Part shown: positions 1 through 64,000 of the stretch, piece after piece
Layout of the letters: the number at the start of each line of letters is the position of its first letter
Position numbering within the stretch: position 1 is the first letter of the stretch
Origin: Nitrospirales bacterium
GTDB lineage: Bacteria; Nitrospirota; Nitrospiria; Nitrospirales; UBA8639
DNA: 64,000 bases
Assembly: GCA_963555755.3 (NCBI GenBank)
Contig: OY820905.2
Coordinates: 4,192,001 to 4,256,000, forward strand
Direction: 5' to 3'
Translations under genes and position numbers: made by a program
The notes under the pieces: generated by a model
Seen by the model: only the letters and a program-made list of their open reading frames with translations
Databases searched by the model: none
Told to the model about the DNA's origin: nothing

Positions 1-518
1 TCCTTGCCAAAAATCTCTTGATATTCGCCAGCGGTTTGCGCTGCGGCCTCCATGTCCTCTTTGCCAATCAGTTGGGGCACTTCGCCGCTCAAGCAGCCGG
101 ATAAGGCAATGATCCCCTCGTGGTGTTCTTGGAGTAGCTCTTTGTCCATTCGAGGCTTGTAGTAGAACCCTTCGAGATAGGCCTTGCTCGAGAGCTTGAT
201 CAGGTTGTGGTAGCCCTTCAGATTGGTCGCCAGCAGGATCAGGTGGTAATAGTCGTTGTGAGCGAGGAGCCCTTCGCGTTGCCGGCGGCTACCCGGGGCC
301 ATGTAGGCTTCACATCCAACGATGGGTTTTACGCCTTTGGCGTGGGCTTTTTGGTAAAAATCAATGGCACCGAAGAGGTTGCCGTGGTCCGTCATGGCGA
401 CGGCGGATTGGCCAAAGTCTCGAACTTGCGTCAGCAGCGGGTTCAGCTGGTTGGCGCCATCAAGCAGGCTGTAATGCGTGTGGAGATGAAGGTGGACGAA
501 CTCAGATTTGGAGGGCAC
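1..518 (-). CDS. dnaE: DNA polymerase III alpha subunit, N-terminal PHP domain (runs off window start)
   Basis: Manual minus-strand translation from GTG at 518: MPSKSEFVHLHLHTHYSLLDGA...YYHLILLATNLKGYHNLIKLSSKAYLEGFYYKPRMDKELL...IIALSGCLSGEV; not in the ORF track because it is truncated. Confidence 0.95.
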   Translation of the reverse strand, partial: MPSKSEFVHLHLHTHYSLLDGANQLNPLLTQVRDFGQSAVAMTDHGNLFGAIDFYQKAHAKGVKPIVGCEAYMAPGSRRQREGLLAHNDYYHLILLATNLKGYHNLIKLSSKAYLEGFYYKPRMDKELLQEHHEGIIALSGCLSGEVPQLIGKEDMEAAAQTAGEYQEIFGK

Positions 519-574
519 GGATTGGTGTCCTAAAATGAAAAAGTGTAACCTTGGACCTAGTGGATGTCAACGAA

Positions 575-697
575 GGGAAATGTCCGAAAATGCCCTCCAG
601 CGGCGTTCTCGCCATTTTGCCGTGCTCACGTACAAGAGTACGCTCCGCGCGTCAAAATGGCTGCGGCCTTGCTGGACGGCATTTTTGAACATTTCCC
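575..697. repeat. Interspersed palindromic repeat family A (about 120 bp, MITE-like)
   Basis: Inverted ends GGGAAATGT..AAAA / TTTTTGAACATTTCCC with core GTGCTCACGTAC..GTACGCTCCGCGCG..GCGGCCTTGCTGGACG; related copies at 3527, 22919, 52422. Confidence 0.85.
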
Positions 698-848
698 CCA
701 GTTGGGGGAATGTGTTTTTATTGTCTGAGAATAACAGAAGGCCCGTAGGGAAACGGTGAGTTTCCTCACCGGCCTTCAAAAACCAAAGAATCGATTGTTG
801 CTCAACTCAGGTGAGCAGTATCTGGATGCCAAGCTATTAAAACCTGGT

Positions 849-1346
849 CTATTTGCCGCCCAAACTCAATTCGTAGAGAAGGGCTTTCCAGCCTTGCTCT
901 TCCGTAATAAACCCTTTGGGTTGTACCACGGGAAGCATGCCGGTACCTGGAACCTTGCCGGTTTGGCCCATGCTGCCGTTTTTAAGGACCCACATCAATT
1001 CTCCGGGTTTGCGCAATTTTTTGAATTTTGGGTTTGTAAAGTTTCGTGGTTGGATTGGGAGGTTGCTGGCCGCTGCTCCGTCACCCTTTCCTTCTGGCCC
1101 ATGACAACTCACGCAGCCGCCTACCCCTAAAAAGATTTTTTTCCCTTCGGCGAGGATTTCAGGTGTGGCTTCAAACGGGGATTTCATTCTTTTAGCTTTT
1201 GCGCGTTCGCCTGGCGGAACTCGTGGAATTTTAATGTTAAATTCCCCCCCCGCCTGTCCGTACCCCGCGGGATTTACGGCCCACACTTGCGTGGTCATGC
1301 TCAACACAAATCCAAGACTAATCAACATTCCCAACAACCTCTTCAC
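849..1346 (-). CDS. Exported monoheme c-type cytochrome
   Basis: Signal peptide, CVSCH heme-binding motif, G-x-G-D-G, PRNF and distal Met (GTGM). Confidence 0.9.
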   Translation of the reverse strand: MKRLLGMLISLGFVLSMTTQVWAVNPAGYGQAGGEFNIKIPRVPPGERAKAKRMKSPFEATPEILAEGKKIFLGVGGCVSCHGPEGKGDGAAASNLPIQPRNFTNPKFKKLRKPGELMWVLKNGSMGQTGKVPGTGMLPVVQPKGFITEEQGWKALLYELSLGGK

Positions 1347-1589
1347 GGCACGTCCCCCTTGTGAAATGAAATCATAAATAATGATGCCAAACTCCTCTTG
1401 AACTCAACCGGTTCAAGAGAGTTGGCACTTTAGCATTGATCAAGAAGACCGGGCAATGATGCCGCGGATCAGGGTAGGACAACGGTCTGCCGTTCCGGAG
1501 AGTTTGAATAGACTTTATGCTACAATGCGTATCTTTTACATGAATACAAAAATGGTTTTTGGGTTGCCTGATGACTGTTTGGAGATAAT

Positions 1590-2210
1590 ATGGCGTTTGA
1601 TAAACGAGCCAAAGCCCGCTACTTTTCCGGCATGCGCCGCCGGATTCACGAATTGAAGTCCAAGGCAGAAACCAGCATGGATTTTGCGATTGATACCATG
1701 ATGATGGAGCGTGCAGAGAGCTACATTCACGTTGAAAACGGGTTGGAGGAAGTTGAGCGCATGATTGCAATTATTGAAGAAGAATTAGATGAGGTTGTGG
1801 AGGTGAGTCATGCGCAACGTTTGGATGCCCGCTTGGAATTCGTCGAAGATCGATTTGAAGAGTTCGATAGCGAAATCTACCAACGACCTAAACGACGACG
1901 CCGAAAAATTAACCTGTTTGATTTCTTTAAGCGGGCGACTGGCGGTGGGGGCGATCCCATGGCTTCCCGAGGAGAAATTAACTCACATTTGGAGGCATAC
2001 CAAGCCTTAGGTCTAGAATTCGATAGCTCGATGGCAGCCGTGACCCGGGCGTTTCGACAACGAGCCAAAAAGCTCCACCCCGATATCAATAATGGCGACC
2101 GCAGTGCCGAGCCAGAATTACGCCGCATTATTGAGGCCTATCAATACCTCCGTGCCGACTCCACCATTTCTCGTACTGAAGCCGACGGCCCGGAACCGGA
2201 AACTCGATAA
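1590..2210 (+). CDS. J-domain (DnaJ-like) protein with N-terminal coiled coil
   Basis: C-terminal AYQALGL...FRQRAKKLHPD...IIEAYQYL J-domain signature. Confidence 0.85.
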   Translation: MAFDKRAKARYFSGMRRRIHELKSKAETSMDFAIDTMMMERAESYIHVENGLEEVERMIAIIEEELDEVVEVSHAQRLDARLEFVEDRFEEFDSEIYQRPKRRRRKINLFDFFKRATGGGGDPMASRGEINSHLEAYQALGLEFDSSMAAVTRAFRQRAKKLHPDINNGDRSAEPELRRIIEAYQYLRADSTISRTEADGPEPETR

Positions 2211-2243
2211 AGGTCCTCCGGAATGGTCCTTTAATTGTTTCAC

Positions 2244-2574
2244 CCTAGCAACGGCGGTTGGATCACAAAAGTCCGCGTAAGCTAGCACAATAAAAAACTG
2301 TCTCATCACCACCAGGGGTTACTTCCCTCCCACCCTTGTCATTTCGACCCTTGGGAGAAATCTCCTCTTCTGCCGAACCACAGATTTCTCCCTCCGGTCG
2401 AAATGACAAGGGGAGGGTCGAAATGACAAGGGGAGGGTTGAAATGACAAGGGGAGGGTTGAAATGACAAGGGGAGGGTTGAAATGACAGACCCGATGTGA
2501 CCACGACTGTTTGTATTTCACGATGCACACCAATATCTTACACGGCTGTGTTGAGTCCAACTGTCGTTTCTAGG
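2244..2574. mobile_element. CCTAG-ended MITE (family D) with nested family C repeats; 5-bp TSD TTCAC
   Basis: Ends CCTAGCAACGGCGGTTGG / CCAACTGTCGTTTCTAGG; TTCAC at 2239-2243 and 2575-2579; homologous to 18410-18572 and 20006-20168. Confidence 0.8.
2337..2488. repeat. Family C hairpin (GTCATTTCGAC...GTCGAAATGAC) followed by about 4 tandem 20-bp units
   Basis: GAAATGACAAGGGGAGGGT(C/T) repeated 2400-2488. Confidence 0.85.
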
Positions 2575-2672
2575 TTCACCAATCACCACGCTGGGTTGTC
2601 CTTCAAGAATTTATAGTGCGGGGACGATACCCCACATAGTTTTATTATTTTGGATTCTTCACGGATAACGAT

Positions 2673-3500
2673 TCACGTTTCACGAATCACGCTCTCTGTA
2701 TTCATAGTCCCCTCCCCGTTGGCCTCAATCTTGTTCAATTCTTCAAAGAGATTGGGATGCTTCAATTCATAGTTCAGTTCCTTCAAAACCTTTTGGGAGG
2801 ACAGGCGTTTCCCGAGATCCTTGGGAACCGTTGGCTCAGGGATGGGGATGTTCCACTGGGTGGCAGCAAATTGGCAGATGTCAGCCCAAAGCCGGGGAGT
2901 TCCGTCAGCGACGATATAGCTTGATCCAGATTCGGCTTGATCCAGGGCGGCAAGACATAGGGCCGCCGCATCTTCGACATGGATGAGATTGACGTAACGG
3001 CCAGTGTTTTTGATCTTTCCCCTTCGTATCCAATTCAAGACATGTCGTCCTGGGCCGTAGAGCCCCGCTAGTCGGAGAATGATGACACCATAGGTCTTAC
3101 GTAAATGCTCCTCACTCTGAACACGGGGCAGGGCCATATTGAGTTTGGCGCGTTCATCCGTAAGTTCGTCTGGGTTTGCTGGGAAGGCTGAGGTGCTGCC
3201 TAAGAGAAGAATTCGGGATTCTTTGTTCGCGATGTCCTTGGCAAAAGTCGATGCCAAGTTTTCCGGGATTGCCGGAAAACACCAAATAATGTGCGCAGGG
3301 GTGGGAATATTTCCCCAGGTGTCGGGTTGTTCCAAATCAAAAAGAATTCGTGATGGAGGCTCGACATATGATAAGTGAGTACCAGGAAATCGGCTGGTGG
3401 CAAAGGCTTTCCACCCTTGCTTCACAGCTTGGTGATAGAGGAAGGTTCCGGTATAGCCTGCGCCCAAAATAACAAGAGGAAGTGGATGTGGAGAGGGAAT
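2673..3500 (-). CDS. Atypical SDR / NAD-dependent epimerase-dehydratase (YeeZ-like); start uncertain
   Basis: ILGAGYTG Rossmann motif, LRLAGLYGPGR, IHVEDAA; the track start (3602) lies inside repeat A; in-frame ATT at 3500 follows AGGAGA. Confidence 0.75.
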   Translation of the reverse strand: MPSPHPLPLVILGAGYTGTFLYHQAVKQGWKAFATSRFPGTHLSYVEPPSRILFDLEQPDTWGNIPTPAHIIWCFPAIPENLASTFAKDIANKESRILLLGSTSAFPANPDELTDERAKLNMALPRVQSEEHLRKTYGVIILRLAGLYGPGRHVLNWIRRGKIKNTGRYVNLIHVEDAAALCLAALDQAESGSSYIVADGTPRLWADICQFAATQWNIPIPEPTVPKDLGKRLSSQKVLKELNYELKHPNLFEELNKIEANGEGTMNTESVIRET

Positions 3501-3526
3501 TGCGATGTCTCCTACTAACTGGCAAG

Positions 3527-3648
3527 GCAGGATGTTCAAAAAGGCCGTCCAGCAAGGCCGCAGGCCCTTTGGCGCGCGGAGCGTACGATAGTACGTGAGC
3601 ACGACAAAGGGCCGAGAACGCAGCTGGCGGTCTTTTTGAACATCCTGC
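3527..3648. repeat. Repeat family A copy
   Basis: GCAGGATGTTCAAAAAG...CTTTTTGAACATCCTGC terminal inverted repeat, same core as 575-697. Confidence 0.85.
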
Positions 3649-4157
3649 TAGTCGGTTACATATTGGCGGGCATACCGCACATAGTTATTGGCTGATTCTT
3701 TGATCCAGGCTAATTCCTTTTCAGTGAGTGGGCGTTTGACGCGAGCCGGTGAGCCCAATGCTAAGCTATGAGAGGGAATGACCGTTCCTTTTGTTATCAA
3801 TGCCCCGGCACCAATGATGCAATCTTCTTCGATCGTGGCACCGTCCATCACGATACTTCCAATTCCGATCAGCACCCGATCGTGAATCGTACACCCGTGT
3901 AGGACAACGTGATGGCCGACCGTCACATCATCTCCGATGACAAGCGGGTAGAGGTCGTGGGTCACATGCAACAGACTCAGATCTTGGATATTTGTCCGAT
4001 GCCCGATTCGGATGTAGTGAACGTCACCGCGAATGACCGTATTAAACCAGACGCTTGATTCGGGGAGAATGGCGACATCACCTATGATGACGGCAGTGTC
4101 CTCGATATAGGCGCTCGATGCAATCGTTGGTAGAATTCCGCGAAAGGGTTTGATCAT
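3648..4157 (-). CDS. Gamma-carbonic anhydrase family protein (YrdA/PaaY-like)
   Basis: Hexapeptide repeats; IRGDV, NIQD..LH, VTVGH..VLHG motifs. Confidence 0.92.
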   Translation of the reverse strand: MIKPFRGILPTIASSAYIEDTAVIIGDVAILPESSVWFNTVIRGDVHYIRIGHRTNIQDLSLLHVTHDLYPLVIGDDVTVGHHVVLHGCTIHDRVLIGIGSIVMDGATIEEDCIIGAGALITKGTVIPSHSLALGSPARVKRPLTEKELAWIKESANNYVRYARQYVTD

Positions 4158-4411
4158 CTCAATTCCAAATTTCGAGAAAAATGGTTATGGGCCAAGTGTA
4201 TCTCATGCGTTGGGTGTTTGTAGCCATTCTAAAACAGTCTCATGCACTCGAAATCCGAATGTTACATTTCGAAACACATCCGAAATCCGAATGTTTCAAT
4301 TTGGTCATTTGAATGTGTTTCGGATTTCGATATTCGAGTTTCGGATTTCCGCCACCAGTAGAGAAAACGGAAGATAATGGAAATAGCTATAAGCCCCACT
4401 GTACACCATTT

Positions 4412-4879
4412 TTATCCTTTGGCTAACATCGCAGCAAGGACCAGGACGGCGAGCGCGGTAATGACTGCCACGTAGACGGTCACGCTTCGATCGCTCAGCC
4501 AGGAGGTTTGCCAATCTTTCGGATAAAGGGATTTTCCTTCCAGGTACAGCCCTTCCTCGTAGAGCCCGAGAACCTTCTCTATTTCGATTAACGTTTGCTT
4601 GGCAAGTCGATGCCGGTCGCGTTGTTGAAGGATGAGGTAGATGAATAATGCCGAGAATAATGCGACGCCAGTCATGGAAAAAATTTTCACGATGGGGTCA
4701 ACGGGATACGGTGGCGCCAGGGCCAAAATCGTGATCAACAAAAGGACGAGGAATGCGCTACCAAAAGCCGTCAATCGCATCATGTTTTCCCGGCGACGAA
4801 AGACTTCCTCTTTGTACCACGGGTACAGAATTCTCACGACCTCCAGTTGTTCATCTCGGAGAAGGTTCGACGTGTTCAT
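4412..4879 (-). CDS. Hypothetical membrane protein (about 3 TM)
   Basis: ATG at 4879 overlaps the upstream stop (TGATG); three hydrophobic segments. Confidence 0.7.
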   Translation of the reverse strand: MNTSNLLRDEQLEVVRILYPWYKEEVFRRRENMMRLTAFGSAFLVLLLITILALAPPYPVDPIVKIFSMTGVALFSALFIYLILQQRDRHRLAKQTLIEIEKVLGLYEEGLYLEGKSLYPKDWQTSWLSDRSVTVYVAVITALAVLVLAAMLAKG

Positions 4880-5679
4880 CAAGGTGTCGCTCTGGAGGCT
4901 ATGGGTGTTGTTTGGACGTGGGCCACCATCCAATCCGTTAGTGCCAGACTCATGGTGCGAAAATCTTCAGGTCGGCCAAAATGATGGTTGGCCTCCGGGA
5001 AAAAATGAAGCTTTTTTTCTCCAGCCAGGTTTTCTGTCAATCGTTGGATTTGATGAAGGGGAACAAGTTCATCTTTTTCACCATGAACAATGAGGCAGGG
5101 AGTGGTGATCTTCTTGGCTTGTGCATAGGCATTGAATTGATGGCAATCATGGTAAAACTCAAAATTGAGGGCGATGGGATCCTGGCCTCCCGTTACATTG
5201 GGAATGGTGTTTGTCCGCTTCCATTCGGTGATGCCGTCTTGACCAAATTCCAGTTCCAGCATTTCAGGGAAGTTGGGCACAGGACATTTTAGCCCAAGGG
5301 CAAATAACTCCGGGTGGTCCGCGGCGACTAAGATGGCTAAAAGTCCGCCGAAGCTGTCCCCGATCAGTCCAATGTCTCGATACCCTCTGTTGTTTATGTC
5401 CTGCAACAGAGATTCCAGTTGAGCCTGGCATGCTGTCACGGTGATGTCGGCAAAACGTCCGCTGGAATCCCCCATGCCAAACCAATCAAAGCGAAGCGTG
5501 CTGAATCCTTTCGGGGCGAGTAACTCCGTGAGCCGAATATTGGTCCGACTGTCTTTGTTGGAAAGAAAACCGTGGCAGAGAATGACGGCGCTCGTCGTAT
5601 CTTCGGCAGGTTCTGTTAAGATGGCCGAGGTCTGCCCATGGGGATATTCAAGCATCAGTGTTGTTTGCCTGGCTTCCAT
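4879..5679 (-). CDS. Alpha/beta-fold hydrolase
   Basis: CHGF, RFDWFGMGDS, GDSFG nucleophile elbow, VHGEKDELVP, ANHHF; start placed at MEARQ. Confidence 0.9.
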   Translation of the reverse strand: MEARQTTLMLEYPHGQTSAILTEPAEDTTSAVILCHGFLSNKDSRTNIRLTELLAPKGFSTLRFDWFGMGDSSGRFADITVTACQAQLESLLQDINNRGYRDIGLIGDSFGGLLAILVAADHPELFALGLKCPVPNFPEMLELEFGQDGITEWKRTNTIPNVTGGQDPIALNFEFYHDCHQFNAYAQAKKITTPCLIVHGEKDELVPLHQIQRLTENLAGEKKLHFFPEANHHFGRPEDFRTMSLALTDWMVAHVQTTPIASRATP

Positions 5680-5845
5680 GAAGAAATTCTGAACAACCGG
5701 TGTGGTGATTGTCAATTGGTTTGTGCAGAAAATCGTGAAACGGGAGGCGGCAGGCGGGAGATAAAGCTGTTCTTTTCCCCTCAGGTTTCCCGAAAACCAT
5801 TCGTCATTTTTATGATGCGTGGATGGCCTAAAGGCCCTAAAGAAC

Positions 5846-6652
5846 TTAACCGCTTTGAGGGAAAGAGGAAGACAGAAAAAAGAAATGATTGGTCGGTCCA
5901 TGCCCATGGCCAATGGCCAATCCATGGCGAATGGCCGACGTGGTATAGGTTTTTGCGGCTTCAATCGCATCGGCAATGGGTTTGCCTAACGCCAGATGCG
6001 CGGTGATGGCCGAGGCAAAGGTGCACCCGGTTCCGTGAGTCGTGGTTGTGTCGATAAAGTCGCCTTTAAACATTCGAAAGTATCGGCCATCATACAGAAG
6101 ATCGGTTGCAGGGCGTTCCAGTAAATGGCCTCCTTTGATGAGGATGTGTTGGCAGCCGAGTTGGTGCAGAGTTTTTGCAGCCTGCCGCGCTTCTGCCAGG
6201 GTTCGAATAGTGGTTCCGGTCAACCGCTCGGCTTCGTGGATATTAGGGATGAGGAGATACGCCAAGGGAATGAGGTCTTGTTTCAGCCAATCAATGGCAT
6301 TCGGTTGCAACAGTTCATGCCCACTTTTCGAGACCATGACGGGATCGACCACGAGCTTCGTGACGCCGTACTGCTTCATTTTCCGACCGACGAGTGCAGT
6401 GGTCGTGGCGGTCGAGAGCATTCCGGTTTTTACGGCGGCCACATCAAAGTCATCGAAAATGGCGTCGATTTGTGCCTCGATGATGGTGTCGGGAAGGTCG
6501 TGGATTGCGGTGACTCCCTTTGTGTTTTGCGCGGTAATTGACGTTATGACCGACATGGCAAACGTGCCATTGGCCGACATGGCTTTGAGGTCGGCTTGAA
6601 TACCAGCGCCGCCTCCGGAGTCGGATCCTGCAATGGTCAAGACTTGCTTCAT
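5846..6652 (-). CDS. thiD: Hydroxymethylpyrimidine/phosphomethylpyrimidine kinase
   Basis: TIAGSDSGGGAGIQADLK, VDPVMVSKSG, HGTGCT. Confidence 0.97.
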   Translation of the reverse strand: MKQVLTIAGSDSGGGAGIQADLKAMSANGTFAMSVITSITAQNTKGVTAIHDLPDTIIEAQIDAIFDDFDVAAVKTGMLSTATTTALVGRKMKQYGVTKLVVDPVMVSKSGHELLQPNAIDWLKQDLIPLAYLLIPNIHEAERLTGTTIRTLAEARQAAKTLHQLGCQHILIKGGHLLERPATDLLYDGRYFRMFKGDFIDTTTTHGTGCTFASAITAHLALGKPIADAIEAAKTYTTSAIRHGLAIGHGHGPTNHFFFLSSSFPQSG

Positions 6653-6862
6653 GAGGAAATGTAGGCGAGGTGTGAAAGGATCTTGAAAATCATTCAGCGT
6701 AGAGAGTTAAATTCGGAGCGAAGGGAATGTTCGTTGTGGAAACGGCAGGTAGAGAATAATCCTTTGTTCAAGGTTTCTCCGCTACCTGCCTGCATTGCAT
6801 GGAATCGAAAGAAAGCTGGACGATGGTGACTCAGGCTTTGATTCCAAAAACGGAAAGCCTTG

Positions 6863-7159
6863 TTAATTCCCAGGGACGGCCATTATGGGCTGACGAGCAT
6901 CTTCGTCACGTTGGCAGGTGCCTGTAGCGAACATACGTTGTCCATCCGTGGCATTGCTCGGAATTCGACCCATACATGCTTCTAAGGAATCTCCATACGT
7001 ACCTGAAGCAACGTCCGAGCTGGAGGCTGAAGAGGTGGATCCGTATCCACTAGACCCTGAGCTTCCACCTTCCATCTGCATTTCAGCGCATCCAAACATG
7101 AGTAATGCTGCGGCAGAAATACCTAAGAAACTACGAAACAGAGAAAGCGTGTTTTTCAT
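6863..7159 (-). CDS. Small hypothetical lipoprotein
   Basis: Lipobox-like MFGC, Ser/Gly linker, two further Cys; GGAGG RBS upstream. Confidence 0.7.
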   Translation of the reverse strand: MKNTLSLFRSFLGISAAALLMFGCAEMQMEGGSSGSSGYGSTSSASSSDVASGTYGDSLEACMGRIPSNATDGQRMFATGTCQRDEDARQPIMAVPGN

Positions 7160-7357
7160 GAATTTTCCCTCCTTGTGCGTAACGACATAGCAATATAGTA
7201 AAGCCTAGATAAAAAGGCAAGGGTTCGTCTGGTTCATCATCCTGTTATCTTGACACTAGTGGCCTTTATTGCTACGTTCAAACCTTGTTGTCCCGAGCTA
7301 AAAAACTGATGTTTTTACACTCATTCGGCCTTTCAAAATAGGCTTCTAACATCCCCT

Positions 7358-8422
7358 GTGACCGTTCAGGACCTCATCCTCTCTCTCCATCAATTCTGGG
7401 CTAACCAACACTGCATTATTTGCCAACCCTATGATGTGGAAAAGGGCGCCGGCACCTTTAATCCAGCAACATTTTTGCGGGTGTTAGGGCCGGAACCCTG
7501 GCGTGCGGCATATGTCGAACCCTGTCGTCGTCCTACTGATGGGCGGTATGGAAACAATCCCAATCGTCTCCAACATTATTACCAATACCAGGTGGTGATG
7601 AAGCCCTGCCCTGATAACATTCAATCTCTGTATTTGGAGAGTTTGGCTGCTTTGGGCATTGATCCGCGCAAGCATGACATTCAGTTCATTCAAGATGATT
7701 GGGAATCCCCGACCCTCGGAGCCTGGGGGCTGGGATGGGAAGTGCGATTGGATGGAATGGAAATCACGCAGTTCACGTATTTTCAGGAAGCTGGTGGACA
7801 AGCGCTCGATCCGATCACGGTTGAACTGACTTATGGGACTGAACGCATCGCCATGTATCTACAGGAAGTGAATAGCGTCTATGACTTGCTGTGGACCACA
7901 GGCATGACTTACGGGGATCTCTTTCATGATGCCGAGGTCCAGTTCTCCACGTACAATTTCGAAGTGGCTGATGTCAGCATGTTGAGTGCGATGTTTACTT
8001 CATGCGAGGCTGAATGTCGCACACTCTTGGAACAAGGATTGGTCCTTCCAGCCTATGACTACTGCATGAAGTCGTCGCATTTGTTTAATGTGCTGGACGC
8101 GCGCGGGGCGATTAGTGTTGCGGAGCGAACGGGGTATATGGGGCGGGTTCGGAGGTTAGCTCGCGCCTGTGCCGCGGCCTATGTCGAACGTCGCGAGAGC
8201 CTGGGATTCCCCTTGCTGAAGAAAGCCAATGTGCCTGGACCTTCGAAGAAATCAAAAATGCTTCCGGCGAAGAAGTCAAAAATGCTTCCGGCGAAGAAGT
8301 CAAAAATGCTTCCGGCGAAGAAGTCAACAAAGCCTCAGGCGAAAAAGTCAAAAAAACCTCAAGCGATGAAGCGCATGCCACCACGTGCTCGGTCTGTCGC
8401 GTCAATTGGAAAAAAGAAATAA
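7358..8422 (+). CDS. glyQ: Glycine-tRNA ligase alpha subunit with Lys-rich repeat tail
   Basis: [48 protein letters not shown]. Confidence 0.97.
8244..8363 (+). repeat. Five 24-bp tandem units in the glyQ 3' end ([12 protein letters not shown])
   Basis: CGAAGAAGTCAAAAATGCTTCCGG x3 plus 2 degenerate units. Confidence 0.9.
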
Positions 8423-8432
8423 CGCTCTCGTG

Positions 8433-10655
8433 ATGGAACGATCGCCAAGCAGAAAGCCTCAATCCTCACAGCCAAAAGCCAAATCTTTAGCTCCGGACAC
8501 GGCCTCGTTTCTTCTGGAGATAGGCTCGGAAGAATTACCCTGGCAAATGATTCAGCCGGGGATGACACAGCTCGCCCAATCCCTCGATGCGATGTTAACC
8601 GAGCTACGGATTACTCACGGAGCGGTTCGTGCGTTTGGAACTCCACGGCGGTTGGCTGTGGTGGTTGAGGCAGTGGCTAAGTCACAAACCTCGGCTCATC
8701 AAGAGGTGTTTGGTCCGTCAAAGGCCGTGGCCTTCGATGTCCAAGGGCACCTCACTAAAGCTGGCAAAGGGTTTGCCAAATCGCAGGGCATCGATGCGAA
8801 ATCTCTGGAAATTCGAGAAACCCCGAAGGGGGTGTATGTCTGTGCCGTAAAACATCAAGAAGGTCGACGAACGAATGTGGTGTTACGCGAAACGCTTGTC
8901 CCCTTGATTCAGAGCCTCTCGTTTTCGAAAACTATGCATTGGAATGCGTCGGGAGTTCGGTATCCTCGACCGATTCGGTGGTTAGTTGCGCTGTTGGGAA
9001 ACACGACAATCCATATTGAAGTCGCTGGGGTAGAGTCGGGGAATCGAACGTGGGGGCATCGATTCCTTTCGGGAAAGAAGCCCTCCACGATGGCCGCTCA
9101 AGGAATCGAAGTGAAACGGCCCGAGGCCTATGAGGCGACACTCGAATGTGCCGGGGTCGTAGCAGATCCTCTTCGGCGGCGGACCATCATGCAAAGCCAA
9201 ATCCATACGCTTGCCAAGGCCGTCAAAGGTCAAGCGTATCCCGCTAACCGTGATGAGTTATTGGAGCAAGCCGTTTTTTCAGCCGAGTGTCCCAATTTGG
9301 TATGTGGGGCGTTTGATAAGAAGTATTTAGAGTTGCCCCCGGAGGTGCTCATCACCTCCATGAAGGAGCATCAAGGGTTTTTCTCCGTTGTCGATTCGAA
9401 GCAAGTCTTGCTGCCGAAGTTTCTCGCTCCGACGAACATGAAAATCCCAAAGATGGATTTGATTAGGGTGGGGAATGAGCGAGTATTGGCCGCACGCCTT
9501 GCGGATGCCCGGTACTTTTTTGAAGAAGACTGCAAAGGCAAGCTGGCCGATCGCGTGAATCAACTCAAGGGTGTGGTGTTCCATAAGAAACTCGGAACCT
9601 TGTATCAAAAGACGGATCGGCTGATATCTCTGATTGGGACCATTGCCGAGGCTGCGGGATCCGTGGACTTGAAAGAGCCAGGGCAGCGAGTCGCGCTGTT
9701 GAGTAAGGCGGATCTCTCGACGGGGATGGTGGGAGAATTTCCAACGCTGCAAGGTGCAATGGGAAAAGAATACGCCGCTCACGATGGGGAGTCTTCTCAT
9801 GTCTGCCAGGCGTTGGGTGAGTATTATCAACCTCGCACACCCGAGGATGCGATACCCGAAACCCGTGTTGGCCAGTTCTTGTCGATCGTTGATCGGTTGG
9901 ATACCTTAGCTGCCTTTTTTCATGTGGGCATGGTGCCGTCCGGGTCGGAAGATCCGTTTGCGCTTCGACGGCAGGCCTTTGGGTTAGTTCGTATTGTAGT
10001 TGAAGGGCCTGTCAACGTGAATCTCATTGACCTCCTTCGTCAGGCCGAACAATTGTTAACAAAGCAGGGAGTGCAGTCGGTGCAACCCGCGGAAGATGGG
10101 CAGGACAAAAACCCCGGGGAACCACTTGCGACGCTGGTTGAATTTCTGGCGGATCGACTTCGATACTATGGGCGATCACTTCATGGGTTTCGAGAGGATG
10201 TGATGGATGCGGTCCTTAAAGGGCGGAAATTTGGCGAGTTCTCTATGCCCGATCTGTTTTCCCGCATGGAAGCCATTCAGGCCATCACGCGCCAGGAGGA
10301 TTTTGATCCTTTGATGGTGGGATTTAAGCGGGCGCATCGATTAATCGAAAAAGAACAATGGATCTCAAGTGAGGTGAAACCTGACCTCTTGGTCCATCAA
10401 TCTGAGCAGGCATTGATTCAGGTTGTTGATTTGACACAAGCAACTGTGGCCGCATCAATAGCCGAAATGGATTATCCCAGGGCCTTGCAGGCACTGATTG
10501 AGTTAAAAAATCCTATCGATGCCTTTTTCGATGGGGTTCTGGTCAATGCTCCGCAACCAGAGGTACGCGCCAATCGATTATCGTTATTACGGAAGGTGGA
10601 CGAATTATTTTTAGGCATTGGTGACCTGTCGCAGATTCAAGTGCAAGGTCAGTAG
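8433..10655 (+). CDS. glyS: Glycine-tRNA ligase beta subunit
   Basis: FLLEIGSEELP, GTPRRLA, RPIRWL, GNERVLAARLADA, KADL.T.MVGEFP.LQG, GSEDPFALRR. Confidence 0.96.
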   Translation: MERSPSRKPQSSQPKAKSLAPDTASFLLEIGSEELPWQMIQPGMTQLAQSLDAMLTELRITHGAVRAFGTPRRLAVVVEAVAKSQTSAHQEVFGPSKAVAFDVQGHLTKAGKGFAKSQGIDAKSLEIRETPKGVYVCAVKHQEGRRTNVVLRETLVPLIQSLSFSKTMHWNASGVRYPRPIRWLVALLGNTTIHIEVAGVESGNRTWGHRFLSGKKPSTMAAQGIEVKRPEAYEATLECAGVVADPLRRRTIMQSQIHTLAKAVKGQAYPANRDELLEQAVFSAECPNLVCGAFDKKYLELPPEVLITSMKEHQGFFSVVDSKQVLLPKFLAPTNMKIPKMDLIRVGNERVLAARLADARYFFEEDCKGKLADRVNQLKGVVFHKKLGTLYQKTDRLISLIGTIAEAAGSVDLKEPGQRVALLSKADLSTGMVGEFPTLQGAMGKEYAAHDGESSHVCQALGEYYQPRTPEDAIPETRVGQFLSIVDRLDTLAAFFHVGMVPSGSEDPFALRRQAFGLVRIVVEGPVNVNLIDLLRQAEQLLTKQGVQSVQPAEDGQDKNPGEPLATLVEFLADRLRYYGRSLHGFREDVMDAVLKGRKFGEFSMPDLFSRMEAIQAITRQEDFDPLMVGFKRAHRLIEKEQWISSEVKPDLLVHQSEQALIQVVDLTQATVAASIAEMDYPRALQALIELKNPIDAFFDGVLVNAPQPEVRANRLSLLRKVDELFLGIGDLSQIQVQGQ

Positions 10656-10709
10656 CCCGCAGAATCTGAAGGCAGAATTGTATGTATCATGTAGGGATGC
10701 TCAAGTCCC

Positions 10710-11165
10710 ATGATCTTTTCTGAATCGCGATTTCGATGGTTTAGTTTCTGGATCACGCTCCTATTAATCATTGTGTGTAATGGCATGCTGTTGGGAGCTC
10801 TATGGGCGAGCGGCCTGGATCTGGATTTTGTTTTGACGAATTCCGATCTCTACGATCCAGCAACTGGGCATTGCGTGGGTTTGGCTTGGACGAACGTGTC
10901 AGGTGTCGAAAGCCCTATTCAGGTGTGTTCAGAATGGCTAGATACCACTGATCCAACTGGGCAAGTTCACACGCTCAGAACACATGAGCCGTTGGCAATG
11001 GGGCCAGATGGGAATTTGTACTATCAGAATGCCCGAAACGCGGATCTTCAACTTTTGGCCTTACTTGTCTTTACCATCGCGGTGATTTTTTCCGGAATGC
11101 GCCTGAAACGGTTTCTCATAACCTGGTACCAGCTACAGCTTCAGGCAGGCAGGCAGCAACTATAA
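10710..11165 (+). CDS. Hypothetical membrane protein
   Basis: N- and C-terminal TM segments around a loop with two Cys. Confidence 0.65.
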   Translation: MIFSESRFRWFSFWITLLLIIVCNGMLLGALWASGLDLDFVLTNSDLYDPATGHCVGLAWTNVSGVESPIQVCSEWLDTTDPTGQVHTLRTHEPLAMGPDGNLYYQNARNADLQLLALLVFTIAVIFSGMRLKRFLITWYQLQLQAGRQQL

Positions 11166-11371
11166 AACGACTTCGGGCAGATTTTTGCCTGTGGGCAAAG
11201 GGAATCTATGTGTGTGACCTTCATAATGTTACGAATTTTTGAAACTTATCCTAAATTCACACAGAAATATTTATGAGAAATCCTAAAACTGTGGTACATT
11301 TTCGCTTCTTCTATCTGAGGGGGTGATACTGGTCGGCTGGACTATTCCAGCCAAGAAGGGGGAGCCAACGC

Positions 11372-14221
11372 ATGCGGAACAAGAAGTATGTCTACTACTT
11401 CGGTGACGGCAAAGCCGAAGGGAAGGGCTCAATGAGAGAGCTCCTTGGCGGAAAAGGTGCTGGTCTTGCCGAAATGACCAACATGAACATTTCCGTCCCG
11501 TCAGGGTTTACCATCACCACCGACGCCTGCCTCGAATATTTTCATTCCAAGAAAAAGTATCCGACGGGAATGTGGGATCAAACCCTCCAGGGATTGAAGC
11601 GCATTGAACGGTCCATGAAAGCTGGGTTTGGCGATTCAAAGAATCCCTTGCTCGTGTCGGTGCGTTCGGGGGCGCGTGCTTCCATGCCGGGCATGATGGA
11701 TACGGTCTTAAATCTAGGGTTGAATTCTGTCACGGTGAAGGCGCTGGCCAACAAAACGAACAATCCGCGTTTCGCTATGGATGCCTATCGCCGATTTATT
11801 ACGATGTTTGGATCTGTGGTGATGGACATCCATCGTGATAAATTTGAAGACGTATTAGATGAAACGAAACGGGCATTAGGCGTGACGAGCGATACCGATA
11901 TTCCTGCCGAAGGTCTTGCCGAGCTCATCATGAAATATCAAGAAGTGGTTCGTCAGGAAACCGGGAGGAAATTTCCTGAAGATCCCTTAGAGCAGTTGAA
12001 GATGGGCATCAATGCGGTGTTTACCTCATGGTTTGGTGATCGCGCGGTCACCTATCGAAAGATTTATGACATTCCCGATACCTGGGGGACGGCAGTCAAT
12101 GTCCAATCCATGGTTTTCGGCAATATGGGTGAGACGAGCGGAACGGGAGTCGCCTTTACCCGAAATCCCTCAACAGGTGTGCGAACATTTTTCGGAGAAT
12201 ACTTGTTGAATGCGCAAGGTGAGGATGTCGTAGCCGGAATTCGAACGCCTCTCCCGGTGACTGCCCTTAAAGACAAACTTCCTTCTGCCTATAAAACCCT
12301 CATGACCACTCAAAAGATTTTGGAAAAGCATTACCGCGATATGCAGGATATGGAGTTTACGATTCAAGAGGGCAAGCTCTACATGCTGCAAACACGGGTT
12401 GGGAAGCGAACGGGAATTGCGGCCGTCCGTATTGCGATCGAGATGGTGAAGGAAGGTCTTATTGATAAGAAAGAGGCGGTCCGTCGTGTGGCCACGGAAC
12501 AACTCGCGCAGTATCTATACCCCATTTTTGAGCAAGCGGAAGAGAAAAAATATCAGCCGGTCGGTAAAGGGCTGCCTGCTGGACCGGGTGCTGCCTGTGG
12601 CAAGATTGCGTTGACGCCGGAATTAGCCGTTGCCATGAAAGCTCGCGGTGAAAAATCGATTTTAGTGCGAAAAGAAACTAGCCCCGATGATATTCATGGT
12701 ATGTACGCGTCGGAAGGATTTTTAACGGCCACGGGAGGAATGACCTCCCACGCCGCGGTGGTTGCGCGCCAAATGGGAAAGGTCTGTGTGGCTGGTTGCG
12801 ATGATGTCGAAGTCCTGGAAGGCCAAGGCAAGGTCCGAATAGGACCGACCGTCTTCAAAGAAGGTGACGCTCTTTCCCTGAATGGGTTTACGGGATTTGT
12901 GTATGGGGGGCTGCTGTCGGTGGTAGCGTCCGAAGTGATTCAAGTCATTCAAGGAAAACTATCCATCAGTCAGTCTGAAAAGTATCGGTATTTCTCGACC
13001 ATTCTCAAATGGGCCGATGAATTTCGACACTTGAAGGTGCGTGCGAATGCCGATGTGCCTGATCAAGCCCAAATCGCACGAGGCTTCGGCGCGGAGGGTA
13101 TTGGATTGTGTCGAACAGAGCATATGTTTTTCGCTGAAGATCGGGCGCCCATTATGCAGGCCATGATTCTCGCCTCGACTCCCGAAGAACGAGGAAAATA
13201 TTTGGATCAGCTTCTTCCCCTTCAGAAAAAAGACTTTATCGGGCTCTATCGGGAAATGGAAGGGTATCCCGTCACCATTCGACTCCTGGACCCGCCTCTC
13301 CATGAATTTTTACCTAAACGTGAACACCTGATGGTGGAAATTGTTCGTTTGGAATTGACCAACGGCAGCCCAACTCAGATCGAAGAAAAAAAGAAAATGT
13401 TAGCTCGCGTCGAAGAGTTGCATGAATTTAATCCCATGCTCGGATTACGGGGATGTCGCTTGGGTATTACGATGCCAGAGATCACTCGCATGCAGGTTCG
13501 CGCGATCATGGAAGCCGCCTGCCACGTAGCGAAAGAAGGTAAGAAGCCCATTCTGGAAATTATGATCCCCTTGGTCGGGATGTCCTCGGAGATGAAATCT
13601 CAAAAAAGGCTCATTAAAGAAGTAGCCGAGGAAACCATGAAGCGGTGTGGCAAGAAGCTGTCCTATTTGATCGGCACCATGATTGAGTTGCCGAGAGCGG
13701 CAGTGACTGCGCGGCAAATCGCCGAAGACGCCGAGTTCTTTTCATTTGGCACCAACGATCTCACGCAAACCACGTATGGACTCTCGCGTGACGATGCGGC
13801 GAGGTTCACGGGATTTTATCGTGATCATAATTTGCTGGAATTTGATCCGTTTGCCGTACTCGATCAAGAAGGCGTGGGGGCGCTCATGCGCTTGGCTCGG
13901 GATGAAGGTCGTGCCGCTCGCCCAGACATCAAACTTGGTATTTGTGGTGAGCATGGTGGGGAGCCCAGTTCCGTAGAGTTCTGTCATAACCTTGGGTTGG
14001 ACTATGTGAGTTGTTCCCCGTATCGGGTGGCTATTGCACGGCTTGCCGCAGCGCAGGCTGTACTCAATGCGGAGGATCAGAAACCGGCGGCGAAGCCAAA
14101 GAAAAAAGCTGCGAAGGCTTCGGCCAAAACCAAAACCCATGCCCGTCGCGTAGGTGCTCCAACATCCAAAGCCAAGCCGAAAGCCAAAGCACGGCCACGA
14201 AATACTAAAGCTCGCCGGTGA
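11372..14221 (+). CDS. ppdK: Pyruvate, phosphate dikinase with Lys/Ala-rich C-terminal tail
   Basis: LLGGKGAGLAEM, SVRSGARASMPGMMDT, GGMTSHAAVVAR, GLCRTEHMF, SFGTNDLTQ, GICGEHGG. Confidence 0.98.
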   Translation: MRNKKYVYYFGDGKAEGKGSMRELLGGKGAGLAEMTNMNISVPSGFTITTDACLEYFHSKKKYPTGMWDQTLQGLKRIERSMKAGFGDSKNPLLVSVRSGARASMPGMMDTVLNLGLNSVTVKALANKTNNPRFAMDAYRRFITMFGSVVMDIHRDKFEDVLDETKRALGVTSDTDIPAEGLAELIMKYQEVVRQETGRKFPEDPLEQLKMGINAVFTSWFGDRAVTYRKIYDIPDTWGTAVNVQSMVFGNMGETSGTGVAFTRNPSTGVRTFFGEYLLNAQGEDVVAGIRTPLPVTALKDKLPSAYKTLMTTQKILEKHYRDMQDMEFTIQEGKLYMLQTRVGKRTGIAAVRIAIEMVKEGLIDKKEAVRRVATEQLAQYLYPIFEQAEEKKYQPVGKGLPAGPGAACGKIALTPELAVAMKARGEKSILVRKETSPDDIHGMYASEGFLTATGGMTSHAAVVARQMGKVCVAGCDDVEVLEGQGKVRIGPTVFKEGDALSLNGFTGFVYGGLLSVVASEVIQVIQGKLSISQSEKYRYFSTILKWADEFRHLKVRANADVPDQAQIARGFGAEGIGLCRTEHMFFAEDRAPIMQAMILASTPEERGKYLDQLLPLQKKDFIGLYREMEGYPVTIRLLDPPLHEFLPKREHLMVEIVRLELTNGSPTQIEEKKKMLARVEELHEFNPMLGLRGCRLGITMPEITRMQVRAIMEAACHVAKEGKKPILEIMIPLVGMSSEMKSQKRLIKEVAEETMKRCGKKLSYLIGTMIELPRAAVTARQIAEDAEFFSFGTNDLTQTTYGLSRDDAARFTGFYRDHNLLEFDPFAVLDQEGVGALMRLARDEGRAARPDIKLGICGEHGGEPSSVEFCHNLGLDYVSCSPYRVAIARLAAAQAVLNAEDQKPAAKPKKKAAKASAKTKTHARRVGAPTSKAKPKAKARPRNTKARR

Positions 14222-15351
14222 GTGACGTCGATCCAGACGTCACATTTATGAAACAGGCCCTTAGGCTTGCCGCCCGAGGCAGGGGAACGACGAGCCCGAA
14301 TCCCATGGTTGGTGCGATGGTCGTGGCCAAGGGGAAAGTTGTTGGTTCCGGTTATCACAAACAAGCCGGTGGCCCACACGCCGAAATCTTTGCGCTCCAA
14401 CAAGCCAAATCCCAATCTCGCAACGCCACCCTCTACCTCACCTTAGAACCCTGTTGCCATACAGAGAAACGAACTCCGCCTTGCGTGCCCGATATCATTC
14501 ATTCAGGTGTTAGTCGGGTTGTCGTGGCCATGCGGGACCCAAATCCTCAAGTGGCGGGTCGCGGCATTCAGCAACTGAGACGGGCAGGAATAGCCGTAGA
14601 CGTTGGGTGTCTCAAACACGAAGCTGCCACACTCAATGAGGTCTATGTCCATTGGATCAAAACCGGACGACCATTCGTTATTCTTAAAAGCGCGATGACC
14701 CTGGATGGAAAAATTGCCACAGCGAAGGGTGAGTCAAAATGGATTACAGGCCCAAGAGCGCGGGAACATGTTCATCTATTGAGGAGCCGAGTGGATGTGA
14801 TTGCGGTGGGAGTGAATACCGTTCTCAAAGATGATCCACAGCTCACCGTCCGGCTCTCAGCGAAAAAAGGACAATCCAGCATTTCTCGTCAACCAGTTCG
14901 GATGGTCTTTGATAGCCGACTTCGAATTCCGCTTACGGCCCGTGTTCTTCAAGGGGTCGAGCAATCCCCAACAGCCATCGCTACCACGAAAATGGCCAGC
15001 CACAAAAAAATTGAACAATTGCGATCGATGGATATAGAAGTTCTGGTGCTCCCTCAAAAACAAAACCGCGTCTCTATTCGTCGATGTCTTCAAGAACTTG
15101 GGAGCATGGGGATCACCAGTCTGATGGTAGAAGGTGGGAGCGAGATAAACGCCAGTTTTTTGCGTGAGGGTCTGGTGAATCAGGTGTGTCTGTATTTTGC
15201 CCCTGCCTTGCTAGGAGGACAAGACGCGAAAGGCTTGTTGGGGGGTCTCTCGCCCAAGCACTTGGGTGAAAAAGTTGCGGTATCGAAACTCCACCTTCAA
15301 TATCTTGGCGATGATGTATTGATCACAGGAGACTTGAGGCCCAAGCTATAA
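14218..15351 (+). CDS. ribD: Riboflavin biosynthesis deaminase/reductase
   Basis: PNPMVGA, HAE, TLEPCCH...TPPC, TLDGKIAT, VEGG. Confidence 0.96.
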   Translation: MSDVDPDVTFMKQALRLAARGRGTTSPNPMVGAMVVAKGKVVGSGYHKQAGGPHAEIFALQQAKSQSRNATLYLTLEPCCHTEKRTPPCVPDIIHSGVSRVVVAMRDPNPQVAGRGIQQLRRAGIAVDVGCLKHEAATLNEVYVHWIKTGRPFVILKSAMTLDGKIATAKGESKWITGPRAREHVHLLRSRVDVIAVGVNTVLKDDPQLTVRLSAKKGQSSISRQPVRMVFDSRLRIPLTARVLQGVEQSPTAIATTKMASHKKIEQLRSMDIEVLVLPQKQNRVSIRRCLQELGSMGITSLMVEGGSEINASFLREGLVNQVCLYFAPALLGGQDAKGLLGGLSPKHLGEKVAVSKLHLQYLGDDVLITGDLRPKL

Positions 15352-15362
15352 TTAGGGAGGTC

Positions 15363-16019
15363 ATGATGAAAAAAGTCGCGGTTATTTTTTCAGGCTGTGG
15401 GTTTTTAGATGGTGCTGAGATCACCGAAGCGATTAGTACATTGGTGGCAATTGGGCAACAGGGCGCTGAGTATAAATGTTTCGCGCCGAATAAGGATGGG
15501 GCTGAAACGAATCATCTCACTCAACAACCCACCGGGCAAAATAGAAATGTGCTGCAAGAAGCTGCTCGTATTGCACGCGGTGAGATTCAGCCATTAGAAG
15601 ACTTAAAGGCGCAAGACTTTGATGCGCTAGCATTTCCCGGCGGGTTTGGCGCCGCGCTGCATTTATGCGACTTTGCACAAAAAGGCAGTGGTGGCACCAT
15701 TGATCCGCAGGTCCTTCGTATCGTGAAAGAATTTCATGAGGGTCGCAAGCCGATCGCCGCGATTTGCATTGCCCCAGCGATCATGGCTCTAGCGTTTGGA
15801 GACAAAGGCGTCAATGTGACTATTGGGGATGATCAGGGAACAGCATCAGAAGTTGAAAAAACAGGCGCCAAACATTCCAACTGCGCAGTCGAAAAGTTTG
15901 TCGTGGATTCTGCCAACAAAATCATCACCACTCCCGCCTATATGTACGGCACTGCCAAACCCCACCAAATCTTTGAAGGCGTGAGCGGAGCCATTGCCGA
16001 ACTGATTAAAATGGCGTGA
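15363..16019 (+). CDS. elbB: ElbB/ES1-type DJ-1/PfpI glyoxalase
   Basis: SGCGFLDGAEITE, RNVLQEAARIARG, PGGFGAA, ICIAP, ITTPAYM. Confidence 0.9.
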   Translation: MMKKVAVIFSGCGFLDGAEITEAISTLVAIGQQGAEYKCFAPNKDGAETNHLTQQPTGQNRNVLQEAARIARGEIQPLEDLKAQDFDALAFPGGFGAALHLCDFAQKGSGGTIDPQVLRIVKEFHEGRKPIAAICIAPAIMALAFGDKGVNVTIGDDQGTASEVEKTGAKHSNCAVEKFVVDSANKIITTPAYMYGTAKPHQIFEGVSGAIAELIKMA

Positions 16020-16021
16020 TT

Positions 16022-16262
16022 GGTGCGAGGTTTCGTCCCCGCGCGACGAGGCTCCTTCGACTTTGCTCAGGACAGGCCTTTTGTTTCGGCAAAAGTGCAC
16101 AAAACCATGTTCGCCCGTGCGTGGCCCTTTGGGTTCCTCCGCCTCCGCCCCGAACCAAGATGGCTCAGGAACTCGCGGAGCCTGTCCTGAGCCTTGTCGA
16201 AGGGCTCAAACAGCCCTCGCCGAGAGGTCGATTCGGGACTCCGGCTTCGCCACCCACGAAGG
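16022..16262 (+). repeat. Interspersed repeat family B (about 240 bp)
   Basis: CTTTTGTTTCGGCAAAAG..AAAACCAT..CCTCCGCCTCC..TCGCCGAGAGGTCGATTCGG; inverted copies at 16527-16764 and 44178-44414. Confidence 0.8.
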
Positions 16263-16399
16263 CGGATGGAAGTGACATTTCCAAATTTTGAAATTGTGAG
16301 AAAGGTTTGCTAAGTGGAAGACTATTAGTCTTCCTAGTCATTCCCGACATTAGCAATCGGGAATCCAGGTTTTCCCCTCTGTCCCTTCACCCCTTCCAT

Positions 16400-16472
16400 T
16401 GTCATTTCGACCCTTGGGAGAAATCTCTCGTTCGACACTGGGGGGAGATTTCCCGCTTCGCTCGAAATGACA
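16400..16472. repeat. Family C hairpin copy
   Basis: TGTCATTTCGACCCTTGGGAGAAATCTC...GAGATTTCCC...TCGAAATGACA. Confidence 0.8.
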
Positions 16473-16526
16473 TTCAATGGTTATGTAAGGTTGCTCCTTC
16501 ATTTTCTGTCTCGGGTATGGGTTTTC

Positions 16527-16764
16527 GCGTTGGGCGCGGCGGAGCCTCCGTACCGAATCGACCTCTCGGCGAAGGTTGTTTGAGTCCTTCGACAAGGCCT
16601 GTCCTGAGTTTATCGAAGGGCTCAGGATGGACTCCGCGAGTTCCCGAGTTATCTTATTCGGTATGGAGGCGGAGGGACCCGGAGGGCTGCGCACAGGCGA
16701 GAATGGTTTTGGGTCCTTTTGCCGAAACAAAAGGATCTCGTCGTGTGGGGACGACACCCCACAT
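16527..16764 (-). repeat. Repeat family B copy (inverted)
   Basis: Reverse-complement similarity to 16022-16262. Confidence 0.8.
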
Positions 16765-16890
16765 AATTATTATTCTTGAACGAGCCCTCCTTCGGACGTA
16801 CCTTTGTCTTGCATTTGTTGTTGCCTTCGGTTTTACAAGTTCCATCTTGCGAAAGACGAACCACGAATCTCGAACTATGCCTTTGGTTCC

Positions 16891-17274
16891 TTAGCTCAAT
16901 AATCGGAGAGAAATCTTTTGAGCTATCTTGAAAAAGACCTGGTCCTCACTCAGGAGTTCGGCCTTCAAGTCTAGCGCGCATTGGGCAATGTGAGTATCAG
17001 GGGTGGAGACACTGAGCCCTTTCGAAAACAAATGTGCGCGAAAACTCCCTACCCGTATCCAGTGCTCCAAATTATGCTCACAGAGAGGAAGATCATGAAG
17101 AAAAGATTCTAATTGCCCACGTTGAGGTGTAGTCATTTTTCCACTGAGTAATTCCGCCGCAACTATGGGTGGGAGATAGACACGGCCTTCAGCCAAGGCC
17201 TCATCAATCACGGAAGAGCCCGTATGCGCGAAATAGGTAACCCAGCTGGAAGTATCAACGACGAGGGCGCTCAC
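16891..17274 (-). CDS. vapC: PIN-domain toxin (VapC-like)
   Basis: VVDTSSW, IVAAELLSG, PDTHIAQCA, LLSEDQ.F; GTG start overlaps the antitoxin end. Confidence 0.85.
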   Translation of the reverse strand: MSALVVDTSSWVTYFAHTGSSVIDEALAEGRVYLPPIVAAELLSGKMTTPQRGQLESFLHDLPLCEHNLEHWIRVGSFRAHLFSKGLSVSTPDTHIAQCALDLKAELLSEDQVFFKIAQKISLRLLS

Positions 17275-17473
17275 GAGAGACCTGAAGATCAATATCGAGT
17301 TTAAGGCGACCCCGAAGTCGAGAGGCTTTAGCCAAAGCTGCCCCCCGCTTGACCAAGGACAATCCCTGCGTGAGCGTTTCCGTCACCCCTGCCCCAGAAA
17401 CCTGACACGCTTCTTCCAAAAGGTCAGCAGGCAAATTGGCCGTCACCCGACGAATTTTTCGTTTTTCATTCAT
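17255..17473 (-). CDS. Putative VapB-like antitoxin (RHH-like); start uncertain
   Basis: Small gene overlapping the toxin start; RVTANLPADLLEEA..VSG..TETL pattern. Confidence 0.7.
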   Translation of the reverse strand: MNEKRKIRRVTANLPADLLEEACQVSGAGVTETLTQGLSLVKRGAALAKASRLRGRLKLDIDLQVSRERPRR

Positions 17474-17647
17474 ACGAATATACATATCATAGTACATACG
17501 TTCAGACAAGTATGGTGGGGTAGGGAAAATGATTAAAGAAATTGAGGAAAATAGAGACTAGAGAAAATGGGGTTGCATGCGCGTCTCTTTGTGTTTTCTC
17601 TTGAAACTAACAATTTTACACATGGTCTTACATCAAGGAAATCGTTA

Positions 17648-18258
17648 TCAAAACACAATCGTCCAACTTTCTTCGCGGGCTTGGTCGCGGGTGTATTGCA
17701 CTCCGTGGACTTTGACGCCTTCTTTATTGAGCAGTGTAATTGTCCCGCCTTTGTTTCCGAGTTGAACGGTTTCCGGTAGTTGAATGGTGATGGTGCTTCC
17801 CGCAGAGACAATTCCGCGCGGAATGACATAGGTGTTTCCACCCCTGTCTTTGATTTTCCATCCTGTCAGATTAATGGATTTGGGAGAGGGATTTAGTAGT
17901 GTGACGGTTTCATCTTCCGGACCGCCGCCGAAGGGGTTCACCAAAGCCGCGATAATCAGGATCTCAAAATCCGGTTCGGTTGGGCCGGGTTCCGGGCCAG
18001 GACCTGGTGTGGGGATCGTGGCTAAGGGATGTCCGGTTTGGTCGTCCGTATGCCAGTTTTGGAACTGAAAGGCGGTGAAGATGGCGATCCATCGATCTTC
18101 GGCTGGAAAATGAATCATCAGTGCGCCGTCTTGCCACACACCATTTTGACTGGCGAATCCGCCACTATTCCCCTGATTCATGTGAATGTCGTGAATGCCG
18201 TTCCCCGGGTTGAAGGAGAAAATCTTGTCTGGACTGTTAACTTCTGGGCCCCATCGTT
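17648..18258 (-). pseudogene. 3' half of split YukJ/DUF2278 gene with C-terminal lamin-tail domain
   Basis: RWGPE..DKIFSFNPGNGIHDIHMNQGN..WQDGAL..AFQ.Q.WHTDD, then PGPGPE linker and LTD-like ALVNP..ETVTLLN..LTGW..LGNKGGTITL. Confidence 0.85.
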
Positions 18259-18409
18259 ACTGTGTTTCGCCTCCGCCGCCATCTCATGCAGGCGGTCAAT
18301 TATCGCATTGTGCGGACCCAGGCGTTTCAGGTTTAGAAGGAAGCGGTATGCGCGTAAGAAGCCATGTCCCGCTCGGCGAGCGGCGTCCCATTGTGTTTGC
18401 AGCCCGTTA

Positions 18410-18572
18410 CCTAGAAACGGCAGTTGGGCGCAAAAAAGACGCGTAAGGTATTGGTGTGCCTGGTGAAATCAAAAAATTCGTGGTCACCCTATTGGTGATG
18501 AGACATTTTTTTATTTTGCCAGGTGCGCCAAGAGCTTGCGTGGACTTTTGTGATCCAACTGCGGTTTCTAGG
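18410..18572. mobile_element. CCTAG-ended MITE (family D), no 5-bp TSD
   Basis: CCTAGAAACGGCAGTTGG / CCAACTGCGGTTTCTAGG; inverted homolog of 20006-20168. Confidence 0.85.
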
Positions 18573-18613
18573 TTAAGTTGCCCATACCATGAGCACCTGG
18601 CAAGTTGCATCCT

Positions 18614-19942
18614 TCATCGCTGGATCGCTCGAATACGCGTCGCCCGCTGCTCTAGCATTTCGGCTTCTTCGTCCCGTTTCGTCGCGCGATACAAGGCGGC
18701 CAGGTTATTCAGGCTGGTGGCCACAGTAGGATGGTCCGGCCCTAACGTCTTCTCCCAAATCCCCAGCGCACGCGTATAGAGTGGTGCAGCTTGGGCATAC
18801 TGCTCTTGAGTCTTGTAGAGGACGGCCAGGTTATTCAGGCTCGTGGCTACAGTAGGATGGTCCGGCCCTAGCGTCTTCTCCCAAATCGCCAGCGCACGCG
18901 TATAGAGTGGTGCAGCTTGGGCATACTGCTCTTGAGTCTTGTAGAGGACGGCCAGGTTATTCAGGCTCGTGGCTACATCAGGGTGGTCGGGCCCCAGCGC
19001 GTTCACTCGTATGTCCAGCGCGCGCGTATAGAGCGGCACGGCCTTGGCGAACTGCCTTTGGATGTCGTAGAGCACGGCCAGGTTGTTTAGGCTGGTAGCC
19101 ACAGTAGGATGGTCCGGCCCTAGCGTCTTTTCCCAAATCTCCAGCGCGCGCTTGAAGAGGATCTCAGCTTGGGCATACTGCCCTTGAGTCTGGTAGAGCA
19201 CGGCCAGGTTGTTGCGGCTCGTGGCTACATCAGGGTGGTCGGGCCCCAGCGCGTTCACTCGTGTGGCCAGCGCACGTTGGTACAACGGCACAGCTTGGGC
19301 ATACTGCCCTTGGGTCTGGTAGAGCGTGGCCAGGTTATTCAGGCTCGTGGCTACATCAGGGTGGCGGGGTCCCAACGTCTTCTCCCAAATGGCCAGCGCG
19401 CGCTTATAGAGGGGCTCAGCTTGGGCGTACTGCCCTTGAGTCTGGTAGAGTTCGGCCAGGTTGTTCAGGCTCCTGGCCATATCAGGGTGATCGGGCCTCA
19501 GCGCGTTCACTCGTATTCCCAGGGCACGTTGGTACAACGGCTCAGCCCGGGCGTACTGCCCTTGGATCTGGTAGAGCTCGGCCAGGTTATTCAGGCTCGT
19601 GGCTACATCAGGGTGGTCGAGCCCCAGCGCGTTCACTCGTATGTCCAGCGCGCGCGTATAGAGCGGCGCGGCCTTGGCATACTGCCCTTGGGTCTTGTAG
19701 AGCGCGGCCAGGTTGTTCAGGCTCGTAGCCACAGCGAGATGATTGGGCCTGGGGTTTTGCTCGGCGACTTCGAGAGCCTTCTTGGCCACCACGACAGCAC
19801 GGTCATATTGGCCTGTCTGAGTCAGTTCCCTAACCTCCTGATTAAGAACCTCCCATTCAATGCCTGGGCCCTGGGCGGGCACAGACGGTGTAGCCAACAA
19901 CAAAAGCAACAACGCCGTGGTCATTGTCAGGATATATTTCAT
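18614..19942 (-). CDS. Secreted TPR protein (about nine 42-aa kinesin-light-chain-like repeats)
   Basis: Signal peptide MKYILTMTTALLLLLLATPSVPAQ; repeats of LGPDHPDVATSLNNLAxLYxxQGQYAxAxPLYxRAL. Confidence 0.92.
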   Translation of the reverse strand: MKYILTMTTALLLLLLATPSVPAQGPGIEWEVLNQEVRELTQTGQYDRAVVVAKKALEVAEQNPRPNHLAVATSLNNLAALYKTQGQYAKAAPLYTRALDIRVNALGLDHPDVATSLNNLAELYQIQGQYARAEPLYQRALGIRVNALRPDHPDMARSLNNLAELYQTQGQYAQAEPLYKRALAIWEKTLGPRHPDVATSLNNLATLYQTQGQYAQAVPLYQRALATRVNALGPDHPDVATSRNNLAVLYQTQGQYAQAEILFKRALEIWEKTLGPDHPTVATSLNNLAVLYDIQRQFAKAVPLYTRALDIRVNALGPDHPDVATSLNNLAVLYKTQEQYAQAAPLYTRALAIWEKTLGPDHPTVATSLNNLAVLYKTQEQYAQAAPLYTRALGIWEKTLGPDHPTVATSLNNLAALYRATKRDEEAEMLEQRATRIRAIQR

Positions 19943-20005
19943 GAGGTCTTGCGTCCTCTCTTCCAGCGAACGAGAACGAGCCTGCCCAACTTCCATGGGT
20001 TTGAA

Positions 20006-20168
20006 CCTAGAAACAGCAGTTGGATCACAAAAGTCCGCGCAAGTTCTTGACGCACCTGGCAAAATAAAAAAATGTCTCATCACCACCGAGGTGACCTCGA
20101 CTTTTTTTATTTCACCATGTACGCCAATACCTTACACGGCTTTTTTGCGCCCAACTGCCGTTTCTAGG
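20006..20168. mobile_element. CCTAG-ended MITE (family D) with 5-bp TSD TTGAA
   Basis: TTGAA at 20001-20005 and 20169-20173; 18-bp imperfect TIR. Confidence 0.85.
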
Positions 20169-20252
20169 TTGAAGGCTCATGTAACCGAATGGGGTATTCG
20201 GTTACCTTTTCAAGGGATTCACCTTCTTACCAGAAAACACCATCAGCTCAAC

Positions 20253-20664
20253 CTCCCCAAGCGTAGAGATATGCATCTTGTGATTGAATAGCTTGCCCGA
20301 TGTAGTGATTGAGTTTGTCATTGAGATCGTTGTTCGGATTGGGGATGTCATGGGGCAAGGTCTTCATTTTTCGTCGATCAAAGAGATTGCCTCGAATGAA
20401 ATCCAACGCCAGGCTATCTTTTTTACGTTCCACCTCAGTGAAGCCTTGTTTGAGCAAAACCAGATCTTCGTTCATGGGGTGTTGAAAGTTTTCATCCACG
20501 AAGAAAAGTAAATCCGGCAGATTGAGGGAGGAGCGCACATTAACCGATATTCGAAAGTCTGTTTCTCCGGCGGACACGTGCACGTGATAATGAGCCCTAA
20601 GGTCGCGCTCTTCTTTTCTGGCTTCAGCTTTTCCTTTGAGAATTCCATAATTCTTTAGTGCCAT
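20253..20664 (-). pseudogene. 5' half of split YukJ/DUF2278 gene
   Basis: MALKNYGILKG..HYHVH..RISVNVRS..ALDFIRGNLFD..NDLND..YLYAWG; joins in frame to 18258. Confidence 0.85.
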
Positions 20665-20801
20665 TGCCCACTCCTTGTGATCAAACTGCCGTTTCTATGT
20701 TTAAGCATTTATAGGGCAAAGACGATGCCAGAGACGTCAATGATAAAATGCTTAAGCTGGATTTTTGTAACGTGTTGGATTTAAAGACAATAATGAATTG
20801 T

Positions 20802-21486
20802 TATGCCTTCCCATTTGACTAAGGTTAGTCCCTAGACTAGTCTGCTGGACTATGGACACAGGGTATGCTGCTGATATCTTGGATTTTTCTGTTAGGTTCC
20901 ACACCGAAGAAGCGTGCTTCGAGTACTTGCGGGCGATTCGGTGGCCAGACGGGTTTATGTGTCCAGCTTGCGGTCATCGCGGTGGTTGGTGGCTCAAAAA
21001 ATATTTCCGGTTTGAGTGTTCGTCGTGTCATAGACAGACATCACCGCTAAGCGGCACAGTGATGCATAGATCGCACTTGCCGCTACGGCTTTGGTTTTGG
21101 GCTGCCTATTTCGTCTCCACGCACACACCTGGCATCAGTGCTGTGCAATTGCAGCGTCAACTCAGTATCAAGAAGGTGGATAGCGCCTGGTATTTGCTCC
21201 ACAGATTGCGACGAGGAATGGTACGACAGAACCGTGAACGGCTCGCAGGAACAGTTGAAGCCGATGAAACCCATATCGGTGGACCGGTAAAAGGCAAAAC
21301 GGGCCGTGGCGTCGCGAAAGCGAAAACCAAGACGTTAATAGCCGGAGCCGTAGAAATTGTCACGTACACACAAGGGGATCACTTTCGAGAGAAAGCAGGG
21401 CGTTTACGATTAGCGATTCTTCAAGACGCTGGAGAGAACGAGATCAAAGCATTCCTCAATAGCCATGTCGCTGAGGGCAGTAAGAT
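20802..21486 (+). pseudogene. Truncated IS1595 copy created by a 781-bp tandem duplication
   Basis: 20706-21486 is repeated at 21487-22267; ORF 20852-21565 diverges just before the SDG catalytic Asp. Confidence 0.9.
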
Positions 21487-21582
21487 CATTTATAGGGCAA
21501 AGACGATGCCAGAGACGTCAATGATAAAATGCTTAAGCTGGATTTTTGTAACGTGTTGGATTTAAAGACAATAATGAATTGT

Positions 21583-22594
21583 TATGCCTTCCCATTTGAC
21601 TAAGGTTAGTCCCTAGACTAGTCTGCTGGACTATGGACACAGGGTATGCTGCTGATATCTTGGATTTTTCTGTTAGGTTCCACACCGAAGAAGCGTGCTT
21701 CGAGTACTTGCGGGCGATTCGGTGGCCAGACGGGTTTATGTGTCCAGCTTGCGGTCATCGCGGTGGTTGGTGGCTCAAAAAATATTTCCGGTTTGAGTGT
21801 TCGTCGTGTCATAGACAGACATCACCGCTAAGCGGCACAGTGATGCATAGATCGCACTTGCCGCTACGGCTTTGGTTTTGGGCTGCCTATTTCGTCTCCA
21901 CGCACACACCTGGCATCAGTGCTGTGCAATTGCAGCGTCAACTCAGTATCAAGAAGGTGGATAGCGCCTGGTATTTGCTCCACAGATTGCGACGAGGAAT
22001 GGTACGACAGAACCGTGAACGGCTCGCAGGAACAGTTGAAGCCGATGAAACCCATATCGGTGGACCGGTAAAAGGCAAAACGGGCCGTGGCGTCGCGAAA
22101 GCGAAAACCAAGACGTTAATAGCCGGAGCCGTAGAAATTGTCACGTACACACAAGGGGATCACTTTCGAGAGAAAGCAGGGCGTTTACGATTAGCGATTC
22201 TTCAAGACGCTGGAGAGAACGAGATCAAAGCATTCCTCAATAGCCATGTCGCTGAGGGCAGTAAGATCAAGTCCGATGGTTGGAAGGGATACTCGGCAAA
22301 AGCCTTGGCAGGATACGAACACCTGAGACGGACCCAGGGTGACCCAGCAAGTGCTGGGAAGCACGCTCCACACATCCATAGAGCGTTCGGCAATCTGCAG
22401 ACCTGGCTGAACGGGATTCACCATGGAGTGGATTCAAAATACCTGCAACACTATCTTGATGAGTTTGTCTTTCGCTATAACCGCCGTGAGACTCCAATGA
22501 GTACCTTCCAGAGTTTGTTGAAAATCCTGACCAGCAGCTCAAAACCCTTGGGATTCAATAAACTGAAGCAACCTTAGTTAAATGGGAAGGCATA
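21583..22594 (+). mobile_element. IS1595-family insertion sequence, 8-bp TSD TGAATTGT
   Basis: TIR TATGCCTTCCCATTT.ACTAAGGTT / AACCTTAGTTAAATGGGAAGGCATA; TSD at 21575-21582 and 22595-22602. Confidence 0.92.
21633..22577 (+). CDS. IS1595-family transposase
   Basis: RWPDGF.CP.C Zn ribbon, VEADETHIGG, SDG..GY, YLDEFVFRYNRR. Confidence 0.95.
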   Translation: MDTGYAADILDFSVRFHTEEACFEYLRAIRWPDGFMCPACGHRGGWWLKKYFRFECSSCHRQTSPLSGTVMHRSHLPLRLWFWAAYFVSTHTPGISAVQLQRQLSIKKVDSAWYLLHRLRRGMVRQNRERLAGTVEADETHIGGPVKGKTGRGVAKAKTKTLIAGAVEIVTYTQGDHFREKAGRLRLAILQDAGENEIKAFLNSHVAEGSKIKSDGWKGYSAKALAGYEHLRRTQGDPASAGKHAPHIHRAFGNLQTWLNGIHHGVDSKYLQHYLDEFVFRYNRRETPMSTFQSLLKILTSSSKPLGFNKLKQP

Positions 22595-22848
22595 TGAATT
22601 GTTATAGGATCAAAAACTAGCGAGTAGGAGAGCAGCGCGGGTAGGTGTATCTAAACAGATACAATTGGTGTATCCAATTGTGCGAGGATCCGGTGTTTCC
22701 CGCAGGGGTTTGATTGAACCAGAGGATAAGGTTGAGAGAGAATCTGTGTGCTAAAAAATGGGGAAAAATTAAAATCATCCCTGGACGGCTCCTATTTCGT
22801 CCGGGGAAGGTTGCGAAAATTCGTGTGATTCACTTGAAGTCATTCTAG

Positions 22849-23137
22849 GAGCCTGTCCGAGATTAGAATGATCTACTGTGGATGCGCTGGATATGGCCAG
22901 ATCTTCCGATCCTTTTCTGGGAATGTTGAAAAAGGCCCTCAGCTGCGTTCTCGGGCTTTGGGCGTGCTCACGTACTCCGTGTACGCTCCGCTTGCCAAAA
23001 GCCCTGCGGCCTTGCTGGATACCCTGTTTGAACATTCCCCGTTTTCGTTGAATAGTCCGACTATTCGCCTCAAACGATCGAAACATCTGACTCAAACCAG
23101 CACATCCTCGCTACGATCGCTAATCTCGGACAGGCTC
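22849..23137. mobile_element. MITE (family E) with CTAG TSD, carrying a nested family A repeat (22919-23039)
   Basis: TIR GAGCCTGTCCGAGATTAG / CTAATCTCGGACAGGCTC flanked by CTAG on both sides. Confidence 0.8.
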
Positions 23138-23221
23138 CTAGTGTAGGGTTTCACTCTGTTTTTATTTTATGGGTGAACGATTCTCCATCGTGATGGCTAT
23201 GAGGAAAAAGGTCTTCCCTGT

Positions 23222-23316
23222 GCGTCACTTCGAAGTGATGTGAGAAATCCTTGAAAGGTTGGAAGAGATCTCTCGCTTTGCTCGAGACAAGGATTTCTCC
23301 CGTAGGTCGAAATGAC
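23222..23316. repeat. Degenerate family C hairpin
   Basis: GTCACTTCGA..GAGAAATCC...GGATTTCTCCC..GGTCGAAATGAC. Confidence 0.65.
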
Positions 23317-23460
23317 AAAAGTCTTGGGATCCTAGGTAAACCCATTTATGAAGCCCGACACTAAAGCATTCTCGATCTGGGTTTGAACTTTGGATTTGTG
23401 ATTGTTAGGGTAAAGCGATTAACCCTTCTGCCTCGGTCGTCTCTTTCATTTCTGGTGCGT

Positions 23461-24780
23461 ATGCCTTCCATGATCAAAACCACCACACGGCTCTTGCTGA
23501 GCGTGTTGTTTGCTGTGACTTGGGTGTCTGTTTCCTTGGCAGCGAATGAGCCGGGAACGTTACGTGCTCAATTCGTTGGCGAAGCCGATAAGTCTTTGCC
23601 GGGTCTTGTTCGGACCTATCTGGCGACGACCGATCATGCAATGGCTGAGAAGGTTCTGAACACCATTATTTCAAGGCCTGATGCAAGTATCGATCATGTG
23701 GTCGATCTCATGGGTACTGCCCAAACGTTTGAGATGGGCCCTGTCGGTCACCAGCCCAGTCAATCCGTTCAGGTTCGTCGGGAAGAGATGTCGTATGGGT
23801 TGTTTGTTCCCCTGACTTATGATCCGACGAAGGCTTTTTCTTTGGTCATCTGTCTTCACGGGGCGGGTTTTACGGGTGATTTGTATTTGGAGCGGTGGGC
23901 GGGGCGGTTGGGGGATTCCTATATCTTGGCTTGTCCGACTATTTCAATGGGAGCGTGGTGGTCCCGGTATGGGGAGGAGCTGGTGCTGGCTACGATGCGA
24001 GCGGTACAGGCGCGGTACCATATTGATCCTGATCGAATATATCTTACGGGCATGTCCAACGGTGGGATTGGCGCGTGGATTATTGGCATGCACCATGCCC
24101 CACGTTTTGCGGCAGTGGCGCCGATGGCGAGTGGCATTGATGATGTGTTGTTTCCCTTCTTACACAACCTTCGGCAGATGCCGTTGTATGTCATCCATGG
24201 CGCCAAGGACCAAATCATGCCGGTGTGGTTGAGCCGCCACATCACCAATGAATTGGCCCAACTCGGTATTGCGTATGTCTATCGAGAACATGAGTGGTCA
24301 CATCCACATGCAGGCGGGCATTTCTTCCCCCGCCAAGAATTGCCAGCACTTGTGGAGTGGTTTGGGAAGCAGCGCCGAGAGCGTTATCCTCAACAGGTGA
24401 CGGTGGTTCGGGATGCCAGCCATCTGACTGAGTTTGGATGGGTGCGCATAGACAGCACCGATCGCATTGCCAGGTTTTCCGAACAGTTGGTTGATCGTCA
24501 CGATGATTTGATGAAGAACCGTGTCTACGCACGGTTGGATGTGAGAAACATCGAGGGGAATCGGATCGATGTCACGACGATCCGGGTTCGCCGGTATACC
24601 TTGTTTCTGAACGATGCCTTAGTGGATTTCTCGCGTCCCATCACCGTGGTGACCAATGGGGCCATCAGCTTTGATGGCACGATTACTCCTCAACTTGAGA
24701 CGCTGCTTCGTGAGGTTCGCCGGCGTCACGATCCTTCCATGGTGTTTCCAGCCAAACTGACTGTGGCTGTCCACGAGTAG
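23461..24780 (+). CDS. Exported alpha/beta hydrolase (predicted peptidase/esterase)
   Basis: Signal peptide; LHGAG, IDPDRIYLTGMSNGG, HGAKD, GGH. Confidence 0.85.
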   Translation: MPSMIKTTTRLLLSVLFAVTWVSVSLAANEPGTLRAQFVGEADKSLPGLVRTYLATTDHAMAEKVLNTIISRPDASIDHVVDLMGTAQTFEMGPVGHQPSQSVQVRREEMSYGLFVPLTYDPTKAFSLVICLHGAGFTGDLYLERWAGRLGDSYILACPTISMGAWWSRYGEELVLATMRAVQARYHIDPDRIYLTGMSNGGIGAWIIGMHHAPRFAAVAPMASGIDDVLFPFLHNLRQMPLYVIHGAKDQIMPVWLSRHITNELAQLGIAYVYREHEWSHPHAGGHFFPRQELPALVEWFGKQRRERYPQQVTVVRDASHLTEFGWVRIDSTDRIARFSEQLVDRHDDLMKNRVYARLDVRNIEGNRIDVTTIRVRRYTLFLNDALVDFSRPITVVTNGAISFDGTITPQLETLLREVRRRHDPSMVFPAKLTVAVHE

Positions 24781-25013
24781 ATCGTCCCCCGCATGAAGCG
24801 TGCTGAGCCTGATACATCAGGCAACAACCGCACGCTCTGCAAATCACCTCCATATCTCTTTCCACCTGTGGCATTCGGGTTTACCAAAGGAGATACCCTT
24901 TCGAACCGTCCTCACGTGTGTTGTACAAACCCACTAGCACCTTGAATCTATTCCTGATATAGTGTCTTGTCTACGAAGGAAACAGTAATTAAAAATTCTC
25001 ATGGCCATGACGG

Positions 25014-26917
25014 CAGGGCCATTTCATTCTTTTTATAAGCAAGGGATTCCATGAGGTTTTTTGTGCCCTCTTTTTCAGGGCAGGGCCATGCGGATGGCTA
25101 AATGGGGCTTGCCCCAGAGCAGTCTACACGCCTGCGCGATATTGGTGTAGCCTTTCAGGCGTAAGAGACTGATGGCATAGCGTCTCAGACAGGTCATGAC
25201 CATTGGGCCATTGAGACTTCGTATCTGACTCCTGTCTTCATCAAAGGTGACGTCCAACACATAATGCTGCTTATTCTCCACACTCCAATGCTTTCGGTTT
25301 TGCGAGAGGATGGTCTTCGGCCCCGCCTTGTCTTTGGACTGACTCGTGACACCGCAGACCGCTTCGACGGTCGTGAGGCCCTGCTTGAGATGCGTCACTT
25401 CCCTCTCAATGCAGAAGACTTGCTGGACATGAGGAAAGTTGACATAGGCATTCAGGGAGTCATCGCACCAGATCCTGCGGGTCGTGATCTGCCCATGGCC
25501 TTTCTCGGTGGTGGCATAATCGCACCGGCGTGCTCGCAACGCTAAGGCCTCAATGTCGTGCTTCAAGGTGGGCTGGTTTCCCTTGACGGTGAAGACGAAG
25601 TCGGCGCCGCGTTCGTGCACCAGGTACTCGGCAATCTCTTTCTGGGTGAGGAGCGCATCCGCCGTGATCACCTTCCCTGCGATCTCGAGCGCATCTAACA
25701 GGGGCCGCACGCAGGGGATCTCATTGGTCTTGGAGTGAACTTTTTTTGGGTGAGGTGGCGCCCGGCTTGATGGGTGACGGCGCTGAGGACGTGGGTCTGT
25801 TCGCTTGGGACCTTCGACGTCCCCCGCATGGTCTTCCCATCAATGGCAATGCCCTGATCCTCCCCGCCGAAGGTGTCCAGCCACCGGCCGAGCAGGGTAT
25901 CGACTTCACAGGGGTCGACGGCCGTGATAAAGCGGTAAAGAGTGCTGCGGCTCGGGACGAGGTAGCGCCCCCCTCGCTGAGTACAGCCTAGCCGCTTGCG
26001 CATCGGCTGCGATAACTGCTGGGCCCAGTCCGAGATCGCTTCATAGCCGCGCGCGCCGCACAAGGTGGCACAGAACATGATCGCCGTGAGGGCGCGTCGG
26101 GTGTGCCGTTGCCCTTGCAAATGGCGGGGATCGGTCAGCTGCACCACATACGTAAAGAGGGAGTCCGTCTGTTTTGTATTCAATCTCATCTGAGGCGCTT
26201 CTCCTTTCTGATAGGGCTGATCAAGCATCGGGCGTGCAAGGATCTCTCGGGCTTGGGGATGCAGCCGCACGACTAGGATGCGCTTCGGTCTCTCATGCTG
26301 AACATAACACGTGTTCGACTTGCGAAACCCTCGTGTCAGACCGAGCTCGTGCCACCCGGCGGCCCGATAGCAGGTCCCGGTGAAGCGGGCAGGATCGACG
26401 AAGGTCTCTAAGAGGAGCAAGGGGTAGCCGTGGTACAGTTGCCAATCGGCCGAGATCCGTTTCGCGCAGAGCGACAGGACTTTCGAGGCGAGGTTCTTTT
26501 GCGAACAGCCCGGCAGCATGAGAAACCGGGTGTTGTTGGCCAGTAAATGGAGTCGTTGCCATTGAAAACAGGGGGGCCAGCCGATCCAGTGGTCTCGCGG
26601 TCTCGATTTGAGGGCCGCCGCCGCAAACACCAGCAAGGCCAGCCAGCGATCCTGCACACAGGCGAGATATTGTATCGATTGGCCAATCAGCGGGGCATGA
26701 CCGAGGTAGTGGTGTCTGTCGAGAAGGGTCTTGAAGGCGTCCTTTTCGTCTCGGACAATTGGGCGAACCACGACTTGCCTCAGATCAATGTCCGGCTGTC
26801 CGCTTGGCGATTCGTCTGGCATGCAAAAGAGTATGCCGTAAACGAAAAGAAAAAGCCAGCCTAAATCGATTATTCCTTATTATCTATAAAGTTACACTTT
26901 AATATGAAATAGCCCTG
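25014..26917 (-). mobile_element. ISAs1-family IS carrying DUF4338, copy 1
   Basis: TIR CAGGGC(C/T)ATTTCAT; ORF translations identical to copy 2. Confidence 0.92.
25075..26822 (-). CDS. DUF4338-ISAs1 transposase fusion, split by a -1 frameshift near 25740-25746
   Basis: ORF1: HHYLG, LANNTRFL, LLETFVD, GTCYRAAGW, then DPR..GQRH and IAIDGKTMRG; ORF2: KTNEIP, ITADAL.TQ, VKGNQ, RKHWSVEN, LDVTFDED. Confidence 0.88.
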
Positions 26918-27141
26918 GTATTGGTTGCGATTCGGAGGAAATCGCAATCATTCGTTGACAATTTTGTGTTATTGATTAATAAATACCTGAATAATGTCTA
27001 CATAGGTCTACACACTAGTGGTCTCTTCTTCTTATATGGGGGCATGGCATGGCCTCTTTTCCAGTATTGAATGGGATGAATGAACCAAAGGGACGTAATA
27101 TTTATTGGGTTTACCATTCGTGCCTGGTGAAAGGGTCATAG

Positions 27142-28200
27142 ATGAAAGGAGTTGGTTGTATGCGTAATGTGAAAGGTTCTGCAGCCCTCGTTATTGCGAC
27201 CGCAGCCATGATCATGTTCCTCACTGGGTGTGAGACCACGAAACATGCTGAAGTCATGACCGCTGAGGAATTGGCGGCCCAAGCTCAGGCCTCCGGCTCG
27301 CAGGGCTCAGGCACGGGTTCAGGCAGCGACCAAGGAGGGATTCCCCTGGCTGGCCAAGGGATGAGCGAAGGCTCCCTGTCGGTGAGTGATTCCTCAGGTA
27401 CGGTCGCTGGAACTGGGAGTTCGGCACGGTTCCCCTCAAGTATTAATCCGGAAGACCCTCCGTCTCCCACGCTTCGTGATGTGAGTGGTGCGAGCATGGG
27501 CGGGGATATTTCAGGTGGTAGCACAATAGCCGACACTAGAGCCTCCGATACAGGAATATCCGATGGAATGGAAGGCGGAACGGACAGTGATACACATGTG
27601 CCCACGGGAGAATCCATGGGGCCCAGTGGGTATGAGGGACAACAATTTGTCCGTGCACTCATACCTTCAGATTTTGTTCCGGAAAATCCTCCGCAACCTA
27701 TGTTGGGTGATGGTAGCCCATCAACCGATTCAGGCATGGGAACGAGTGGCACTTCGGGGTCTGGCGACGAAGTCGTGCGATTGCCCGATCTTGATTCTAT
27801 GGAGCCCTTAAGCCAAGGTGACTTGGATGGCTCTCAAGAAGATGGAACCAATGGAATTGGTGGCGGGGGCGGATTGGGGCATGTGTATTTTGATTTTGAC
27901 CAATACGTTATTCGAGACGATGCGGTCTCCACCTTACAAGAGAATGCGCAATTACTCAGTGCGACGTACCAAGATTCCAGCGTCCTGATCGAAGGCCATT
28001 GTGATGAACGTGGAACCACGGACTATAATCTCGTATTAGGTGAACGCCGGGCTCAGGCGGTGAAAGATTACCTGGTTAACCTAGGCGTGTCTTCTTCGCG
28101 CATCCAAATTGTGAGTTATGGTAAAGAGCGTCCGAGCTGCACAGGGTCAGAAGAATCGTGCTATCAGGAAAATCGTCGCGGCCATGTGGTGCTGCAATAG
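27142..28200 (+). CDS. Pal/OmpA-domain lipoprotein with long Ser/Gly/Asp-rich linker
   Basis: LTGC lipobox; VYFDFD..IEGHCDERGT.DYNLVLGERRA..SYGKERP..NRR. Confidence 0.9.
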   Translation: MKGVGCMRNVKGSAALVIATAAMIMFLTGCETTKHAEVMTAEELAAQAQASGSQGSGTGSGSDQGGIPLAGQGMSEGSLSVSDSSGTVAGTGSSARFPSSINPEDPPSPTLRDVSGASMGGDISGGSTIADTRASDTGISDGMEGGTDSDTHVPTGESMGPSGYEGQQFVRALIPSDFVPENPPQPMLGDGSPSTDSGMGTSGTSGSGDEVVRLPDLDSMEPLSQGDLDGSQEDGTNGIGGGGGLGHVYFDFDQYVIRDDAVSTLQENAQLLSATYQDSSVLIEGHCDERGTTDYNLVLGERRAQAVKDYLVNLGVSSSRIQIVSYGKERPSCTGSEESCYQENRRGHVVLQ

Positions 28201-28336
28201 TCGCGGAGGATAGATTCTCCCATCACACGTTTCTGACAAGAGTTCTTGCGAAATCGTAGAAAAGTGGCTTCATACTTTTTACCTTGAAAGGGTGAATGGT
28301 GTGGGGCCTTTTTTCTTGATTTTCCCCTTGTTAAAA

Positions 28337-30031
28337 ATGAATAAGCAAATCAAAACGATTGTTTTTGTCTCCTTCGAAAATGAGTTTGCTCCGCTCGGCG
28401 GGCTGGCGGCGGTGATGCGTCTGTTGCCCAAACATATGGCAGGCATGAGTGATGATCGGTGTGTTACTTTTACACCGTTTTTTCGCGAGATCACCAAGTG
28501 TAAGCCCAAGCTCATGGATTCCATTCAATCAACAGGCATCACGTTTTCTCTTGTCTATGATGGGAAGAATCATCAGGTTGAGATTTTTCAGCATCAAAGT
28601 GGCGACGGGTTTACAACCTACCTGTTCGATTCTCAGAATTTTTTTAATGCACCCTGTGATTGCGGAGATCCACCTGGTATGGAAGCTCCATGCAATCCCT
28701 ATTTGAATCCGGCGCACCCGGAGCAACTACTCGATGACTCCTTAATGTTCTCATCGGCTGTACCCAATGCCCTGGTGGCGTTAGGACTGACTCAGAATGT
28801 GGTGTTGTGTCTCCAAGACTGGGAGGCAGCGGGGGCGGCCATCGTTGCCAAGGATGATGCCCGGCTTTCTGGGATCTCCTGCTTATTAACCTTGCACAAC
28901 TCCTATGATAGGCTTGTGAGTCAAGCGGAAATGAAAAGAATGATGAATCGTGTGCTTCCTGGCCCGACGGTTCTTGCCAAAGCTGGCCCATATTTTGATG
29001 GTCCCATTTGCACGGTCTCCCAGCATTTTGCGCATGAGCTGATTCATGAACCCGTGCATCGGGACATCTTTACCCCGCATCTTCAGGCGATGTTTAAAAA
29101 ACGGACGATTCGAGGAATTAACAATGGACTGTTTAGCCAACTTGATTTTTCACCGGAAGCCCGAACCAAAACTGCTTCTGGAAATTACCATGGTCTCCTG
29201 GAAGAAAAAGCCACGCGTCGCCGGGAGATGATCCAAAAGCTGGAAGCGTATCAACCTGAGAGGGCATGGGGGTCGTTAGATTTCAACAATTTTGAAGGGC
29301 CGGTGTTTCTGTTTTTTGGTCGGGATGATCCGCGACAAAAGGGCTATGACCTTGCGGCAGCAGCTATCGACCGTATCCCACCTGGGCAGGCGAAGTTTGT
29401 CTTTACTCCGATTCCTGGAGACGAAGGGATTCAAGGGCTGCAATTTTTACAAAACCTGGCCAAGCGTCGACCGGGTGAGGTGAAGGTGTTCCCTTTTCGG
29501 ATGGAGCAAGGATACACGGAACTTCAACGTGGAGCGTCGTTCATGGTGATGTGTTCCCTCTATGAACCCTTTGGTGGGGCGACGGAAGGCTATGCTGTTG
29601 GCACGCCTGTGGTGGCAAGAGCGACCGGTGGGTTGGTTCAGCAGGTTGTGCCGTATCCTTCTGTTGCGTTGAATGCGGCAGTCCGTACTTTGAGCGATCA
29701 GTTTCATCGGCAATCAGACGCTCCAACAGGGTTCCTCTTTCGCGAGTCAGGACTTGGTGTGAAAGAGGCAGCACAAGGATGGAGCGCAATTTTGGATTGT
29801 GCCTATTGGCCTGGAGGCGACCGGTTACAAGAACGAATGCAGATTCCCTTGTTTCGTTCAATGGTCCAAGCCGCTGAAGGCGCGTTACGTCATGCTATCG
29901 AACTCTACCAAACGGATCAAACAGGCTATGCCCAAATGATAAATCAAGGCTTTCACATGTTAGACCGGTTTTCCTGGGACCAAGCCGTTCGCGAATATCA
30001 AGAAATTTTCTCCTCCCTCCCATCCGCCTAA
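28337..30031 (+). CDS. Divergent glycogen/starch synthase-like glycosyltransferase (GT5-like)
   Basis: EFAPLGGL, QDWE, TLHN, TVS..FA.E, GINNG, GR..QKG, SLYEPFG, VARATGGL, FSW. Confidence 0.75.
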   Translation: MNKQIKTIVFVSFENEFAPLGGLAAVMRLLPKHMAGMSDDRCVTFTPFFREITKCKPKLMDSIQSTGITFSLVYDGKNHQVEIFQHQSGDGFTTYLFDSQNFFNAPCDCGDPPGMEAPCNPYLNPAHPEQLLDDSLMFSSAVPNALVALGLTQNVVLCLQDWEAAGAAIVAKDDARLSGISCLLTLHNSYDRLVSQAEMKRMMNRVLPGPTVLAKAGPYFDGPICTVSQHFAHELIHEPVHRDIFTPHLQAMFKKRTIRGINNGLFSQLDFSPEARTKTASGNYHGLLEEKATRRREMIQKLEAYQPERAWGSLDFNNFEGPVFLFFGRDDPRQKGYDLAAAAIDRIPPGQAKFVFTPIPGDEGIQGLQFLQNLAKRRPGEVKVFPFRMEQGYTELQRGASFMVMCSLYEPFGGATEGYAVGTPVVARATGGLVQQVVPYPSVALNAAVRTLSDQFHRQSDAPTGFLFRESGLGVKEAAQGWSAILDCAYWPGGDRLQERMQIPLFRSMVQAAEGALRHAIELYQTDQTGYAQMINQGFHMLDRFSWDQAVREYQEIFSSLPSA

Positions 30032-30104
30032 GAGAGCTGTTGAAAAAGCAGGTCCTCAGTATCACCGAAGGGGCCACCAGCTGCGTTCCCAATTATAATA
30101 ATGG

Positions 30105-32008
30105 CAGGGCCATTTCATTCTTTTTATAAGCAAGGGATTCCATGAGGTTTTTTGTGCGCTCTTTTTCAGGGCAGGGCCATGCGGATGGCTAAATGGGGCT
30201 TGCCCCAGAGCAGTCTACACGCCTGCGCGATATTGGTGTAGCCTTTCAGGCGTAAGAGACTGATGGCATAGCGTCTCAGACAGGTCATGACCATTGGGCC
30301 ATTGAGACTTCGTATCTGACTCCTGTCTTCATCAAAGGTGACGTCCAACACATAATGCTGCTTATTCTCCACACTCCAATGCTTTCGGTTTTGCGAGAGG
30401 ATGGTCTTCGGCCCCGCCTTGTCTTTGGACTGACTCGTGACACCGCAGACCGCTTCGACGGTCGTGAGGCCCTGCTTGAGATGCGTCACTTCCCTCTCAA
30501 TGCAGAAGACTTGCTGGACATGAGGAAAGTTGACATAGGCATTCAGGGAGTCATCGCACCAGATCCTGCGGGTCGTGATCTGCCCATGGCCTTTCTCGGT
30601 GGTGGCATAATCGCACCGGCGTGCTCGCAACGCTAAGGCCTCAATGTCGTGCTTCAAGGTGGGCTGGTTTCCCTTGACGGTGAAGACGAAGTCGGCGCCG
30701 CGTTCGTGCACCAGGTACTCGGCAATCTCTTTCTGGGTGAGGAGCGCATCCGCCGTGATCACCTTCCCTGCGATCTCGAGCGCATCTAACAGGGGCCGCA
30801 CGCAGGGGATCTCATTGGTCTTGGAGTGAACTTTTTTTGGGTGAGGTGGCGCCCGGCTTGATGGGTGACGGCGCTGAGGACGTGGGTCTGTTCGCTTGGG
30901 ACCTTCGACGTCCCCCGCATGGTCTTCCCATCAATGGCAATGCCCTGATCCTCCCCGCCGAAGGTGTCCAGCCACCGGCCGAGCAGGGTATCGACTTCAC
31001 AGGGGTCGACGGCCGTGATAAAGCGGTAAAGAGTGCTGCGGCTCGGGACGAGGTAGCGCCCCCCTCGCTGAGTACAGCCTAGCCGCTTGCGCATCGGCTG
31101 CGATAACTGCTGGGCCCAGTCCGAGATCGCTTCATAGCCGCGCGCGCCGCACAAGGTGGCACAGAACATGATCGCCGTGAGGGCGCGTCGGGTGTGCCGT
31201 TGCCCTTGCAAATGGCGGGGATCGGTCAGCTGCACCACATACGTAAAGAGGGAGTCCGTCTGTTTTGTATTCAATCTCATCTGAGGCGCTTCTCCTTTCT
31301 GATAGGGCTGATCAAGCATCGGGCGTGCAAGGATCTCTCGGGCTTGGGGATGCAGCCGCACGACTAGGATGCGCTTCGGTCTCTCATGCTGAACATAACA
31401 CGTGTTCGACTTGCGAAACCCTCGTGTCAGACCGAGCTCGTGCCACCCGGCGGCCCGATAGCAGGTCCCGGTGAAGCGGGCAGGATCGACGAAGGTCTCT
31501 AAGAGGAGCAAGGGGTAGCCGTGGTACAGTTGCCAATCGGCCGAGATCCGTTTCGCGCAGAGCGACAGGACTTTCGAGGCGAGGTTCTTTTGCGAACAGC
31601 CCGGCAGCATGAGAAACCGGGTGTTGTTGGCCAGTAAATGGAGTCGTTGCCATTGAAAACAGGGGGGCCAGCCGATCCAGTGGTCTCGCGGTCTCGATTT
31701 GAGGGCCGCCGCCGCAAACACCAGCAAGGCCAGCCAGCGATCCTGCACACAGGCGAGATATTGTATCGATTGGCCAATCAGCGGGGCATGACCGAGGTAG
31801 TGGTGTCTGTCGAGAAGGGTCTTGAAGGCGTCCTTTTCGTCTCGGACAATTGGGCGAACCACGACTTGCCTCAGATCAATGTCCGGCTGTCCGCTTGGCG
31901 ATTCGTCTGGCATGCAAAAGAGTATGCCGTAAACGAAAAGAAAAAGCCAGCCTAAATCGATTATTCCTTATTATCTATAAAGTTACACTTTAATATGAAA
32001 TAGCCCTG
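30105..32008 (-). mobile_element. ISAs1-family IS carrying DUF4338, copy 2
   Basis: Repeat of copy 1 at offset 5091. Confidence 0.92.
30166..31913 (-). CDS. DUF4338-ISAs1 transposase fusion (-1 frameshift)
   Basis: Translations identical to 25075-26822. Confidence 0.88.
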
Positions 32009-32091
32009 GCCATGACGGTCCGAGGCTGGTAGAACCATGAGAGAAAAGAATAATTTGGAAAATCTTTTTCCACAGTAAGGAGGGAAATCCA

Positions 32092-32892
32092 ATGGAAACA
32101 GGTACGAATCAAAAGTTGTTCCTCATTGTCTTGCTCAGTTTGAGCGTGGTACTCACGGGATGTTCACGTCAGCTTTATACCTCGTTGGTTAGTAGTGAGG
32201 AATCGAAATCCGACGATCTATTACAAGGAGGAGAGTCGGAGCAAAGGGTGATGTCACGCAGTCCTGTTGAAGCTTCTCCACTTCCTAGGCTCAGTGATTC
32301 CAGTATCGATTCATTCTCTCCTGTCCCGCAAAACCCACAATCGGGAAGTAATACGGAATTTTCTACCTCTCAAATTCCAGAGAGTGATTCTTTCTTTTCA
32401 TCTTCGGGCGACATCATTCCACTCGATGACAAAGACTTGCTCACCGAAATAGCGGCGGCTTCAGGGACGGGCGGGTCGACAAGTCGTGAAACCGAGGCAT
32501 TCTCTTCCCGTCAAAAGGGAGGGACGTTGACACCATTGGGAGATGAGCTTTTCGATAAGGGGAATTTGGGGGATGTGTTTTTCGACTTTGATGCTGTGGC
32601 TATTCTTTCGGACGCCGCATCCACTCTTCACGCGAATGCTCAAATATTAACAGCGCGTTTGGATAATCGTCGTGTGGTCATTGAGGGGCACTGTGATGAA
32701 CGAGGAACCGCAGAATATAATCTTGTGCTGGGAGAGCGCCGAGCTCAATCGACCAAACAATACCTGGTAGATCTCGGCGTCTCGGACTCGGCCATCCAGA
32801 CGATCAGTTATGGCAAAGAAAAACCCTTTTGCACAGCCTCACACCCTGATTGCTGGCAGCTGAATAGGCGAGGTCATTTTGTTTTACAATAA
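32092..32892 (+). CDS. Second Pal/OmpA-domain lipoprotein with Ser-rich linker
   Basis: LTGC lipobox; VFFDFD..IEGHCDERGTAEYNLVLGERRA..SYGKEKP. Confidence 0.9.
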   Translation: METGTNQKLFLIVLLSLSVVLTGCSRQLYTSLVSSEESKSDDLLQGGESEQRVMSRSPVEASPLPRLSDSSIDSFSPVPQNPQSGSNTEFSTSQIPESDSFFSSSGDIIPLDDKDLLTEIAAASGTGGSTSRETEAFSSRQKGGTLTPLGDELFDKGNLGDVFFDFDAVAILSDAASTLHANAQILTARLDNRRVVIEGHCDERGTAEYNLVLGERRAQSTKQYLVDLGVSDSAIQTISYGKEKPFCTASHPDCWQLNRRGHFVLQ

Positions 32893-32959
32893 GGGCACCA
32901 ATCGCTGGAGAGGTAGAGTCGTCATAGAGAAATAAGAGAGTCCTCTCGTAGCTTCAATG

Positions 32960-33006
32960 GGCCCAACCCAGGACTGTGCCGGTTCCTGAGTTGGGCCTTT
33001 CCTTTT
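32960..33006 (+). terminator. Probable intrinsic terminator
   Basis: GGCCCAACCCAGGA..TCCTGAGTTGGGCC stem followed by TTTCCTTTT. Confidence 0.6.
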
Positions 33007-33135
33007 GAGATAGGGCATTCAACCTAGAAACGGCAGGTGGGCGTAAAAAAGACCCAAGGGTTGTTTTTCATTCTTTGGTGAGAGACTGGCGGGCTTCAAC
33101 TTTTGATAAATGGTCGTAGGCGTGCGGATGGTGTG

Positions 33136-33648
33136 TTATTCAGAATCACCTCGCATCATAAATGGATGGTTCAGAATCCACATTTCATACATGGGGACGG
33201 CAAACATCACCAGAAAACTTAATAGCATGAGGACATCGCCGGATAACATCGTGATCACAAATATTGGGGACACGTACGTGATCAACCAGGGAGATACCAA
33301 ATCCAAGGTGACCCCAAGGAAGGCGGCCCAGGTGGTGATGACTTTTAATGTGGGGCTGATCATCGTGAGGTACAACACGTGAACCATGATCATGAATACT
33401 ACTGGCATGGTGAAAATATGAAAGTGGGTGGTCTCAGCTAACTGTCCAAACGACATGGGCTCGCCGAAGTTGGCATCCGAGCCCCGATAATGTTCGACAA
33501 GGCCTTTTGGTGTGAGATCAGTCATGCTATGTGCCCAAACCAAGGTGAAGGCAAAACCCACAAACATTAAAAGAAGAAACCAGGTGTAGACCAACCGGAT
33601 GTGCCGGTCGGTATCACGGAGCCGAAACCGAGTGTTGAAATTCCGCAT
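33136..33648 (-). CDS. Integral membrane protein (about 4 TM) with membrane-associated His residues
   Basis: EHYRG, ETTHFHIF, MVHV; last gene of the porin/FMN-binding operon. Confidence 0.75.
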   Translation of the reverse strand: MRNFNTRFRLRDTDRHIRLVYTWFLLLMFVGFAFTLVWAHSMTDLTPKGLVEHYRGSDANFGEPMSFGQLAETTHFHIFTMPVVFMIMVHVLYLTMISPTLKVITTWAAFLGVTLDLVSPWLITYVSPIFVITMLSGDVLMLLSFLVMFAVPMYEMWILNHPFMMRGDSE

Positions 33649-33665
33649 TCCAAACGAATCTGATC

Positions 33666-34379
33666 TTAGAGCCCTAAGATTGATTCAATGAATCCTTTTT
33701 CCGCATGGCCAGTGGCGATGACGTTTGTGCCGAGTCCACGGGGTTTTAAATAAAATTCGTTGACCAACACCAACACCCGCTTGACCCCAGCGCTGGCTGA
33801 CCGGACCGACATCGTGGCGCCGGTAATATTAATAATGTCTCGATTGATGCCGACGGGGTCTCCAACGGTCTTTCCTTCATATTGATAATTAAATCGTTTC
33901 CTGGCGATTTCATTGCCGCGTCCTTCGCGGTACACCAGGACTTCGAAATTGATGACCTCGCCCCCAGAATCAACGGCCACCATGTAGGTAATGGGACGAT
34001 GTTTGCCGATGGTATTTTGGACTATAGCGTACCCGTCGATGTCCTCTTTGGTTTCGCCAATATAGACATCAAAAGAGGTTTCCGGAAATTTCCATCCAAT
34101 GGTTTGTTCAACCAGGGTTTTTTGTTCAGGGGTTAATGGGAGTGTTTCTCGTCGGATCGTTTCCGATTCCGGAAACATGACTTTTGCGGCTTCTTCCTCG
34201 GTAAAATAAATCTCAATGTGCCCAAGTTCTTCTTGTGTGAGCCAGCGTTTCAAATCATGGTCATAGATTTTTTCTGGAAGAGAATCCTGGGCAAACACCA
34301 AAGACGGAGCAAATCCAAGCAATATGCTACCAAGGGTAAAAATCCACACAAGTTTTTGAATTAGCTTAAAGTCGCACAT
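33666..34379 (-). CDS. Exported FMN-binding (flavinylated) protein
   Basis: Signal peptide; IGKH.PITYMV, YRE.RG.E, DIINITGATMS containing the [ST]GA[ST] flavinylation motif. Confidence 0.88.
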   Translation of the reverse strand: MCDFKLIQKLVWIFTLGSILLGFAPSLVFAQDSLPEKIYDHDLKRWLTQEELGHIEIYFTEEEAAKVMFPESETIRRETLPLTPEQKTLVEQTIGWKFPETSFDVYIGETKEDIDGYAIVQNTIGKHRPITYMVAVDSGGEVINFEVLVYREGRGNEIARKRFNYQYEGKTVGDPVGINRDIINITGATMSVRSASAGVKRVLVLVNEFYLKPRGLGTNVIATGHAEKGFIESILGL

Positions 34380-34831
34380 CCCTTATCCCTCAGTTGGTTG
34401 GAAATTCGTTGCGCCAAGCGTTGTTCCTCTTCCACGACCGGAGGAATTCGTCTCCAATGAGTTGATTGGGACTGCACACCCATTGGAGAAAAAAATTCTC
34501 TGACTTGGTGAATGGATATTTCAATTGCCTGTGGATCTTGCTCAAGATTGAGAAAAAACCGAGCTCGTTCTTGATTGGCGTCCCGCTCCATAACGCCAGC
34601 TTTTCTTTTTGAGGTAAGGGCAATCCACTCCGTCGCAATGACGCCTTTTTCTTTATCGATTTGCCGAAGCTCAAATTCATCCACGCTCGCCAGGGAAACC
34701 GACCACGCTTGTTCATAGGAACAAGAAGCCCTCACAGTGAGGGGTGCACTTGAAAGGGTCGCGCACCCCACTGTGGAAACGAACAAGAGAAAAGAAAGCA
34801 CTACAAATTTACCCATAGCGGGGATGAACAT
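34361..34831 (-). CDS. Hypothetical lipoprotein
   Basis: VGC lipobox; DKEKGVIATEW motif reminiscent of BamC-like domains. Confidence 0.7.
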   Translation of the reverse strand: MFIPAMGKFVVLSFLLFVSTVGCATLSSAPLTVRASCSYEQAWSVSLASVDEFELRQIDKEKGVIATEWIALTSKRKAGVMERDANQERARFFLNLEQDPQAIEISIHQVREFFSPMGVQSQSTHWRRIPPVVEEEQRLAQRISNQLRDKGCATLS

Positions 34832-34840
34832 TTCTTTCGA

Positions 34841-36331
34841 TTAAAAGTACGTCGTGGCTGAAGCTTGCCAACCGTTGGCCGACCCCGGAGAATGTGCTGG
34901 ACCGACGGTTCCTGCATTATGGTCATTGAAGGTATAGCTAAACTTGACGACAGAATCCTCTGTTGGACGAAGATTGAGCCCCAGCGTGAGCCTGTCGATC
35001 TCATTGGCATTGGTTGAAGAGGCTGTATTCGTGTCAACTTGGCCCCAGCGAATAACGCCAGTAAAGGTTGATGCATCGCTAAAGTATGAGGAAGCCCATT
35101 GCTTTAGGGATGCTGGGAAGAAATGGTAATTTAATTGGATGTAGTATCCACTCATATTGGCCGGTGGAGCACCATTATTAAATGAAGTCGTCGGCATGGT
35201 CGTTCCACCTTCAATATTGGCCCAGGCTGCTTCGCCTTGTAGTTCAAAAAATGAAGTCGTCGGCATGGTCGTTCCACCTTCAATATTGGCCCAGGCTGCT
35301 TCGCCTTGTAGTTCAAAGGGGCCACGTTGAAGGTTTCCGTCAACCGCTAAAATTGTTAACGCATAGTCACTGTTGTCGTCCCAGTAGCCGTGGTGAATAG
35401 AGCCGGCTACCTCCACTCCAAGAATGGGGCTTAATGAAATACGACTGACAACGGCCTTATTTTCATTATTATCCGTTTTGAAACTTCCCCGAGAACTCCG
35501 TAACCCTGAGCTCTCCGTAATTGTGGTTGGCCCGCCGGTTCCAAATCCCATGCCGCCATCAAAGCCCTGTGTGACATAGATTTCATAATCGACTTTGGAA
35601 AGCTGGGTTGGATAAAACGTTCCAAAAAATCCAAACCCGGACTCCGCAAACGTCGAAGGAATGATAAGCCGGGACACCATTGGACGAAGAGGAAGATCAT
35701 TTAACGGTGAATCATGGATCAGGTTGAAACGTCCCATGGGAATTAAAATGATTCCTGCCCGTAGGTTAATCCAGTCTTCGAACCGGTAGTCCATCGTGGC
35801 GAATTCAATTTTGACATCTCCATCGCTTTGGTTGCCTTGTGGGCCACCATGTTCAATCTCGACTTCAGCGGCCACACTCAGTCGATCGGTCACTTGGGAA
35901 TAAAAGAACGGAACAAATCGTTCTTGGTCAAATTCCAACCCACGGGCACAATCTCGTGAGTCGTCATTACAGTCTGTAATCGTAAAATCAATGTAACCAC
36001 CGACAATGGTTTTAGGAGCTTTGACGAATGGTTTGGCGTAGACAGTGCGACCTCCCTGAAGACCACCACCACCGGTAAAGGTATCCCCAAACCGTTGTAC
36101 TTGTTGTGTGGTATCACCCAAGGCCGGCATTTTTTTAGAAAGATCAAGAGATGGAGGGTCAATCTGGGTCATGCCCCCGCCCATCATTTGCTGTTTGGTG
36201 TACCACTCTTGAAACATTTTTTGCATTTGTTCTTGTTGGGCCGGTGTAAATTCTTCACTCTCAGCCCAAACTTGCGTTTGAGGAACAATCATGAGGGCCA
36301 ACATTGCCCCCGCAATCAACAATCGTTTCAT
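34841..36331 (-). CDS. Outer-membrane beta-barrel/porin with internal 23-aa duplication
   Basis: Signal peptide, amphipathic strands, EVEIEHG, RAGIILIPMGRFN, C-terminal aromatic ATTYF; GGAG RBS at 36341-36344. Confidence 0.85.
   Translation of the reverse strand: MKRLLIAGAMLALMIVPQTQVWAESEEFTPAQQEQMQKMFQEWYTKQQMMGGGMTQIDPPSLDLSKKMPALGDTTQQVQRFGDTFTGGGGLQGGRTVYAKPFVKAPKTIVGGYIDFTITDCNDDSRDCARGLEFDQERFVPFFYSQVTDRLSVAAEVEIEHGGPQGNQSDGDVKIEFATMDYRFEDWINLRAGIILIPMGRFNLIHDSPLNDLPLRPMVSRLIIPSTFAESGFGFFGTFYPTQLSKVDYEIYVTQGFDGGMGFGTGGPTTITESSGLRSSRGSFKTDNNENKAVVSRISLSPILGVEVAGSIHHGYWDDNSDYALTILAVDGNLQRGPFELQGEAAWANIEGGTTMPTTSFFELQGEAAWANIEGGTTMPTTSFNNGAPPANMSGYYIQLNYHFFPASLKQWASSYFSDASTFTGVIRWGQVDTNTASSTNANEIDRLTLGLNLRPTEDSVVKFSYTFNDHNAGTVGPAHSPGSANGWQASATTYF
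35180..35317. repeat. Exact 69-bp tandem duplication inside the porin gene
   Basis: FELQGEAAWANIEGGTTMPTTSF occurs twice. Confidence 0.95.
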
Positions 36332-36355
36332 TCGAACGATCTCCAATTGTTGTTG

Positions 36356-36403
36356 GGGACTCTAATGGCCCTCAATGTCATTAAAGGGACTCTTGTGGTC
36401 CTC
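36356..36403 (-). promoter_or_regulatory. Two putative Com-type RNA binding hairpins in the porin leader
   Basis: Minus strand GAGGACCACAAGAGTCCC (36403-36386) and GAGGGCCATTAGAGTCCC (36373-36356), 30 nt apart. Confidence 0.65.
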
Positions 36404-36438
36404 AGTTTACGTTTTGGTGTTTAACGGATTGTAAAACC

Positions 36439-36657
36439 TCATTTGAAAAAGTTGGTCATGGAATTGGTGCATGTAAATATGCTGACTTCATGCGCCTTGA
36501 TACTGGCATAGGGAATAGAAACAATGCGCTTGCACCGTTTGCATTTGAGTTCGAGATTGTCCCCACGAATTTTTGCAATGAGATGGCCACATTCACATCT
36601 TGCCTCACTAGGCTGAAATTGCCGTTCTGGAAGTCTGCTTTTTATTTCTGGACTCAT
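36439..36657 (-). CDS. Small zinc-ribbon protein resembling phage Mu Com
   Basis: EARCECGHLIAK....LELKCKRCK, similar to the Com pattern RCxxCxKLLA...EIKCxRC. Confidence 0.75.
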   Translation of the reverse strand: MSPEIKSRLPERQFQPSEARCECGHLIAKIRGDNLELKCKRCKRIVSIPYASIKAHEVSIFTCTNSMTNFFK

Positions 36658-36708
36658 TGAATTAAAATAAAAAATAGGATAGTTATAAGAGCTAATTAAA
36701 AATTATTA

Positions 36709-36778
36709 TGATATTTATTCTCATTTAAATTGATTTTGATAACTATTATTAATAATGAATTCGTAGGGGTCCTGTCAA
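36709..36778 (-). promoter_or_regulatory. Two Fur-box-like sites overlapping a sigma70-like promoter
   Basis: TGATATTTATTCTCA (36709-36723) and TGATAACTATTATTA (36737-36751) versus TGATAATnATTATCA; TTGACA on the minus strand at 36778-36773 with an AT-rich -10. Confidence 0.7.
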
Positions 36779-36972
36779 CCTCATTCTTTAACGAAATGAT
36801 TGCCACCTAACCTGTTGATTTACATGAATAAATATGGACGGAAATAACTTATCAACGTATATTGTATTAGAGATATCCTTGGCTTCTACGATCACCAACA
36901 CGCGATGTATTTCCATGACTTATACCGATTTGATAGAGAGATGTTTTATGGTCATGCATTCACACTCAGGAA

Positions 36973-38001
36973 ATGATGCAACAGGTTTCTCCCGTTATGC
37001 GTAAACTCTTGGGTTCTGTATTCGGATGTGTGTTGGTGTTGGGGCTGATTGGATGTGGTGCTTCCCCCCATTTGGTCAAACGTGGCCAAATGCATATGGG
37101 GACCTTGGTTTTTTTAACTGCCGTGGCACCGGACGAACAGATTGCCCACGACGCTGTTCAAAAGGGATTTGACGAAATTCACCGGTTGGAAGAAATCCTG
37201 AGTACGTGGATTCCCGAAAGTGAGCTCTCGCGAGTCAATGCGGGGGCGGGGCGAACAGCCATCGCAGTCAGCCAGGAGACATTCGAAGTGTTGGCGAAAT
37301 CCATCGAGATGGACCGTCTGACCGAAGGTGGGTTTAATATTGCCATTGGCCCGGCGGTCGAAGCATGGAATGTGAGCCGGGAGGGACGGATTCCCACACA
37401 AGAAGAGTTGGATGCTGTTCGCCCTTTACTTCACTTAGAGAATCTCCTACTGGACAAAGAATCACGCATGGTGTTCCTTCGCAAGCCAGGGATGCGCGTG
37501 GATATTGGAGGTATTGGCAAAGGCTATGCCGCTGATCTCGCGGCCCATGTTATGCAGCAAGCAGGAGCTACTGCGGGGGTGGTCGCAATCTCAGGTGATA
37601 TCAAGACATTCGGTCGAATGCCTGATGGAGAACGGTTTGTCTTTGGCATTCACCATCCGCGTCATGGGGGTGCGTTATTAGGACAGTTGGAATTGGAAGA
37701 TAAGGCGGTGTCCACAGCCGGAGATTATCAGCGCTACTTTATGAAAGATGGGGTTCGGTATCATCACATCCTTGATCCGCAAACTCTTCAACCGGCTCGT
37801 GCATCCCAAAGCGTCACCGTGGTGGCGAAAGAAGGTGTCCTTGCCGATGGATTGGACACCGGCATCTTTGTGATGGGCCCGGAGAAAGGGATGGCGCTGA
37901 TCGAGAGCCTTGATGGAGTCGAGGGCGTGATTGTGGGGGAAGACGGGGAGGTCTATATTTCGTCGGGGTTGAAAGAGCGATTCCTTCTGAATGATCAGTA
38001 A
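36973..38001 (+). CDS. apbE: FAD:protein FMN transferase (ApbE lipoprotein)
   Basis: MGT, SELSRVN, DIGGIGKGYAAD, STAGDYQRYF, YHHILDPQT, ADGLDT. Confidence 0.95.
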   Translation: MMQQVSPVMRKLLGSVFGCVLVLGLIGCGASPHLVKRGQMHMGTLVFLTAVAPDEQIAHDAVQKGFDEIHRLEEILSTWIPESELSRVNAGAGRTAIAVSQETFEVLAKSIEMDRLTEGGFNIAIGPAVEAWNVSREGRIPTQEELDAVRPLLHLENLLLDKESRMVFLRKPGMRVDIGGIGKGYAADLAAHVMQQAGATAGVVAISGDIKTFGRMPDGERFVFGIHHPRHGGALLGQLELEDKAVSTAGDYQRYFMKDGVRYHHILDPQTLQPARASQSVTVVAKEGVLADGLDTGIFVMGPEKGMALIESLDGVEGVIVGEDGEVYISSGLKERFLLNDQ

Positions 38002-38089
38002 AGTTGGTCAGATCATCCTGGATTCCGAGGTTGAGTTTGCTTGGAAGGGCTCGATTACCTTATCGAGTTTGGGACATCCATGCGGACCG

Positions 38090-38183
38090 TTGTCATTGCG
38101 AACGGAGTGAGAAATCTTGACGCGGGGGAAAAGATCTCTCGCTCCGGTCGAGACAAGGATTTCTCCCGTTGGTCGAAATGACA
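38090..38183. repeat. Family C hairpin copy
   Basis: TGTCATTGCGA..GAGAAATCT...GGATTTCTCCC..GGTCGAAATGACA. Confidence 0.65.
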
Positions 38184-38258
38184 TTGGGGGAAACGCCCTC
38201 TTGTTTTACTGCGAAATTCTGGATCATACACGGGATCCCAGGGAAACATTTTGCGCCT

Positions 38259-38290
38259 AAAAAAAAGGGGCCGACAGCGGCCCCTTTTTT
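38259..38290. terminator. Bidirectional intrinsic terminator
   Basis: A8-GGGGCCG ACAG CGGCCCC-T6 between convergent genes. Confidence 0.85.
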
Positions 38291-38314
38291 ATTTCGTCTT
38301 CAGCACCGAAAAAA

Positions 38315-39046
38315 TTAATAATTGCCTTTTCCTTTTCCACCGCGGGAATACCCGCTGGCGTGAGATGTGTTGCCGCCGTGGGATTTAATGCGTTCGTGAA
38401 TCTTATTCATCCGTGATTGTTGCTCTTCTGACAACACGGCTTTGGCGGCCCGTTTGGCTTTGATCGAGGCTATGTTCAAATCAGCTTTTAATCCATATAC
38501 ATTTTTGATGTTTCTCTCAATGTCTCCAAGGCTGGATTTATCGTCGCGCAGTAACTCATGCAGGTCGATATTGGCCAGTTGGACATTGGCTTTTATTTTG
38601 ATCCGGTCTTTTCTGTAATTCGTTCTCACATCCCGCAGTTGCTGTTCCTGCTCATCTGTGACGCTCATCCCATCCTTGAATTTCAAAATATGGTCGATGA
38701 ATTTCGTCGCGCCTTGATGTGTGCCTGGGTGGGTGGAACTCCGTCCTCCATGTCCCGACATCCCCTTGCTATGAATTCCCCCGCGTCCAGAACTTTTGGC
38801 ATGGTGAGAATCTCCCATTCCCGGGTAGCCTGTAGAATGGTGCTTGTCTCCATGGATGCTTGCCTGCATGTGTGCAGAGCCCGTTCCACTATGGTGTTTG
38901 CTCGAGTAATTTGAGTCTCCATGGGGTGATCCATGTGGAGAACTGTCGGAGGCTGCCACTGTGGGGCCTGCCAAGGCTAACACGAAAACGCTAGAGAGAG
39001 AACAAACTGAATACCAGGAAAGTGTCGTGACTCCTGTGAATCTCAT
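38315..39046 (-). CDS. Periplasmic His-rich Spy/CpxP/ZraP-like protein
   Basis: Signal peptide, His/Gly/Ser-rich N-terminal region, VTDEQ and LSEEQ (LTxxQ-like) helical motifs. Confidence 0.75.
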   Translation of the reverse strand: MRFTGVTTLSWYSVCSLSSVFVLALAGPTVAASDSSPHGSPHGDSNYSSKHHSGTGSAHMQASIHGDKHHSTGYPGMGDSHHAKSSGRGGIHSKGMSGHGGRSSTHPGTHQGATKFIDHILKFKDGMSVTDEQEQQLRDVRTNYRKDRIKIKANVQLANIDLHELLRDDKSSLGDIERNIKNVYGLKADLNIASIKAKRAAKAVLSEEQQSRMNKIHERIKSHGGNTSHASGYSRGGKGKGNY

Positions 39047-39218
39047 GATTGAGTCCTCCTTTTACCTTTGAACAAGACGTGTGAATGGGAATGAGATATT
39101 TGCATGCATGTTGATGTCACTCATCACATCATTATAAATCTCTGAGCGAAAAGAAGCCAATGGGGTGCTAGTTGCATTATAATCGGTTCCCAGGTTATGC
39201 CAAGACGAAAGGCAGTGT

Positions 39219-40292
39219 TTAGGAATTCCGAGATTGTTCAAACATCACGGTATGTGTGGCCTTCACTTTCAGTTCAACCTGGGCGTTGAGCGCATAGAAT
39301 TGCGTCGAAGATTCGCTGCAATGAACGAGGCGCCCCGATTCGAGACGAAGGCCGTATAAATTTTCCGATCCCCGAAATTGGCGTGTTTCAATTCGGGCTG
39401 AACCGCTCCCACTCCCACGGATTTCAAGGTCATCCGGTCGAATCATGACGTCTACCTGGTTGCTTCCTTGATAGCCTTGCGGAAGCGGCAGATCTCCAAT
39501 TTCAGTCACGACAACATGGTGATGAATCTCGCCGGGAATGAAATCTGCCTGACCGACAAATTCTGCGACAAAACGGGACGCGGGCAAATGATAGGTCGTT
39601 TCCGGTGAGGCAAATTGTTCCAGCCGACCTTGATGAAGAACGGCAACCTGATCGGCCATGGTAAAGGCCTCTTCATGGTCATGGGTGACTAACACCGCCG
39701 TGGTTTGAGTTTTTTTCAACAAATCATGCAGTTCGCCGCGCATTTTATAAGTCATGTCGGGATCGAGATTGCTGAAGGGTTCATCCAATAAGAGCAGCAC
39801 CGGTTGGGGGGCGAGAGCCCGAGCCAATGCCACGCGTTGTTGTTGACCACCAGATAGTTCATGTGGGTAACGGTGTCCGTATTCAGACAATCCGGTCAAA
39901 GAAAGCATATCGTCCACTCGACGACGACGATCGTGAGCGGATAATTGGTTGAGGCCAAAGCCCACGTTATCGGTCACGCGCAGGTGTGGAAACAGTGCAT
40001 ATTCCTGAAATACCATACCCACGCGTCGTTGTTCAGGGGGGACATGGTGGTTGCCATCTGCTACGGGTGTTCCATTCAACAGCACGGTCCCTTCTACAAC
40101 CGATTCAAATCCGGCGATAGCCCTGAGGGTCGTGGTTTTCCCGCAGCCTGAGGGGCCGAGCAAGGAAATGATATCGCCTTTGCGTGCCGTAAACGAAATG
40201 TTGTGAATCGCCGGTTGCCCTGACTCATACGAGCAGGTGACGTGTTGTAGCTCAAGGACAATGGGGTTGTCGTGTGGGGTTGCGTCAGTCAT
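39219..40292 (-). CDS. Fe3+ ABC transporter ATPase (FbpC/FutC-like)
   Basis: GPSGCGKT, VFQEYALFPH, LSGGQQQR, LLDEPFSNLD, C-terminal TOBE-like region. Confidence 0.92.
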   Translation of the reverse strand: MTDATPHDNPIVLELQHVTCSYESGQPAIHNISFTARKGDIISLLGPSGCGKTTTLRAIAGFESVVEGTVLLNGTPVADGNHHVPPEQRRVGMVFQEYALFPHLRVTDNVGFGLNQLSAHDRRRRVDDMLSLTGLSEYGHRYPHELSGGQQQRVALARALAPQPVLLLLDEPFSNLDPDMTYKMRGELHDLLKKTQTTAVLVTHDHEEAFTMADQVAVLHQGRLEQFASPETTYHLPASRFVAEFVGQADFIPGEIHHHVVVTEIGDLPLPQGYQGSNQVDVMIRPDDLEIRGSGSGSARIETRQFRGSENLYGLRLESGRLVHCSESSTQFYALNAQVELKVKATHTVMFEQSRNS

Positions 40293-40392
40293 CGGAAGAT
40301 CGTGATGCGTGATGCGTGATGCGTGAAGCGTGAAGGCGCGAGATCAGAAAGGGGAAGGGGAAATTCTGTGGTGTATCTTCACGCATTACGCA

Positions 40393-42024
40393 TCACGCTT
40401 TACGCTTAACGGGTTCTTGCACTTTTTTCAGTAATAGGAAAACGACGGGAATGGTAATCGCCACGATGAGTAAGGCCGGCGGGGCAGCCAGTTGATACAA
40501 CTCTTCACTCGCTTCCAGCCAAATTCGTATGGCGAGTGTATCGAACCCAACGGGACGCAGCAAGAGGGTCGCGGGCAGTTCTTTCATGCACTGGACAAAG
40601 ACCAAAATCCAGGCACTGAGGAATCCCCCTCGGACCAAGGGAAACGTGACCGTGCGAAACGTGCGTAAGGAACGAGATCCGAGACTTCTAGCCGCCTCTT
40701 CGAGATTCGGGGTCAGTTGATGAAGGGTCGATTCCATGCCCTGCAGCGCCACGGGCAGAAAGTGGACGAGATAGGCAATGAGCAGCACCAGGACCGTGCC
40801 ATATAACTCTGGCATGAGGTGCGAGACCAGAACGAGCACGGCTAAGGCCGCTACGGGGCCTGGTAAGACGTACCCCGTGTAGGCACCTTGGATACACAGA
40901 AGGCTGGCCCATGTTTGTTTGCGACAGGCCAAGTAGGCCAAGGGAATGCCACAGACAAGGGCTAATGTCGCCGTGATGCCGGCAAGGGAAATGGTGTTCC
41001 ACACATACCCCATGAATCCGCTGGCGAGCTCTCCGGCTGCAAGGGCATCCATGGTCCATTGCACCAACAGAAACACGGGGATGCCAAAGGCTGTTGCGAA
41101 GACGATGGTGAGGACTCCGGTGAAGCCAAGGGTTTGTAGGGGACTACAGGCCTGTGGAATCGGCTTTCGAAACCGGCCAGTGGTTTGATAAAACCGACTC
41201 CGTTGTCGAAACCAGCGTTCACCTAACAGGAAGATAAATGTGCAGGATACCAAGAACAGGCTTAAGCAGGCTGCGGCGGTATTGTCGAATCGTCCAGTCA
41301 TTTGTTGATAGATGGCATAGGTGAAGGTTTGATAGCGCAACATCGCCATGGCGCCAAAATCAGAAGCCACATATAGAATGGCCAAGAACAGTCCGGCCAT
41401 AAGCGAGGGCCGGATCATGGGTAGTGACACACGAAAGAAGGTGTTCAGCGGACTGGCACCTGTCGCACGCGCGGCTTCTTCAAAAGAAATATTGAAATTC
41501 TGAAAGGCTGATCGCGCCAATAAATAGACGAAGGGAAACGTGTTGATGGACATGACTAATGTCGCGCCCGCGAAACTGAACGGGGAAAAAATCTGCGCGT
41601 CAGCTCCTGCGACCATTTGCCAGGCATGTTCAAGCGGACCGTTGCGTTGCAAGAGAAATGTATAGGTGTAGGCGAGGACGTACGAAGGAATCGCCAAGGG
41701 TAGAATGATGAGCCAGTTCCACACCGTTGAGCCGACAAAGCGGTAACGAGTGAGAATCCATGCCAGAGAAACGCCTAGAACCAGATCAATCACCGCGACG
41801 CTGAGGGCCAATGAAAATGTGTTGAATAACAATTCAGGAATGCGAGTGGTCCACAGCCTTCGCCAGACTGCCGTGTCAGCCGTGATTGCGGAAACTATCA
41901 CGTACAACAAGGGAAGCGTAATCAGCCCTGCCAGGATAAAGGCGACAACAATCAAAGGAGAAGGAAATCGAAAGCGCGTACGTGACAAGCTGAGGGAAGG
42001 ATTAGCGAAGGCCAACGTGTTCAA
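40393..42024 (-). CDS. Fe3+ ABC transporter permease (FbpB/FutB-like)
   Basis: Two EEAAR loops, PLAIPSYV, KELPATLLLRP. Confidence 0.92.
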   Translation of the reverse strand: MNTLAFANPSLSLSRTRFRFPSPLIVVAFILAGLITLPLLYVIVSAITADTAVWRRLWTTRIPELLFNTFSLALSVAVIDLVLGVSLAWILTRYRFVGSTVWNWLIILPLAIPSYVLAYTYTFLLQRNGPLEHAWQMVAGADAQIFSPFSFAGATLVMSINTFPFVYLLARSAFQNFNISFEEAARATGASPLNTFFRVSLPMIRPSLMAGLFLAILYVASDFGAMAMLRYQTFTYAIYQQMTGRFDNTAAACLSLFLVSCTFIFLLGERWFRQRSRFYQTTGRFRKPIPQACSPLQTLGFTGVLTIVFATAFGIPVFLLVQWTMDALAAGELASGFMGYVWNTISLAGITATLALVCGIPLAYLACRKQTWASLLCIQGAYTGYVLPGPVAALAVLVLVSHLMPELYGTVLVLLIAYLVHFLPVALQGMESTLHQLTPNLEEAARSLGSRSLRTFRTVTFPLVRGGFLSAWILVFVQCMKELPATLLLRPVGFDTLAIRIWLEASEELYQLAAPPALLIVAITIPVVFLLLKKVQEPVKRKA

Positions 42025-43030
42025 TCACGGTCATGGTGGGATCGCGGAGTTCAGCTAAACGGGAAAGGGGAACGCGCGCGACTTGAAAGCTTTTCAGGGG
42101 AAGCAGCTCGGGTGCAGCATCAACGTTGGCATTGAGTGGGTATTCTTTGTTGACGCTGGCGAACATCTGTTGTCCTTTGGTGGAGATAAGGAATTGGACT
42201 AGCGCTTTAGCCTGGGCCAGGTGTTTCGCATGTGCGGTGATGCCAATGCCCGCGGCATTTAAGACAAGGCCCATGCCGTTTTCTTCTTGATCAAGTAACA
42301 ACTGGGCAATCGGGGCATCGGGATGCTTGGCTAAATGGCGATAGATGTAATAGTGGTTCACGAGTCCGACCGCCACGTCGCCTCGTGCCACAGCCGCAAC
42401 AATCTGCCGGTTCTTTCCATACACCGATGAGCCGGCATTATCTTTGAGACCACGCAAAAACTCTTTGGTGACCGCGTCGCCTTTAGTCTCACGAATCACC
42501 GACACACCAGTTTGCAAATATACACTCCCGGCACTCGGAATGGCTACTTTCCCTTTCCACTGGGGTTTGGCAAGGTCCAAGATTGAAGAAAGAGCATCCG
42601 GCTTCACCATCGTCGTGTTATAGACCACCACCCAAATGCGTCCGGACAATCCGATCCAACTATTATCTGGAGCCCGAAACGATTGAGGAATAGCGGCTTC
42701 GATTCCGGGCATGTCAATGGCTTGGAGCAGATGAAGCTCACGCGCACGTTCGAGGGTCCCGGCATCGTTGGTGATAAAGACATCAGCAGGTGAGCGTTTC
42801 CCTTCCATCCTGAGCCGATTCACGAGGGCCGTACTATCGGCAGTGAGCATCTGAATAGCAATGCCGGATTCAGCCTGAAAAGCGTCGAGCACAGGTTTAA
42901 TCAAGCGCTCAGCTCGACCGGAATAAACCACGAGCGAATCACCAGAAAACGACAGTGGGGGGGCGCATAGGAGGGAGACGATAAGACAAACAGAATAGGT
43001 AAGGATTCTAGCTGTGGATTGAGAACGCAC
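42002..43030 (-). CDS. Fe3+ ABC transporter substrate-binding protein (FbpA/FutA-like)
   Basis: VYSGR, EG.RSPADVF, VNHYY iron-ligand Tyr pair, EYP. Confidence 0.92.
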   Translation of the reverse strand: MRSQSTARILTYSVCLIVSLLCAPPLSFSGDSLVVYSGRAERLIKPVLDAFQAESGIAIQMLTADSTALVNRLRMEGKRSPADVFITNDAGTLERARELHLLQAIDMPGIEAAIPQSFRAPDNSWIGLSGRIWVVVYNTTMVKPDALSSILDLAKPQWKGKVAIPSAGSVYLQTGVSVIRETKGDAVTKEFLRGLKDNAGSSVYGKNRQIVAAVARGDVAVGLVNHYYIYRHLAKHPDAPIAQLLLDQEENGMGLVLNAAGIGITAHAKHLAQAKALVQFLISTKGQQMFASVNKEYPLNANVDAAPELLPLKSFQVARVPLSRLAELRDPTMTVIEHVGLR

Positions 43031-43037
43031 GCGCTCG

Positions 43038-43520
43038 CTACCTTCGACCTGTTTGGGTGTTCAGTGCACGGCCACAGTTCTTGCACTCTCCATTGGGAAG
43101 CTGAACGGGATCGCCATAGATCTCAAGTTTGTGCGTATGAATCGTGAATCCATTTTTTCGTGCCACTTCTTCCTGAAGGTCCTCAATTTGGCAGTTCTCA
43201 AATTCGATGATTTTGTCGCAGGTCGTGCAGATCAAGTGGTCATGATGCCCCTTGTGCGAGACGTTATCAAACTTGGTTTGGGAGCCGAAGTGCTGTTCCT
43301 GGGCCATTCCGGTCTCACACAAGAGCTTTAACGTTCGATACACCGTGGCCAAACCGATGTGCGGATCCTTCTTGGCGAGCATGCGATACATCTGCTCCGC
43401 TGTCACATGTTCCATTTTGAGAAACGTGGTAAGGATGTTTTCCCGTTGCCGGGTGAGTTTCAGATTGTTCTTGGTCAGGTGCTGCTTGAGAATTTCGAGT
43501 TCTTTGGTGGGTTTCGCCAT
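43038..43520 (-). CDS. fur: Fur-family transcriptional regulator
   Basis: TRQR, HVTAE, GLATVYRTL, HHDHLICxxC, C-terminal CKNC. Confidence 0.9.
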   Translation of the reverse strand: MAKPTKELEILKQHLTKNNLKLTRQRENILTTFLKMEHVTAEQMYRMLAKKDPHIGLATVYRTLKLLCETGMAQEQHFGSQTKFDNVSHKGHHDHLICTTCDKIIEFENCQIEDLQEEVARKNGFTIHTHKLEIYGDPVQLPNGECKNCGRALNTQTGRR

Positions 43521-43620
43521 TAGTGGATTCTCTTTCTCAATTGAATATCCTATTAAAACCAAAAAAAGACAACAGGGTCAAGCCAAAAATGGGAGAGGTT
43601 GTGTTGTATGTGGTTTTCCC

Positions 43621-44117
43621 TCTGTCATTTCGACCCTTGGGAGAAATCTCTCATTCGACAATGAGGGGAGATTTCTCGCTCCACTCGAAATGACAAGACC
43701 GTTGTGATCTGTCATTTCGACCCTTGGGAGAAATCTCTCGTTCGACAATGGGGGGAGATTTCTCGCTCCGCTCGAAATGACAAGACCGTTGTGATCTGTC
43801 ATTTCGACCCTTGGGAGAAATCTCTCATTCGACAATGAGGGGAGATTTCTCGCTCCGCTCGAAATGACAAGACCGTTGTGATCTGTCATTTCGACCCTTG
43901 GGAGAAATCTCTCGTTCGACAATGTGGGGGAGATTTCTCGCTCCGCTCGAAATGACAAGACCGTTGTGATCTGTCTCGACCCTTGGGAGAAATGACAAGA
44001 CCGTTGTGATCTGTCATTTCGGGGAGATCTCTCATTCGACAATGAGGGGAGATTTCTCGCTCCACTCGAAATGACAAGACCGTTGTGATGTAAGGGGTTC
44101 TCCCAAGGGTCGAAATG
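43621..44117. repeat. Tandem array of 87-bp family C hairpin units (4 full units plus degenerate ones)
   Basis: Units start at 43621, 43708, 43795, 43882; each is GTCATTTCGA..GAGAAATCTC..GAGATTTCTC..TCGAAATGAC plus a constant linker. Confidence 0.92.
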
Positions 44118-44177
44118 GCCACACAGTTGTTATGTCACGTTGTTCTTTCATTTTCTGTTTCGGTCGTGGGTCCTCGA

Positions 44178-44414
44178 GTTGGGCGCGGCGGAGCCGCATA
44201 CACGAATCGGCTTTTCGGCGAAGGTTGTTTGAGTCCATTGACAAGGCTCAGGATGGACTTCGCGATTTCCCGAGCCATCTTGACCTGTCCTGAGCGGAGT
44301 CGAAGGGTTCGGGGCGGAGGCGGAGGGACCCGGAGGGCCGCACACGGGTGAGAATGGTTTTGGGCACTTTTGCCGAAACACAAGTGTCTCGTTGCGCCGG
44401 GGCGATACCTCGCA
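44178..44414 (-). repeat. Repeat family B copy
   Basis: Similar to 16527-16764. Confidence 0.75.
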
Positions 44415-44549
44415 TGAATAAAGCCATAGAATTGGTGGGCAGTACCCACCCTACATTGATTTCTGAATTTCTTTCCTAGGCCACAATCTTCCCTTTTCTC
44501 GTTGACGCCGTTCATGGTTGCTCGTTAGGATCGCGATCTTGTCGACTTA

Positions 44550-44706
44550 GGGTTCGCGCAAGCATAACTTCCCACGTTTGGGTGCTGAGACGCCTGTCTG
44601 GCAAGGCGCGAGGACTGCGCATACTCCTCGTATGAAAAGGATGAGCAACGCCGCCAGACTGGATAGATCGACGCCCAAACATGGGAAGTTATTCTTACGC
44701 GAACCC
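44550..44706. mobile_element. MITE (family F) flanked by TTA
   Basis: Long TIR GGGTTCGCG.AAG.ATAACTTCCCA.GTTTGGG at both ends. Confidence 0.75.
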
Positions 44707-44710
44707 TTAA

Positions 44711-44851
44711 GGGCACCTCTACAAACCAGGCATTTTTTGTGAGGGCAAGGAAGCCGCGCGCGGAAAACCGGAGTGTATGGGCGAATACATGAGGATGTGA
44801 GCACGCGGCTGACGCCGCCATCACGGAAAAGGACGGTTTTTAGAGGTGCCC
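44711..44851. mobile_element. MITE (family G) with TTAA TSD
   Basis: TIR GGGCACCTCTA.AAACC / GGTTTTTAGAGGTGCCC; TTAA at 44707-44710 and 44852-44855. Confidence 0.75.
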
Positions 44852-44892
44852 TTAAGATCTTTTGCCGAAATTATAGGGCCAGGAACGAATTC

Positions 44893-45459
44893 ATGCGTAA
44901 ACCCAACGACATCACTATTGATCGGACCTTACTGATCTACGTGCTTCATTTTGCGGAGTCGAAGGAGTTTTCGATGGTCAGTGATGTGAAGCTTCAGCAG
45001 CTTGTGTTTCTTGCCGAGTTGCAAATGCTTGGAAAAGGGTTGCGTGGGTTTCATTATGAGTTTATGCGTTACCCCTATGGAGCCTTCAGCAAAGATCTCG
45101 ACAATGACCTGCTGGCCATGCGCAAGAAAGAACGGTTAGAGAATTTTGATGTGGTCGGGCAGGCGGAGGACTGTATTCCGCTTTTGGAGGAAGCCATTCC
45201 TGGCGTCGAGGCGAATGAACAGATCATGGAAATCATCCAAGCCGTGGTCGAAACCTACGGGTCCAAAGACCTTGGTGAGATTTCGAAATCTGTCGAAGAT
45301 GTGGAAATCAGCGTGGTTGATCGTCCTGAAGATAAAATAGTTATTCTCGATATTCCCTTTCACTCCATGATGTTGGTGCCTTCTCGCATCGAAGTCACTG
45401 GGGAATTTTCTTTCCTTCCCAAAACTCTCTCTCAACTGAATACGGCGCTTGGGATGTAA
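44893..45459 (+). CDS. Hypothetical protein with Panacea/SocA (DUF4065)-like N-terminus
   Basis: KLQQLVFLAE...YEFMRYPYGAFSKDL resembles KL.KL.Y....F....YGP. Confidence 0.55.
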   Translation: MRKPNDITIDRTLLIYVLHFAESKEFSMVSDVKLQQLVFLAELQMLGKGLRGFHYEFMRYPYGAFSKDLDNDLLAMRKKERLENFDVVGQAEDCIPLLEEAIPGVEANEQIMEIIQAVVETYGSKDLGEISKSVEDVEISVVDRPEDKIVILDIPFHSMMLVPSRIEVTGEFSFLPKTLSQLNTALGM

Positions 45460-45480
45460 TTCTCTTTCTGGGTTGAGGAA

Positions 45481-45511
45481 CGGGGCCGAGTAACGTGTGC
45501 ACTCAGCCCCG
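45481..45511. terminator. Hairpin between convergent genes
   Basis: CGGGGCCGAGT..ACTCAGCCCCG; no clear U-tract. Confidence 0.4.
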
Positions 45512-45536
45512 CGAAGACTCTCTGAACCGATGGGGA

Positions 45537-45857
45537 CTACTTGGATGAAGGTGATTGGGTGGCAACCCCAATCGTGATGAGTTCTTTTAGTTTGGCGAAT
45601 TTTCCTGTGTCAATGCCATTGACTTTCATCAGCTCATTGATACTCGTGAAGGGCCCAACGTCCGTTCGATAGTTGACAATGCGTTGGGCGATTTCTTTGC
45701 CAATGCCTGGCAATAGTTCAAGCTGTTTGGTCGTGGCGGTATTGAGATCGATTGTGCCCTCAGCGGCGAGCACCAGACCAGGAAAACTCAAACACAATAC
45801 GAAGGCCAACAGTCCAATGGTCATGTAAGACCGAGCAAATTGTTGAAACGGATTCAT
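45537..45857 (-). CDS. comEA: ComEA-like helix-hairpin-helix DNA-binding protein
   Basis: Signal peptide; IDLNTAT..LELLPGIG..AQRIV.YR..GPF.S..LMKVNGI. Confidence 0.88.
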   Translation of the reverse strand: MNPFQQFARSYMTIGLLAFVLCLSFPGLVLAAEGTIDLNTATTKQLELLPGIGKEIAQRIVNYRTDVGPFTSINELMKVNGIDTGKFAKLKELITIGVATQSPSSK

Positions 45858-45956
45858 ACACTTTCCCTCCTTTGAATAAGATTAAATGACCAGAAGAAAC
45901 ACTCCTGACTTTTCATGAAGCAGAATGTATGCCAGTTCGAGGCTAGAGTCAAGCCC

Positions 45957-47859
45957 CAGGGCTAATTCATATTAGAGTGTAACTTTATAGATAATAAGGA
46001 ATAATCGATTTAGGCTGGCTTTTTCTTTTCGTTTACAGCATACTCTTTTGCATGCCAGACGAATCGCCCAGCGGACAGCCGGTCATTGATCTGAGGCAAG
46101 TCGTGGTTCGCCCAATTGTCCGGGACGAGCAGGACGCCTTCAAGTCCCTCCTCGCCCGACATCACTACCTCGGGCCTGCCCCGTTGATTGGCCCCTCGAT
46201 CCAATATCTCGCCTGTGTGCAGGATCGCTGGCTGGCCTTGCTGGTGTTTGCGGCGGCGGCCCTCAAATCGAAACCGCGCGACCACTGGATCGGCTGGCCC
46301 CCCTGTTTTCACTGGCAACGCCTCCATTTACTGGCCAACAACACCCGGTTTCTCATCCTGCCGGACTGCTCGCAAAAGAACCTCGCCTCGAAAGTCCTGG
46401 CGCTCTGCGCGAAACGGATCGCGGCCGATTGGCAACTGTGCCACGGCTACCCCTTGCTCCTCTTAGAGACCTTCGTCGATCCTGCCCGCTTCACCGGGAC
46501 CTGCTATCGAGCCGCCGGGTGGCAGGAGCTCGGGCTGACACGAGGGTTTCGCAAGTCCAATACGCGGTATGTTCAGCATGACCGCCCGAAACGCATCCTG
46601 GTCAAGAGCCTCCATCCCCAAGCCCGAGAGATTCTTGCACGCCCGATGCTTGATCAGCCCTATCAGAAAGGAGAAGCGCCTCAGATGAGATTGAATACAA
46701 AACAGACGGACTCCCTCTTTACGTATGTGGTGCAGCTGACCGATCCCCGCCATTTGCAAGGGCAACGGCACACCCGACGCGCCCTCACGGCGATCATGTT
46801 CTGTGCCACCTTGTGCGGCGCGCGCGGCTATGAAGCGATCTCGGACTGGGCCCAGCAGTTATCGCAGCCGATGCGCAAGCGGCTAGGCTGTACTCAGCGA
46901 GGGGGGCGCTACCTCGTCCCGAGCCGCAGCACTCTTTACCGCTTTATCACGGCCGTCGACCCCTGTGAAGTCGATACCCTGCTCGGCCGGTGGCTGGACA
47001 CCTTCGGCGGGGAGGATCAGGGCATTGCCATTGATGGCAAGACCATGCGGGGGACTTCGAAGGTCCCGAGCGAACAGACCCATGTCCTCAGTGCCGTCAC
47101 CCATGACGAGGGGCGCCACCTCACCCAAAAAAAGTTAACTCCAAAACCAATGAGATCCCCTGCGTGCGGCCCCTGTTAGATGCGCTCGAGATCGCAGGGA
47201 AGGTGATCACGGCGGATGCGCTCCTCACCCAGAAAGAGATTGCCGAGTACCTGGTGCACGAACGCGGCGCCGACTTCGTCTTCACCGTCAAGGGAAACCA
47301 GCCCACCTTGAAGCACGACATTGAGGCCTTGGCGTTGCGAGCACGCCGGTGTGATTATGCCACCACCGAGAAAGGCCATGGGCAGATCACGACCCGCAGG
47401 ATCTGGTGCGATGACTCCCTGAATGCCTATGTCAACTTTCCTCATGTCCAGCAAGTCTTCTGCATTGAGAGGGAAGTGACGCATCTCAAGCAGGGCCTCA
47501 CGACCGTCGAAGCGGTCTGCGGTGTCACGAGTCAGTCCAAAGACAAGGCGGGGCCGAAGACCATCCTCTCGCAAAACCGAAAGCATTGGAGTGTGGAGAA
47601 TAAGCAGCATTATGTGTTGGACGTCACCTTTGATGAAGACCGGAGTCAGATCAGACGGCTCAATGGCCCGATGGTCATGACCTGTCTGAGACGCTATGCC
47701 ATCAGTCTCTTACGCGTGAAAGGCAACACCAATATCGCGCAGGCGTTTAGATGGCTCTGGGCCAAGCCGCATGTAGCCATCCGTATGGCCTTGCCCTGAA
47801 AAAGAGAGCAAAAAAACCTAATGGAACCACTTGCTTATAAAAAGAATGAAATGGCCCTG
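45957..47859 (+). mobile_element. ISAs1-family IS carrying DUF4338, diverged copy 3, no TSD
   Basis: CAGGGCTAATTCAT / ATGAAATGGCCCTG ends; flanks AGTCAAGCCC and GGGGGAGTCT differ. Confidence 0.9.
46052..47799 (+). CDS. DUF4338-ISAs1 transposase fusion, -1 frameshift at A AAA AAG (47128-47134)
   Basis: The shift joins LTQKK to VNSKTNEIPCVRPLLD. Confidence 0.88.
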
Positions 47860-47926
47860 GGGGGAGTCTTAGGTGGATACGAATGACGGCGACATAAAGT
47901 GGCCTACCCAATTGAAGAGACGAGAG

Positions 47927-48301
47927 ATGCGCAACCAGCAAGGCGTAACCCTTGTGGAAGTCATCATTGCCATGGGCCTGGTGTTCATGGCGCTCCTCGC
48001 GCTTTCCGGGTTGGCCACGGTGTCGTTGAAGGGGGCTGCCACGGCCAAACATCTCACCACGGCCACGGTATTAGCGCAAGAAAAACTCGAAGATGTGAAG
48101 CTGACCGGGTACAACCCGGATATCGTCAGTAGTGTAGAAGTAGACGAACCGTATGAATCCTTGCCAGACTTTCCTCTCTATAAACGAGTTGTAACGATTG
48201 ATCCCAACAATCCGACTATCGGCCTGCAAACCGTCACGGTGATGGTTTCGTGGGCCGACGACCGTCACGCCGTTTCACTGTCCACCATCTTGGCCGAATA
48301 A
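47927..48301 (+). CDS. Type IV minor pilin, PilV-like
   Basis: Prepilin motif QQG|VTLVEVII; LAQEKLE. Confidence 0.85.
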   Translation: MRNQQGVTLVEVIIAMGLVFMALLALSGLATVSLKGAATAKHLTTATVLAQEKLEDVKLTGYNPDIVSSVEVDEPYESLPDFPLYKRVVTIDPNNPTIGLQTVTVMVSWADDRHAVSLSTILAE

Positions 48302-48303
48302 CC

Positions 48304-48927
48304 ATGGCCGATCATTGGGGCACACTTTTTGATCAACGCGGGGTGACGTTAACCGAACTCATGGTAGCGTTGGTCATGGGATTGGCGACCGTTGCGGCAG
48401 TGTATAGCGTGCACCTGGTGCAAGTGAAGCAGCGAATCCTTCAAGAGGATGTCATGGCCATGCAACAAAATGCTCGTGCGGCCATGGATCTTATGACTCG
48501 CGAGATTCGAATGGCTGGGTATGATCCAATGGGGGTGAATCGAGATGGGAGTGACTCGAATGATTTTTCCGGGGTGGCCTACCACCCAACGGAACTTCAG
48601 ATCAAATCAGACCTTAATGGGAACGGGCTTCTCACGGATTCGAACGAATCCATCGTGTTTCTTTATGATGCCTCAACCTTGACCCTCAGACGGAAAGTCG
48701 GTCGAGGCGGGCGACAACCCCTGGCTGAACATATCCAGTCCCTTGCCCTACAATATTTCGACCAGGGTGGTGCTCCAACAATAGATTCAACAAACATTCG
48801 TATGATAGAAGTAGCACTCACTGCACAAACAGAACATGCCGATCCCCAGTATCCCAAAAATGAAGGACACCGAACCTTTACCCTGCGATCCCGAGTCACC
48901 CCAAGAAATTTAGGCTTATTGCGATGA
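48304..48927 (+). CDS. Type IV minor pilin, PilW-like
   Basis: QRG|VTLTELMV; QQNARAAMD...EIRMAGY; C-terminal PRN. Confidence 0.87.
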   Translation: MADHWGTLFDQRGVTLTELMVALVMGLATVAAVYSVHLVQVKQRILQEDVMAMQQNARAAMDLMTREIRMAGYDPMGVNRDGSDSNDFSGVAYHPTELQIKSDLNGNGLLTDSNESIVFLYDASTLTLRRKVGRGGRQPLAEHIQSLALQYFDQGGAPTIDSTNIRMIEVALTAQTEHADPQYPKNEGHRTFTLRSRVTPRNLGLLR

Positions 48928-49318
48928 AGACGGCATCGTGATCCGTGCAAGCCAACTTCTCACGCGACGTCTGGGAGTATTTGGGGCTATCCGGGCTAGC
49001 TTTCACTTGGGTCAAAAATATAAAATATGGGGTCAGACTCGAATTAATGGATGTTTCTGCTCATGTTTAGTTGGCCAAATACCTAATAAATCGAAAGGGT
49101 CAATCGCGTTTCGTCTATCACATTCTGCTTGTATTGTAGGTTTGTCCAAGCCGACCCCTACTTTCATTCCCCCGTTCAATTATCATTTTTTGGCCTGTTG
49201 TTCTTGTAAGGTCAGACTCTGCTTTGTGATTCATGGGTCGAGGTAACTACTCAGGTCAATTTTCTATAGCCTGATTTTTTTCTGGACTAACGGCTCCACC
49301 CATGGCATAATCGGGGCC

Positions 49319-50206
49319 ATGAATGAAGCGATTACATGTCAAGGTCGTCGCCTCCCCCAATCTGATCTGTGCTGGTTACGCCATCTGGTTTGCCGGCACC
49401 CTGACTGGAGCCGCCATAAAATAACCCAGCATATTTGTCGGCACTGGGGCTGGCAGACCCCGTCCGGACAACTGAAAACCTTTGCCGCCCGCAGCATGAT
49501 CGACAAACTCGAACATCGCGGGCTCCTGAAGCTGCCCCCGATTCGTGTCGCCTCTCGACGCAACATCTTCCCCCCTTTCCGAAAGGGGTTTATGCCTCCC
49601 GAAGCCCCGCACATCGACGCAGCTCTCAAGACCCTGACGCCCCTGTCCATTCATATTCCAACCTCACATTCCTACGAAGCCAGTTGTGTGGGATATTACC
49701 TGAGCCACCATCACTACCTCGGGTTCACCCGAACGGTCGGTGAACATCTCAAGTACCTGGTGCGGGATCGCTCCGGGCAGGATCTGGCCTGCCTCCTCTT
49801 CGGTTCCGCCGCCTGGAAAACCACCCCGCGCGACACCTTTATCGGCTGGGAGCCGGACACCCGAGCCGCCAACCTCAACTTCATGACCAACAATACCCGC
49901 TTTCTCATCCTGCCCTGGGTGCGTGTGCCGCATCTGGCCAGCCATCTCCTGGGCCGGGTCATGAGACGTCTCCGGCAGGACTGGATCGAGAAATACGGCC
50001 ATCCCGTCCACTTGGTGGAGACCTTTGTGGAGCGAGACCGCTTCAAAGGTATCTGCTATCAGGCCGCGAACTGGCTCTATGTCGGGCAGACCAAAGGCCG
50101 GTCCCGGCAGGACCGTGACAAGGCTCTGCGCGTGCCGGTGAAGGCAATTTATCTCTATCCCCTCATCCGCCACTTCCGACAGGCCCTCTGCCGGAGCAAG
50201 CCATGA
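49319..50206 (+). CDS. DUF4338 (DruA-like) domain protein
   Basis: HHYLG, F.SAAWK..RD.FIGW, NNTRFLILPW, LASH.L, VETFV, G.CYQAANW..VGQTKGR. Confidence 0.85.
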   Translation: MNEAITCQGRRLPQSDLCWLRHLVCRHPDWSRHKITQHICRHWGWQTPSGQLKTFAARSMIDKLEHRGLLKLPPIRVASRRNIFPPFRKGFMPPEAPHIDAALKTLTPLSIHIPTSHSYEASCVGYYLSHHHYLGFTRTVGEHLKYLVRDRSGQDLACLLFGSAAWKTTPRDTFIGWEPDTRAANLNFMTNNTRFLILPWVRVPHLASHLLGRVMRRLRQDWIEKYGHPVHLVETFVERDRFKGICYQAANWLYVGQTKGRSRQDRDKALRVPVKAIYLYPLIRHFRQALCRSKP

Positions 50207-51651
50207 CCTTCACCCGCGACGCACTCCTCATCCTGGCCAAGAGCAACCCCGAGGCGCTCGTCGAACTGATCCTGGCGCTGCAGGAACAGGGGCAGGCGCT
50301 GACCACGCATGTCACCGAACTGGCACAGCGGCTCGACCAACACAGTCGCAACAGCAGCAAACCGCCCTCGTCCGATGGACCGGCCAAGCCCCGAACCAAG
50401 AGCCTGCGCATACCTTCCGGGAAAAAGCCGGGCGGCCAACAGGGACATGCCGGCCAGACGTTAAAACAGGTGGAAACCCCAGACCACCTGGTCCACCTGC
50501 CTGTTCACTCCTGTTCCTGCCATGCCGACCTCACCAACGAGACGGTCACCGGCTATGAACGCCGGCAGCTCTTTGAACTGCCGGAGCCAAAACTCGACGT
50601 CACCGAATATCGGGGAGCAATCAAAACCTGCCCCCAATGCGGCCGCTCGGTCACGGCGTCATTTCCTGATGACCTGCCTGCGCCGGCACAGTACGGTCCC
50701 AGATTTCGCAGCCTCCTGGTCTACCTCCAGAACCAACAGTTGATCCCCTTACGCCGTGTCAGCCAGATGATGGCTGATCTGTATGGCGCCTCGGTCAGCG
50801 ACGCCACCATTGACGAGGCCTCCCGCCGAAGTTATGAGCACCTCGCGCCGTTCGAGACTGCGGTCAAAGAAGCGCTCGGCAAGAGTCCCATCCTCCATGC
50901 CGATGAAAGCGGCGTCCGCACGGCCGGGACGCTCCACTGGCTCCACAGTGCCAGCACGGCCACGTTGACCTTTTACGGTGTGCACGCCAAACGGGGAAGA
51001 GAGGCGATCGAGCAGTTCCAGATCCTCCCGGATTTTGCTGGCCGCCTGATCCACGATTTCTGGAAACCCTATCTCTCCTATGACTGTGCCCACGGCCTCT
51101 GTAACGCCCATCATTTGCGGGAACTCACGTGCCTGTTCGAGCAGCACGAACAACCATGGGCCAAACACATGTTTGACCTGTTGCTGACGATGAACGTGTT
51201 TGTCAGCAAGCAACTCGCACAGTTAACGGAAGAACAGAAAACCCCCTGGCTGAAACAATACAGGGATCTTCTCACCCTCGGATGGCAGGCCAACCCCCTT
51301 CCGGCACCGCCACAGAAAAAGTCACGAGGCCGGCCCAAAAAGACCAAGGCCCAAAATCTCCTCACCCGTCTTGGCGAGCATGAAGCCTCCGTGCTCGCGT
51401 TCCTCCATGACAGACAGGTTCCCTTCACTAATAATCTGGCAGAACAGGATATCCGCATGATCAAGCTCCGCCTCAAAATATCCGGGTGTTTTCGAACGCT
51501 TCAAGGCGCGAGGCAGTTCGCCCGCATACGAAGCTACCTTTCTACCGCGAGAAAGCAGGGCGGCAACATGCTGCAAGCCATTTCACAAGCCATGATCGGC
51601 CACCCCTTTATGCCTGCACAATTCACTACAAAGATCATCACACCTGAGTAG
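50203..51651 (+). CDS. IS66-family transposase (TnpC-like)
   Basis: SRNSSKPPSSD, KPGGQ.GH.G, CPQCG, HADESG, CNAHHLRE, FTNNLAEQDIR; ATGA overlap with DUF4338. Confidence 0.93.
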   Translation: MTFTRDALLILAKSNPEALVELILALQEQGQALTTHVTELAQRLDQHSRNSSKPPSSDGPAKPRTKSLRIPSGKKPGGQQGHAGQTLKQVETPDHLVHLPVHSCSCHADLTNETVTGYERRQLFELPEPKLDVTEYRGAIKTCPQCGRSVTASFPDDLPAPAQYGPRFRSLLVYLQNQQLIPLRRVSQMMADLYGASVSDATIDEASRRSYEHLAPFETAVKEALGKSPILHADESGVRTAGTLHWLHSASTATLTFYGVHAKRGREAIEQFQILPDFAGRLIHDFWKPYLSYDCAHGLCNAHHLRELTCLFEQHEQPWAKHMFDLLLTMNVFVSKQLAQLTEEQKTPWLKQYRDLLTLGWQANPLPAPPQKKSRGRPKKTKAQNLLTRLGEHEASVLAFLHDRQVPFTNNLAEQDIRMIKLRLKISGCFRTLQGARQFARIRSYLSTARKQGGNMLQAISQAMIGHPFMPAQFTTKIITPE

Positions 51652-51781
51652 TTACGGGTCGAGAAGGTTTTATCCCTTGAGGAATGTTTGAAGATTGGTG
51701 ACAATGCGGGCATTGAAAAATGAATAATGAAATAATGTCAGCTCACATGGTCTTGTATGATGAACGAAGGGAGTCATCCTC

Positions 51782-52150
51782 ATGAGTGCACCTGGTCATG
51801 CCCACGCGATTACTATTGAAAAGAATCCGAATCGAATTACGGTGACGTTTAACGGGACTGTCCTTGCCGATACGCAAAGTGCATTGGTCCTGAAGGAGGG
51901 TCCGCTTCCACCGGCCAATTACATTCCACGTGAAGATGTGCAAATGTCCTACCTACAACGGACTGATCATTCCACTCATTGTCCCTTTAAAGGCGACGCC
52001 TCCTATTTTTCCGTGAGTGTGAATGGGAAGACCGCAGAGAATGCAGTCTGGACCTATGAAGCTCCAATCGACTCTGTGGCGCAGATTAAAGATTATGTTG
52101 TGTTTTATCCAGAAAAAATGGACGCGATTAAAGAATTGCTGAAGGATTGA
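51782..52150 (+). CDS. DUF427 family protein
   Basis: YIPREDV, THCPFKGDASY, NAVWTYE.P, IKDYV.FY. Confidence 0.88.
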   Translation: MSAPGHAHAITIEKNPNRITVTFNGTVLADTQSALVLKEGPLPPANYIPREDVQMSYLQRTDHSTHCPFKGDASYFSVSVNGKTAENAVWTYEAPIDSVAQIKDYVVFYPEKMDAIKELLKD

Positions 52151-52421
52151 AAATTTTCGCTCTTCTAAAAATCGTGTAGGAGCTCCTGCCGGTTTGCCTC
52201 TCCTTACAAAGGAGAGGGATCCGAAGTATGTAAAAAATAGCAGACAGTCTCCTGGATATTCGACGAGGCATGCTTGTGAGAAAAATTCGTCATTGCAAGA
52301 CCTGCCTCTAATTTCCTTATAGAACCGATCAATCTCAACGAGGGATCTTAAGGAGCCTGTTGAATATTGCACGCCAATAGCCAATCAAAGCTTCAGATGA
52401 GCCACGCATCGTTCAAGGGGA

Positions 52422-52627
52422 GGGAATGTTCAAAAAAGCATGCCCTGAGTCTTTCCGAAGGGTTCGTCCAGCAAGGCCGCAGCCCTTTTGACGCGCAGAG
52501 CGTACTCATAGTACGTGAGCACGGCAAAAGGGCGACCTGCCTACGCGAAGCCGCTTCAGCAGGCATGGAACCGCTGGCTTGACAGCCGTAGCTTTAGCGA
52601 AGGCTGGCGGCTTTTTTCAACATTCCC
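52422..52627. repeat. Repeat family A copy expanded by small nested hairpins
   Basis: GGGAATGTTCAAAAAAG / TTTTTTCAACATTCCC ends; family A core interrupted by three short palindromes. Confidence 0.75.
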
Positions 52628-53002
52628 TTAAGGAGTTTTTTTTTGACGGTGAAACACCAACGCATAGATTCCCACGTTCAACAGAATCACCAATACCCCG
52701 AGGAAGATCTGGATCTCACGAGTCAAACCGGTTGGATAAAGAAGAGGCATAACATAGTGTTCAATAAAATCGGATTGGTACCCTTGCTCCCCTCCTGTCT
52801 CCCGGAGCCAATTTTCTAGTGGTGTCAGCGGACAAATCCATCCTGTGAATTCGATCAGGGCTCCCCACACCGCAGCAGGAAGGTGGACCCACATGACCCA
52901 TTTCCATTTTAAAACAAAAAGTCCACCCAACATCACAAAGAGCACAAAGCCCAAATGCAGGAGAACAACCATATCGGCAAAAAAGACAAAATCAAATTTC
53001 AT
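52628..53002 (-). CDS. DUF2784 family membrane protein
   Basis: ADMVVLLHL.F, WVHLPA..WG, WICPLTPLENWLR, FIEHY...LYP. Confidence 0.88.
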   Translation of the reverse strand: MKFDFVFFADMVVLLHLGFVLFVMLGGLFVLKWKWVMWVHLPAAVWGALIEFTGWICPLTPLENWLRETGGEQGYQSDFIEHYVMPLLYPTGLTREIQIFLGVLVILLNVGIYALVFHRQKKTP

Positions 53003-53284
53003 TGGTGCCTCAAGATTCTCTTGATCGTTGGAGAAACAAGATTCCATTGCGATCCTTGGGACGAGAGAACCCAATTGTAGTAGGAAAGACGGCAGGTGTC
53101 GAAAAAGCGAGGCGAGTGAGGTTTCCGAATGGATTCTCAGACAATCTTGCCTTACGCAGGAAGATCACTCACGTTCTATCAATTACCCCCTGTGACTTGA
53201 GGTTATTACATGTTGCAATCAAAGTTTGCAAAAAAGTTCCTGACACCTTTTTCTGCCGCCGAGGCTAGAATAGTAGGATAGCCA

Positions 53285-54598
53285 ATGTGTGACCAAGCTG
53301 GAAGAACAGTAACCGTGTCTGCCGGGAATCGGGGCTTTGCTTTAGTCGCGGCGTTATTGTTGGTTGTGGTGGTGGGGATTGTTGCAGCGACGGTGCTGCA
53401 GACGACTTCGACTGAGATTAAAATCAGTGGGAATCAGCGGCGAGCGGTGCAAGATTTTTATGTGGCTGAGGCGGGATTGGCGGAAGGTCAAGCGCGGTTA
53501 CGCACGCGAGCAGGGGTTGAACAATTTGTTATGTTTGATCTCGGCCCCGGATCCAATCCCTTCTGGTCAGTGTATATTTTGACGTCTTCTACCTGGGAGC
53601 CCCAAGACGACCCGAACTTTTCTTCTCAATATTTGAATCTCATTCCGCAACCTGGAAATCCTACCAGCACAGTGGTTCAACCCAATAGTGTGCAATCGGC
53701 TCTTCCGTACTGGGTCAAACTTCGTCATAAAACGGAATATGATGCGGAGCAGGCTGGGCACCGCACCAGCACTCCCCATTACTTCGATGGGGACGGGAGT
53801 ACGTCAACACATCGGTCCCCTAATGTGGGAAATGTCATCTATTTTGGATATCCGAATATCGATGCGACTGAGCCTCAGCAGTTTTCGACTCAAGGCCAAA
53901 CGCCTTGGCTCCCCATTGAGCTGATTACTTCGAATGGGGGGAATGATGTTGGTGGGGTTCTCTTGGAAATTGAGGCGGTACATCCCGCCGGGCCGAATCA
54001 TCTGGGCGCATTGTATGCGGAAGGGGACGTCATCCTTTCTGGTCAATCTGGAACTCTCAATGGTCACGATGCTTGTGGTGTCGTGTCCAGCCTTCCTCCG
54101 GTGTATTCAAGAAGTACTGTCACACAAGGGCCTGCTGTCCAATTTGATGGAATCCCGGGATCGCCCGTTCAAGGGAGCGTTGTCTTAGATCTTGTTCAAT
54201 CAATTGATGACCTCAGTCGAGGGGCAATACCGATTCAATCAGATTTGTTGAATCAACAATTGGGGAGCTCTTCAGTTCCTGAAACCTATTTGGCCATTGT
54301 GTCTCGCTTGCCAAATTCCAGTCGTCTTCTTATTCGAAATACCGTGGGATACGGAATCCTATTGGTGGATGGTACGGCGATTCTTGAAGGGCAGGTGTCG
54401 TGGCAAGGGATGATTATCGTGACCGGCGACCTTTTCATCCAAGGAGACGGGGCTAGCATTTCTGTAAACGGGGGACTGTGGGCGAGAAGCGTCCAGCAAA
54501 CAGGGGGGAGTCTTAACATTCAATATGACAGTTGCCAGATTCAAGCTTCTCTTCTCTCTCGGGCGGTACAGGTGAGGTCATGGAGGGAGGGTTTTTAA
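53285..54598 (+). CDS. PilX-like pilus assembly protein
   Basis: NRG|FALV..L, ISGN.R....FYVAEAG; C-terminal GILLVDG..WQG.IIV.G..SWRE. Confidence 0.82.
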   Translation: MCDQAGRTVTVSAGNRGFALVAALLLVVVVGIVAATVLQTTSTEIKISGNQRRAVQDFYVAEAGLAEGQARLRTRAGVEQFVMFDLGPGSNPFWSVYILTSSTWEPQDDPNFSSQYLNLIPQPGNPTSTVVQPNSVQSALPYWVKLRHKTEYDAEQAGHRTSTPHYFDGDGSTSTHRSPNVGNVIYFGYPNIDATEPQQFSTQGQTPWLPIELITSNGGNDVGGVLLEIEAVHPAGPNHLGALYAEGDVILSGQSGTLNGHDACGVVSSLPPVYSRSTVTQGPAVQFDGIPGSPVQGSVVLDLVQSIDDLSRGAIPIQSDLLNQQLGSSSVPETYLAIVSRLPNSSRLLIRNTVGYGILLVDGTAILEGQVSWQGMIIVTGDLFIQGDGASISVNGGLWARSVQQTGGSLNIQYDSCQIQASLLSRAVQVRSWREGF

Positions 54599-54676
54599 TT
54601 CTCGTCAAAACTACAATGGGTTATGGTCTTGGCCATGAATGTGAAAATGAGCGTATTGGTGGCTTATGTCGCCTTC

Positions 54677-54719
54677 CCCCTCACCCTAGCCCTCTCCCCC
54701 TTCTAAGGGGGCGAGGGGA
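54677..54719. repeat. CCCTCACCC..CCTCTCCCC hairpin repeat
   Basis: Inverted copy at about 63047-63080. Confidence 0.6.
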
Positions 54720-54992
54720 TAGGAATAAGACGTGGCTTTCTCAACTCCCACCCTGAATGGATAAGACGACTTTTTCACTAATGAATTTCTGCTGATTTGA
54801 TTTTGATTGCAACCCTTTGAAAAAAAAGAAAAACTCTGAAATATTTCCTTGGAACACTGTTCAAAGGGACTGTTTGTCTGGGCCTTTCGTCGCTGGTATT
54901 TTCTGGGTCTTCTGATTGATTGCCTATCCAAAAAAATCTCATTAGAATGCGAGGTTCGGTGTTCTATCACCCACCTTAACAAAGGTTTCGTT

Positions 54993-56189
54993 ATGGCTAA
55001 GGTTTTGGAAGGCCCGGGAATGGGCTTGCTGAAAAAGTGGGGGCTACAAACCCCGAACTATGTTGTCGTAAGTTCAGGGGATGAATTTGACCAACTCGCG
55101 CAGGCGAACGACTGGCTTCAAAAAAATAAATTGGTGGCCAAGGCTCATGAGGCCCTGGGATCTCGGTTTAAGCTGGGCCTGGTGAAAGTCGGACTTGATC
55201 TCCCAGGCACGAAGGCTGCAGTTCGAGAGATGCTAGGGAAACAGGTGGAATCAGTCACCATCCGTGAAGTGATTGTGTCTGAGGCCATTGATCATACAGA
55301 CGAATATTATGCCTCGGCCAAATCCACCCGCGAAGGTGTTGAGGTGATGGTGGCGAAGTGTGGGGGTATCGAAGTTGAAGCGAACTGGGATAAGGTCAAG
55401 CGTATAATAGTTGATATCGGAGAAGTGCCTACGGATGCTGCCCTTTCGGGTTTAGTAAAAGACGCTGAGTTTTCCGGAGACACTGCTTCCAAAATGGCAG
55501 AGTTTCTTAAGAAGCTCTATACCTGCTTTGACAATGAAGACGCTCAATATTTGGAAATCAATCCGGTCGTTTCAAATGCTGCCGGTGACTTAGTTGCTCT
55601 CGACGCCGTCACGCTTCTCGATGGTGATGCCAAGTTTAGGCATAAAGATTGGACCTTCCCCTTCGCGGCCGAGTTTGGCCGGGCCTATACCAAGAATGAA
55701 GAAGAAGTCATGGCCGTGGATGCCAAGGTGAAAGGGTCCGTGAAGCTCATTGAAATTCCTGGTGGCAATATTGCCATGCTCCCAGCGGGGGGTGGCGCGA
55801 GCGTCTACTATTCTGATGCGGTGGTGGCCCGTGGAGGAAAGTTGGCTAATTATGCGGAATACTCCGGTGATCCGCCTGATTGGGCCGTAGAAGTGTTGAC
55901 TGAGAAAGTCTGCTCACTTCCAGGCATTACCCATATTATTGTGGGCGGCGCCATTGCCAATTTCACCGATGTGTTAAAGACGTTTGGTGGGATCATCAAG
56001 GCGTTTCGTAAAGCCAAAGCCGAGGGTAAGCTGGACAATGTCAAAATCTGGGTGCGCCGAGGTGGACCCAATGAAAAACAAGGGTTGGCAATGATGAAGG
56101 ACCTTCAGAAAGAAGGCTTTAACATTGAAGTCTTCGATCGCACTCTACCATTGACTGATATTGTGGATATGGCGCTGGCAAAGAGTTAA
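54993..56189 (+). CDS. aclB: ATP citrate lyase, beta (small) subunit
   Basis: ATP-grasp region, YLEINP, AGGGASVYYSD, NYAEYSG.P, GGAIANFTDV, VRRGGPN. Confidence 0.95.
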   Translation: MAKVLEGPGMGLLKKWGLQTPNYVVVSSGDEFDQLAQANDWLQKNKLVAKAHEALGSRFKLGLVKVGLDLPGTKAAVREMLGKQVESVTIREVIVSEAIDHTDEYYASAKSTREGVEVMVAKCGGIEVEANWDKVKRIIVDIGEVPTDAALSGLVKDAEFSGDTASKMAEFLKKLYTCFDNEDAQYLEINPVVSNAAGDLVALDAVTLLDGDAKFRHKDWTFPFAAEFGRAYTKNEEEVMAVDAKVKGSVKLIEIPGGNIAMLPAGGGASVYYSDAVVARGGKLANYAEYSGDPPDWAVEVLTEKVCSLPGITHIIVGGAIANFTDVLKTFGGIIKAFRKAKAEGKLDNVKIWVRRGGPNEKQGLAMMKDLQKEGFNIEVFDRTLPLTDIVDMALAKS

Positions 56190-56359
56190 TTCAAACAAGA
56201 CTGTAACTACTAGGTTCATGGGTTCCATGGTTCACGGTTTGGGGAAAGATAAAGCTTGAACGGAAGATCTTGAGGCGAGGCAAAGGGATTAACCGTGAAC
56301 TTTGAACCTTGAACCCGAGAACCTAAGTAGTGACAACATTCTGAACTGAGGAGAGTTCG

Positions 56360-58189
56360 ATGAGTATTTTGGCGACAAAAGATACCCACGTAGTAATCCA
56401 GGGTGGTGTGGCTGGTGTGAATGCAGCCAAACGGATGGCCGAGTTTCGATACATGATTAAACAGCCGATGAACGTCTCGGCCTTTGTCTACCCCCCCGAT
56501 GCCGGCAAAACCAATGAAGTCATCTGTGGGAACCAAACAGTGACAATTCCTATCTATAAGACTATTGCGGATGCCACCGCAAATCATCCTGAGATCAATA
56601 CCAGTTTGGTCTACGTCGGCGCGGACCGGTGCTATGCCAATGCCAAGGAAGCTCTGGATAATTCCAAGATTAAAACCGTGTCCATGATCACCGAAGGACT
56701 TCCGGAAAAGGACGCCAAGCTTCTCGGGAAACATGCCCGCACCCTGAAAAAGACGTTTAACGGTCCTTCCTCAATCGGTGTGATGTCTGCTGGGGAATGC
56801 CGCCTGGGGGTGATTGGTGGAGCCTTCGATAATTTAGTGTCTTGTAAATTGTACCGTCCCGGTTCCTTTGGTGTGATCACGAAGTCTGGCGGACTGTCCA
56901 ACGAAATCATTTGGATTTGTTCGCAGTTTGCAGATGGCATTACGACCGCGATTGGGATTGGCGGCGATTCGTACCCGGGTACGGACTACGTGAGTTATCT
57001 TGAAATGTTTGAAAACGATCCGCAAACCAAAGCCGTGATCATCGTCGGTGAAATGGGTGGCGATTTAGAAGAGCAAGCCGCCGAATGGTATGGCGCAAAA
57101 AAACGTCGAGTCAAACTGCTGGCAGTGGTGTCTGGTTTTTGCCAAGAAAGTCTACCGAAGGGCATGAAGTTTGGTCATGCTGGTGCCAAAGAAGGGCTCA
57201 AAGGAGAAGGATCTGCTCGTTCCAAAGCGGATGCGTTTAAAAAAGCTGGGGCCGTCGTCCCTGAAACGTTTGGAGCCTTGGGGCCTGCGATTAAAGCTAC
57301 CTATGAAGAATTATTGAAGTCTGGGGAAGTGAAGGCAATTCCTGAACTGACCGAAGCTGAAATGCCGGCTCTGCCACGAAGTGTTGAACAAGGCATGAAG
57401 GACGGCGACATTCTGGTGACCCCACTCATTAAGTCTACGATCAGTGATGATCGTGGGGATGAGCCGTATTACCAGGGCTATCCGGCTTCTGAACTCATCA
57501 ATAAAGGCTATGATATTGCGCATGTGATTGGGTTGTTGTGGGATGGTCGTTTGGTATCTAAGCAGGAAGCCGAAATTATTCGACGCATTATCATTCTTTC
57601 CGCTGACCACGGTCCCTGTGTGAGCGCTGCACTGACAACCATTATTGGTGCATGTGCTGGTATTGGGCTGTCCCAATCAGTGGCTGCCGGCATGATCATG
57701 ATTGGCCCCCGTTTTGGTGGCGCGGTGACGGATGCGGGGCGCTACTTCAAATATGCTATCGATAACAAAATGTCTGTCGATGAGTTCTTAGGATACATGA
57801 AGAAAAATATCGGGCCGGTTCCCGGAATCGGGCATCGAGTGAAGAGCCTGCGGAATCCGGACAAGCGAGTGAAGGAATTAGTCGGATACGTGAAGAGTTT
57901 GGGAATTCCTACACCTCATCTCGACTTTGCCCTTGAAGTGGAAAAAGTTACTGCAGCGAAAAAAGATAATCTGATTTTGAACGTGGATGGGACCATGGCT
58001 GTGGTCTTGGTCGATATTGGTTTTCCGACTGATAGCCTCAACGGGTTCTTTGTTCTCTCGAGAACAATTGGTTTAATTGGCCATTGGACCGATCAAAAAC
58101 GGCAGGGCAGCCGGTTGATTCGGTTGTTTAATTACTTGGTCAATTACGCCGCCCCGGGTCGGCGAGAAGTTCCACCACTTGATAAATAG
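56360..58189 (+). CDS. aclA: ATP citrate lyase, alpha (large) subunit
   Basis: LYRPGS, KSGGLSNE, IGIGGD, KFGHAGA, ADHGPCVS, IGPRFGGA, PGIGHRVKS, NLILNVDG. Confidence 0.96.
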   Translation: MSILATKDTHVVIQGGVAGVNAAKRMAEFRYMIKQPMNVSAFVYPPDAGKTNEVICGNQTVTIPIYKTIADATANHPEINTSLVYVGADRCYANAKEALDNSKIKTVSMITEGLPEKDAKLLGKHARTLKKTFNGPSSIGVMSAGECRLGVIGGAFDNLVSCKLYRPGSFGVITKSGGLSNEIIWICSQFADGITTAIGIGGDSYPGTDYVSYLEMFENDPQTKAVIIVGEMGGDLEEQAAEWYGAKKRRVKLLAVVSGFCQESLPKGMKFGHAGAKEGLKGEGSARSKADAFKKAGAVVPETFGALGPAIKATYEELLKSGEVKAIPELTEAEMPALPRSVEQGMKDGDILVTPLIKSTISDDRGDEPYYQGYPASELINKGYDIAHVIGLLWDGRLVSKQEAEIIRRIIILSADHGPCVSAALTTIIGACAGIGLSQSVAAGMIMIGPRFGGAVTDAGRYFKYAIDNKMSVDEFLGYMKKNIGPVPGIGHRVKSLRNPDKRVKELVGYVKSLGIPTPHLDFALEVEKVTAAKKDNLILNVDGTMAVVLVDIGFPTDSLNGFFVLSRTIGLIGHWTDQKRQGSRLIRLFNYLVNYAAPGRREVPPLDK

Positions 58190-58259
58190 TTAGGCTGTTT
58201 CTATCAATATACTCCGAAGTCTGGCGCGTAGCCCTTCGGACTGATGCGGAGAAAACGTT

Positions 58260-60509
58260 ATGTCAATCGATCTTGTAAAAAACTTATACGCGAAAATGCC
58301 GGGTGCTGTGGAAACGGCTCGGAAGAAATTTGGCCGTGGGTTAACCCTCTCAGAAAAGATCCTGGTTTCTCACGCTGATAATCTGGACACCCAAGTCTGG
58401 GATCGTGGGATTGCCATGTTAGCGCTTCGACCGGATCGTGTGGCGATGCAAGATGCTACTGCACAAATGGCGATGCTGCAATTTATCCAAGCAGGAAAGA
58501 ACAAAGCCGCTGTGCCGAGCACCATTCATTGCGATCATTTGATTCGGGCTGAGATGGGGTCTGAAAAAGATCTGATGATCGCCAACCAGGAAAATCGAGA
58601 AGTCTATAACTTTCTCGCCTCCGCAGCCAAAAAATATGGTATCGGGTTCTGGAAACCTGGTGCGGGAATTATTCACCAAGTCGTCCTCGAAAATTATGCC
58701 TTCCCGGGTGGGTTGATTATCGGGACTGACTCTCATACGCCAAATGGTGGTGGTTTAGGAATGTTAGCCATTGGTGTGGGTGGTGCGGATGCCGGCGAAG
58801 TCATGGCCGGATTGCCATGGGAAGTGCTGCATCCCAAACTCATCGGCGTCAAGCTCACTGGCAAGTTGAATGGTTGGGCCTCGGCCAAAGATGTGATTCT
58901 CTATATTTGCGGCTTGCTGACGGTGAAAGGTGGCACGAACAAGATCGTTGAATACTTTGGTCCAGGCGCTGAAACTATTAGCGCAACTGGCAAGGGCACC
59001 ATTACCAATATGGGTGCGGAACTGGGAGCCACCACGTCGGTCTTTCCGTTCGACCAGAAGATGGTGGACTATCTGAAGATTACGGAGCGTGAAGATATTG
59101 CCCAATTGGCTGAAGCCAATAAAGGGATGTTAGTGGCTGATCCTGAAGTGTATCAGTCCCCAGAAAAATATTTTGACGAGATTGTGGAAATTGATCTGTC
59201 CACGTTGGAACCGTACGTCGTCGGTCCTCACTCTCCGGACTTGGCCAGACCAATCTCCAAGTTGGCGGCTGAAGCCAAGGAAAAGGGGTATCCTGTCCAG
59301 TTAAAAGCCACCTTGTTGGGAAGCTGCACGAATTCCTCGTATGAGGATATTGGGCGTGCCGCGCATATTGCTCAACAAGGGTTGAAGGCGGGGCTGAAAA
59401 CCAAAACCCCGTTTTTGATCTCACCGGGATCTGAACGGATTTTCCATACCATGAAGCGGGATGGATTTATGAAGACGTTTGAAGATTTAGGTGCGACCGT
59501 ATTAGCCAATGCCTGTGGCCCATGTATCGGTCAATGGAAACGAGCGGATGGTGTTAAAGGAAAAACTGATTCCATTGTCAGTACCTTCAATCGGAATTTT
59601 CCTGGTCGTAATGATGGCATCGCTGAAACTCTGTCCTTCCTGGCGAGTCCGGAATTGGTCACGGCGTATGCGCTGACGGGAAATTTGGGGTTTGATCCAC
59701 TCAACGATACGATTACAACACCAGATGGCAAAGAATTAAAACTCGATCCTCCCCAAGGTGAGGAATTACCAGCTCAAGGGTTTGCCAAGGGGGAAGAAGG
59801 GTTTATCGCTCCAGCAGAAAATGGCGAAGGCTTGGAAGTCGATCTGCCTCCGACGAGTGAGCGGCTTCAATTGCTTCAGCCCTTTCCGAAATGGGATGGC
59901 AATGATTTTGATAAACTTCCATTGCTCATTAAAACCAAAGGCAAAACCACCACGGATCATATTTCGCCTGCCGGTCCCTGGCTCAAGTTCCGTGGGCATT
60001 TGGACAAGATCAGTGACAACATGTTCCTGGGTGCCAACAATGCCTTTACGAGCGAAGCTGGAACAGGGAACAATGTGTTAACCGGAGAATCCGGTCTGAC
60101 GCTGGCTCAAATCGCACGTGATTATAAAAGCAAAGGGGTTGGGTCGTTTGTGGTCGGTGATGAAAACTATGGCGAAGGCAGCAGCCGAGAACATGCGGCC
60201 ATGTGCCCCCGGTTTCTTGGTGTCAAAGCCGTGTTGACCAAAAGCTTTGCACGCATTCATGAAACGAATCTCAAGAAACAGGGTATCCTGCCCATGACAT
60301 TCGCCAATCCTTTGGACTATGATCAAATCGAACAAGAAGATCGTGTCAGCGTCACGGGTCTCAGTGGTCTAGCGCCAGGGAAGCCAGTGTCCATCATGAT
60401 TCATAAAAAGGATGGCAAAGAAGTCACGATCCAAGCCAACCACAGCATGACTGAACCGCAAACAAAATGGTTTAAAGCAGGTTCGGCCTTAAATGCCTTG
60501 AATGAATAA
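58260..60509 (+). CDS. acnA: Aconitate hydratase (mitochondrial-type AcnA)
   Basis: DRVAMQDATAQ, HCDH, GTDSHT, GSCTNSS, NACGPCIG, TTDHISPAG, GSSREHAA. Confidence 0.95.
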   Translation: MSIDLVKNLYAKMPGAVETARKKFGRGLTLSEKILVSHADNLDTQVWDRGIAMLALRPDRVAMQDATAQMAMLQFIQAGKNKAAVPSTIHCDHLIRAEMGSEKDLMIANQENREVYNFLASAAKKYGIGFWKPGAGIIHQVVLENYAFPGGLIIGTDSHTPNGGGLGMLAIGVGGADAGEVMAGLPWEVLHPKLIGVKLTGKLNGWASAKDVILYICGLLTVKGGTNKIVEYFGPGAETISATGKGTITNMGAELGATTSVFPFDQKMVDYLKITEREDIAQLAEANKGMLVADPEVYQSPEKYFDEIVEIDLSTLEPYVVGPHSPDLARPISKLAAEAKEKGYPVQLKATLLGSCTNSSYEDIGRAAHIAQQGLKAGLKTKTPFLISPGSERIFHTMKRDGFMKTFEDLGATVLANACGPCIGQWKRADGVKGKTDSIVSTFNRNFPGRNDGIAETLSFLASPELVTAYALTGNLGFDPLNDTITTPDGKELKLDPPQGEELPAQGFAKGEEGFIAPAENGEGLEVDLPPTSERLQLLQPFPKWDGNDFDKLPLLIKTKGKTTTDHISPAGPWLKFRGHLDKISDNMFLGANNAFTSEAGTGNNVLTGESGLTLAQIARDYKSKGVGSFVVGDENYGEGSSREHAAMCPRFLGVKAVLTKSFARIHETNLKKQGILPMTFANPLDYDQIEQEDRVSVTGLSGLAPGKPVSIMIHKKDGKEVTIQANHSMTEPQTKWFKAGSALNALNE

Positions 60510-60580
60510 CTTCTTCTTTCCTCACCCCCTTTGGGAAAAGAATTAGGGTGTGGGAGAAGGCTTAGGCAGAGGTGGATATT

Positions 60581-61294
60581 ATGACGACTGCAAATGATAA
60601 CACCCTCGATCAGGAAAATGCTCTTCAGCCTAAAATGGTGACCGTGGAGATTGATGGGAAAACCCACCAAGTTCCTGCAGGTATCACATTGATGAAGGCC
60701 CTTTGGTATACCGGCAAGGAAGTGATCCGTGGGGCAGGATGTTTGGGCGGGTTTTGTGGGGCCTGCGGAACCTACTATCGGACCAAGGATGATCCGAAAG
60801 TCAAAACCTGTTTGGCGTGTTCGCATGCCGTCGAAGATGGCATGTCGTTTTCGTTCGCGCCGGCCTTTCCTGCTCGTAAAGCCACGTATGATTTGACCCA
60901 ACTCAAAGATCCCAAGCAAGATTTGTTCGAGCTGTATCCCGAAGCGCCCTTGTGTCGGAATTGCAATGCGTGTACTGAAGCCTGCCCGCAAAGCATCGAT
61001 GTGCGGGAGGGTGTCTGGAAAGCCGTCTTTGGTGATTTTAAAGCGGTGTCGGAAACCTTCATGGATTGTGTGATGTGCGGCATGTGTGCGCCGGTGTGTA
61101 TCGCGGATATTGCGCCTAGCCTTGTTGCTGTCTATGCCAGTCGAGCCTATGGAGTACGGGAAATGGAAAAGCCTCCAGGCCTCTTTGATCGAATTAAAGC
61201 CATTGAAGATGGGCAGTACAAAGAAGACTGGGATCGTGTGTTACACATGACTGATAATGAATTGCAGCAAACCTCAGCCAATATTCAATCCTAG
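60581..61294 (+). CDS. Fumarate reductase-type iron-sulfur subunit
   Basis: 2Fe-2S motif CLGGFCGAC..CLAC plus two CxxCxxCxxxC motifs; adjacent to the flavoprotein. Confidence 0.8.
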   Translation: MTTANDNTLDQENALQPKMVTVEIDGKTHQVPAGITLMKALWYTGKEVIRGAGCLGGFCGACGTYYRTKDDPKVKTCLACSHAVEDGMSFSFAPAFPARKATYDLTQLKDPKQDLFELYPEAPLCRNCNACTEACPQSIDVREGVWKAVFGDFKAVSETFMDCVMCGMCAPVCIADIAPSLVAVYASRAYGVREMEKPPGLFDRIKAIEDGQYKEDWDRVLHMTDNELQQTSANIQS

Positions 61295-61312
61295 GATTTC
61301 ATTATTTACGAA

Positions 61313-62899
61313 ATGGACATTCAAGCTCTCCATGACGTTGTCCACACATCCCGTGACGCTCGACGAAAACACACCCTTCCGAATTTTTCTCCTGCCGAAC
61401 GCGATACGCTCATAAAAAAATATCATCCTGATCATCGTGAGTCGGCGTACCGTCCGATTGTCTTTGGTCCCAATGAAGGGGACCTTACTGTTCGCGAGCT
61501 CGCCTCAGTGTTGGAAGGGGAAAGTCCCATTCCTGCCGATCTGCTGTTAGAACCCGATCATACCGTTGATGTCTTGGTGATTGGAGGCGGAGGTGCTGGT
61601 TGTGCCGCAGCGCTTCATGCGCATGCCGAGGGGGCGAAAGTCTTACTAGCCACAAAGTTGCGCCTTGCGGATTCCAATTCCGTGATGGCTCAAGGTGGGA
61701 TGCAAATCGCGGTGTCTCCGAATGATTCGCCGGTTCAGCATTTTCTCGATACCCTCAAGGGTGGTCACATGAAAAACGACCATGACCTTCTGAAGACGAT
61801 GGTGGAAGAGGGTCCATCGATTGCGAAGTGGTTGTTGGGATTAGGTGTCTTGTTTGATCGGGATGCCGATGGCAACCTACATGTCAAAAAAGGTGGTGGT
61901 AGCACCAAGGAACGTCTGCTGACGTGTTCAGATTACACCGGCCTCGAAATTATGCGAGTGCTCAAGGATGAGGTGCTCAACCAAAAGATTCAGCTTCTGG
62001 AATTTGCCGCAGCCGTTGAATTGCTGAGTGACGAGGATGGCGCGTGCACCGGTGCGGTGCTTCAGGATCTGGACAACAAACGTTTCGTCGTTGTTGCGGC
62101 AAAGACAGTGATCCTAGCCACCGGCGGAATCGGCCGATTACACATTCAAGGATTTCCCACGAGTAATCATTATGGTGCCACGGGTGATGGTTTGGCATTG
62201 GCCTATCGAATCGGTGCTCCGCTCGTACAAATCGATACGTTCCAATATCATCCATCGGGTGGTGTGTATCCTGAGCAATTGGTCGGTCAGTTGGTCACTG
62301 AGGGCATTCGGTCTGAAGGCGGACATTTGGTCAATGTGAACGGCGACCGCTTCGTGAATGAATTAGATACTCGAGATGTCGTGTCTTCATCGATCATTAG
62401 AGAATGTGAAGAAGGCCGTGGCGTGCGAACGGCAACGGGTCGTGTCGGTGTCTGGTTGGATACTCCCTTGTTGGAAGTGGAGCATGGGGAAGGTACGTTG
62501 GATAAGCATTTTCCGGCCATGGTGCGCCAATACGAGCGCTATGGCGTGGATATCCGGAAAGATCCGGTGCTGATTTATCCCACCCTCCACTATCAAAATG
62601 GGGGCGTGAAAATTGACGTCAATAGTGAAACGCCGGTGAAGGATTTATTTGTGGCTGGTGAAACCTCTGGTGGACTGCACGGACGCAATCGATTGATGGG
62701 CAATTCTCTGTTAGACCTCATGGTGTTTGGTAAACGATCGGGTCTTACGGCAGCGGCCCGAGTGACCAAGGCTTCGCAAGGTCAGTTGACGTTGAATCAT
62801 TTGCAGCGTTTCCGAGCCGAAGCTCAGAAGCACGGGGTCACTGGGCAAGTGACGTCCCCAATGGTATTGCCTGCGTATACGCGAACGCCAAATGCGTGA
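61313..62899 (+). CDS. Fumarate reductase/succinate dehydrogenase flavoprotein subunit
   Basis: GGGGAG, AQGG, ATGG, QYHP, TEGIRSEGG, ELDTRD, HYQNGG, GRNRLMGNSL. Confidence 0.9.
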   Translation: MDIQALHDVVHTSRDARRKHTLPNFSPAERDTLIKKYHPDHRESAYRPIVFGPNEGDLTVRELASVLEGESPIPADLLLEPDHTVDVLVIGGGGAGCAAALHAHAEGAKVLLATKLRLADSNSVMAQGGMQIAVSPNDSPVQHFLDTLKGGHMKNDHDLLKTMVEEGPSIAKWLLGLGVLFDRDADGNLHVKKGGGSTKERLLTCSDYTGLEIMRVLKDEVLNQKIQLLEFAAAVELLSDEDGACTGAVLQDLDNKRFVVVAAKTVILATGGIGRLHIQGFPTSNHYGATGDGLALAYRIGAPLVQIDTFQYHPSGGVYPEQLVGQLVTEGIRSEGGHLVNVNGDRFVNELDTRDVVSSSIIRECEEGRGVRTATGRVGVWLDTPLLEVEHGEGTLDKHFPAMVRQYERYGVDIRKDPVLIYPTLHYQNGGVKIDVNSETPVKDLFVAGETSGGLHGRNRLMGNSLLDLMVFGKRSGLTAAARVTKASQGQLTLNHLQRFRAEAQKHGVTGQVTSPMVLPAYTRTPNA

Positions 62900-63026
62900 A
62901 AAATGAAAAATGAAAAATGAAAAATGAAAAATGAAAAATGAAAAATGAAAAATGAAAAATGAAAAATGAAAAATGAAAAATGAAAAATGAAAAATGAAAA
63001 ATGAAAAATGAAAAATGAAAAATGAA
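62897..63026. repeat. Heptanucleotide microsatellite (TGAAAAA)18
   Basis: Perfect array beginning at the flavoprotein TGA stop. Confidence 0.97.
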
Positions 63027-63113
63027 TTTTTTCTTTTCGGCATGTTCTCGCCCCTGAGGGGAGAGGTTAGGTGAGGGGGATTCCCTCAAATCAGAAAATC
63101 AAAAAGGAATCTT

Positions 63114-64000
63114 ATGAACATCCACGAATTTCAAGCGAAACAGTTATTTGCTCAATTTGGTATACCTGTTCCCAAAGGCAAAGAAATAAAAAACGCTCGG
63201 GCCGCTGAAAAATGGGCTGCCGCTCTTGAGACCTCGGTGTATGTGGTCAAGGCACAAATCCACGCGGGTGGGCGCGGCAAAGCGGGTGGAGTGAAAATTA
63301 CCAAGAATAAAGATGAAGTGCCGGGGTTGGCGCAAGAGCTCATCGGGAAAACCTTGGTGACGCATCAAACAGGGCCAAAAGGTAGAAAAGTCCGTCGTTT
63401 GCTGATTGAAGAAGGGGCCGGGATCGACAAAGAGTTGTACCTCAGCCTGCTAGTGGATCGGGATTCTGGATGTCCCACCTTCATTGCCAGTACTGAAGGT
63501 GGAATGGAAATCGAAGAAGTCGCGGAGAAAACTCCAGAAAAAGTGATCAAAGAAACGATTGATCCGGCAGTCGGTTTCCAATCCTACAACGGACGCAATC
63601 TTGCTTTTGCCTTAGGCCTACCGTCCATCGATAAGGCTCTTGCCAATTCGTTTATTCAAATGCTCGGGAATCTGTATCGCCTGTTTTTAGAAAAAGATGC
63701 ATCCATGGTGGAGATTAATCCGCTCGTGATTACCACAGATAAAACGCTCATCGCGCTTGATGGAAAAGTGTCCTTCGATGATAGCGCGTTGTTTAAACAT
63801 CCTGATATCCAAGCGTTCCGCGACTTGCACGAAGAAGATCCCCTTGAGATTGAAGCCGAGAAGCACAATCTCAATTATGTGAAATTGGATGGGGATATTG
63901 GGTGTATGGTCAATGGCGCCGGCCTGGCCATGGCGACCATGGATGTCATCAAGTTAGCAGGTGCCGAGCCCTCCAACTTTTTAGATGTCGGTGGTGGGGC
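63114..64000 (+). CDS. sucC: Succinyl-CoA synthetase beta subunit (runs off window end)
   Basis: Manual translation MNIHEFQAKQLF..VVKAQIHAGGRGKAGG..EINP..NGAGLAMATMD..NFLDVGGG. Confidence 0.95.
   Translation, partial: MNIHEFQAKQLFAQFGIPVPKGKEIKNARAAEKWAAALETSVYVVKAQIHAGGRGKAGGVKITKNKDEVPGLAQELIGKTLVTHQTGPKGRKVRRLLIEEGAGIDKELYLSLLVDRDSGCPTFIASTEGGMEIEEVAEKTPEKVIKETIDPAVGFQSYNGRNLAFALGLPSIDKALANSFIQMLGNLYRLFLEKDASMVEINPLVITTDKTLIALDGKVSFDDSALFKHPDIQAFRDLHEEDPLEIEAEKHNLNYVKLDGDIGCMVNGAGLAMATMDVIKLAGAEPSNFLDVGGG

Follow-up and report, generated by a model that had tools for sequence, protein, structure and literature searches.

A Mom-like GNAT domain predicted in ISAs1- and IS66-family insertion sequences of a Nitrospirales bacterium

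Insertion sequences carrying DUF4338 at the locus

The window, a 64,000-nucleotide stretch of a Nitrospirales bacterium, holds three copies of an ISAs1-family element and one IS66-family element where a sequence-only reading had placed them, and the four proteins concerned all match PF14236 (DUF4338) with 92-113 bits against a cut-off of 27 bits. The match spans only profile positions about 50-228 of 297. The ISAs1 and IS66 domains share 40% identity over 166 aa (E 4e-33), and the motifs picked out earlier (HHYLG, RD..IGW, NNTRFL, LAS, ETFV and G.CY.AA.W) were all recovered in both. The features are as follows.

25004..32018, no strand: composite unit, ISAs1 copies 1 and 2 flanking a 3187-bp cargo
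25014..26917, minus: ISAs1-family element copy 1, 1904 bp, 1 base difference from copy 2
25695..26822, minus: copy 1 OrfA, 375 aa, predicted Mom-like GNAT (DUF4338) domain and ISAs1 N-terminal domain
25740..25746, minus: copy 1 A_AAA_AAG shift site; the catalytic -1 frame runs on to 25075
26918-30104: cargo of the composite unit, OmpA and glycosyltransferase genes
30105..32008, minus: ISAs1-family element copy 2
30786-31913, minus: copy 2 OrfA
30831-30837, minus: copy 2 shift site, catalytic frame to 30166
45957..47859, plus: ISAs1-family element copy 3, 1903 bp, ~96% identity to copies 1 and 2
46052..47179, plus: copy 3 OrfA, predicted GNAT at ~aa 12-200, ISAs1 N-terminal domain and first Asp motif
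47128..47134, plus: copy 3 A_AAA_AAG, putative -1 shift site from its conservation
47128..47799, plus: copy 3 catalytic C-terminal transposase part, 223 codons, -1 frame (PF01609; NF033564, 137 bits)
49243..51655, plus: IS66-family element, 2413 bp, perfect 14-bp terminal repeats
49283..49311, plus: sigma-70-like promoter match ending 7 bases upstream of the ATG
49319..50206, plus: separate 295-aa gene, predicted winged-helix-like domain (aa 1-75) and Mom-like GNAT domain (aa 104-292)
50203..51651, plus: IS66 transposase, TnpC-type, 482 aa (NF033517, 295 bits)

Members of the ISAs1 family have short terminal repeats, a target duplication of ~10 bp (10 bp for IS1358) and a transposase encoded in a single uninterrupted frame. 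The elements described here resemble the family in their transposase match, in short terminal repeats opening with CAGGG (14 bp, 1-2 mismatches) and in duplications of 9-11 bp, present at 27 of the 36 full copies in the genome, but differ from it by an additional predicted N-terminal GNAT domain of 200 aa. Copy 1 OrfA scores 95 bits for PF14236 and 63 bits for PF13808. Copy 3 has no target duplication. The composite unit is bounded by a 10-bp duplication (25004-25013 and 32009-32018), and its cargo is 100% identical to positions 1285410-1288596 of the same genome (G000:C1).

A second difference from the family lies in the transposase frame. The 375-aa OrfA stops after the DDE_Tnp_1_assoc domain and the first catalytic Asp motif, and the catalytic remainder follows in the -1 frame behind A_AAA_AAG, such that the full transposase needs a -1 shift (OrfA covers NF033564 positions 3-120, and positions 129-314 fall within the -1 frame). 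The earlier description of the domain as fused in frame to the transposase is therefore correct for the N-terminal part but not for the catalytic remainder. The shift site itself had been overlooked. Sequencing error as the source of the split was ruled out by its presence in 36/36 full ISAs1 copies of the genome and by the conservation of A_AAA_AAG in 68 of 73 related loci. We read the split frame as a probable recoded variant and do not favour a broken gene; IS1 and IS3 have a comparable OrfA-OrfAB split by frameshifting. No significant hairpin was found behind the site (z -0.55 to 1.09). Two GNAT-bearing ISAs1 lineages have two differing shift sites, each leaving a truncated product that bears the GNAT domain, whereas four GNAT-less ISAs1 elements are unsplit, with the first shift site read through in one frame.

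The IS66 element is filled by two genes only and has 14 near-identical copies in the genome, with 8-bp duplications at 11 of 13 full copies. As proposed from the sequence, the 295-aa gene is a separate cistron inside the perfect terminal repeats and the target duplication (GGGTCGAG at 49235-49242 and 51656-51663), and the transposase start overlaps its stop in an ATGA at 50203-50206. The sigma-70-like match upstream (1 site against 0.1 expected, by consensus match alone) suggests that the transcript may be leaderless. The gene does occupy the position at which TnpA and TnpB sit in the classical three-gene group, and both are absent here, but it is not a replacement for them. Two relatives (L209 and L210) have almost the same terminal repeats and are 1725-bp single-gene elements that carry neither TnpA nor TnpB; because of these relatives, the GNAT gene is, from sequence comparison, an addition to a single-gene IS66 lineage. 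The single-gene (ISBst12-like) group shares with our element the GTAA terminal repeats, the 8-bp duplications and the TnpC-type transposase, and differs in that here a GNAT gene lies upstream in translational coupling. In other IS66 lineages the GNAT gene is found downstream.

Predicted fold and active-site residues

In order to assess the suggestion that the motifs recall GNAT-fold Mom-like enzymes, we used the AlphaFold model of the IS66-type protein (pLDDT 82). Among 48,161 solved chains, Mom of phage Mu (PDB 8bv8) was the first match (Z 12.9, rmsd 3.5, 166 residues aligned), and the top structural matches were all GNATs, with ordinary GNATs reaching Z 12.1, less than 1 unit below Mom. Foldseek on the PDB placed SpeG-type acetyltransferases first, and Mom was not among the matches listed. 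No solved structure was matched when the IS66-type alignment served as query in a sequence search. From its 40% identity to the modelled IS66 domain, the ISAs1 domain probably also has the GNAT fold. In a search of 38,880 PHROG families, the Mom-like family (PHROG 1384) was the sole match for all three IS-borne domains submitted (E 8e-5 to 1e-3). The Pfam model of Mom, PF25680, matches neither the window proteins nor anything in this genome. It has matches in 6 of 201 genomes; all six places, including one on G170:C284, coincide with same-strand DUF4338 matches, and the cut-off is passed at two of them. The relatives L026 and P0226 and a G170 locus just exceed this cut-off.

Mu Mom is a Gly-tRNA-dependent enzyme that modifies adenine N6 of double-stranded DNA with glycine and in which mutation of H58, Y59, R111, S124, D149 or Y159 abolishes or strongly reduces activity (PMC13219725), and R111 is not general among GNATs (PMC7261163). 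In the profile alignment with Mom, which has low probability values (22% and 42%), H132/Y133, R194, S208, E238 and Y247 of the IS66-type protein lie opposite these residues. Among 115 diverse homologs, selected by similarity to the query, the counts are H 114, Y 99, R 115, S 111, D/E 106 and Y 112, and in 121 ISAs1 forms each position is kept in 120-121. Most Mom active-site residues are thus conserved in the IS-borne domain, as judged from the alignments. Mom R151 has as a candidate counterpart an Arg that is one residue out of register, three and not two residues past the acid, and less conserved (kept in 90/115), and W48 and W181 have no clear match in the low-probability profile alignment. 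Together with the fold search and the PHROG result, the six conserved active-site positions bear out the suggested likeness to Mom.

The two proteins also differ in several respects. Identity is about 13-20%; the IS-borne domain has an added RD..IGW segment in common with DruA, and it is joined to a predicted N-terminal winged-helix-like domain or to a transposase. Mom is the product of a phage late gene, whereas here the gene is borne by insertion sequences and its activity is predicted only. The helix-turn-helix insertion of Mom (residues 175-209), deletion of which abolishes activity (PMC13219725), is absent and a short Gly/Arg loop stands in its place.

The missing DNA-binding insertion would fit a role in which protein or RNA is acylated instead of DNA, with the transposase, a host factor or charged tRNA as substrate and regulation of transposition or slowed growth as the outcome. 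Protein and small-molecule acetyltransferases make up most of the structural neighbours, at no more than 1-2 Z units from Mom, GNATs also act on tRNA, and a DUF4338-DndF fusion has been read as a possible protein-targeting effector (Rakesh et al. 2024; PMC10853773). On the other hand, the conserved residues are the Mom-specific set, Mom is the only family match beyond DUF4338, and no antitoxin-like gene lies inside either element; we consider such a substrate quite unlikely. Even for Mom, substrates could not be predicted from the fold (PMC13219725).

A non-catalytic, nucleic-acid-binding adaptor for end synapsis or target choice would account for the net charge of the domain (about +15, similar to the basic Mom) and for the transposase fusions, and inactive methyltransferase domains occur in eukaryotic DIRS1 elements (PMC4738411). 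However, the putative catalytic residues are near-invariant across elements with unrelated transposases, and 26 ISAs1 and 11 IS66 duplications show no strong common target sequence, which makes an adaptor very unlikely.

Distribution among insertion sequences and relation to DruA

In this genome, PF14236 has 74 matches, all within insertion sequences of four types, against matches in none of 14 control genomes, and the association is not chance. The domain lies inside the element ends and moves with the element, at copy numbers of about 44, 14 and 13. Its dN/dS is 0.22-0.34, compared with 0.09-0.34 for the transposase (pairs among six isoforms), showing at the sequence level that the domain is under purifying selection. 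Of 25 short-type loci in a sample of the phylum, 21 are linked to a transposase, which supports the transposition-linked role that had been put forward. In the domain tree, grouping largely follows IS family: ISAs1, IS50 and IS4 each form a supported clade, and IS701 forms a weaker one. Rather than independent capture by two IS types, as had been supposed, we observe an old IS-resident family with at least six transposase types, mostly one clade per type. Within IS66, the GNAT gene has been gained and lost among lineages, and its carriers are dispersed across the transposase tree (5 changes against a shuffled mean of 4.3).

The Pfam family is named after DruA of Druantia type I (PF14236; PADLOC PDLC00002), and the two share a homologous core with the RD..IGW and Tyr motifs; a profile match to full-length DruA (97%, E 1.6e-11) would agree with the domain being a mobile piece of this anti-phage system, the 'mobile defence passenger' considered earlier. 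However, DruA, at about 400 aa, aligns over the entire profile and has none of the HY, Ser and ETFV motifs, whereas the IS-borne proteins match the core only. With the PADLOC DruA model, the IS66 protein scores 17 bits and the ISAs1 and IS4 forms have no match, while a full-length DruA (L001) reaches 384 bits, and no DUF1998 helicase (PF09369; DruE) was found in the 99% complete genome. On these three grounds the domain is not a Druantia component, and the passenger idea is not supported. The IS forms also lack the Druantia partners: within the element ends the transposase is the only partner, without druB-D. All 74 matches lie in insertion sequences, and the five full-length DruA loci have no transposase match in their 1.5-kb flanks. 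We regard a Druantia passenger as extremely unlikely.

DruA also bears on whether Mom-type chemistry would act diffusely, with adenines widely modified and restriction resisted during horizontal transfer. For E. coli with Druantia type I, a system devoid of methylase domains, bioRxiv 2024.04.14.589459 gives a PacBio 'm6A' call at CAGCTGNC; this site fits the SASNY consensus of Mom, and the mark may be attributable to DruA. In all five full-length DruA proteins, however, both the HY motif and the Ser are missing, as is the Arg in three of the five. Restriction evasion is the role of Mom itself (PMC13219725), the IS66 form is encoded by a gene of its own and includes a predicted DNA-binding domain, and, besides the gains and losses among IS66 lineages, a stand-alone gene nested in an IS66 clade is retained in four related genomes. 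Yet overexpressed Mom is toxic (PMC7261163) and this genome carries 74 copies; repeated transposase fusion points to local action, and relatives of the IS66 protein turn up in 2 plasmids among 72,556 and in none of 50,697 phages, in collections biased to cultured hosts. Overall, we judge diffuse modification unlikely.

Proposed role in transposition and wider implications

Our preferred reading, in which our confidence is evenly balanced, is that the domain is a conserved accessory module of several IS lineages and a predicted Mom-type GNAT that probably transfers an acyl group to DNA adenines, at the element or close by, with charged tRNA as the donor as for Mom. The IS66, IS4 and IS50 forms would reach DNA through their own winged-helix-like domain, for which structural matches are weak (Z about 5) and an Atlas search returned unnamed clusters only. 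The short ISAs1 form would instead use the end-binding domain of the transposase. Unshifted OrfA, with the enzyme, the end-binding domain and an incomplete catalytic triad, would make up most of the ISAs1 product, with the frameshifted transposase in the minority, therefore placing the enzyme in excess at the ends. The mark may tune access of the transposase or of a promoter to the element ends, in the manner of Dam methylation at IS10 and IS50, and might in addition protect the element against restriction.

Because some relatives lack the domain, transposition in these families does not depend on it. High copy numbers and insertion into another copy's GNAT gene are evidence against strong self-repression or target immunity. 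Three ISAs1 tandem pairs were found, and a pair inside another copy's GNAT gene ruled out target immunity for the ISAs1 element. A predicted complex of the 295-aa protein with TnpC scored 0.00, which speaks neither for nor against their association. Target duplications hold 3 SASNY sites against 8.3 expected for ISAs1 and 1 against 2.5 for IS66, in a small and uncontrolled sample. Metatranscriptome contigs cover both elements, at a per-copy depth close to the single-copy background such that DNA carry-over is possible, and no circle-junction joint is listed among them.

Iyer et al. in 2009 reportedly linked Mom-like proteins, which we take to be very probably the family seen here, to diverse bacterial transposase families and suggested DNA modification by transposable elements; the link between Mom and transposases was thus reportedly predicted already in 2009. 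Among the papers listed by our literature searches, none dealt with DUF4338 in association with transposases or with recoding in ISAs1.

Two consequences concern annotation. Owing to the conserved frameshift, active ISAs1 elements will look broken to annotators, and the database label 'Druantia DruA' on IS genes can inflate defence-system counts (here 74 matches and no DUF1998 helicase). An assay for Mom-type activity exists because the chemistry of Mom was solved in 2026, and the idea of DNA marking by these elements should now be directly assayable. A bolder version, which we hold tentatively and on balance doubt, is that many insertion sequences of environmental bacteria encode a tRNA-dependent DNA 'writer' whose amino-acid-derived mark on end adenines would act as an epigenetic switch, spread over at least six transposase types, dosed by programmed frameshifting and related to DruA, which may itself write the unexplained adenine mark of Druantia. 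Were DNA marking by these elements true, an epigenetic enzyme would be part of simple bacterial insertion sequences, and chromosomes of environmental bacteria would commonly bear a base modification that is known only from phages (about 8,000 clusters at 50% identity).

Insertion sequences with a PF14236 domain

Profile searches of the window proteins matched PF14236 (DUF4338, Pfam name DruA) at 92-113 bits, over profile positions of about 50-228 of 297, in both IS types to which the sequence-only reading had assigned DUF4338, and the four elements that it had claimed are all present:

25014-26917: ISAs1 copy 1, encoding the PF14236 domain
30105-32008: ISAs1 copy 2, encoding the PF14236 domain
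45957-47859: ISAs1 copy 3, encoding the PF14236 domain
49243-51655: IS66 element, PF14236 domain as a separate gene; perfect 14-bp ends, 8-bp target duplication

Over 166 aa, the ISAs1 and IS66 versions of the domain show 40% identity, and every motif of that reading occurs in both; the terminal repeats, target duplication and translational coupling described for the IS66 element were also recovered, its two genes overlapping by ATGA. ISAs1 copies 1 and 2 make up a composite transposon (25004-32018) with a single 10-bp duplication around the pair. Its cargo of 3187 bp, with OmpA and glycosyltransferase genes, exactly matches positions 1285410-1288596 of contig C1 of this genome (G000), where no ISAs1 copy of the composite's type is among the matches listed.

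Other features of the window
16400-16472, 43621-44094: REP-like 73-bp palindromic repeat, in an array of 87-bp period
17648-20664: DUF2278 gene apparently split by a TPR-repeat gene with 126-bp units, which lies between 166-bp inverted repeats, which have about 130 matches in the genome
20706-22594: IS1595-family element, partly duplicated in tandem (781 bp); 38 long genome matches
47873-54598: type IV minor pilin genes flanked by the two IS; PilX-type gene at 53285
54849-62899: downstream, gene cluster typical of the reductive TCA cycle (ATP-citrate lyase, aconitase, flavoprotein)
62897-63029: 7-bp unit repeated perfectly about 19 times, directly behind a flavoprotein gene

Across the genome we found 74 PF14236 matches versus none in 14 control genomes. 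Coordinates and translations resolved them into 45 ISAs1, 14 IS66, 13 IS4 (label from NF033592) and two IS50-type copies (label from motifs only); 44 of the ISAs1 copies belong to the window's element and one is divergent, likewise split at Lys-Lys. Of the full copies, 27 of 36 for ISAs1 and 11 of 13 for IS66 lie between target duplications, and the majority of IS66 copies are identical, therefore both elements have been recently active. Among six isoforms the domain has a dN/dS of 0.22-0.34 and the transposase parts one of 0.09-0.34. Strict target immunity of the ISAs1 element could be ruled out, because copies are inserted in the GNAT gene of another copy.

Head-to-tail ISAs1 pairs occur on C1 at 89418-93234, 987419-991234 and 1120296-1124112, where the spacer is the same 10-bp sequence as the outer duplication; they may reflect a circular intermediate. 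An IS4-family element (C1 3276800-3279400, at least 10 other copies) has the same domain fused within one 780-aa frame and lies in G-rich, often palindromic targets with duplications of about 10 bp. In the IS50-type fusions (C1 21347-23330 and 999280-1001256) an A8 run precedes the final part, which is in the -1 frame; in one of them this run is the exact insertion point of an IS66-GNAT copy.

Split ISAs1 transposases

The in-frame fusion proposed for ISAs1 held for part of the transposase: besides the PF14236 domain, the 375-aa frame (OrfA) carries NF033564 positions 3-120 with DDE_Tnp_1_assoc and the first Asp motif, whereas NF033564 positions 129-314 follow A_AAA_AAG (47128-47134) in the -1 frame. 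This heptamer is present in all 36 full-length ISAs1 copies of the genome, 35 of them otherwise intact. A stop precedes the conserved NEI motif in 112 of the 120 homologs listed, directly behind Lys-Lys in 100 of these, and NEI is read through in eight. In a census of 79 loci from named genomes, drawn from the best 80 of 566 confirmed and biased to this lineage, A_AAA_AAG was in frame at 68 of 73 scorable loci and a -1 continuation followed at 48 of 54 non-duplicate loci. Four GNAT-less ISAs1 elements read through this first site in one frame, three being open to the transposase end. We infer programmed -1 recoding from this sequence pattern; we looked for a stimulatory hairpin behind A_AAA_AAG and found none. 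In E. coli the heptamer ranks among the most shift-prone sites, according to PMC5009743.

The split lies further downstream in a second GNAT-ISAs1 lineage: six of nine loci examined (L168, L169, L170, L187, L029 and L157) stop at a Phe/Leu-Pro-Pro-type site and would need a +1 shift to continue. At five of the six, T4-5C5-6 lies behind a predicted hairpin, a pattern like that described for the Roseiflexus IS630 transcriptional slippage site; L157 has T2C6.

Resemblance to Mom and relation to Druantia

The model of the 295-aa IS66 protein (pLDDT 82) contains a GNAT domain at 104-292, as the motif-based reading had anticipated. Among 48,161 chains its top structural match was Mu Mom (Z 12.9, rmsd 3.5, 166 aligned), with ordinary GNATs within 1 Z; the top Foldseek rows were SpeG-type enzymes. 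Annotated Mom ranked third in a viral structure library, where the best match was an uncharacterised giant-virus (Faunusvirus) protein (BFVD A0A3G4ZXG3, E 2e-9). Three IS-borne domains matched a single PHROG, the Mom-like PHROG 1384, which a full-length DruA does not match, and all six matches of the Mom Pfam model in 201 genomes were DUF4338 loci.

Profile alignment, with a probability of 22-42% and E-values from 1e-3 to 3e-4, equated H132, Y133, R194, S208, E238 and Y247 with Mom H58, Y59, R111, S124, D149 and Y159, which lie in the Mom active site by structure and mutation (PMC13219725, PMC7261163). These residues are near-invariant across IS homologs, and a non-catalytic adaptor is accordingly very unlikely. 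The IS-borne domain lacks the helix-turn-helix insertion that is essential in Mom; the N-terminal 75 residues of the 295-aa protein, common to the IS66, IS4 and IS50 forms and absent in the short ISAs1 form, weakly resemble winged-helix proteins (Z about 5).

The reading that we favour, at an even chance, is a predicted enzyme that would take the aminoacyl group of a charged tRNA and attach it to DNA adenines at the element or close to it. Either a winged-helix-like domain of its own or the end-binding domain of the transposase would bring it there, OrfA would be more abundant than full transposase, and the adenine mark would tune access to the element ends and may also protect them. A diffuse, Mom-like anti-restriction activity is a doubtful alternative, and a protein or RNA substrate for the domain seems unlikely.

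We do not read the IS-borne domain as Druantia. Full-length DruA is homologous to it (97% profile probability) and yet has none of the HY, Ser and ETFV motifs, PADLOC gave the IS forms 17 bits or no match, and this genome has no DUF1998 helicase; the mobile defence passenger proposed in the sequence-only reading is thus highly improbable. Druantia I, without a methylase domain, gives an adenine signal at CAGCTGNC (bioRxiv 2024.04.14.589459), a site compatible with Mom's SASNY consensus. DruA may itself write this signal. At L004 (1-2490), a homolog locus, a full-length DruA-like gene adjoins a sacsin-domain gene matching PADLOC TmtA (Tiamat), with a TdeIII-type nuclease nearby.

Distribution of the module

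A search of 1.84 billion representatives matched 7,997 clusters, and 24 of 36 longer representatives scanned had a transposase-type domain, adding IS630-like forms. Of 301 genomes from the phylum, 39 have a PF14236 match. The best 30 loci, with a single locus taken per genome, comprised five full-length DruA-like genes with no transposase match nearby and 25 of short type. A Pfam transposase lay in the same or next frame at 19 of these 25, one being from this genome (seven IS66, seven IS50, three IS701, two IS4), and on inspection two more adjoin an IS66 or ISAs1 transposase, so that the linkage first seen in two IS types extends to 21 of 25 short-type loci. The domain was found in two of 72,556 PLSDB plasmids and in none of 50,697 phage records.

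In a domain tree with 61 members, after 11 of 72 rows had been left out because they lack the anchor motif, ISAs1 (99/92), IS50 (100/98), IS4 (99/93) and IS701 (97/77) each formed one clade, and upstream-type IS66 domains did not. Conversely, the domain was present at 9 of 16 ISAs1 and 9 of 30 IS66 loci, several domain-less loci being incomplete. It was scattered over a 15-row IS66 transposase tree (5 changes versus a shuffled mean of 4.3; five negative rows short of upstream DNA), and single-gene IS66 relatives of 1725 bp have ends nearly the same as the window element's. Altogether, the module is therefore long-resident but accessory. Stand-alone copies in four kin genomes (L009, L010, L013, L014), nested among downstream-type IS66 domains, are likely domesticated.

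In their abstract, Iyer et al. 2009 (Cell Cycle 8:1698) reportedly link Mom-like proteins to diverse bacterial transposase families, so the core idea is probably already in print as an untested prediction. Bacterial momylation systems are remarked on in PMC7824862, which cites that work, and the GNAT reading of DUF4338 is in print in PMC10853773. The main text of the Mom paper (PMC13219725) mentions neither transposases nor DruA, and the literature searched yielded nothing on DUF4338 together with transposases or on recoding in ISAs1. The PF14236 domain is a real, widespread and conserved IS accessory module that has been wrongly labelled a defence gene.

Follow-up and report, generated by a model that had tools for sequence, protein, structure and literature searches.

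In antitermination of the BglG/LicT RAT type, a small hairpin stabilised by protein shares sequence with the 5' side of an intrinsic terminator. Closer to the locus described here is the Com-mom pair of phage Mu. In the passages available from PMC6483171, the motif obtained for Com by SELEX is given as NGAGNNCC(N)2-3GAGNNCCNN, of which the bound part is CC(N)2-3GAG presented by the loop of a hairpin; in the model set out there, Com binding melts a neighbouring translation-inhibitory structure on the mom mRNA, and the Cys site of Mu Com is described as coordinating zinc, without a sensing role. An earlier note on this DNA had described Com as a zinc-finger activator with a hairpin consensus and an adjacent inhibitory structure, and these passages agree with it. 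Literature listings and the opening parts of abstracts, outside the subscription literature, gave no description of Com acting from a chromosome, and the main texts of PMC11109978 and PMC5737381 did not contain the terms looked for; both papers list many RNA motifs, and their supplements may bear on novelty. Clusters of ApbE and FMN-binding genes are linked to iron assimilation in the passages available from PMC8238504.

The window (the whole 64,000-nucleotide stretch that was analysed) carries on its minus strand an operon in the order TTGACA, two Fur-like sites, com-like ORF, RNA boxes, porin, lipoprotein, FMN-binding protein and hydrophobic protein. Its promoter elements, genes and neighbours are:

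36773..36778, minus strand: TTGACA, probable -35 of the operon promoter, by sequence
36737..36751, no strand assigned: first Fur-type 7-1-7 site, 2 mismatches, overlying what is probably the -10/+1 region
36709..36723, no strand assigned: Fur-type 7-1-7 site 2, 2 mismatches
36439..36657, minus strand: com-like Cys4 zinc-ribbon gene, 72 aa, RCECGHLIAK...LELKCKRC, CxC...CxxC
34841..36331, minus strand: predicted outer-membrane porin, 496 aa, the proposed target gene (Pfam Porin_O_P, E 2e-5, partial match)
34361..34831, minus strand: probable lipoprotein, 156 aa (weak NlpB/DapX and DUF3576 matches, below the cut-off)
33666..34379, minus strand: secreted FMN-binding protein (Pfam FMN_bind, E 4e-7; TGAT motif in the sequence)
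33136..33648, minus strand: small hydrophobic protein, 170 aa, final operon gene (no family above the cut-off)
36973..38001, plus strand: ApbE flavin transferase, beyond the Fur sites and divergently oriented (Pfam ApbE, E 5e-80)
39219..43562, minus strand: Fur-family regulator (43038-43562) and ABC transporter (Pfam FUR, E 1e-36; SBP_bac_6, BPD_transp_1, ABC_tran)

The TGAT motif of the FMN-binding protein is one that we take to be of the flavinylation type, the 170-aa hydrophobic protein is probably an inner-membrane protein, and the ABC transporter is probably of the Fe3+ (Fbp/Fut) type. Transporter and Fur-family gene lie within 7 kb (the Fur-family gene 6.3 kb off), and the Fur-type sites, the ApbE and FMN-binding pair (PMC8238504) and these neighbours together point to iron as the probable substrate of the operon. 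Pfam scans of 50 window ORFs gave insertion sequences and housekeeping genes and no phage genes, which bears out the metal-uptake setting free of phage genes that the earlier note had described. RNA-library contigs run from the ORF across the boxes into the porin (one of X1 over 35618-36635, without a difference, and one of X3 over 36255-36555); contigs give neither strand nor single transcript.

Several other features of the window were recorded. A histidine-rich secreted Spy/CpxP-like protein, possibly metal-binding, is encoded between the ABC transporter and apbE (38315-39046, minus strand), and tandem repeats of ~90 nt lie just upstream of the fur gene (43600-44120), where they are visible as repeated peptides in spurious ORFs. 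The porin gene contains an exact in-frame 69-nt tandem duplication (35180-35317, minus strand), one copy of which is skipped in an RNA-library contig of run X1, as may result from a strain variant or an assembly artefact. Insertion-sequence copies with a DruA-like domain fused to or adjoining the transposase are present at 25078-26822, 30166-31913, 46052-47796 and 49319-51648, and IS1595-type genes at 20852-22574.

The possibility that the com-like ORF is a chance or non-coding frame was ruled out by its homologs, found in 49 of 61 related genomes, and by the distribution of differences over the three codon positions (2486/759/6548 in 29 distinct cores), which is the pattern of a coding gene, with differences mostly at third positions. 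The likeness to Com put forward by the earlier note was borne out as distant kinship in profile comparisons, and the curated Pfam cut-off was not reached. The window protein matched PHROG 6417 (translational regulator) at E 2e-4 and PHROG gpCom at E 0.012, and the aligned homologs matched these at E<=0.05 in 37/38 and 33/38 cases, respectively. Comparison of a 38-sequence profile with Mu Com, translated from the Mu record, gave 96% in hhalign (E 1.6e-9, 31 columns), the other hhalign comparison to Mu Com gave 84%, and the Atlas match to a PF10122 cluster scored 0.91 at rank 13. Pfam PF10122 (Zn_ribbon_Com) was not matched by the window protein at its cut-off and gave weak matches in 4/29 homologs (best E 0.029). 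All four Cys are invariant in 38/38 homologs, and the first knuckle is CxC, whereas that of Mu Com is CxxC. The protein was modelled as a small three-strand fold (pLDDT 77), for which Foldseek against the PDB returned nothing at E<=0.001. Judged by sequence, it appears to be a distant but consistent relative of Com with a shortened first knuckle, outside the family as the curated cut-off draws it.

A prophage remnant as the source of the locus was ruled out by the Pfam scans of the window together with searches of a phage collection, which gave no real match, and of viral contigs, which gave 2 weak partial loci. The com-like gene itself has no recognisable Shine-Dalgarno (SD) sequence, only an AT-rich leader (36645-36690, minus strand). 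Damaged copies were also seen: at L032 (G046:C31) the com-like gene is divergent and the box decayed, with the anti-box intact; at L099 (G052:C34) the gene has an internal deletion and the box is intact; and at L066 (G028:C1) the gene is frameshifted.

The Fur-like sites were scored against the 7-1-7 consensus. The window has no others, the genome has 18 with these two included, and an upstream Fur-type site with <=3 mismatches was found in 50/57 ortholog loci vs 2/218 control windows, which upholds the earlier note in calling them Fur-box-like. TTGAC is followed by a Fur-type site after 15-24 nt in 44/57 loci; a consensus promoter scan called no promoter at TTGACA (36773-36778) and found no canonical -10. 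These putative Fur-type sites are likely bound by some Fur-family regulator.

The com-like stop codon is separated from the porin AUG (36331) by 107 nt, and this interval and the start of the porin gene hold the following RNA elements:

36386..36403, minus strand: distal Com box (box 1), predicted hairpin with a stem of 4 bp, its C-N4-GA loop closed by C-G
36356..36373, minus strand: proximal Com box (box 2), predicted hairpin, mutually exclusive with anti-box pairing and with SD pairing
36341..36344, minus strand: porin SD sequence GGAG, its columns conserved in the alignment
36317..36352, minus strand: predicted inner stem between 36344-36352 and codons 3-5 (36317-36325), which holds the SD and AUG and persists with the boxes held
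36293..36311, minus strand: anti-box, complementary to box 2, within the signal-peptide codons of the porin at +21 to +39, with GGGGC (+22 to +26) as its core

The two boxes are 18 nt each and lie 30 nt apart from start to start; the boxes, the 72-aa Cys4 ORF and both Fur-like sites were all found where the earlier note had placed them, with the sequences that it gave for the boxes. The pattern GAG-N2-CC-N2-5-GAG-N2-CC, selected after the boxes had been seen, matched the 4.6-Mb genome 24 times vs 43.9 expected (order-4 Markov; 0.0005 per 107 nt), and the window boxes were the only tandem pair among these 24 matches. Conservation in orthologous leaders was checked, and a box precedes the same porin in 30/30 best-hit loci, the loci having been chosen by protein. 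Across 62 distinct boxes, the statistics of which are partly fixed by the search pattern, stem position 2 is AU in 49, GU in 7 and GC in 6, with no mismatches though the pattern allowed one; the closing C-G pair is present in 61, and the loop is N2-3 in 36, N4 in 23 (window boxes included) and longer in 3. This C...GA loop closed by C-G is the loop of the Mu target. Two tandem boxes are found in one family and an apparent nested double in Nitrospira-like genomes; the start-to-start spacing of tandem boxes ranges from 28 to 55 nt across lineages, and the gap from com-like stop to box ranges from overlap to >200 nt.

Gene and site co-occur in two phyla. Within a phylum sample of 151 genomes, which are kin and not independent, both genes were present in 35, the porin only in 2 and the com-like gene only in 2. 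Porin homologs that have no com-like gene are without the box (7 homologs: L074-L078, L082, L083), and the anti-box is missing in 4/4 of those whose start was located. Boxes with no adjacent com-like gene precede two porin paralogs, L084 (G054) and the second porin of L085 (G155); both host genomes encode a com-like protein elsewhere, and these porins are candidate trans targets. As for a wider regulon, no further box ahead of a gene was recognised among the 24 loose matches in the window genome. The strict pattern gave counts similar to a reversed control in five other genomes, and the total for a loose variant was not above control, only the positions of some matches being informative. A known RNA family was ruled out by scans with Rfam covariance models, which gave only a chance SmY match (E 0.57) in 36200-37100 and none at E<=0.5 in 8 related loci. 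A palindromic repeat is interspersed through the genome (41 core matches, e.g. near window positions 47383 and 47799, minus strand, and at G000:C1:221776 and 823405); ~9 copies hold a box-like hairpin with U for the first C of the loop, and a relation to the boxes is improbable.

In the full-length minimum-energy fold, the whole proximal box is paired with porin codons 7-13, enclosing the inner stem, SD and AUG (-39.7 kcal/mol over 85 nt). The duplex of box and coding sequence in the window has a predicted energy of -32.0 kcal/mol vs a mean of -15.4 over 300 synonymous recodings, none of which was equally stable. The same comparison was made for 61 records from 60/61 loci (64 less the three spurious reverse-strand records L015-, L016- and L017+; L032 has no record), and 39 of these beat synonymous recoding at p<=0.05. 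A full partner of the box core lies at +22 to +25 in 51/61 records (at +22 in 46, +25 in 4 and +24 in 1) vs 18% of other porin windows; the anti-box core is missing in 10/61. The glycine codon of the anti-box is GGG in 33/36 full-length records, whereas the top codon accounts for <=62% at 21 other conserved Gly columns, and the anti-box bases are kept where the residue changes, as with Arg AGG and Trp TGG and also with Thr, Ile and Val. A pair flanking the box:anti-box helix flips between G-C, C-G, A-U and U-A among lineages, in ~3 separate events on the tree (34/61 records used; the pair is mismatched in 9/34 tree rows), and 24/32 distinct combinations are paired vs 14.1 when shuffled. RNAalifold selects this helix; in 19 same-family sequences its 11 pairs were not above shuffled controls (93 of 500), because they are too invariant within one family. 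Folding 36310-36445 alone gave z = -0.9, because that segment ends at the anti-box. The main inhibitory structure is predicted to be the long-range pairing of the box with codons 7-13, rather than a short stem between box and SD.

The effect of this helix on ribosome access was computed with the boxes held in their hairpin form. The cost of opening the core (-16..+13) goes from 11.7 to 10.6 kcal/mol in the window, and among the 61 records it falls by >2 kcal/mol in 17 and rises by >2 in 10; it barely moves because this region lies inside the outer helix and the inner stem remains in place. The median drop for -16..+25 is 4.9 kcal/mol, with 49/61 records dropping by >2. Mu mom was equally flat in the core-RBS test, and addition of a 4-nt protein footprint took it from 10.9 to 5.1 kcal/mol; the core RBS of the window locus does not open with the added 4-nt footprint. 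The predicted effect of the box:anti-box helix on ribosome access is thus equivocal. Holding both boxes costs 16.5 kcal/mol relative to the free ensemble. As the held state is ~16 kcal/mol less stable than the OFF fold, a kinetic switch that works during transcription is probable.

Paralogs of the com-like gene show a second arrangement. A related site, made up of a stem, a C...GA internal loop and an inserted hairpin, lies just after the gene in 37 of 77 paralog loci (L176 excluded from the count) and was not found in the other 40, nor in most weaker paralogs. In 32 of the 37 site-bearing loci it takes in part of the 5' arm of a predicted terminator, and terminator-overlapping sites often precede TonB-dependent receptors: the 21 downstream proteins scanned from 35 such loci comprised 12 such receptors, 1 secretin/TonB N-terminal fragment, 3 HlyD-like proteins, 2 HD-domain proteins, 1 AraC protein and 2 that were unmatched. 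Nitrospira-family genomes with the translational-type site also carry a terminator-type site ~3.3 kb further along the same operon (4/4). At L216, L218, L219 and L225, all Nitrospira-family, the terminator-overlapping site stands at the end of the porin operon and is followed by an HD-domain gene, with an AraC-type regulator next in L216. In the class around the Thermincola genome, homologs are found in 12/14 genomes, for the most part two in tandem and accompanied by repeats of a site-plus-terminator element. Up to five such repeats go with the tandem com-like genes at L176, L183-L193 and L197, and the genes downstream of the repeats encode CxxCH motifs and are probably c-type cytochromes. 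Because site formation would relieve a block in both the paralog and the Thermincola settings, an activator is favoured, and box formation appears to mean ON in translational and terminator settings alike.

We consider it probable that the com-like protein binds the boxes and thereby turns on porin translation, and that gene and boxes form a conserved chromosomal protein-plus-RNA module like Mu Com-mom. The RNA switch might be equally real and be thrown by a metal ion, a metabolite, another protein or ribosomes on the upstream ORF, with the zinc-ribbon gene merely an operon-mate, as the boxes without an adjacent gene (L084 and the second porin of L085) and the many site-less paralogs could suggest. 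We hold this to be unlikely: with its 4-bp stem the element is tiny for an aptamer and matches the loop bound by Com, gene and site are found together in two phyla, the gene-less sites sit in protein-encoding genomes, and a stop-to-box gap that runs from overlap to >200 nt fits translational coupling poorly. Less probable still is that the protein binds the boxes and represses, either because ribosome standby would be blocked or because the inner stem would be stabilised. Such an outcome would agree with the 10/61 records in which the core RBS becomes harder to open with the boxes held, and with the persistence of the inner stem; it is at odds with the 32 paralog loci in which site formation would break a terminator, with a conserved hairpin-destroying anti-box, which is most easily understood as the OFF state in which no protein is bound, and with the activity of Mu Com as an activator.

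That the boxes are DNA operators for a DNA-binding regulator, as direct repeats ~three helical turns apart, is brought to mind by the 30-bp spacing and by the automatic cluster name 'Com family DNA-binding transcriptional regulator'. We regard it as very improbable, since the sites lie ~350 nt downstream of the probable promoter, the spacing ranges from 28 to 55 nt with a nested form in some lineages, the stem pairs co-vary and a complementary anti-box is retained in coding sequence. There is as little to be expected of a mechanism in which activation works mainly through a short stem between the 3' half of the proximal box and the SD region, the anti-box being secondary. This anti-RBS pairing was the OFF state proposed by the earlier note, of which it stands that the stem can form: 82% of cells pair in 19 sequences, and the box core pairs with the SD region in 38/61 local folds of box-to-AUG segments. 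The pairing is, however, weak (-4.7 kcal/mol in the window) and not above shuffles (57 of 500), pyrimidine runs generally pair with the SD, and the stem is missing from the full-length minimum-energy fold of the window and from full-length folds of the records, where the box half pairs with coding sequence in 42/61; the dominant OFF fold is the box with codons 7-13. The short stem may be a passing weak intermediate at most.

If the com-like protein acts through the boxes as an activator, the locus would work as follows. Fur would repress the promoter in plentiful iron, and iron shortage would yield one mRNA that runs from the com-like gene through the boxes into the porin. As long as the protein is missing, the proximal box would pair with porin codons 7-13 and clamp the inner stem over SD and AUG (~-40 kcal/mol in the 85-nt segment). 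Once enough protein had been made, the C...GA-loop hairpins would be captured on emergence, before the anti-box is transcribed; with the anti-box ~45 nt beyond the hairpins, the protein would have to catch them first, as in a kinetic switch. Capture would leave only the weaker inner stem, on which ribosomes could load, and the net effect would be a threshold or delay beneath Fur. More tentatively, and with considerable doubt, Com-like zinc ribbons might constitute an undescribed bacterial class of RNA-binding activators of metal uptake, in which one protein with one RNA motif serves as translational activator or antiterminator according to context, even within one operon, and the Cys4 site provides a second metal input (e.g. 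zinc vs iron) beneath Fur.

Com has previously been known as an oddity of a phage and as a tool for RNA tethering, and if chromosomes make conserved use of it, iron control would gain a post-transcriptional tier. The energy metabolism of nitrite oxidisers is heavily iron-dependent, and this tier would concern them and apparently at least one further phylum. With two 18-nt boxes and the anti-box, the element is compact and completely defined, and the anti-box is removable by one synonymous codon change; its signal-peptide codons would be a clear case of codons constrained by RNA structure. Com-like modules might also supply synthetic switches with new protein-RNA pairs.

Compared with the described systems, the locus resembles the ApbE flavinylation clusters of PMC8238504, as far as the passages available show, in having ApbE and a secreted FMN-binding protein beside iron-uptake genes; it differs from them in that the word 'porin' and the stem 'Nitrospir' are absent from the main text of that paper and a Com-like regulatory layer is not in those passages. 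It shares with BglG/LicT RAT the overlap of sites with the terminator 5' arm, which is seen at the paralog loci, and departs from it in an unrelated protein fold and, at the window locus, in an output of translation instead of termination. The likeness is greatest to Mu Com-mom (PF10122; PHROG 13819, 6417): in both, a small Cys4 zinc ribbon is encoded by the first gene of its own target mRNA, the target hairpin has a C...GA loop closed by C-G and lies just upstream of the RBS of the next gene, and the 3' bases of the box are common to a structure that hides the start region. Unlike the Mu system, the window system is chromosomal, conserved across an order and placed behind Fur-type sites, with the com-like gene outside a Mu-like prophage and not ahead of mom or a methylase; its target is a porin/flavinylation operon instead of a DNA-modifying enzyme. 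The first knuckle of the protein is CxC instead of CxxC, and the spacer in the boxes is 4 nt long, which exceeds the N2-3 of the SELEX motif by one. There are two tandem boxes in the window (nested in Nitrospira), relatives overlap the site with terminators, and the predicted inhibitory pairing is a long-range one that reaches codons 7-13 and surrounds the AUG instead of pairing with it.
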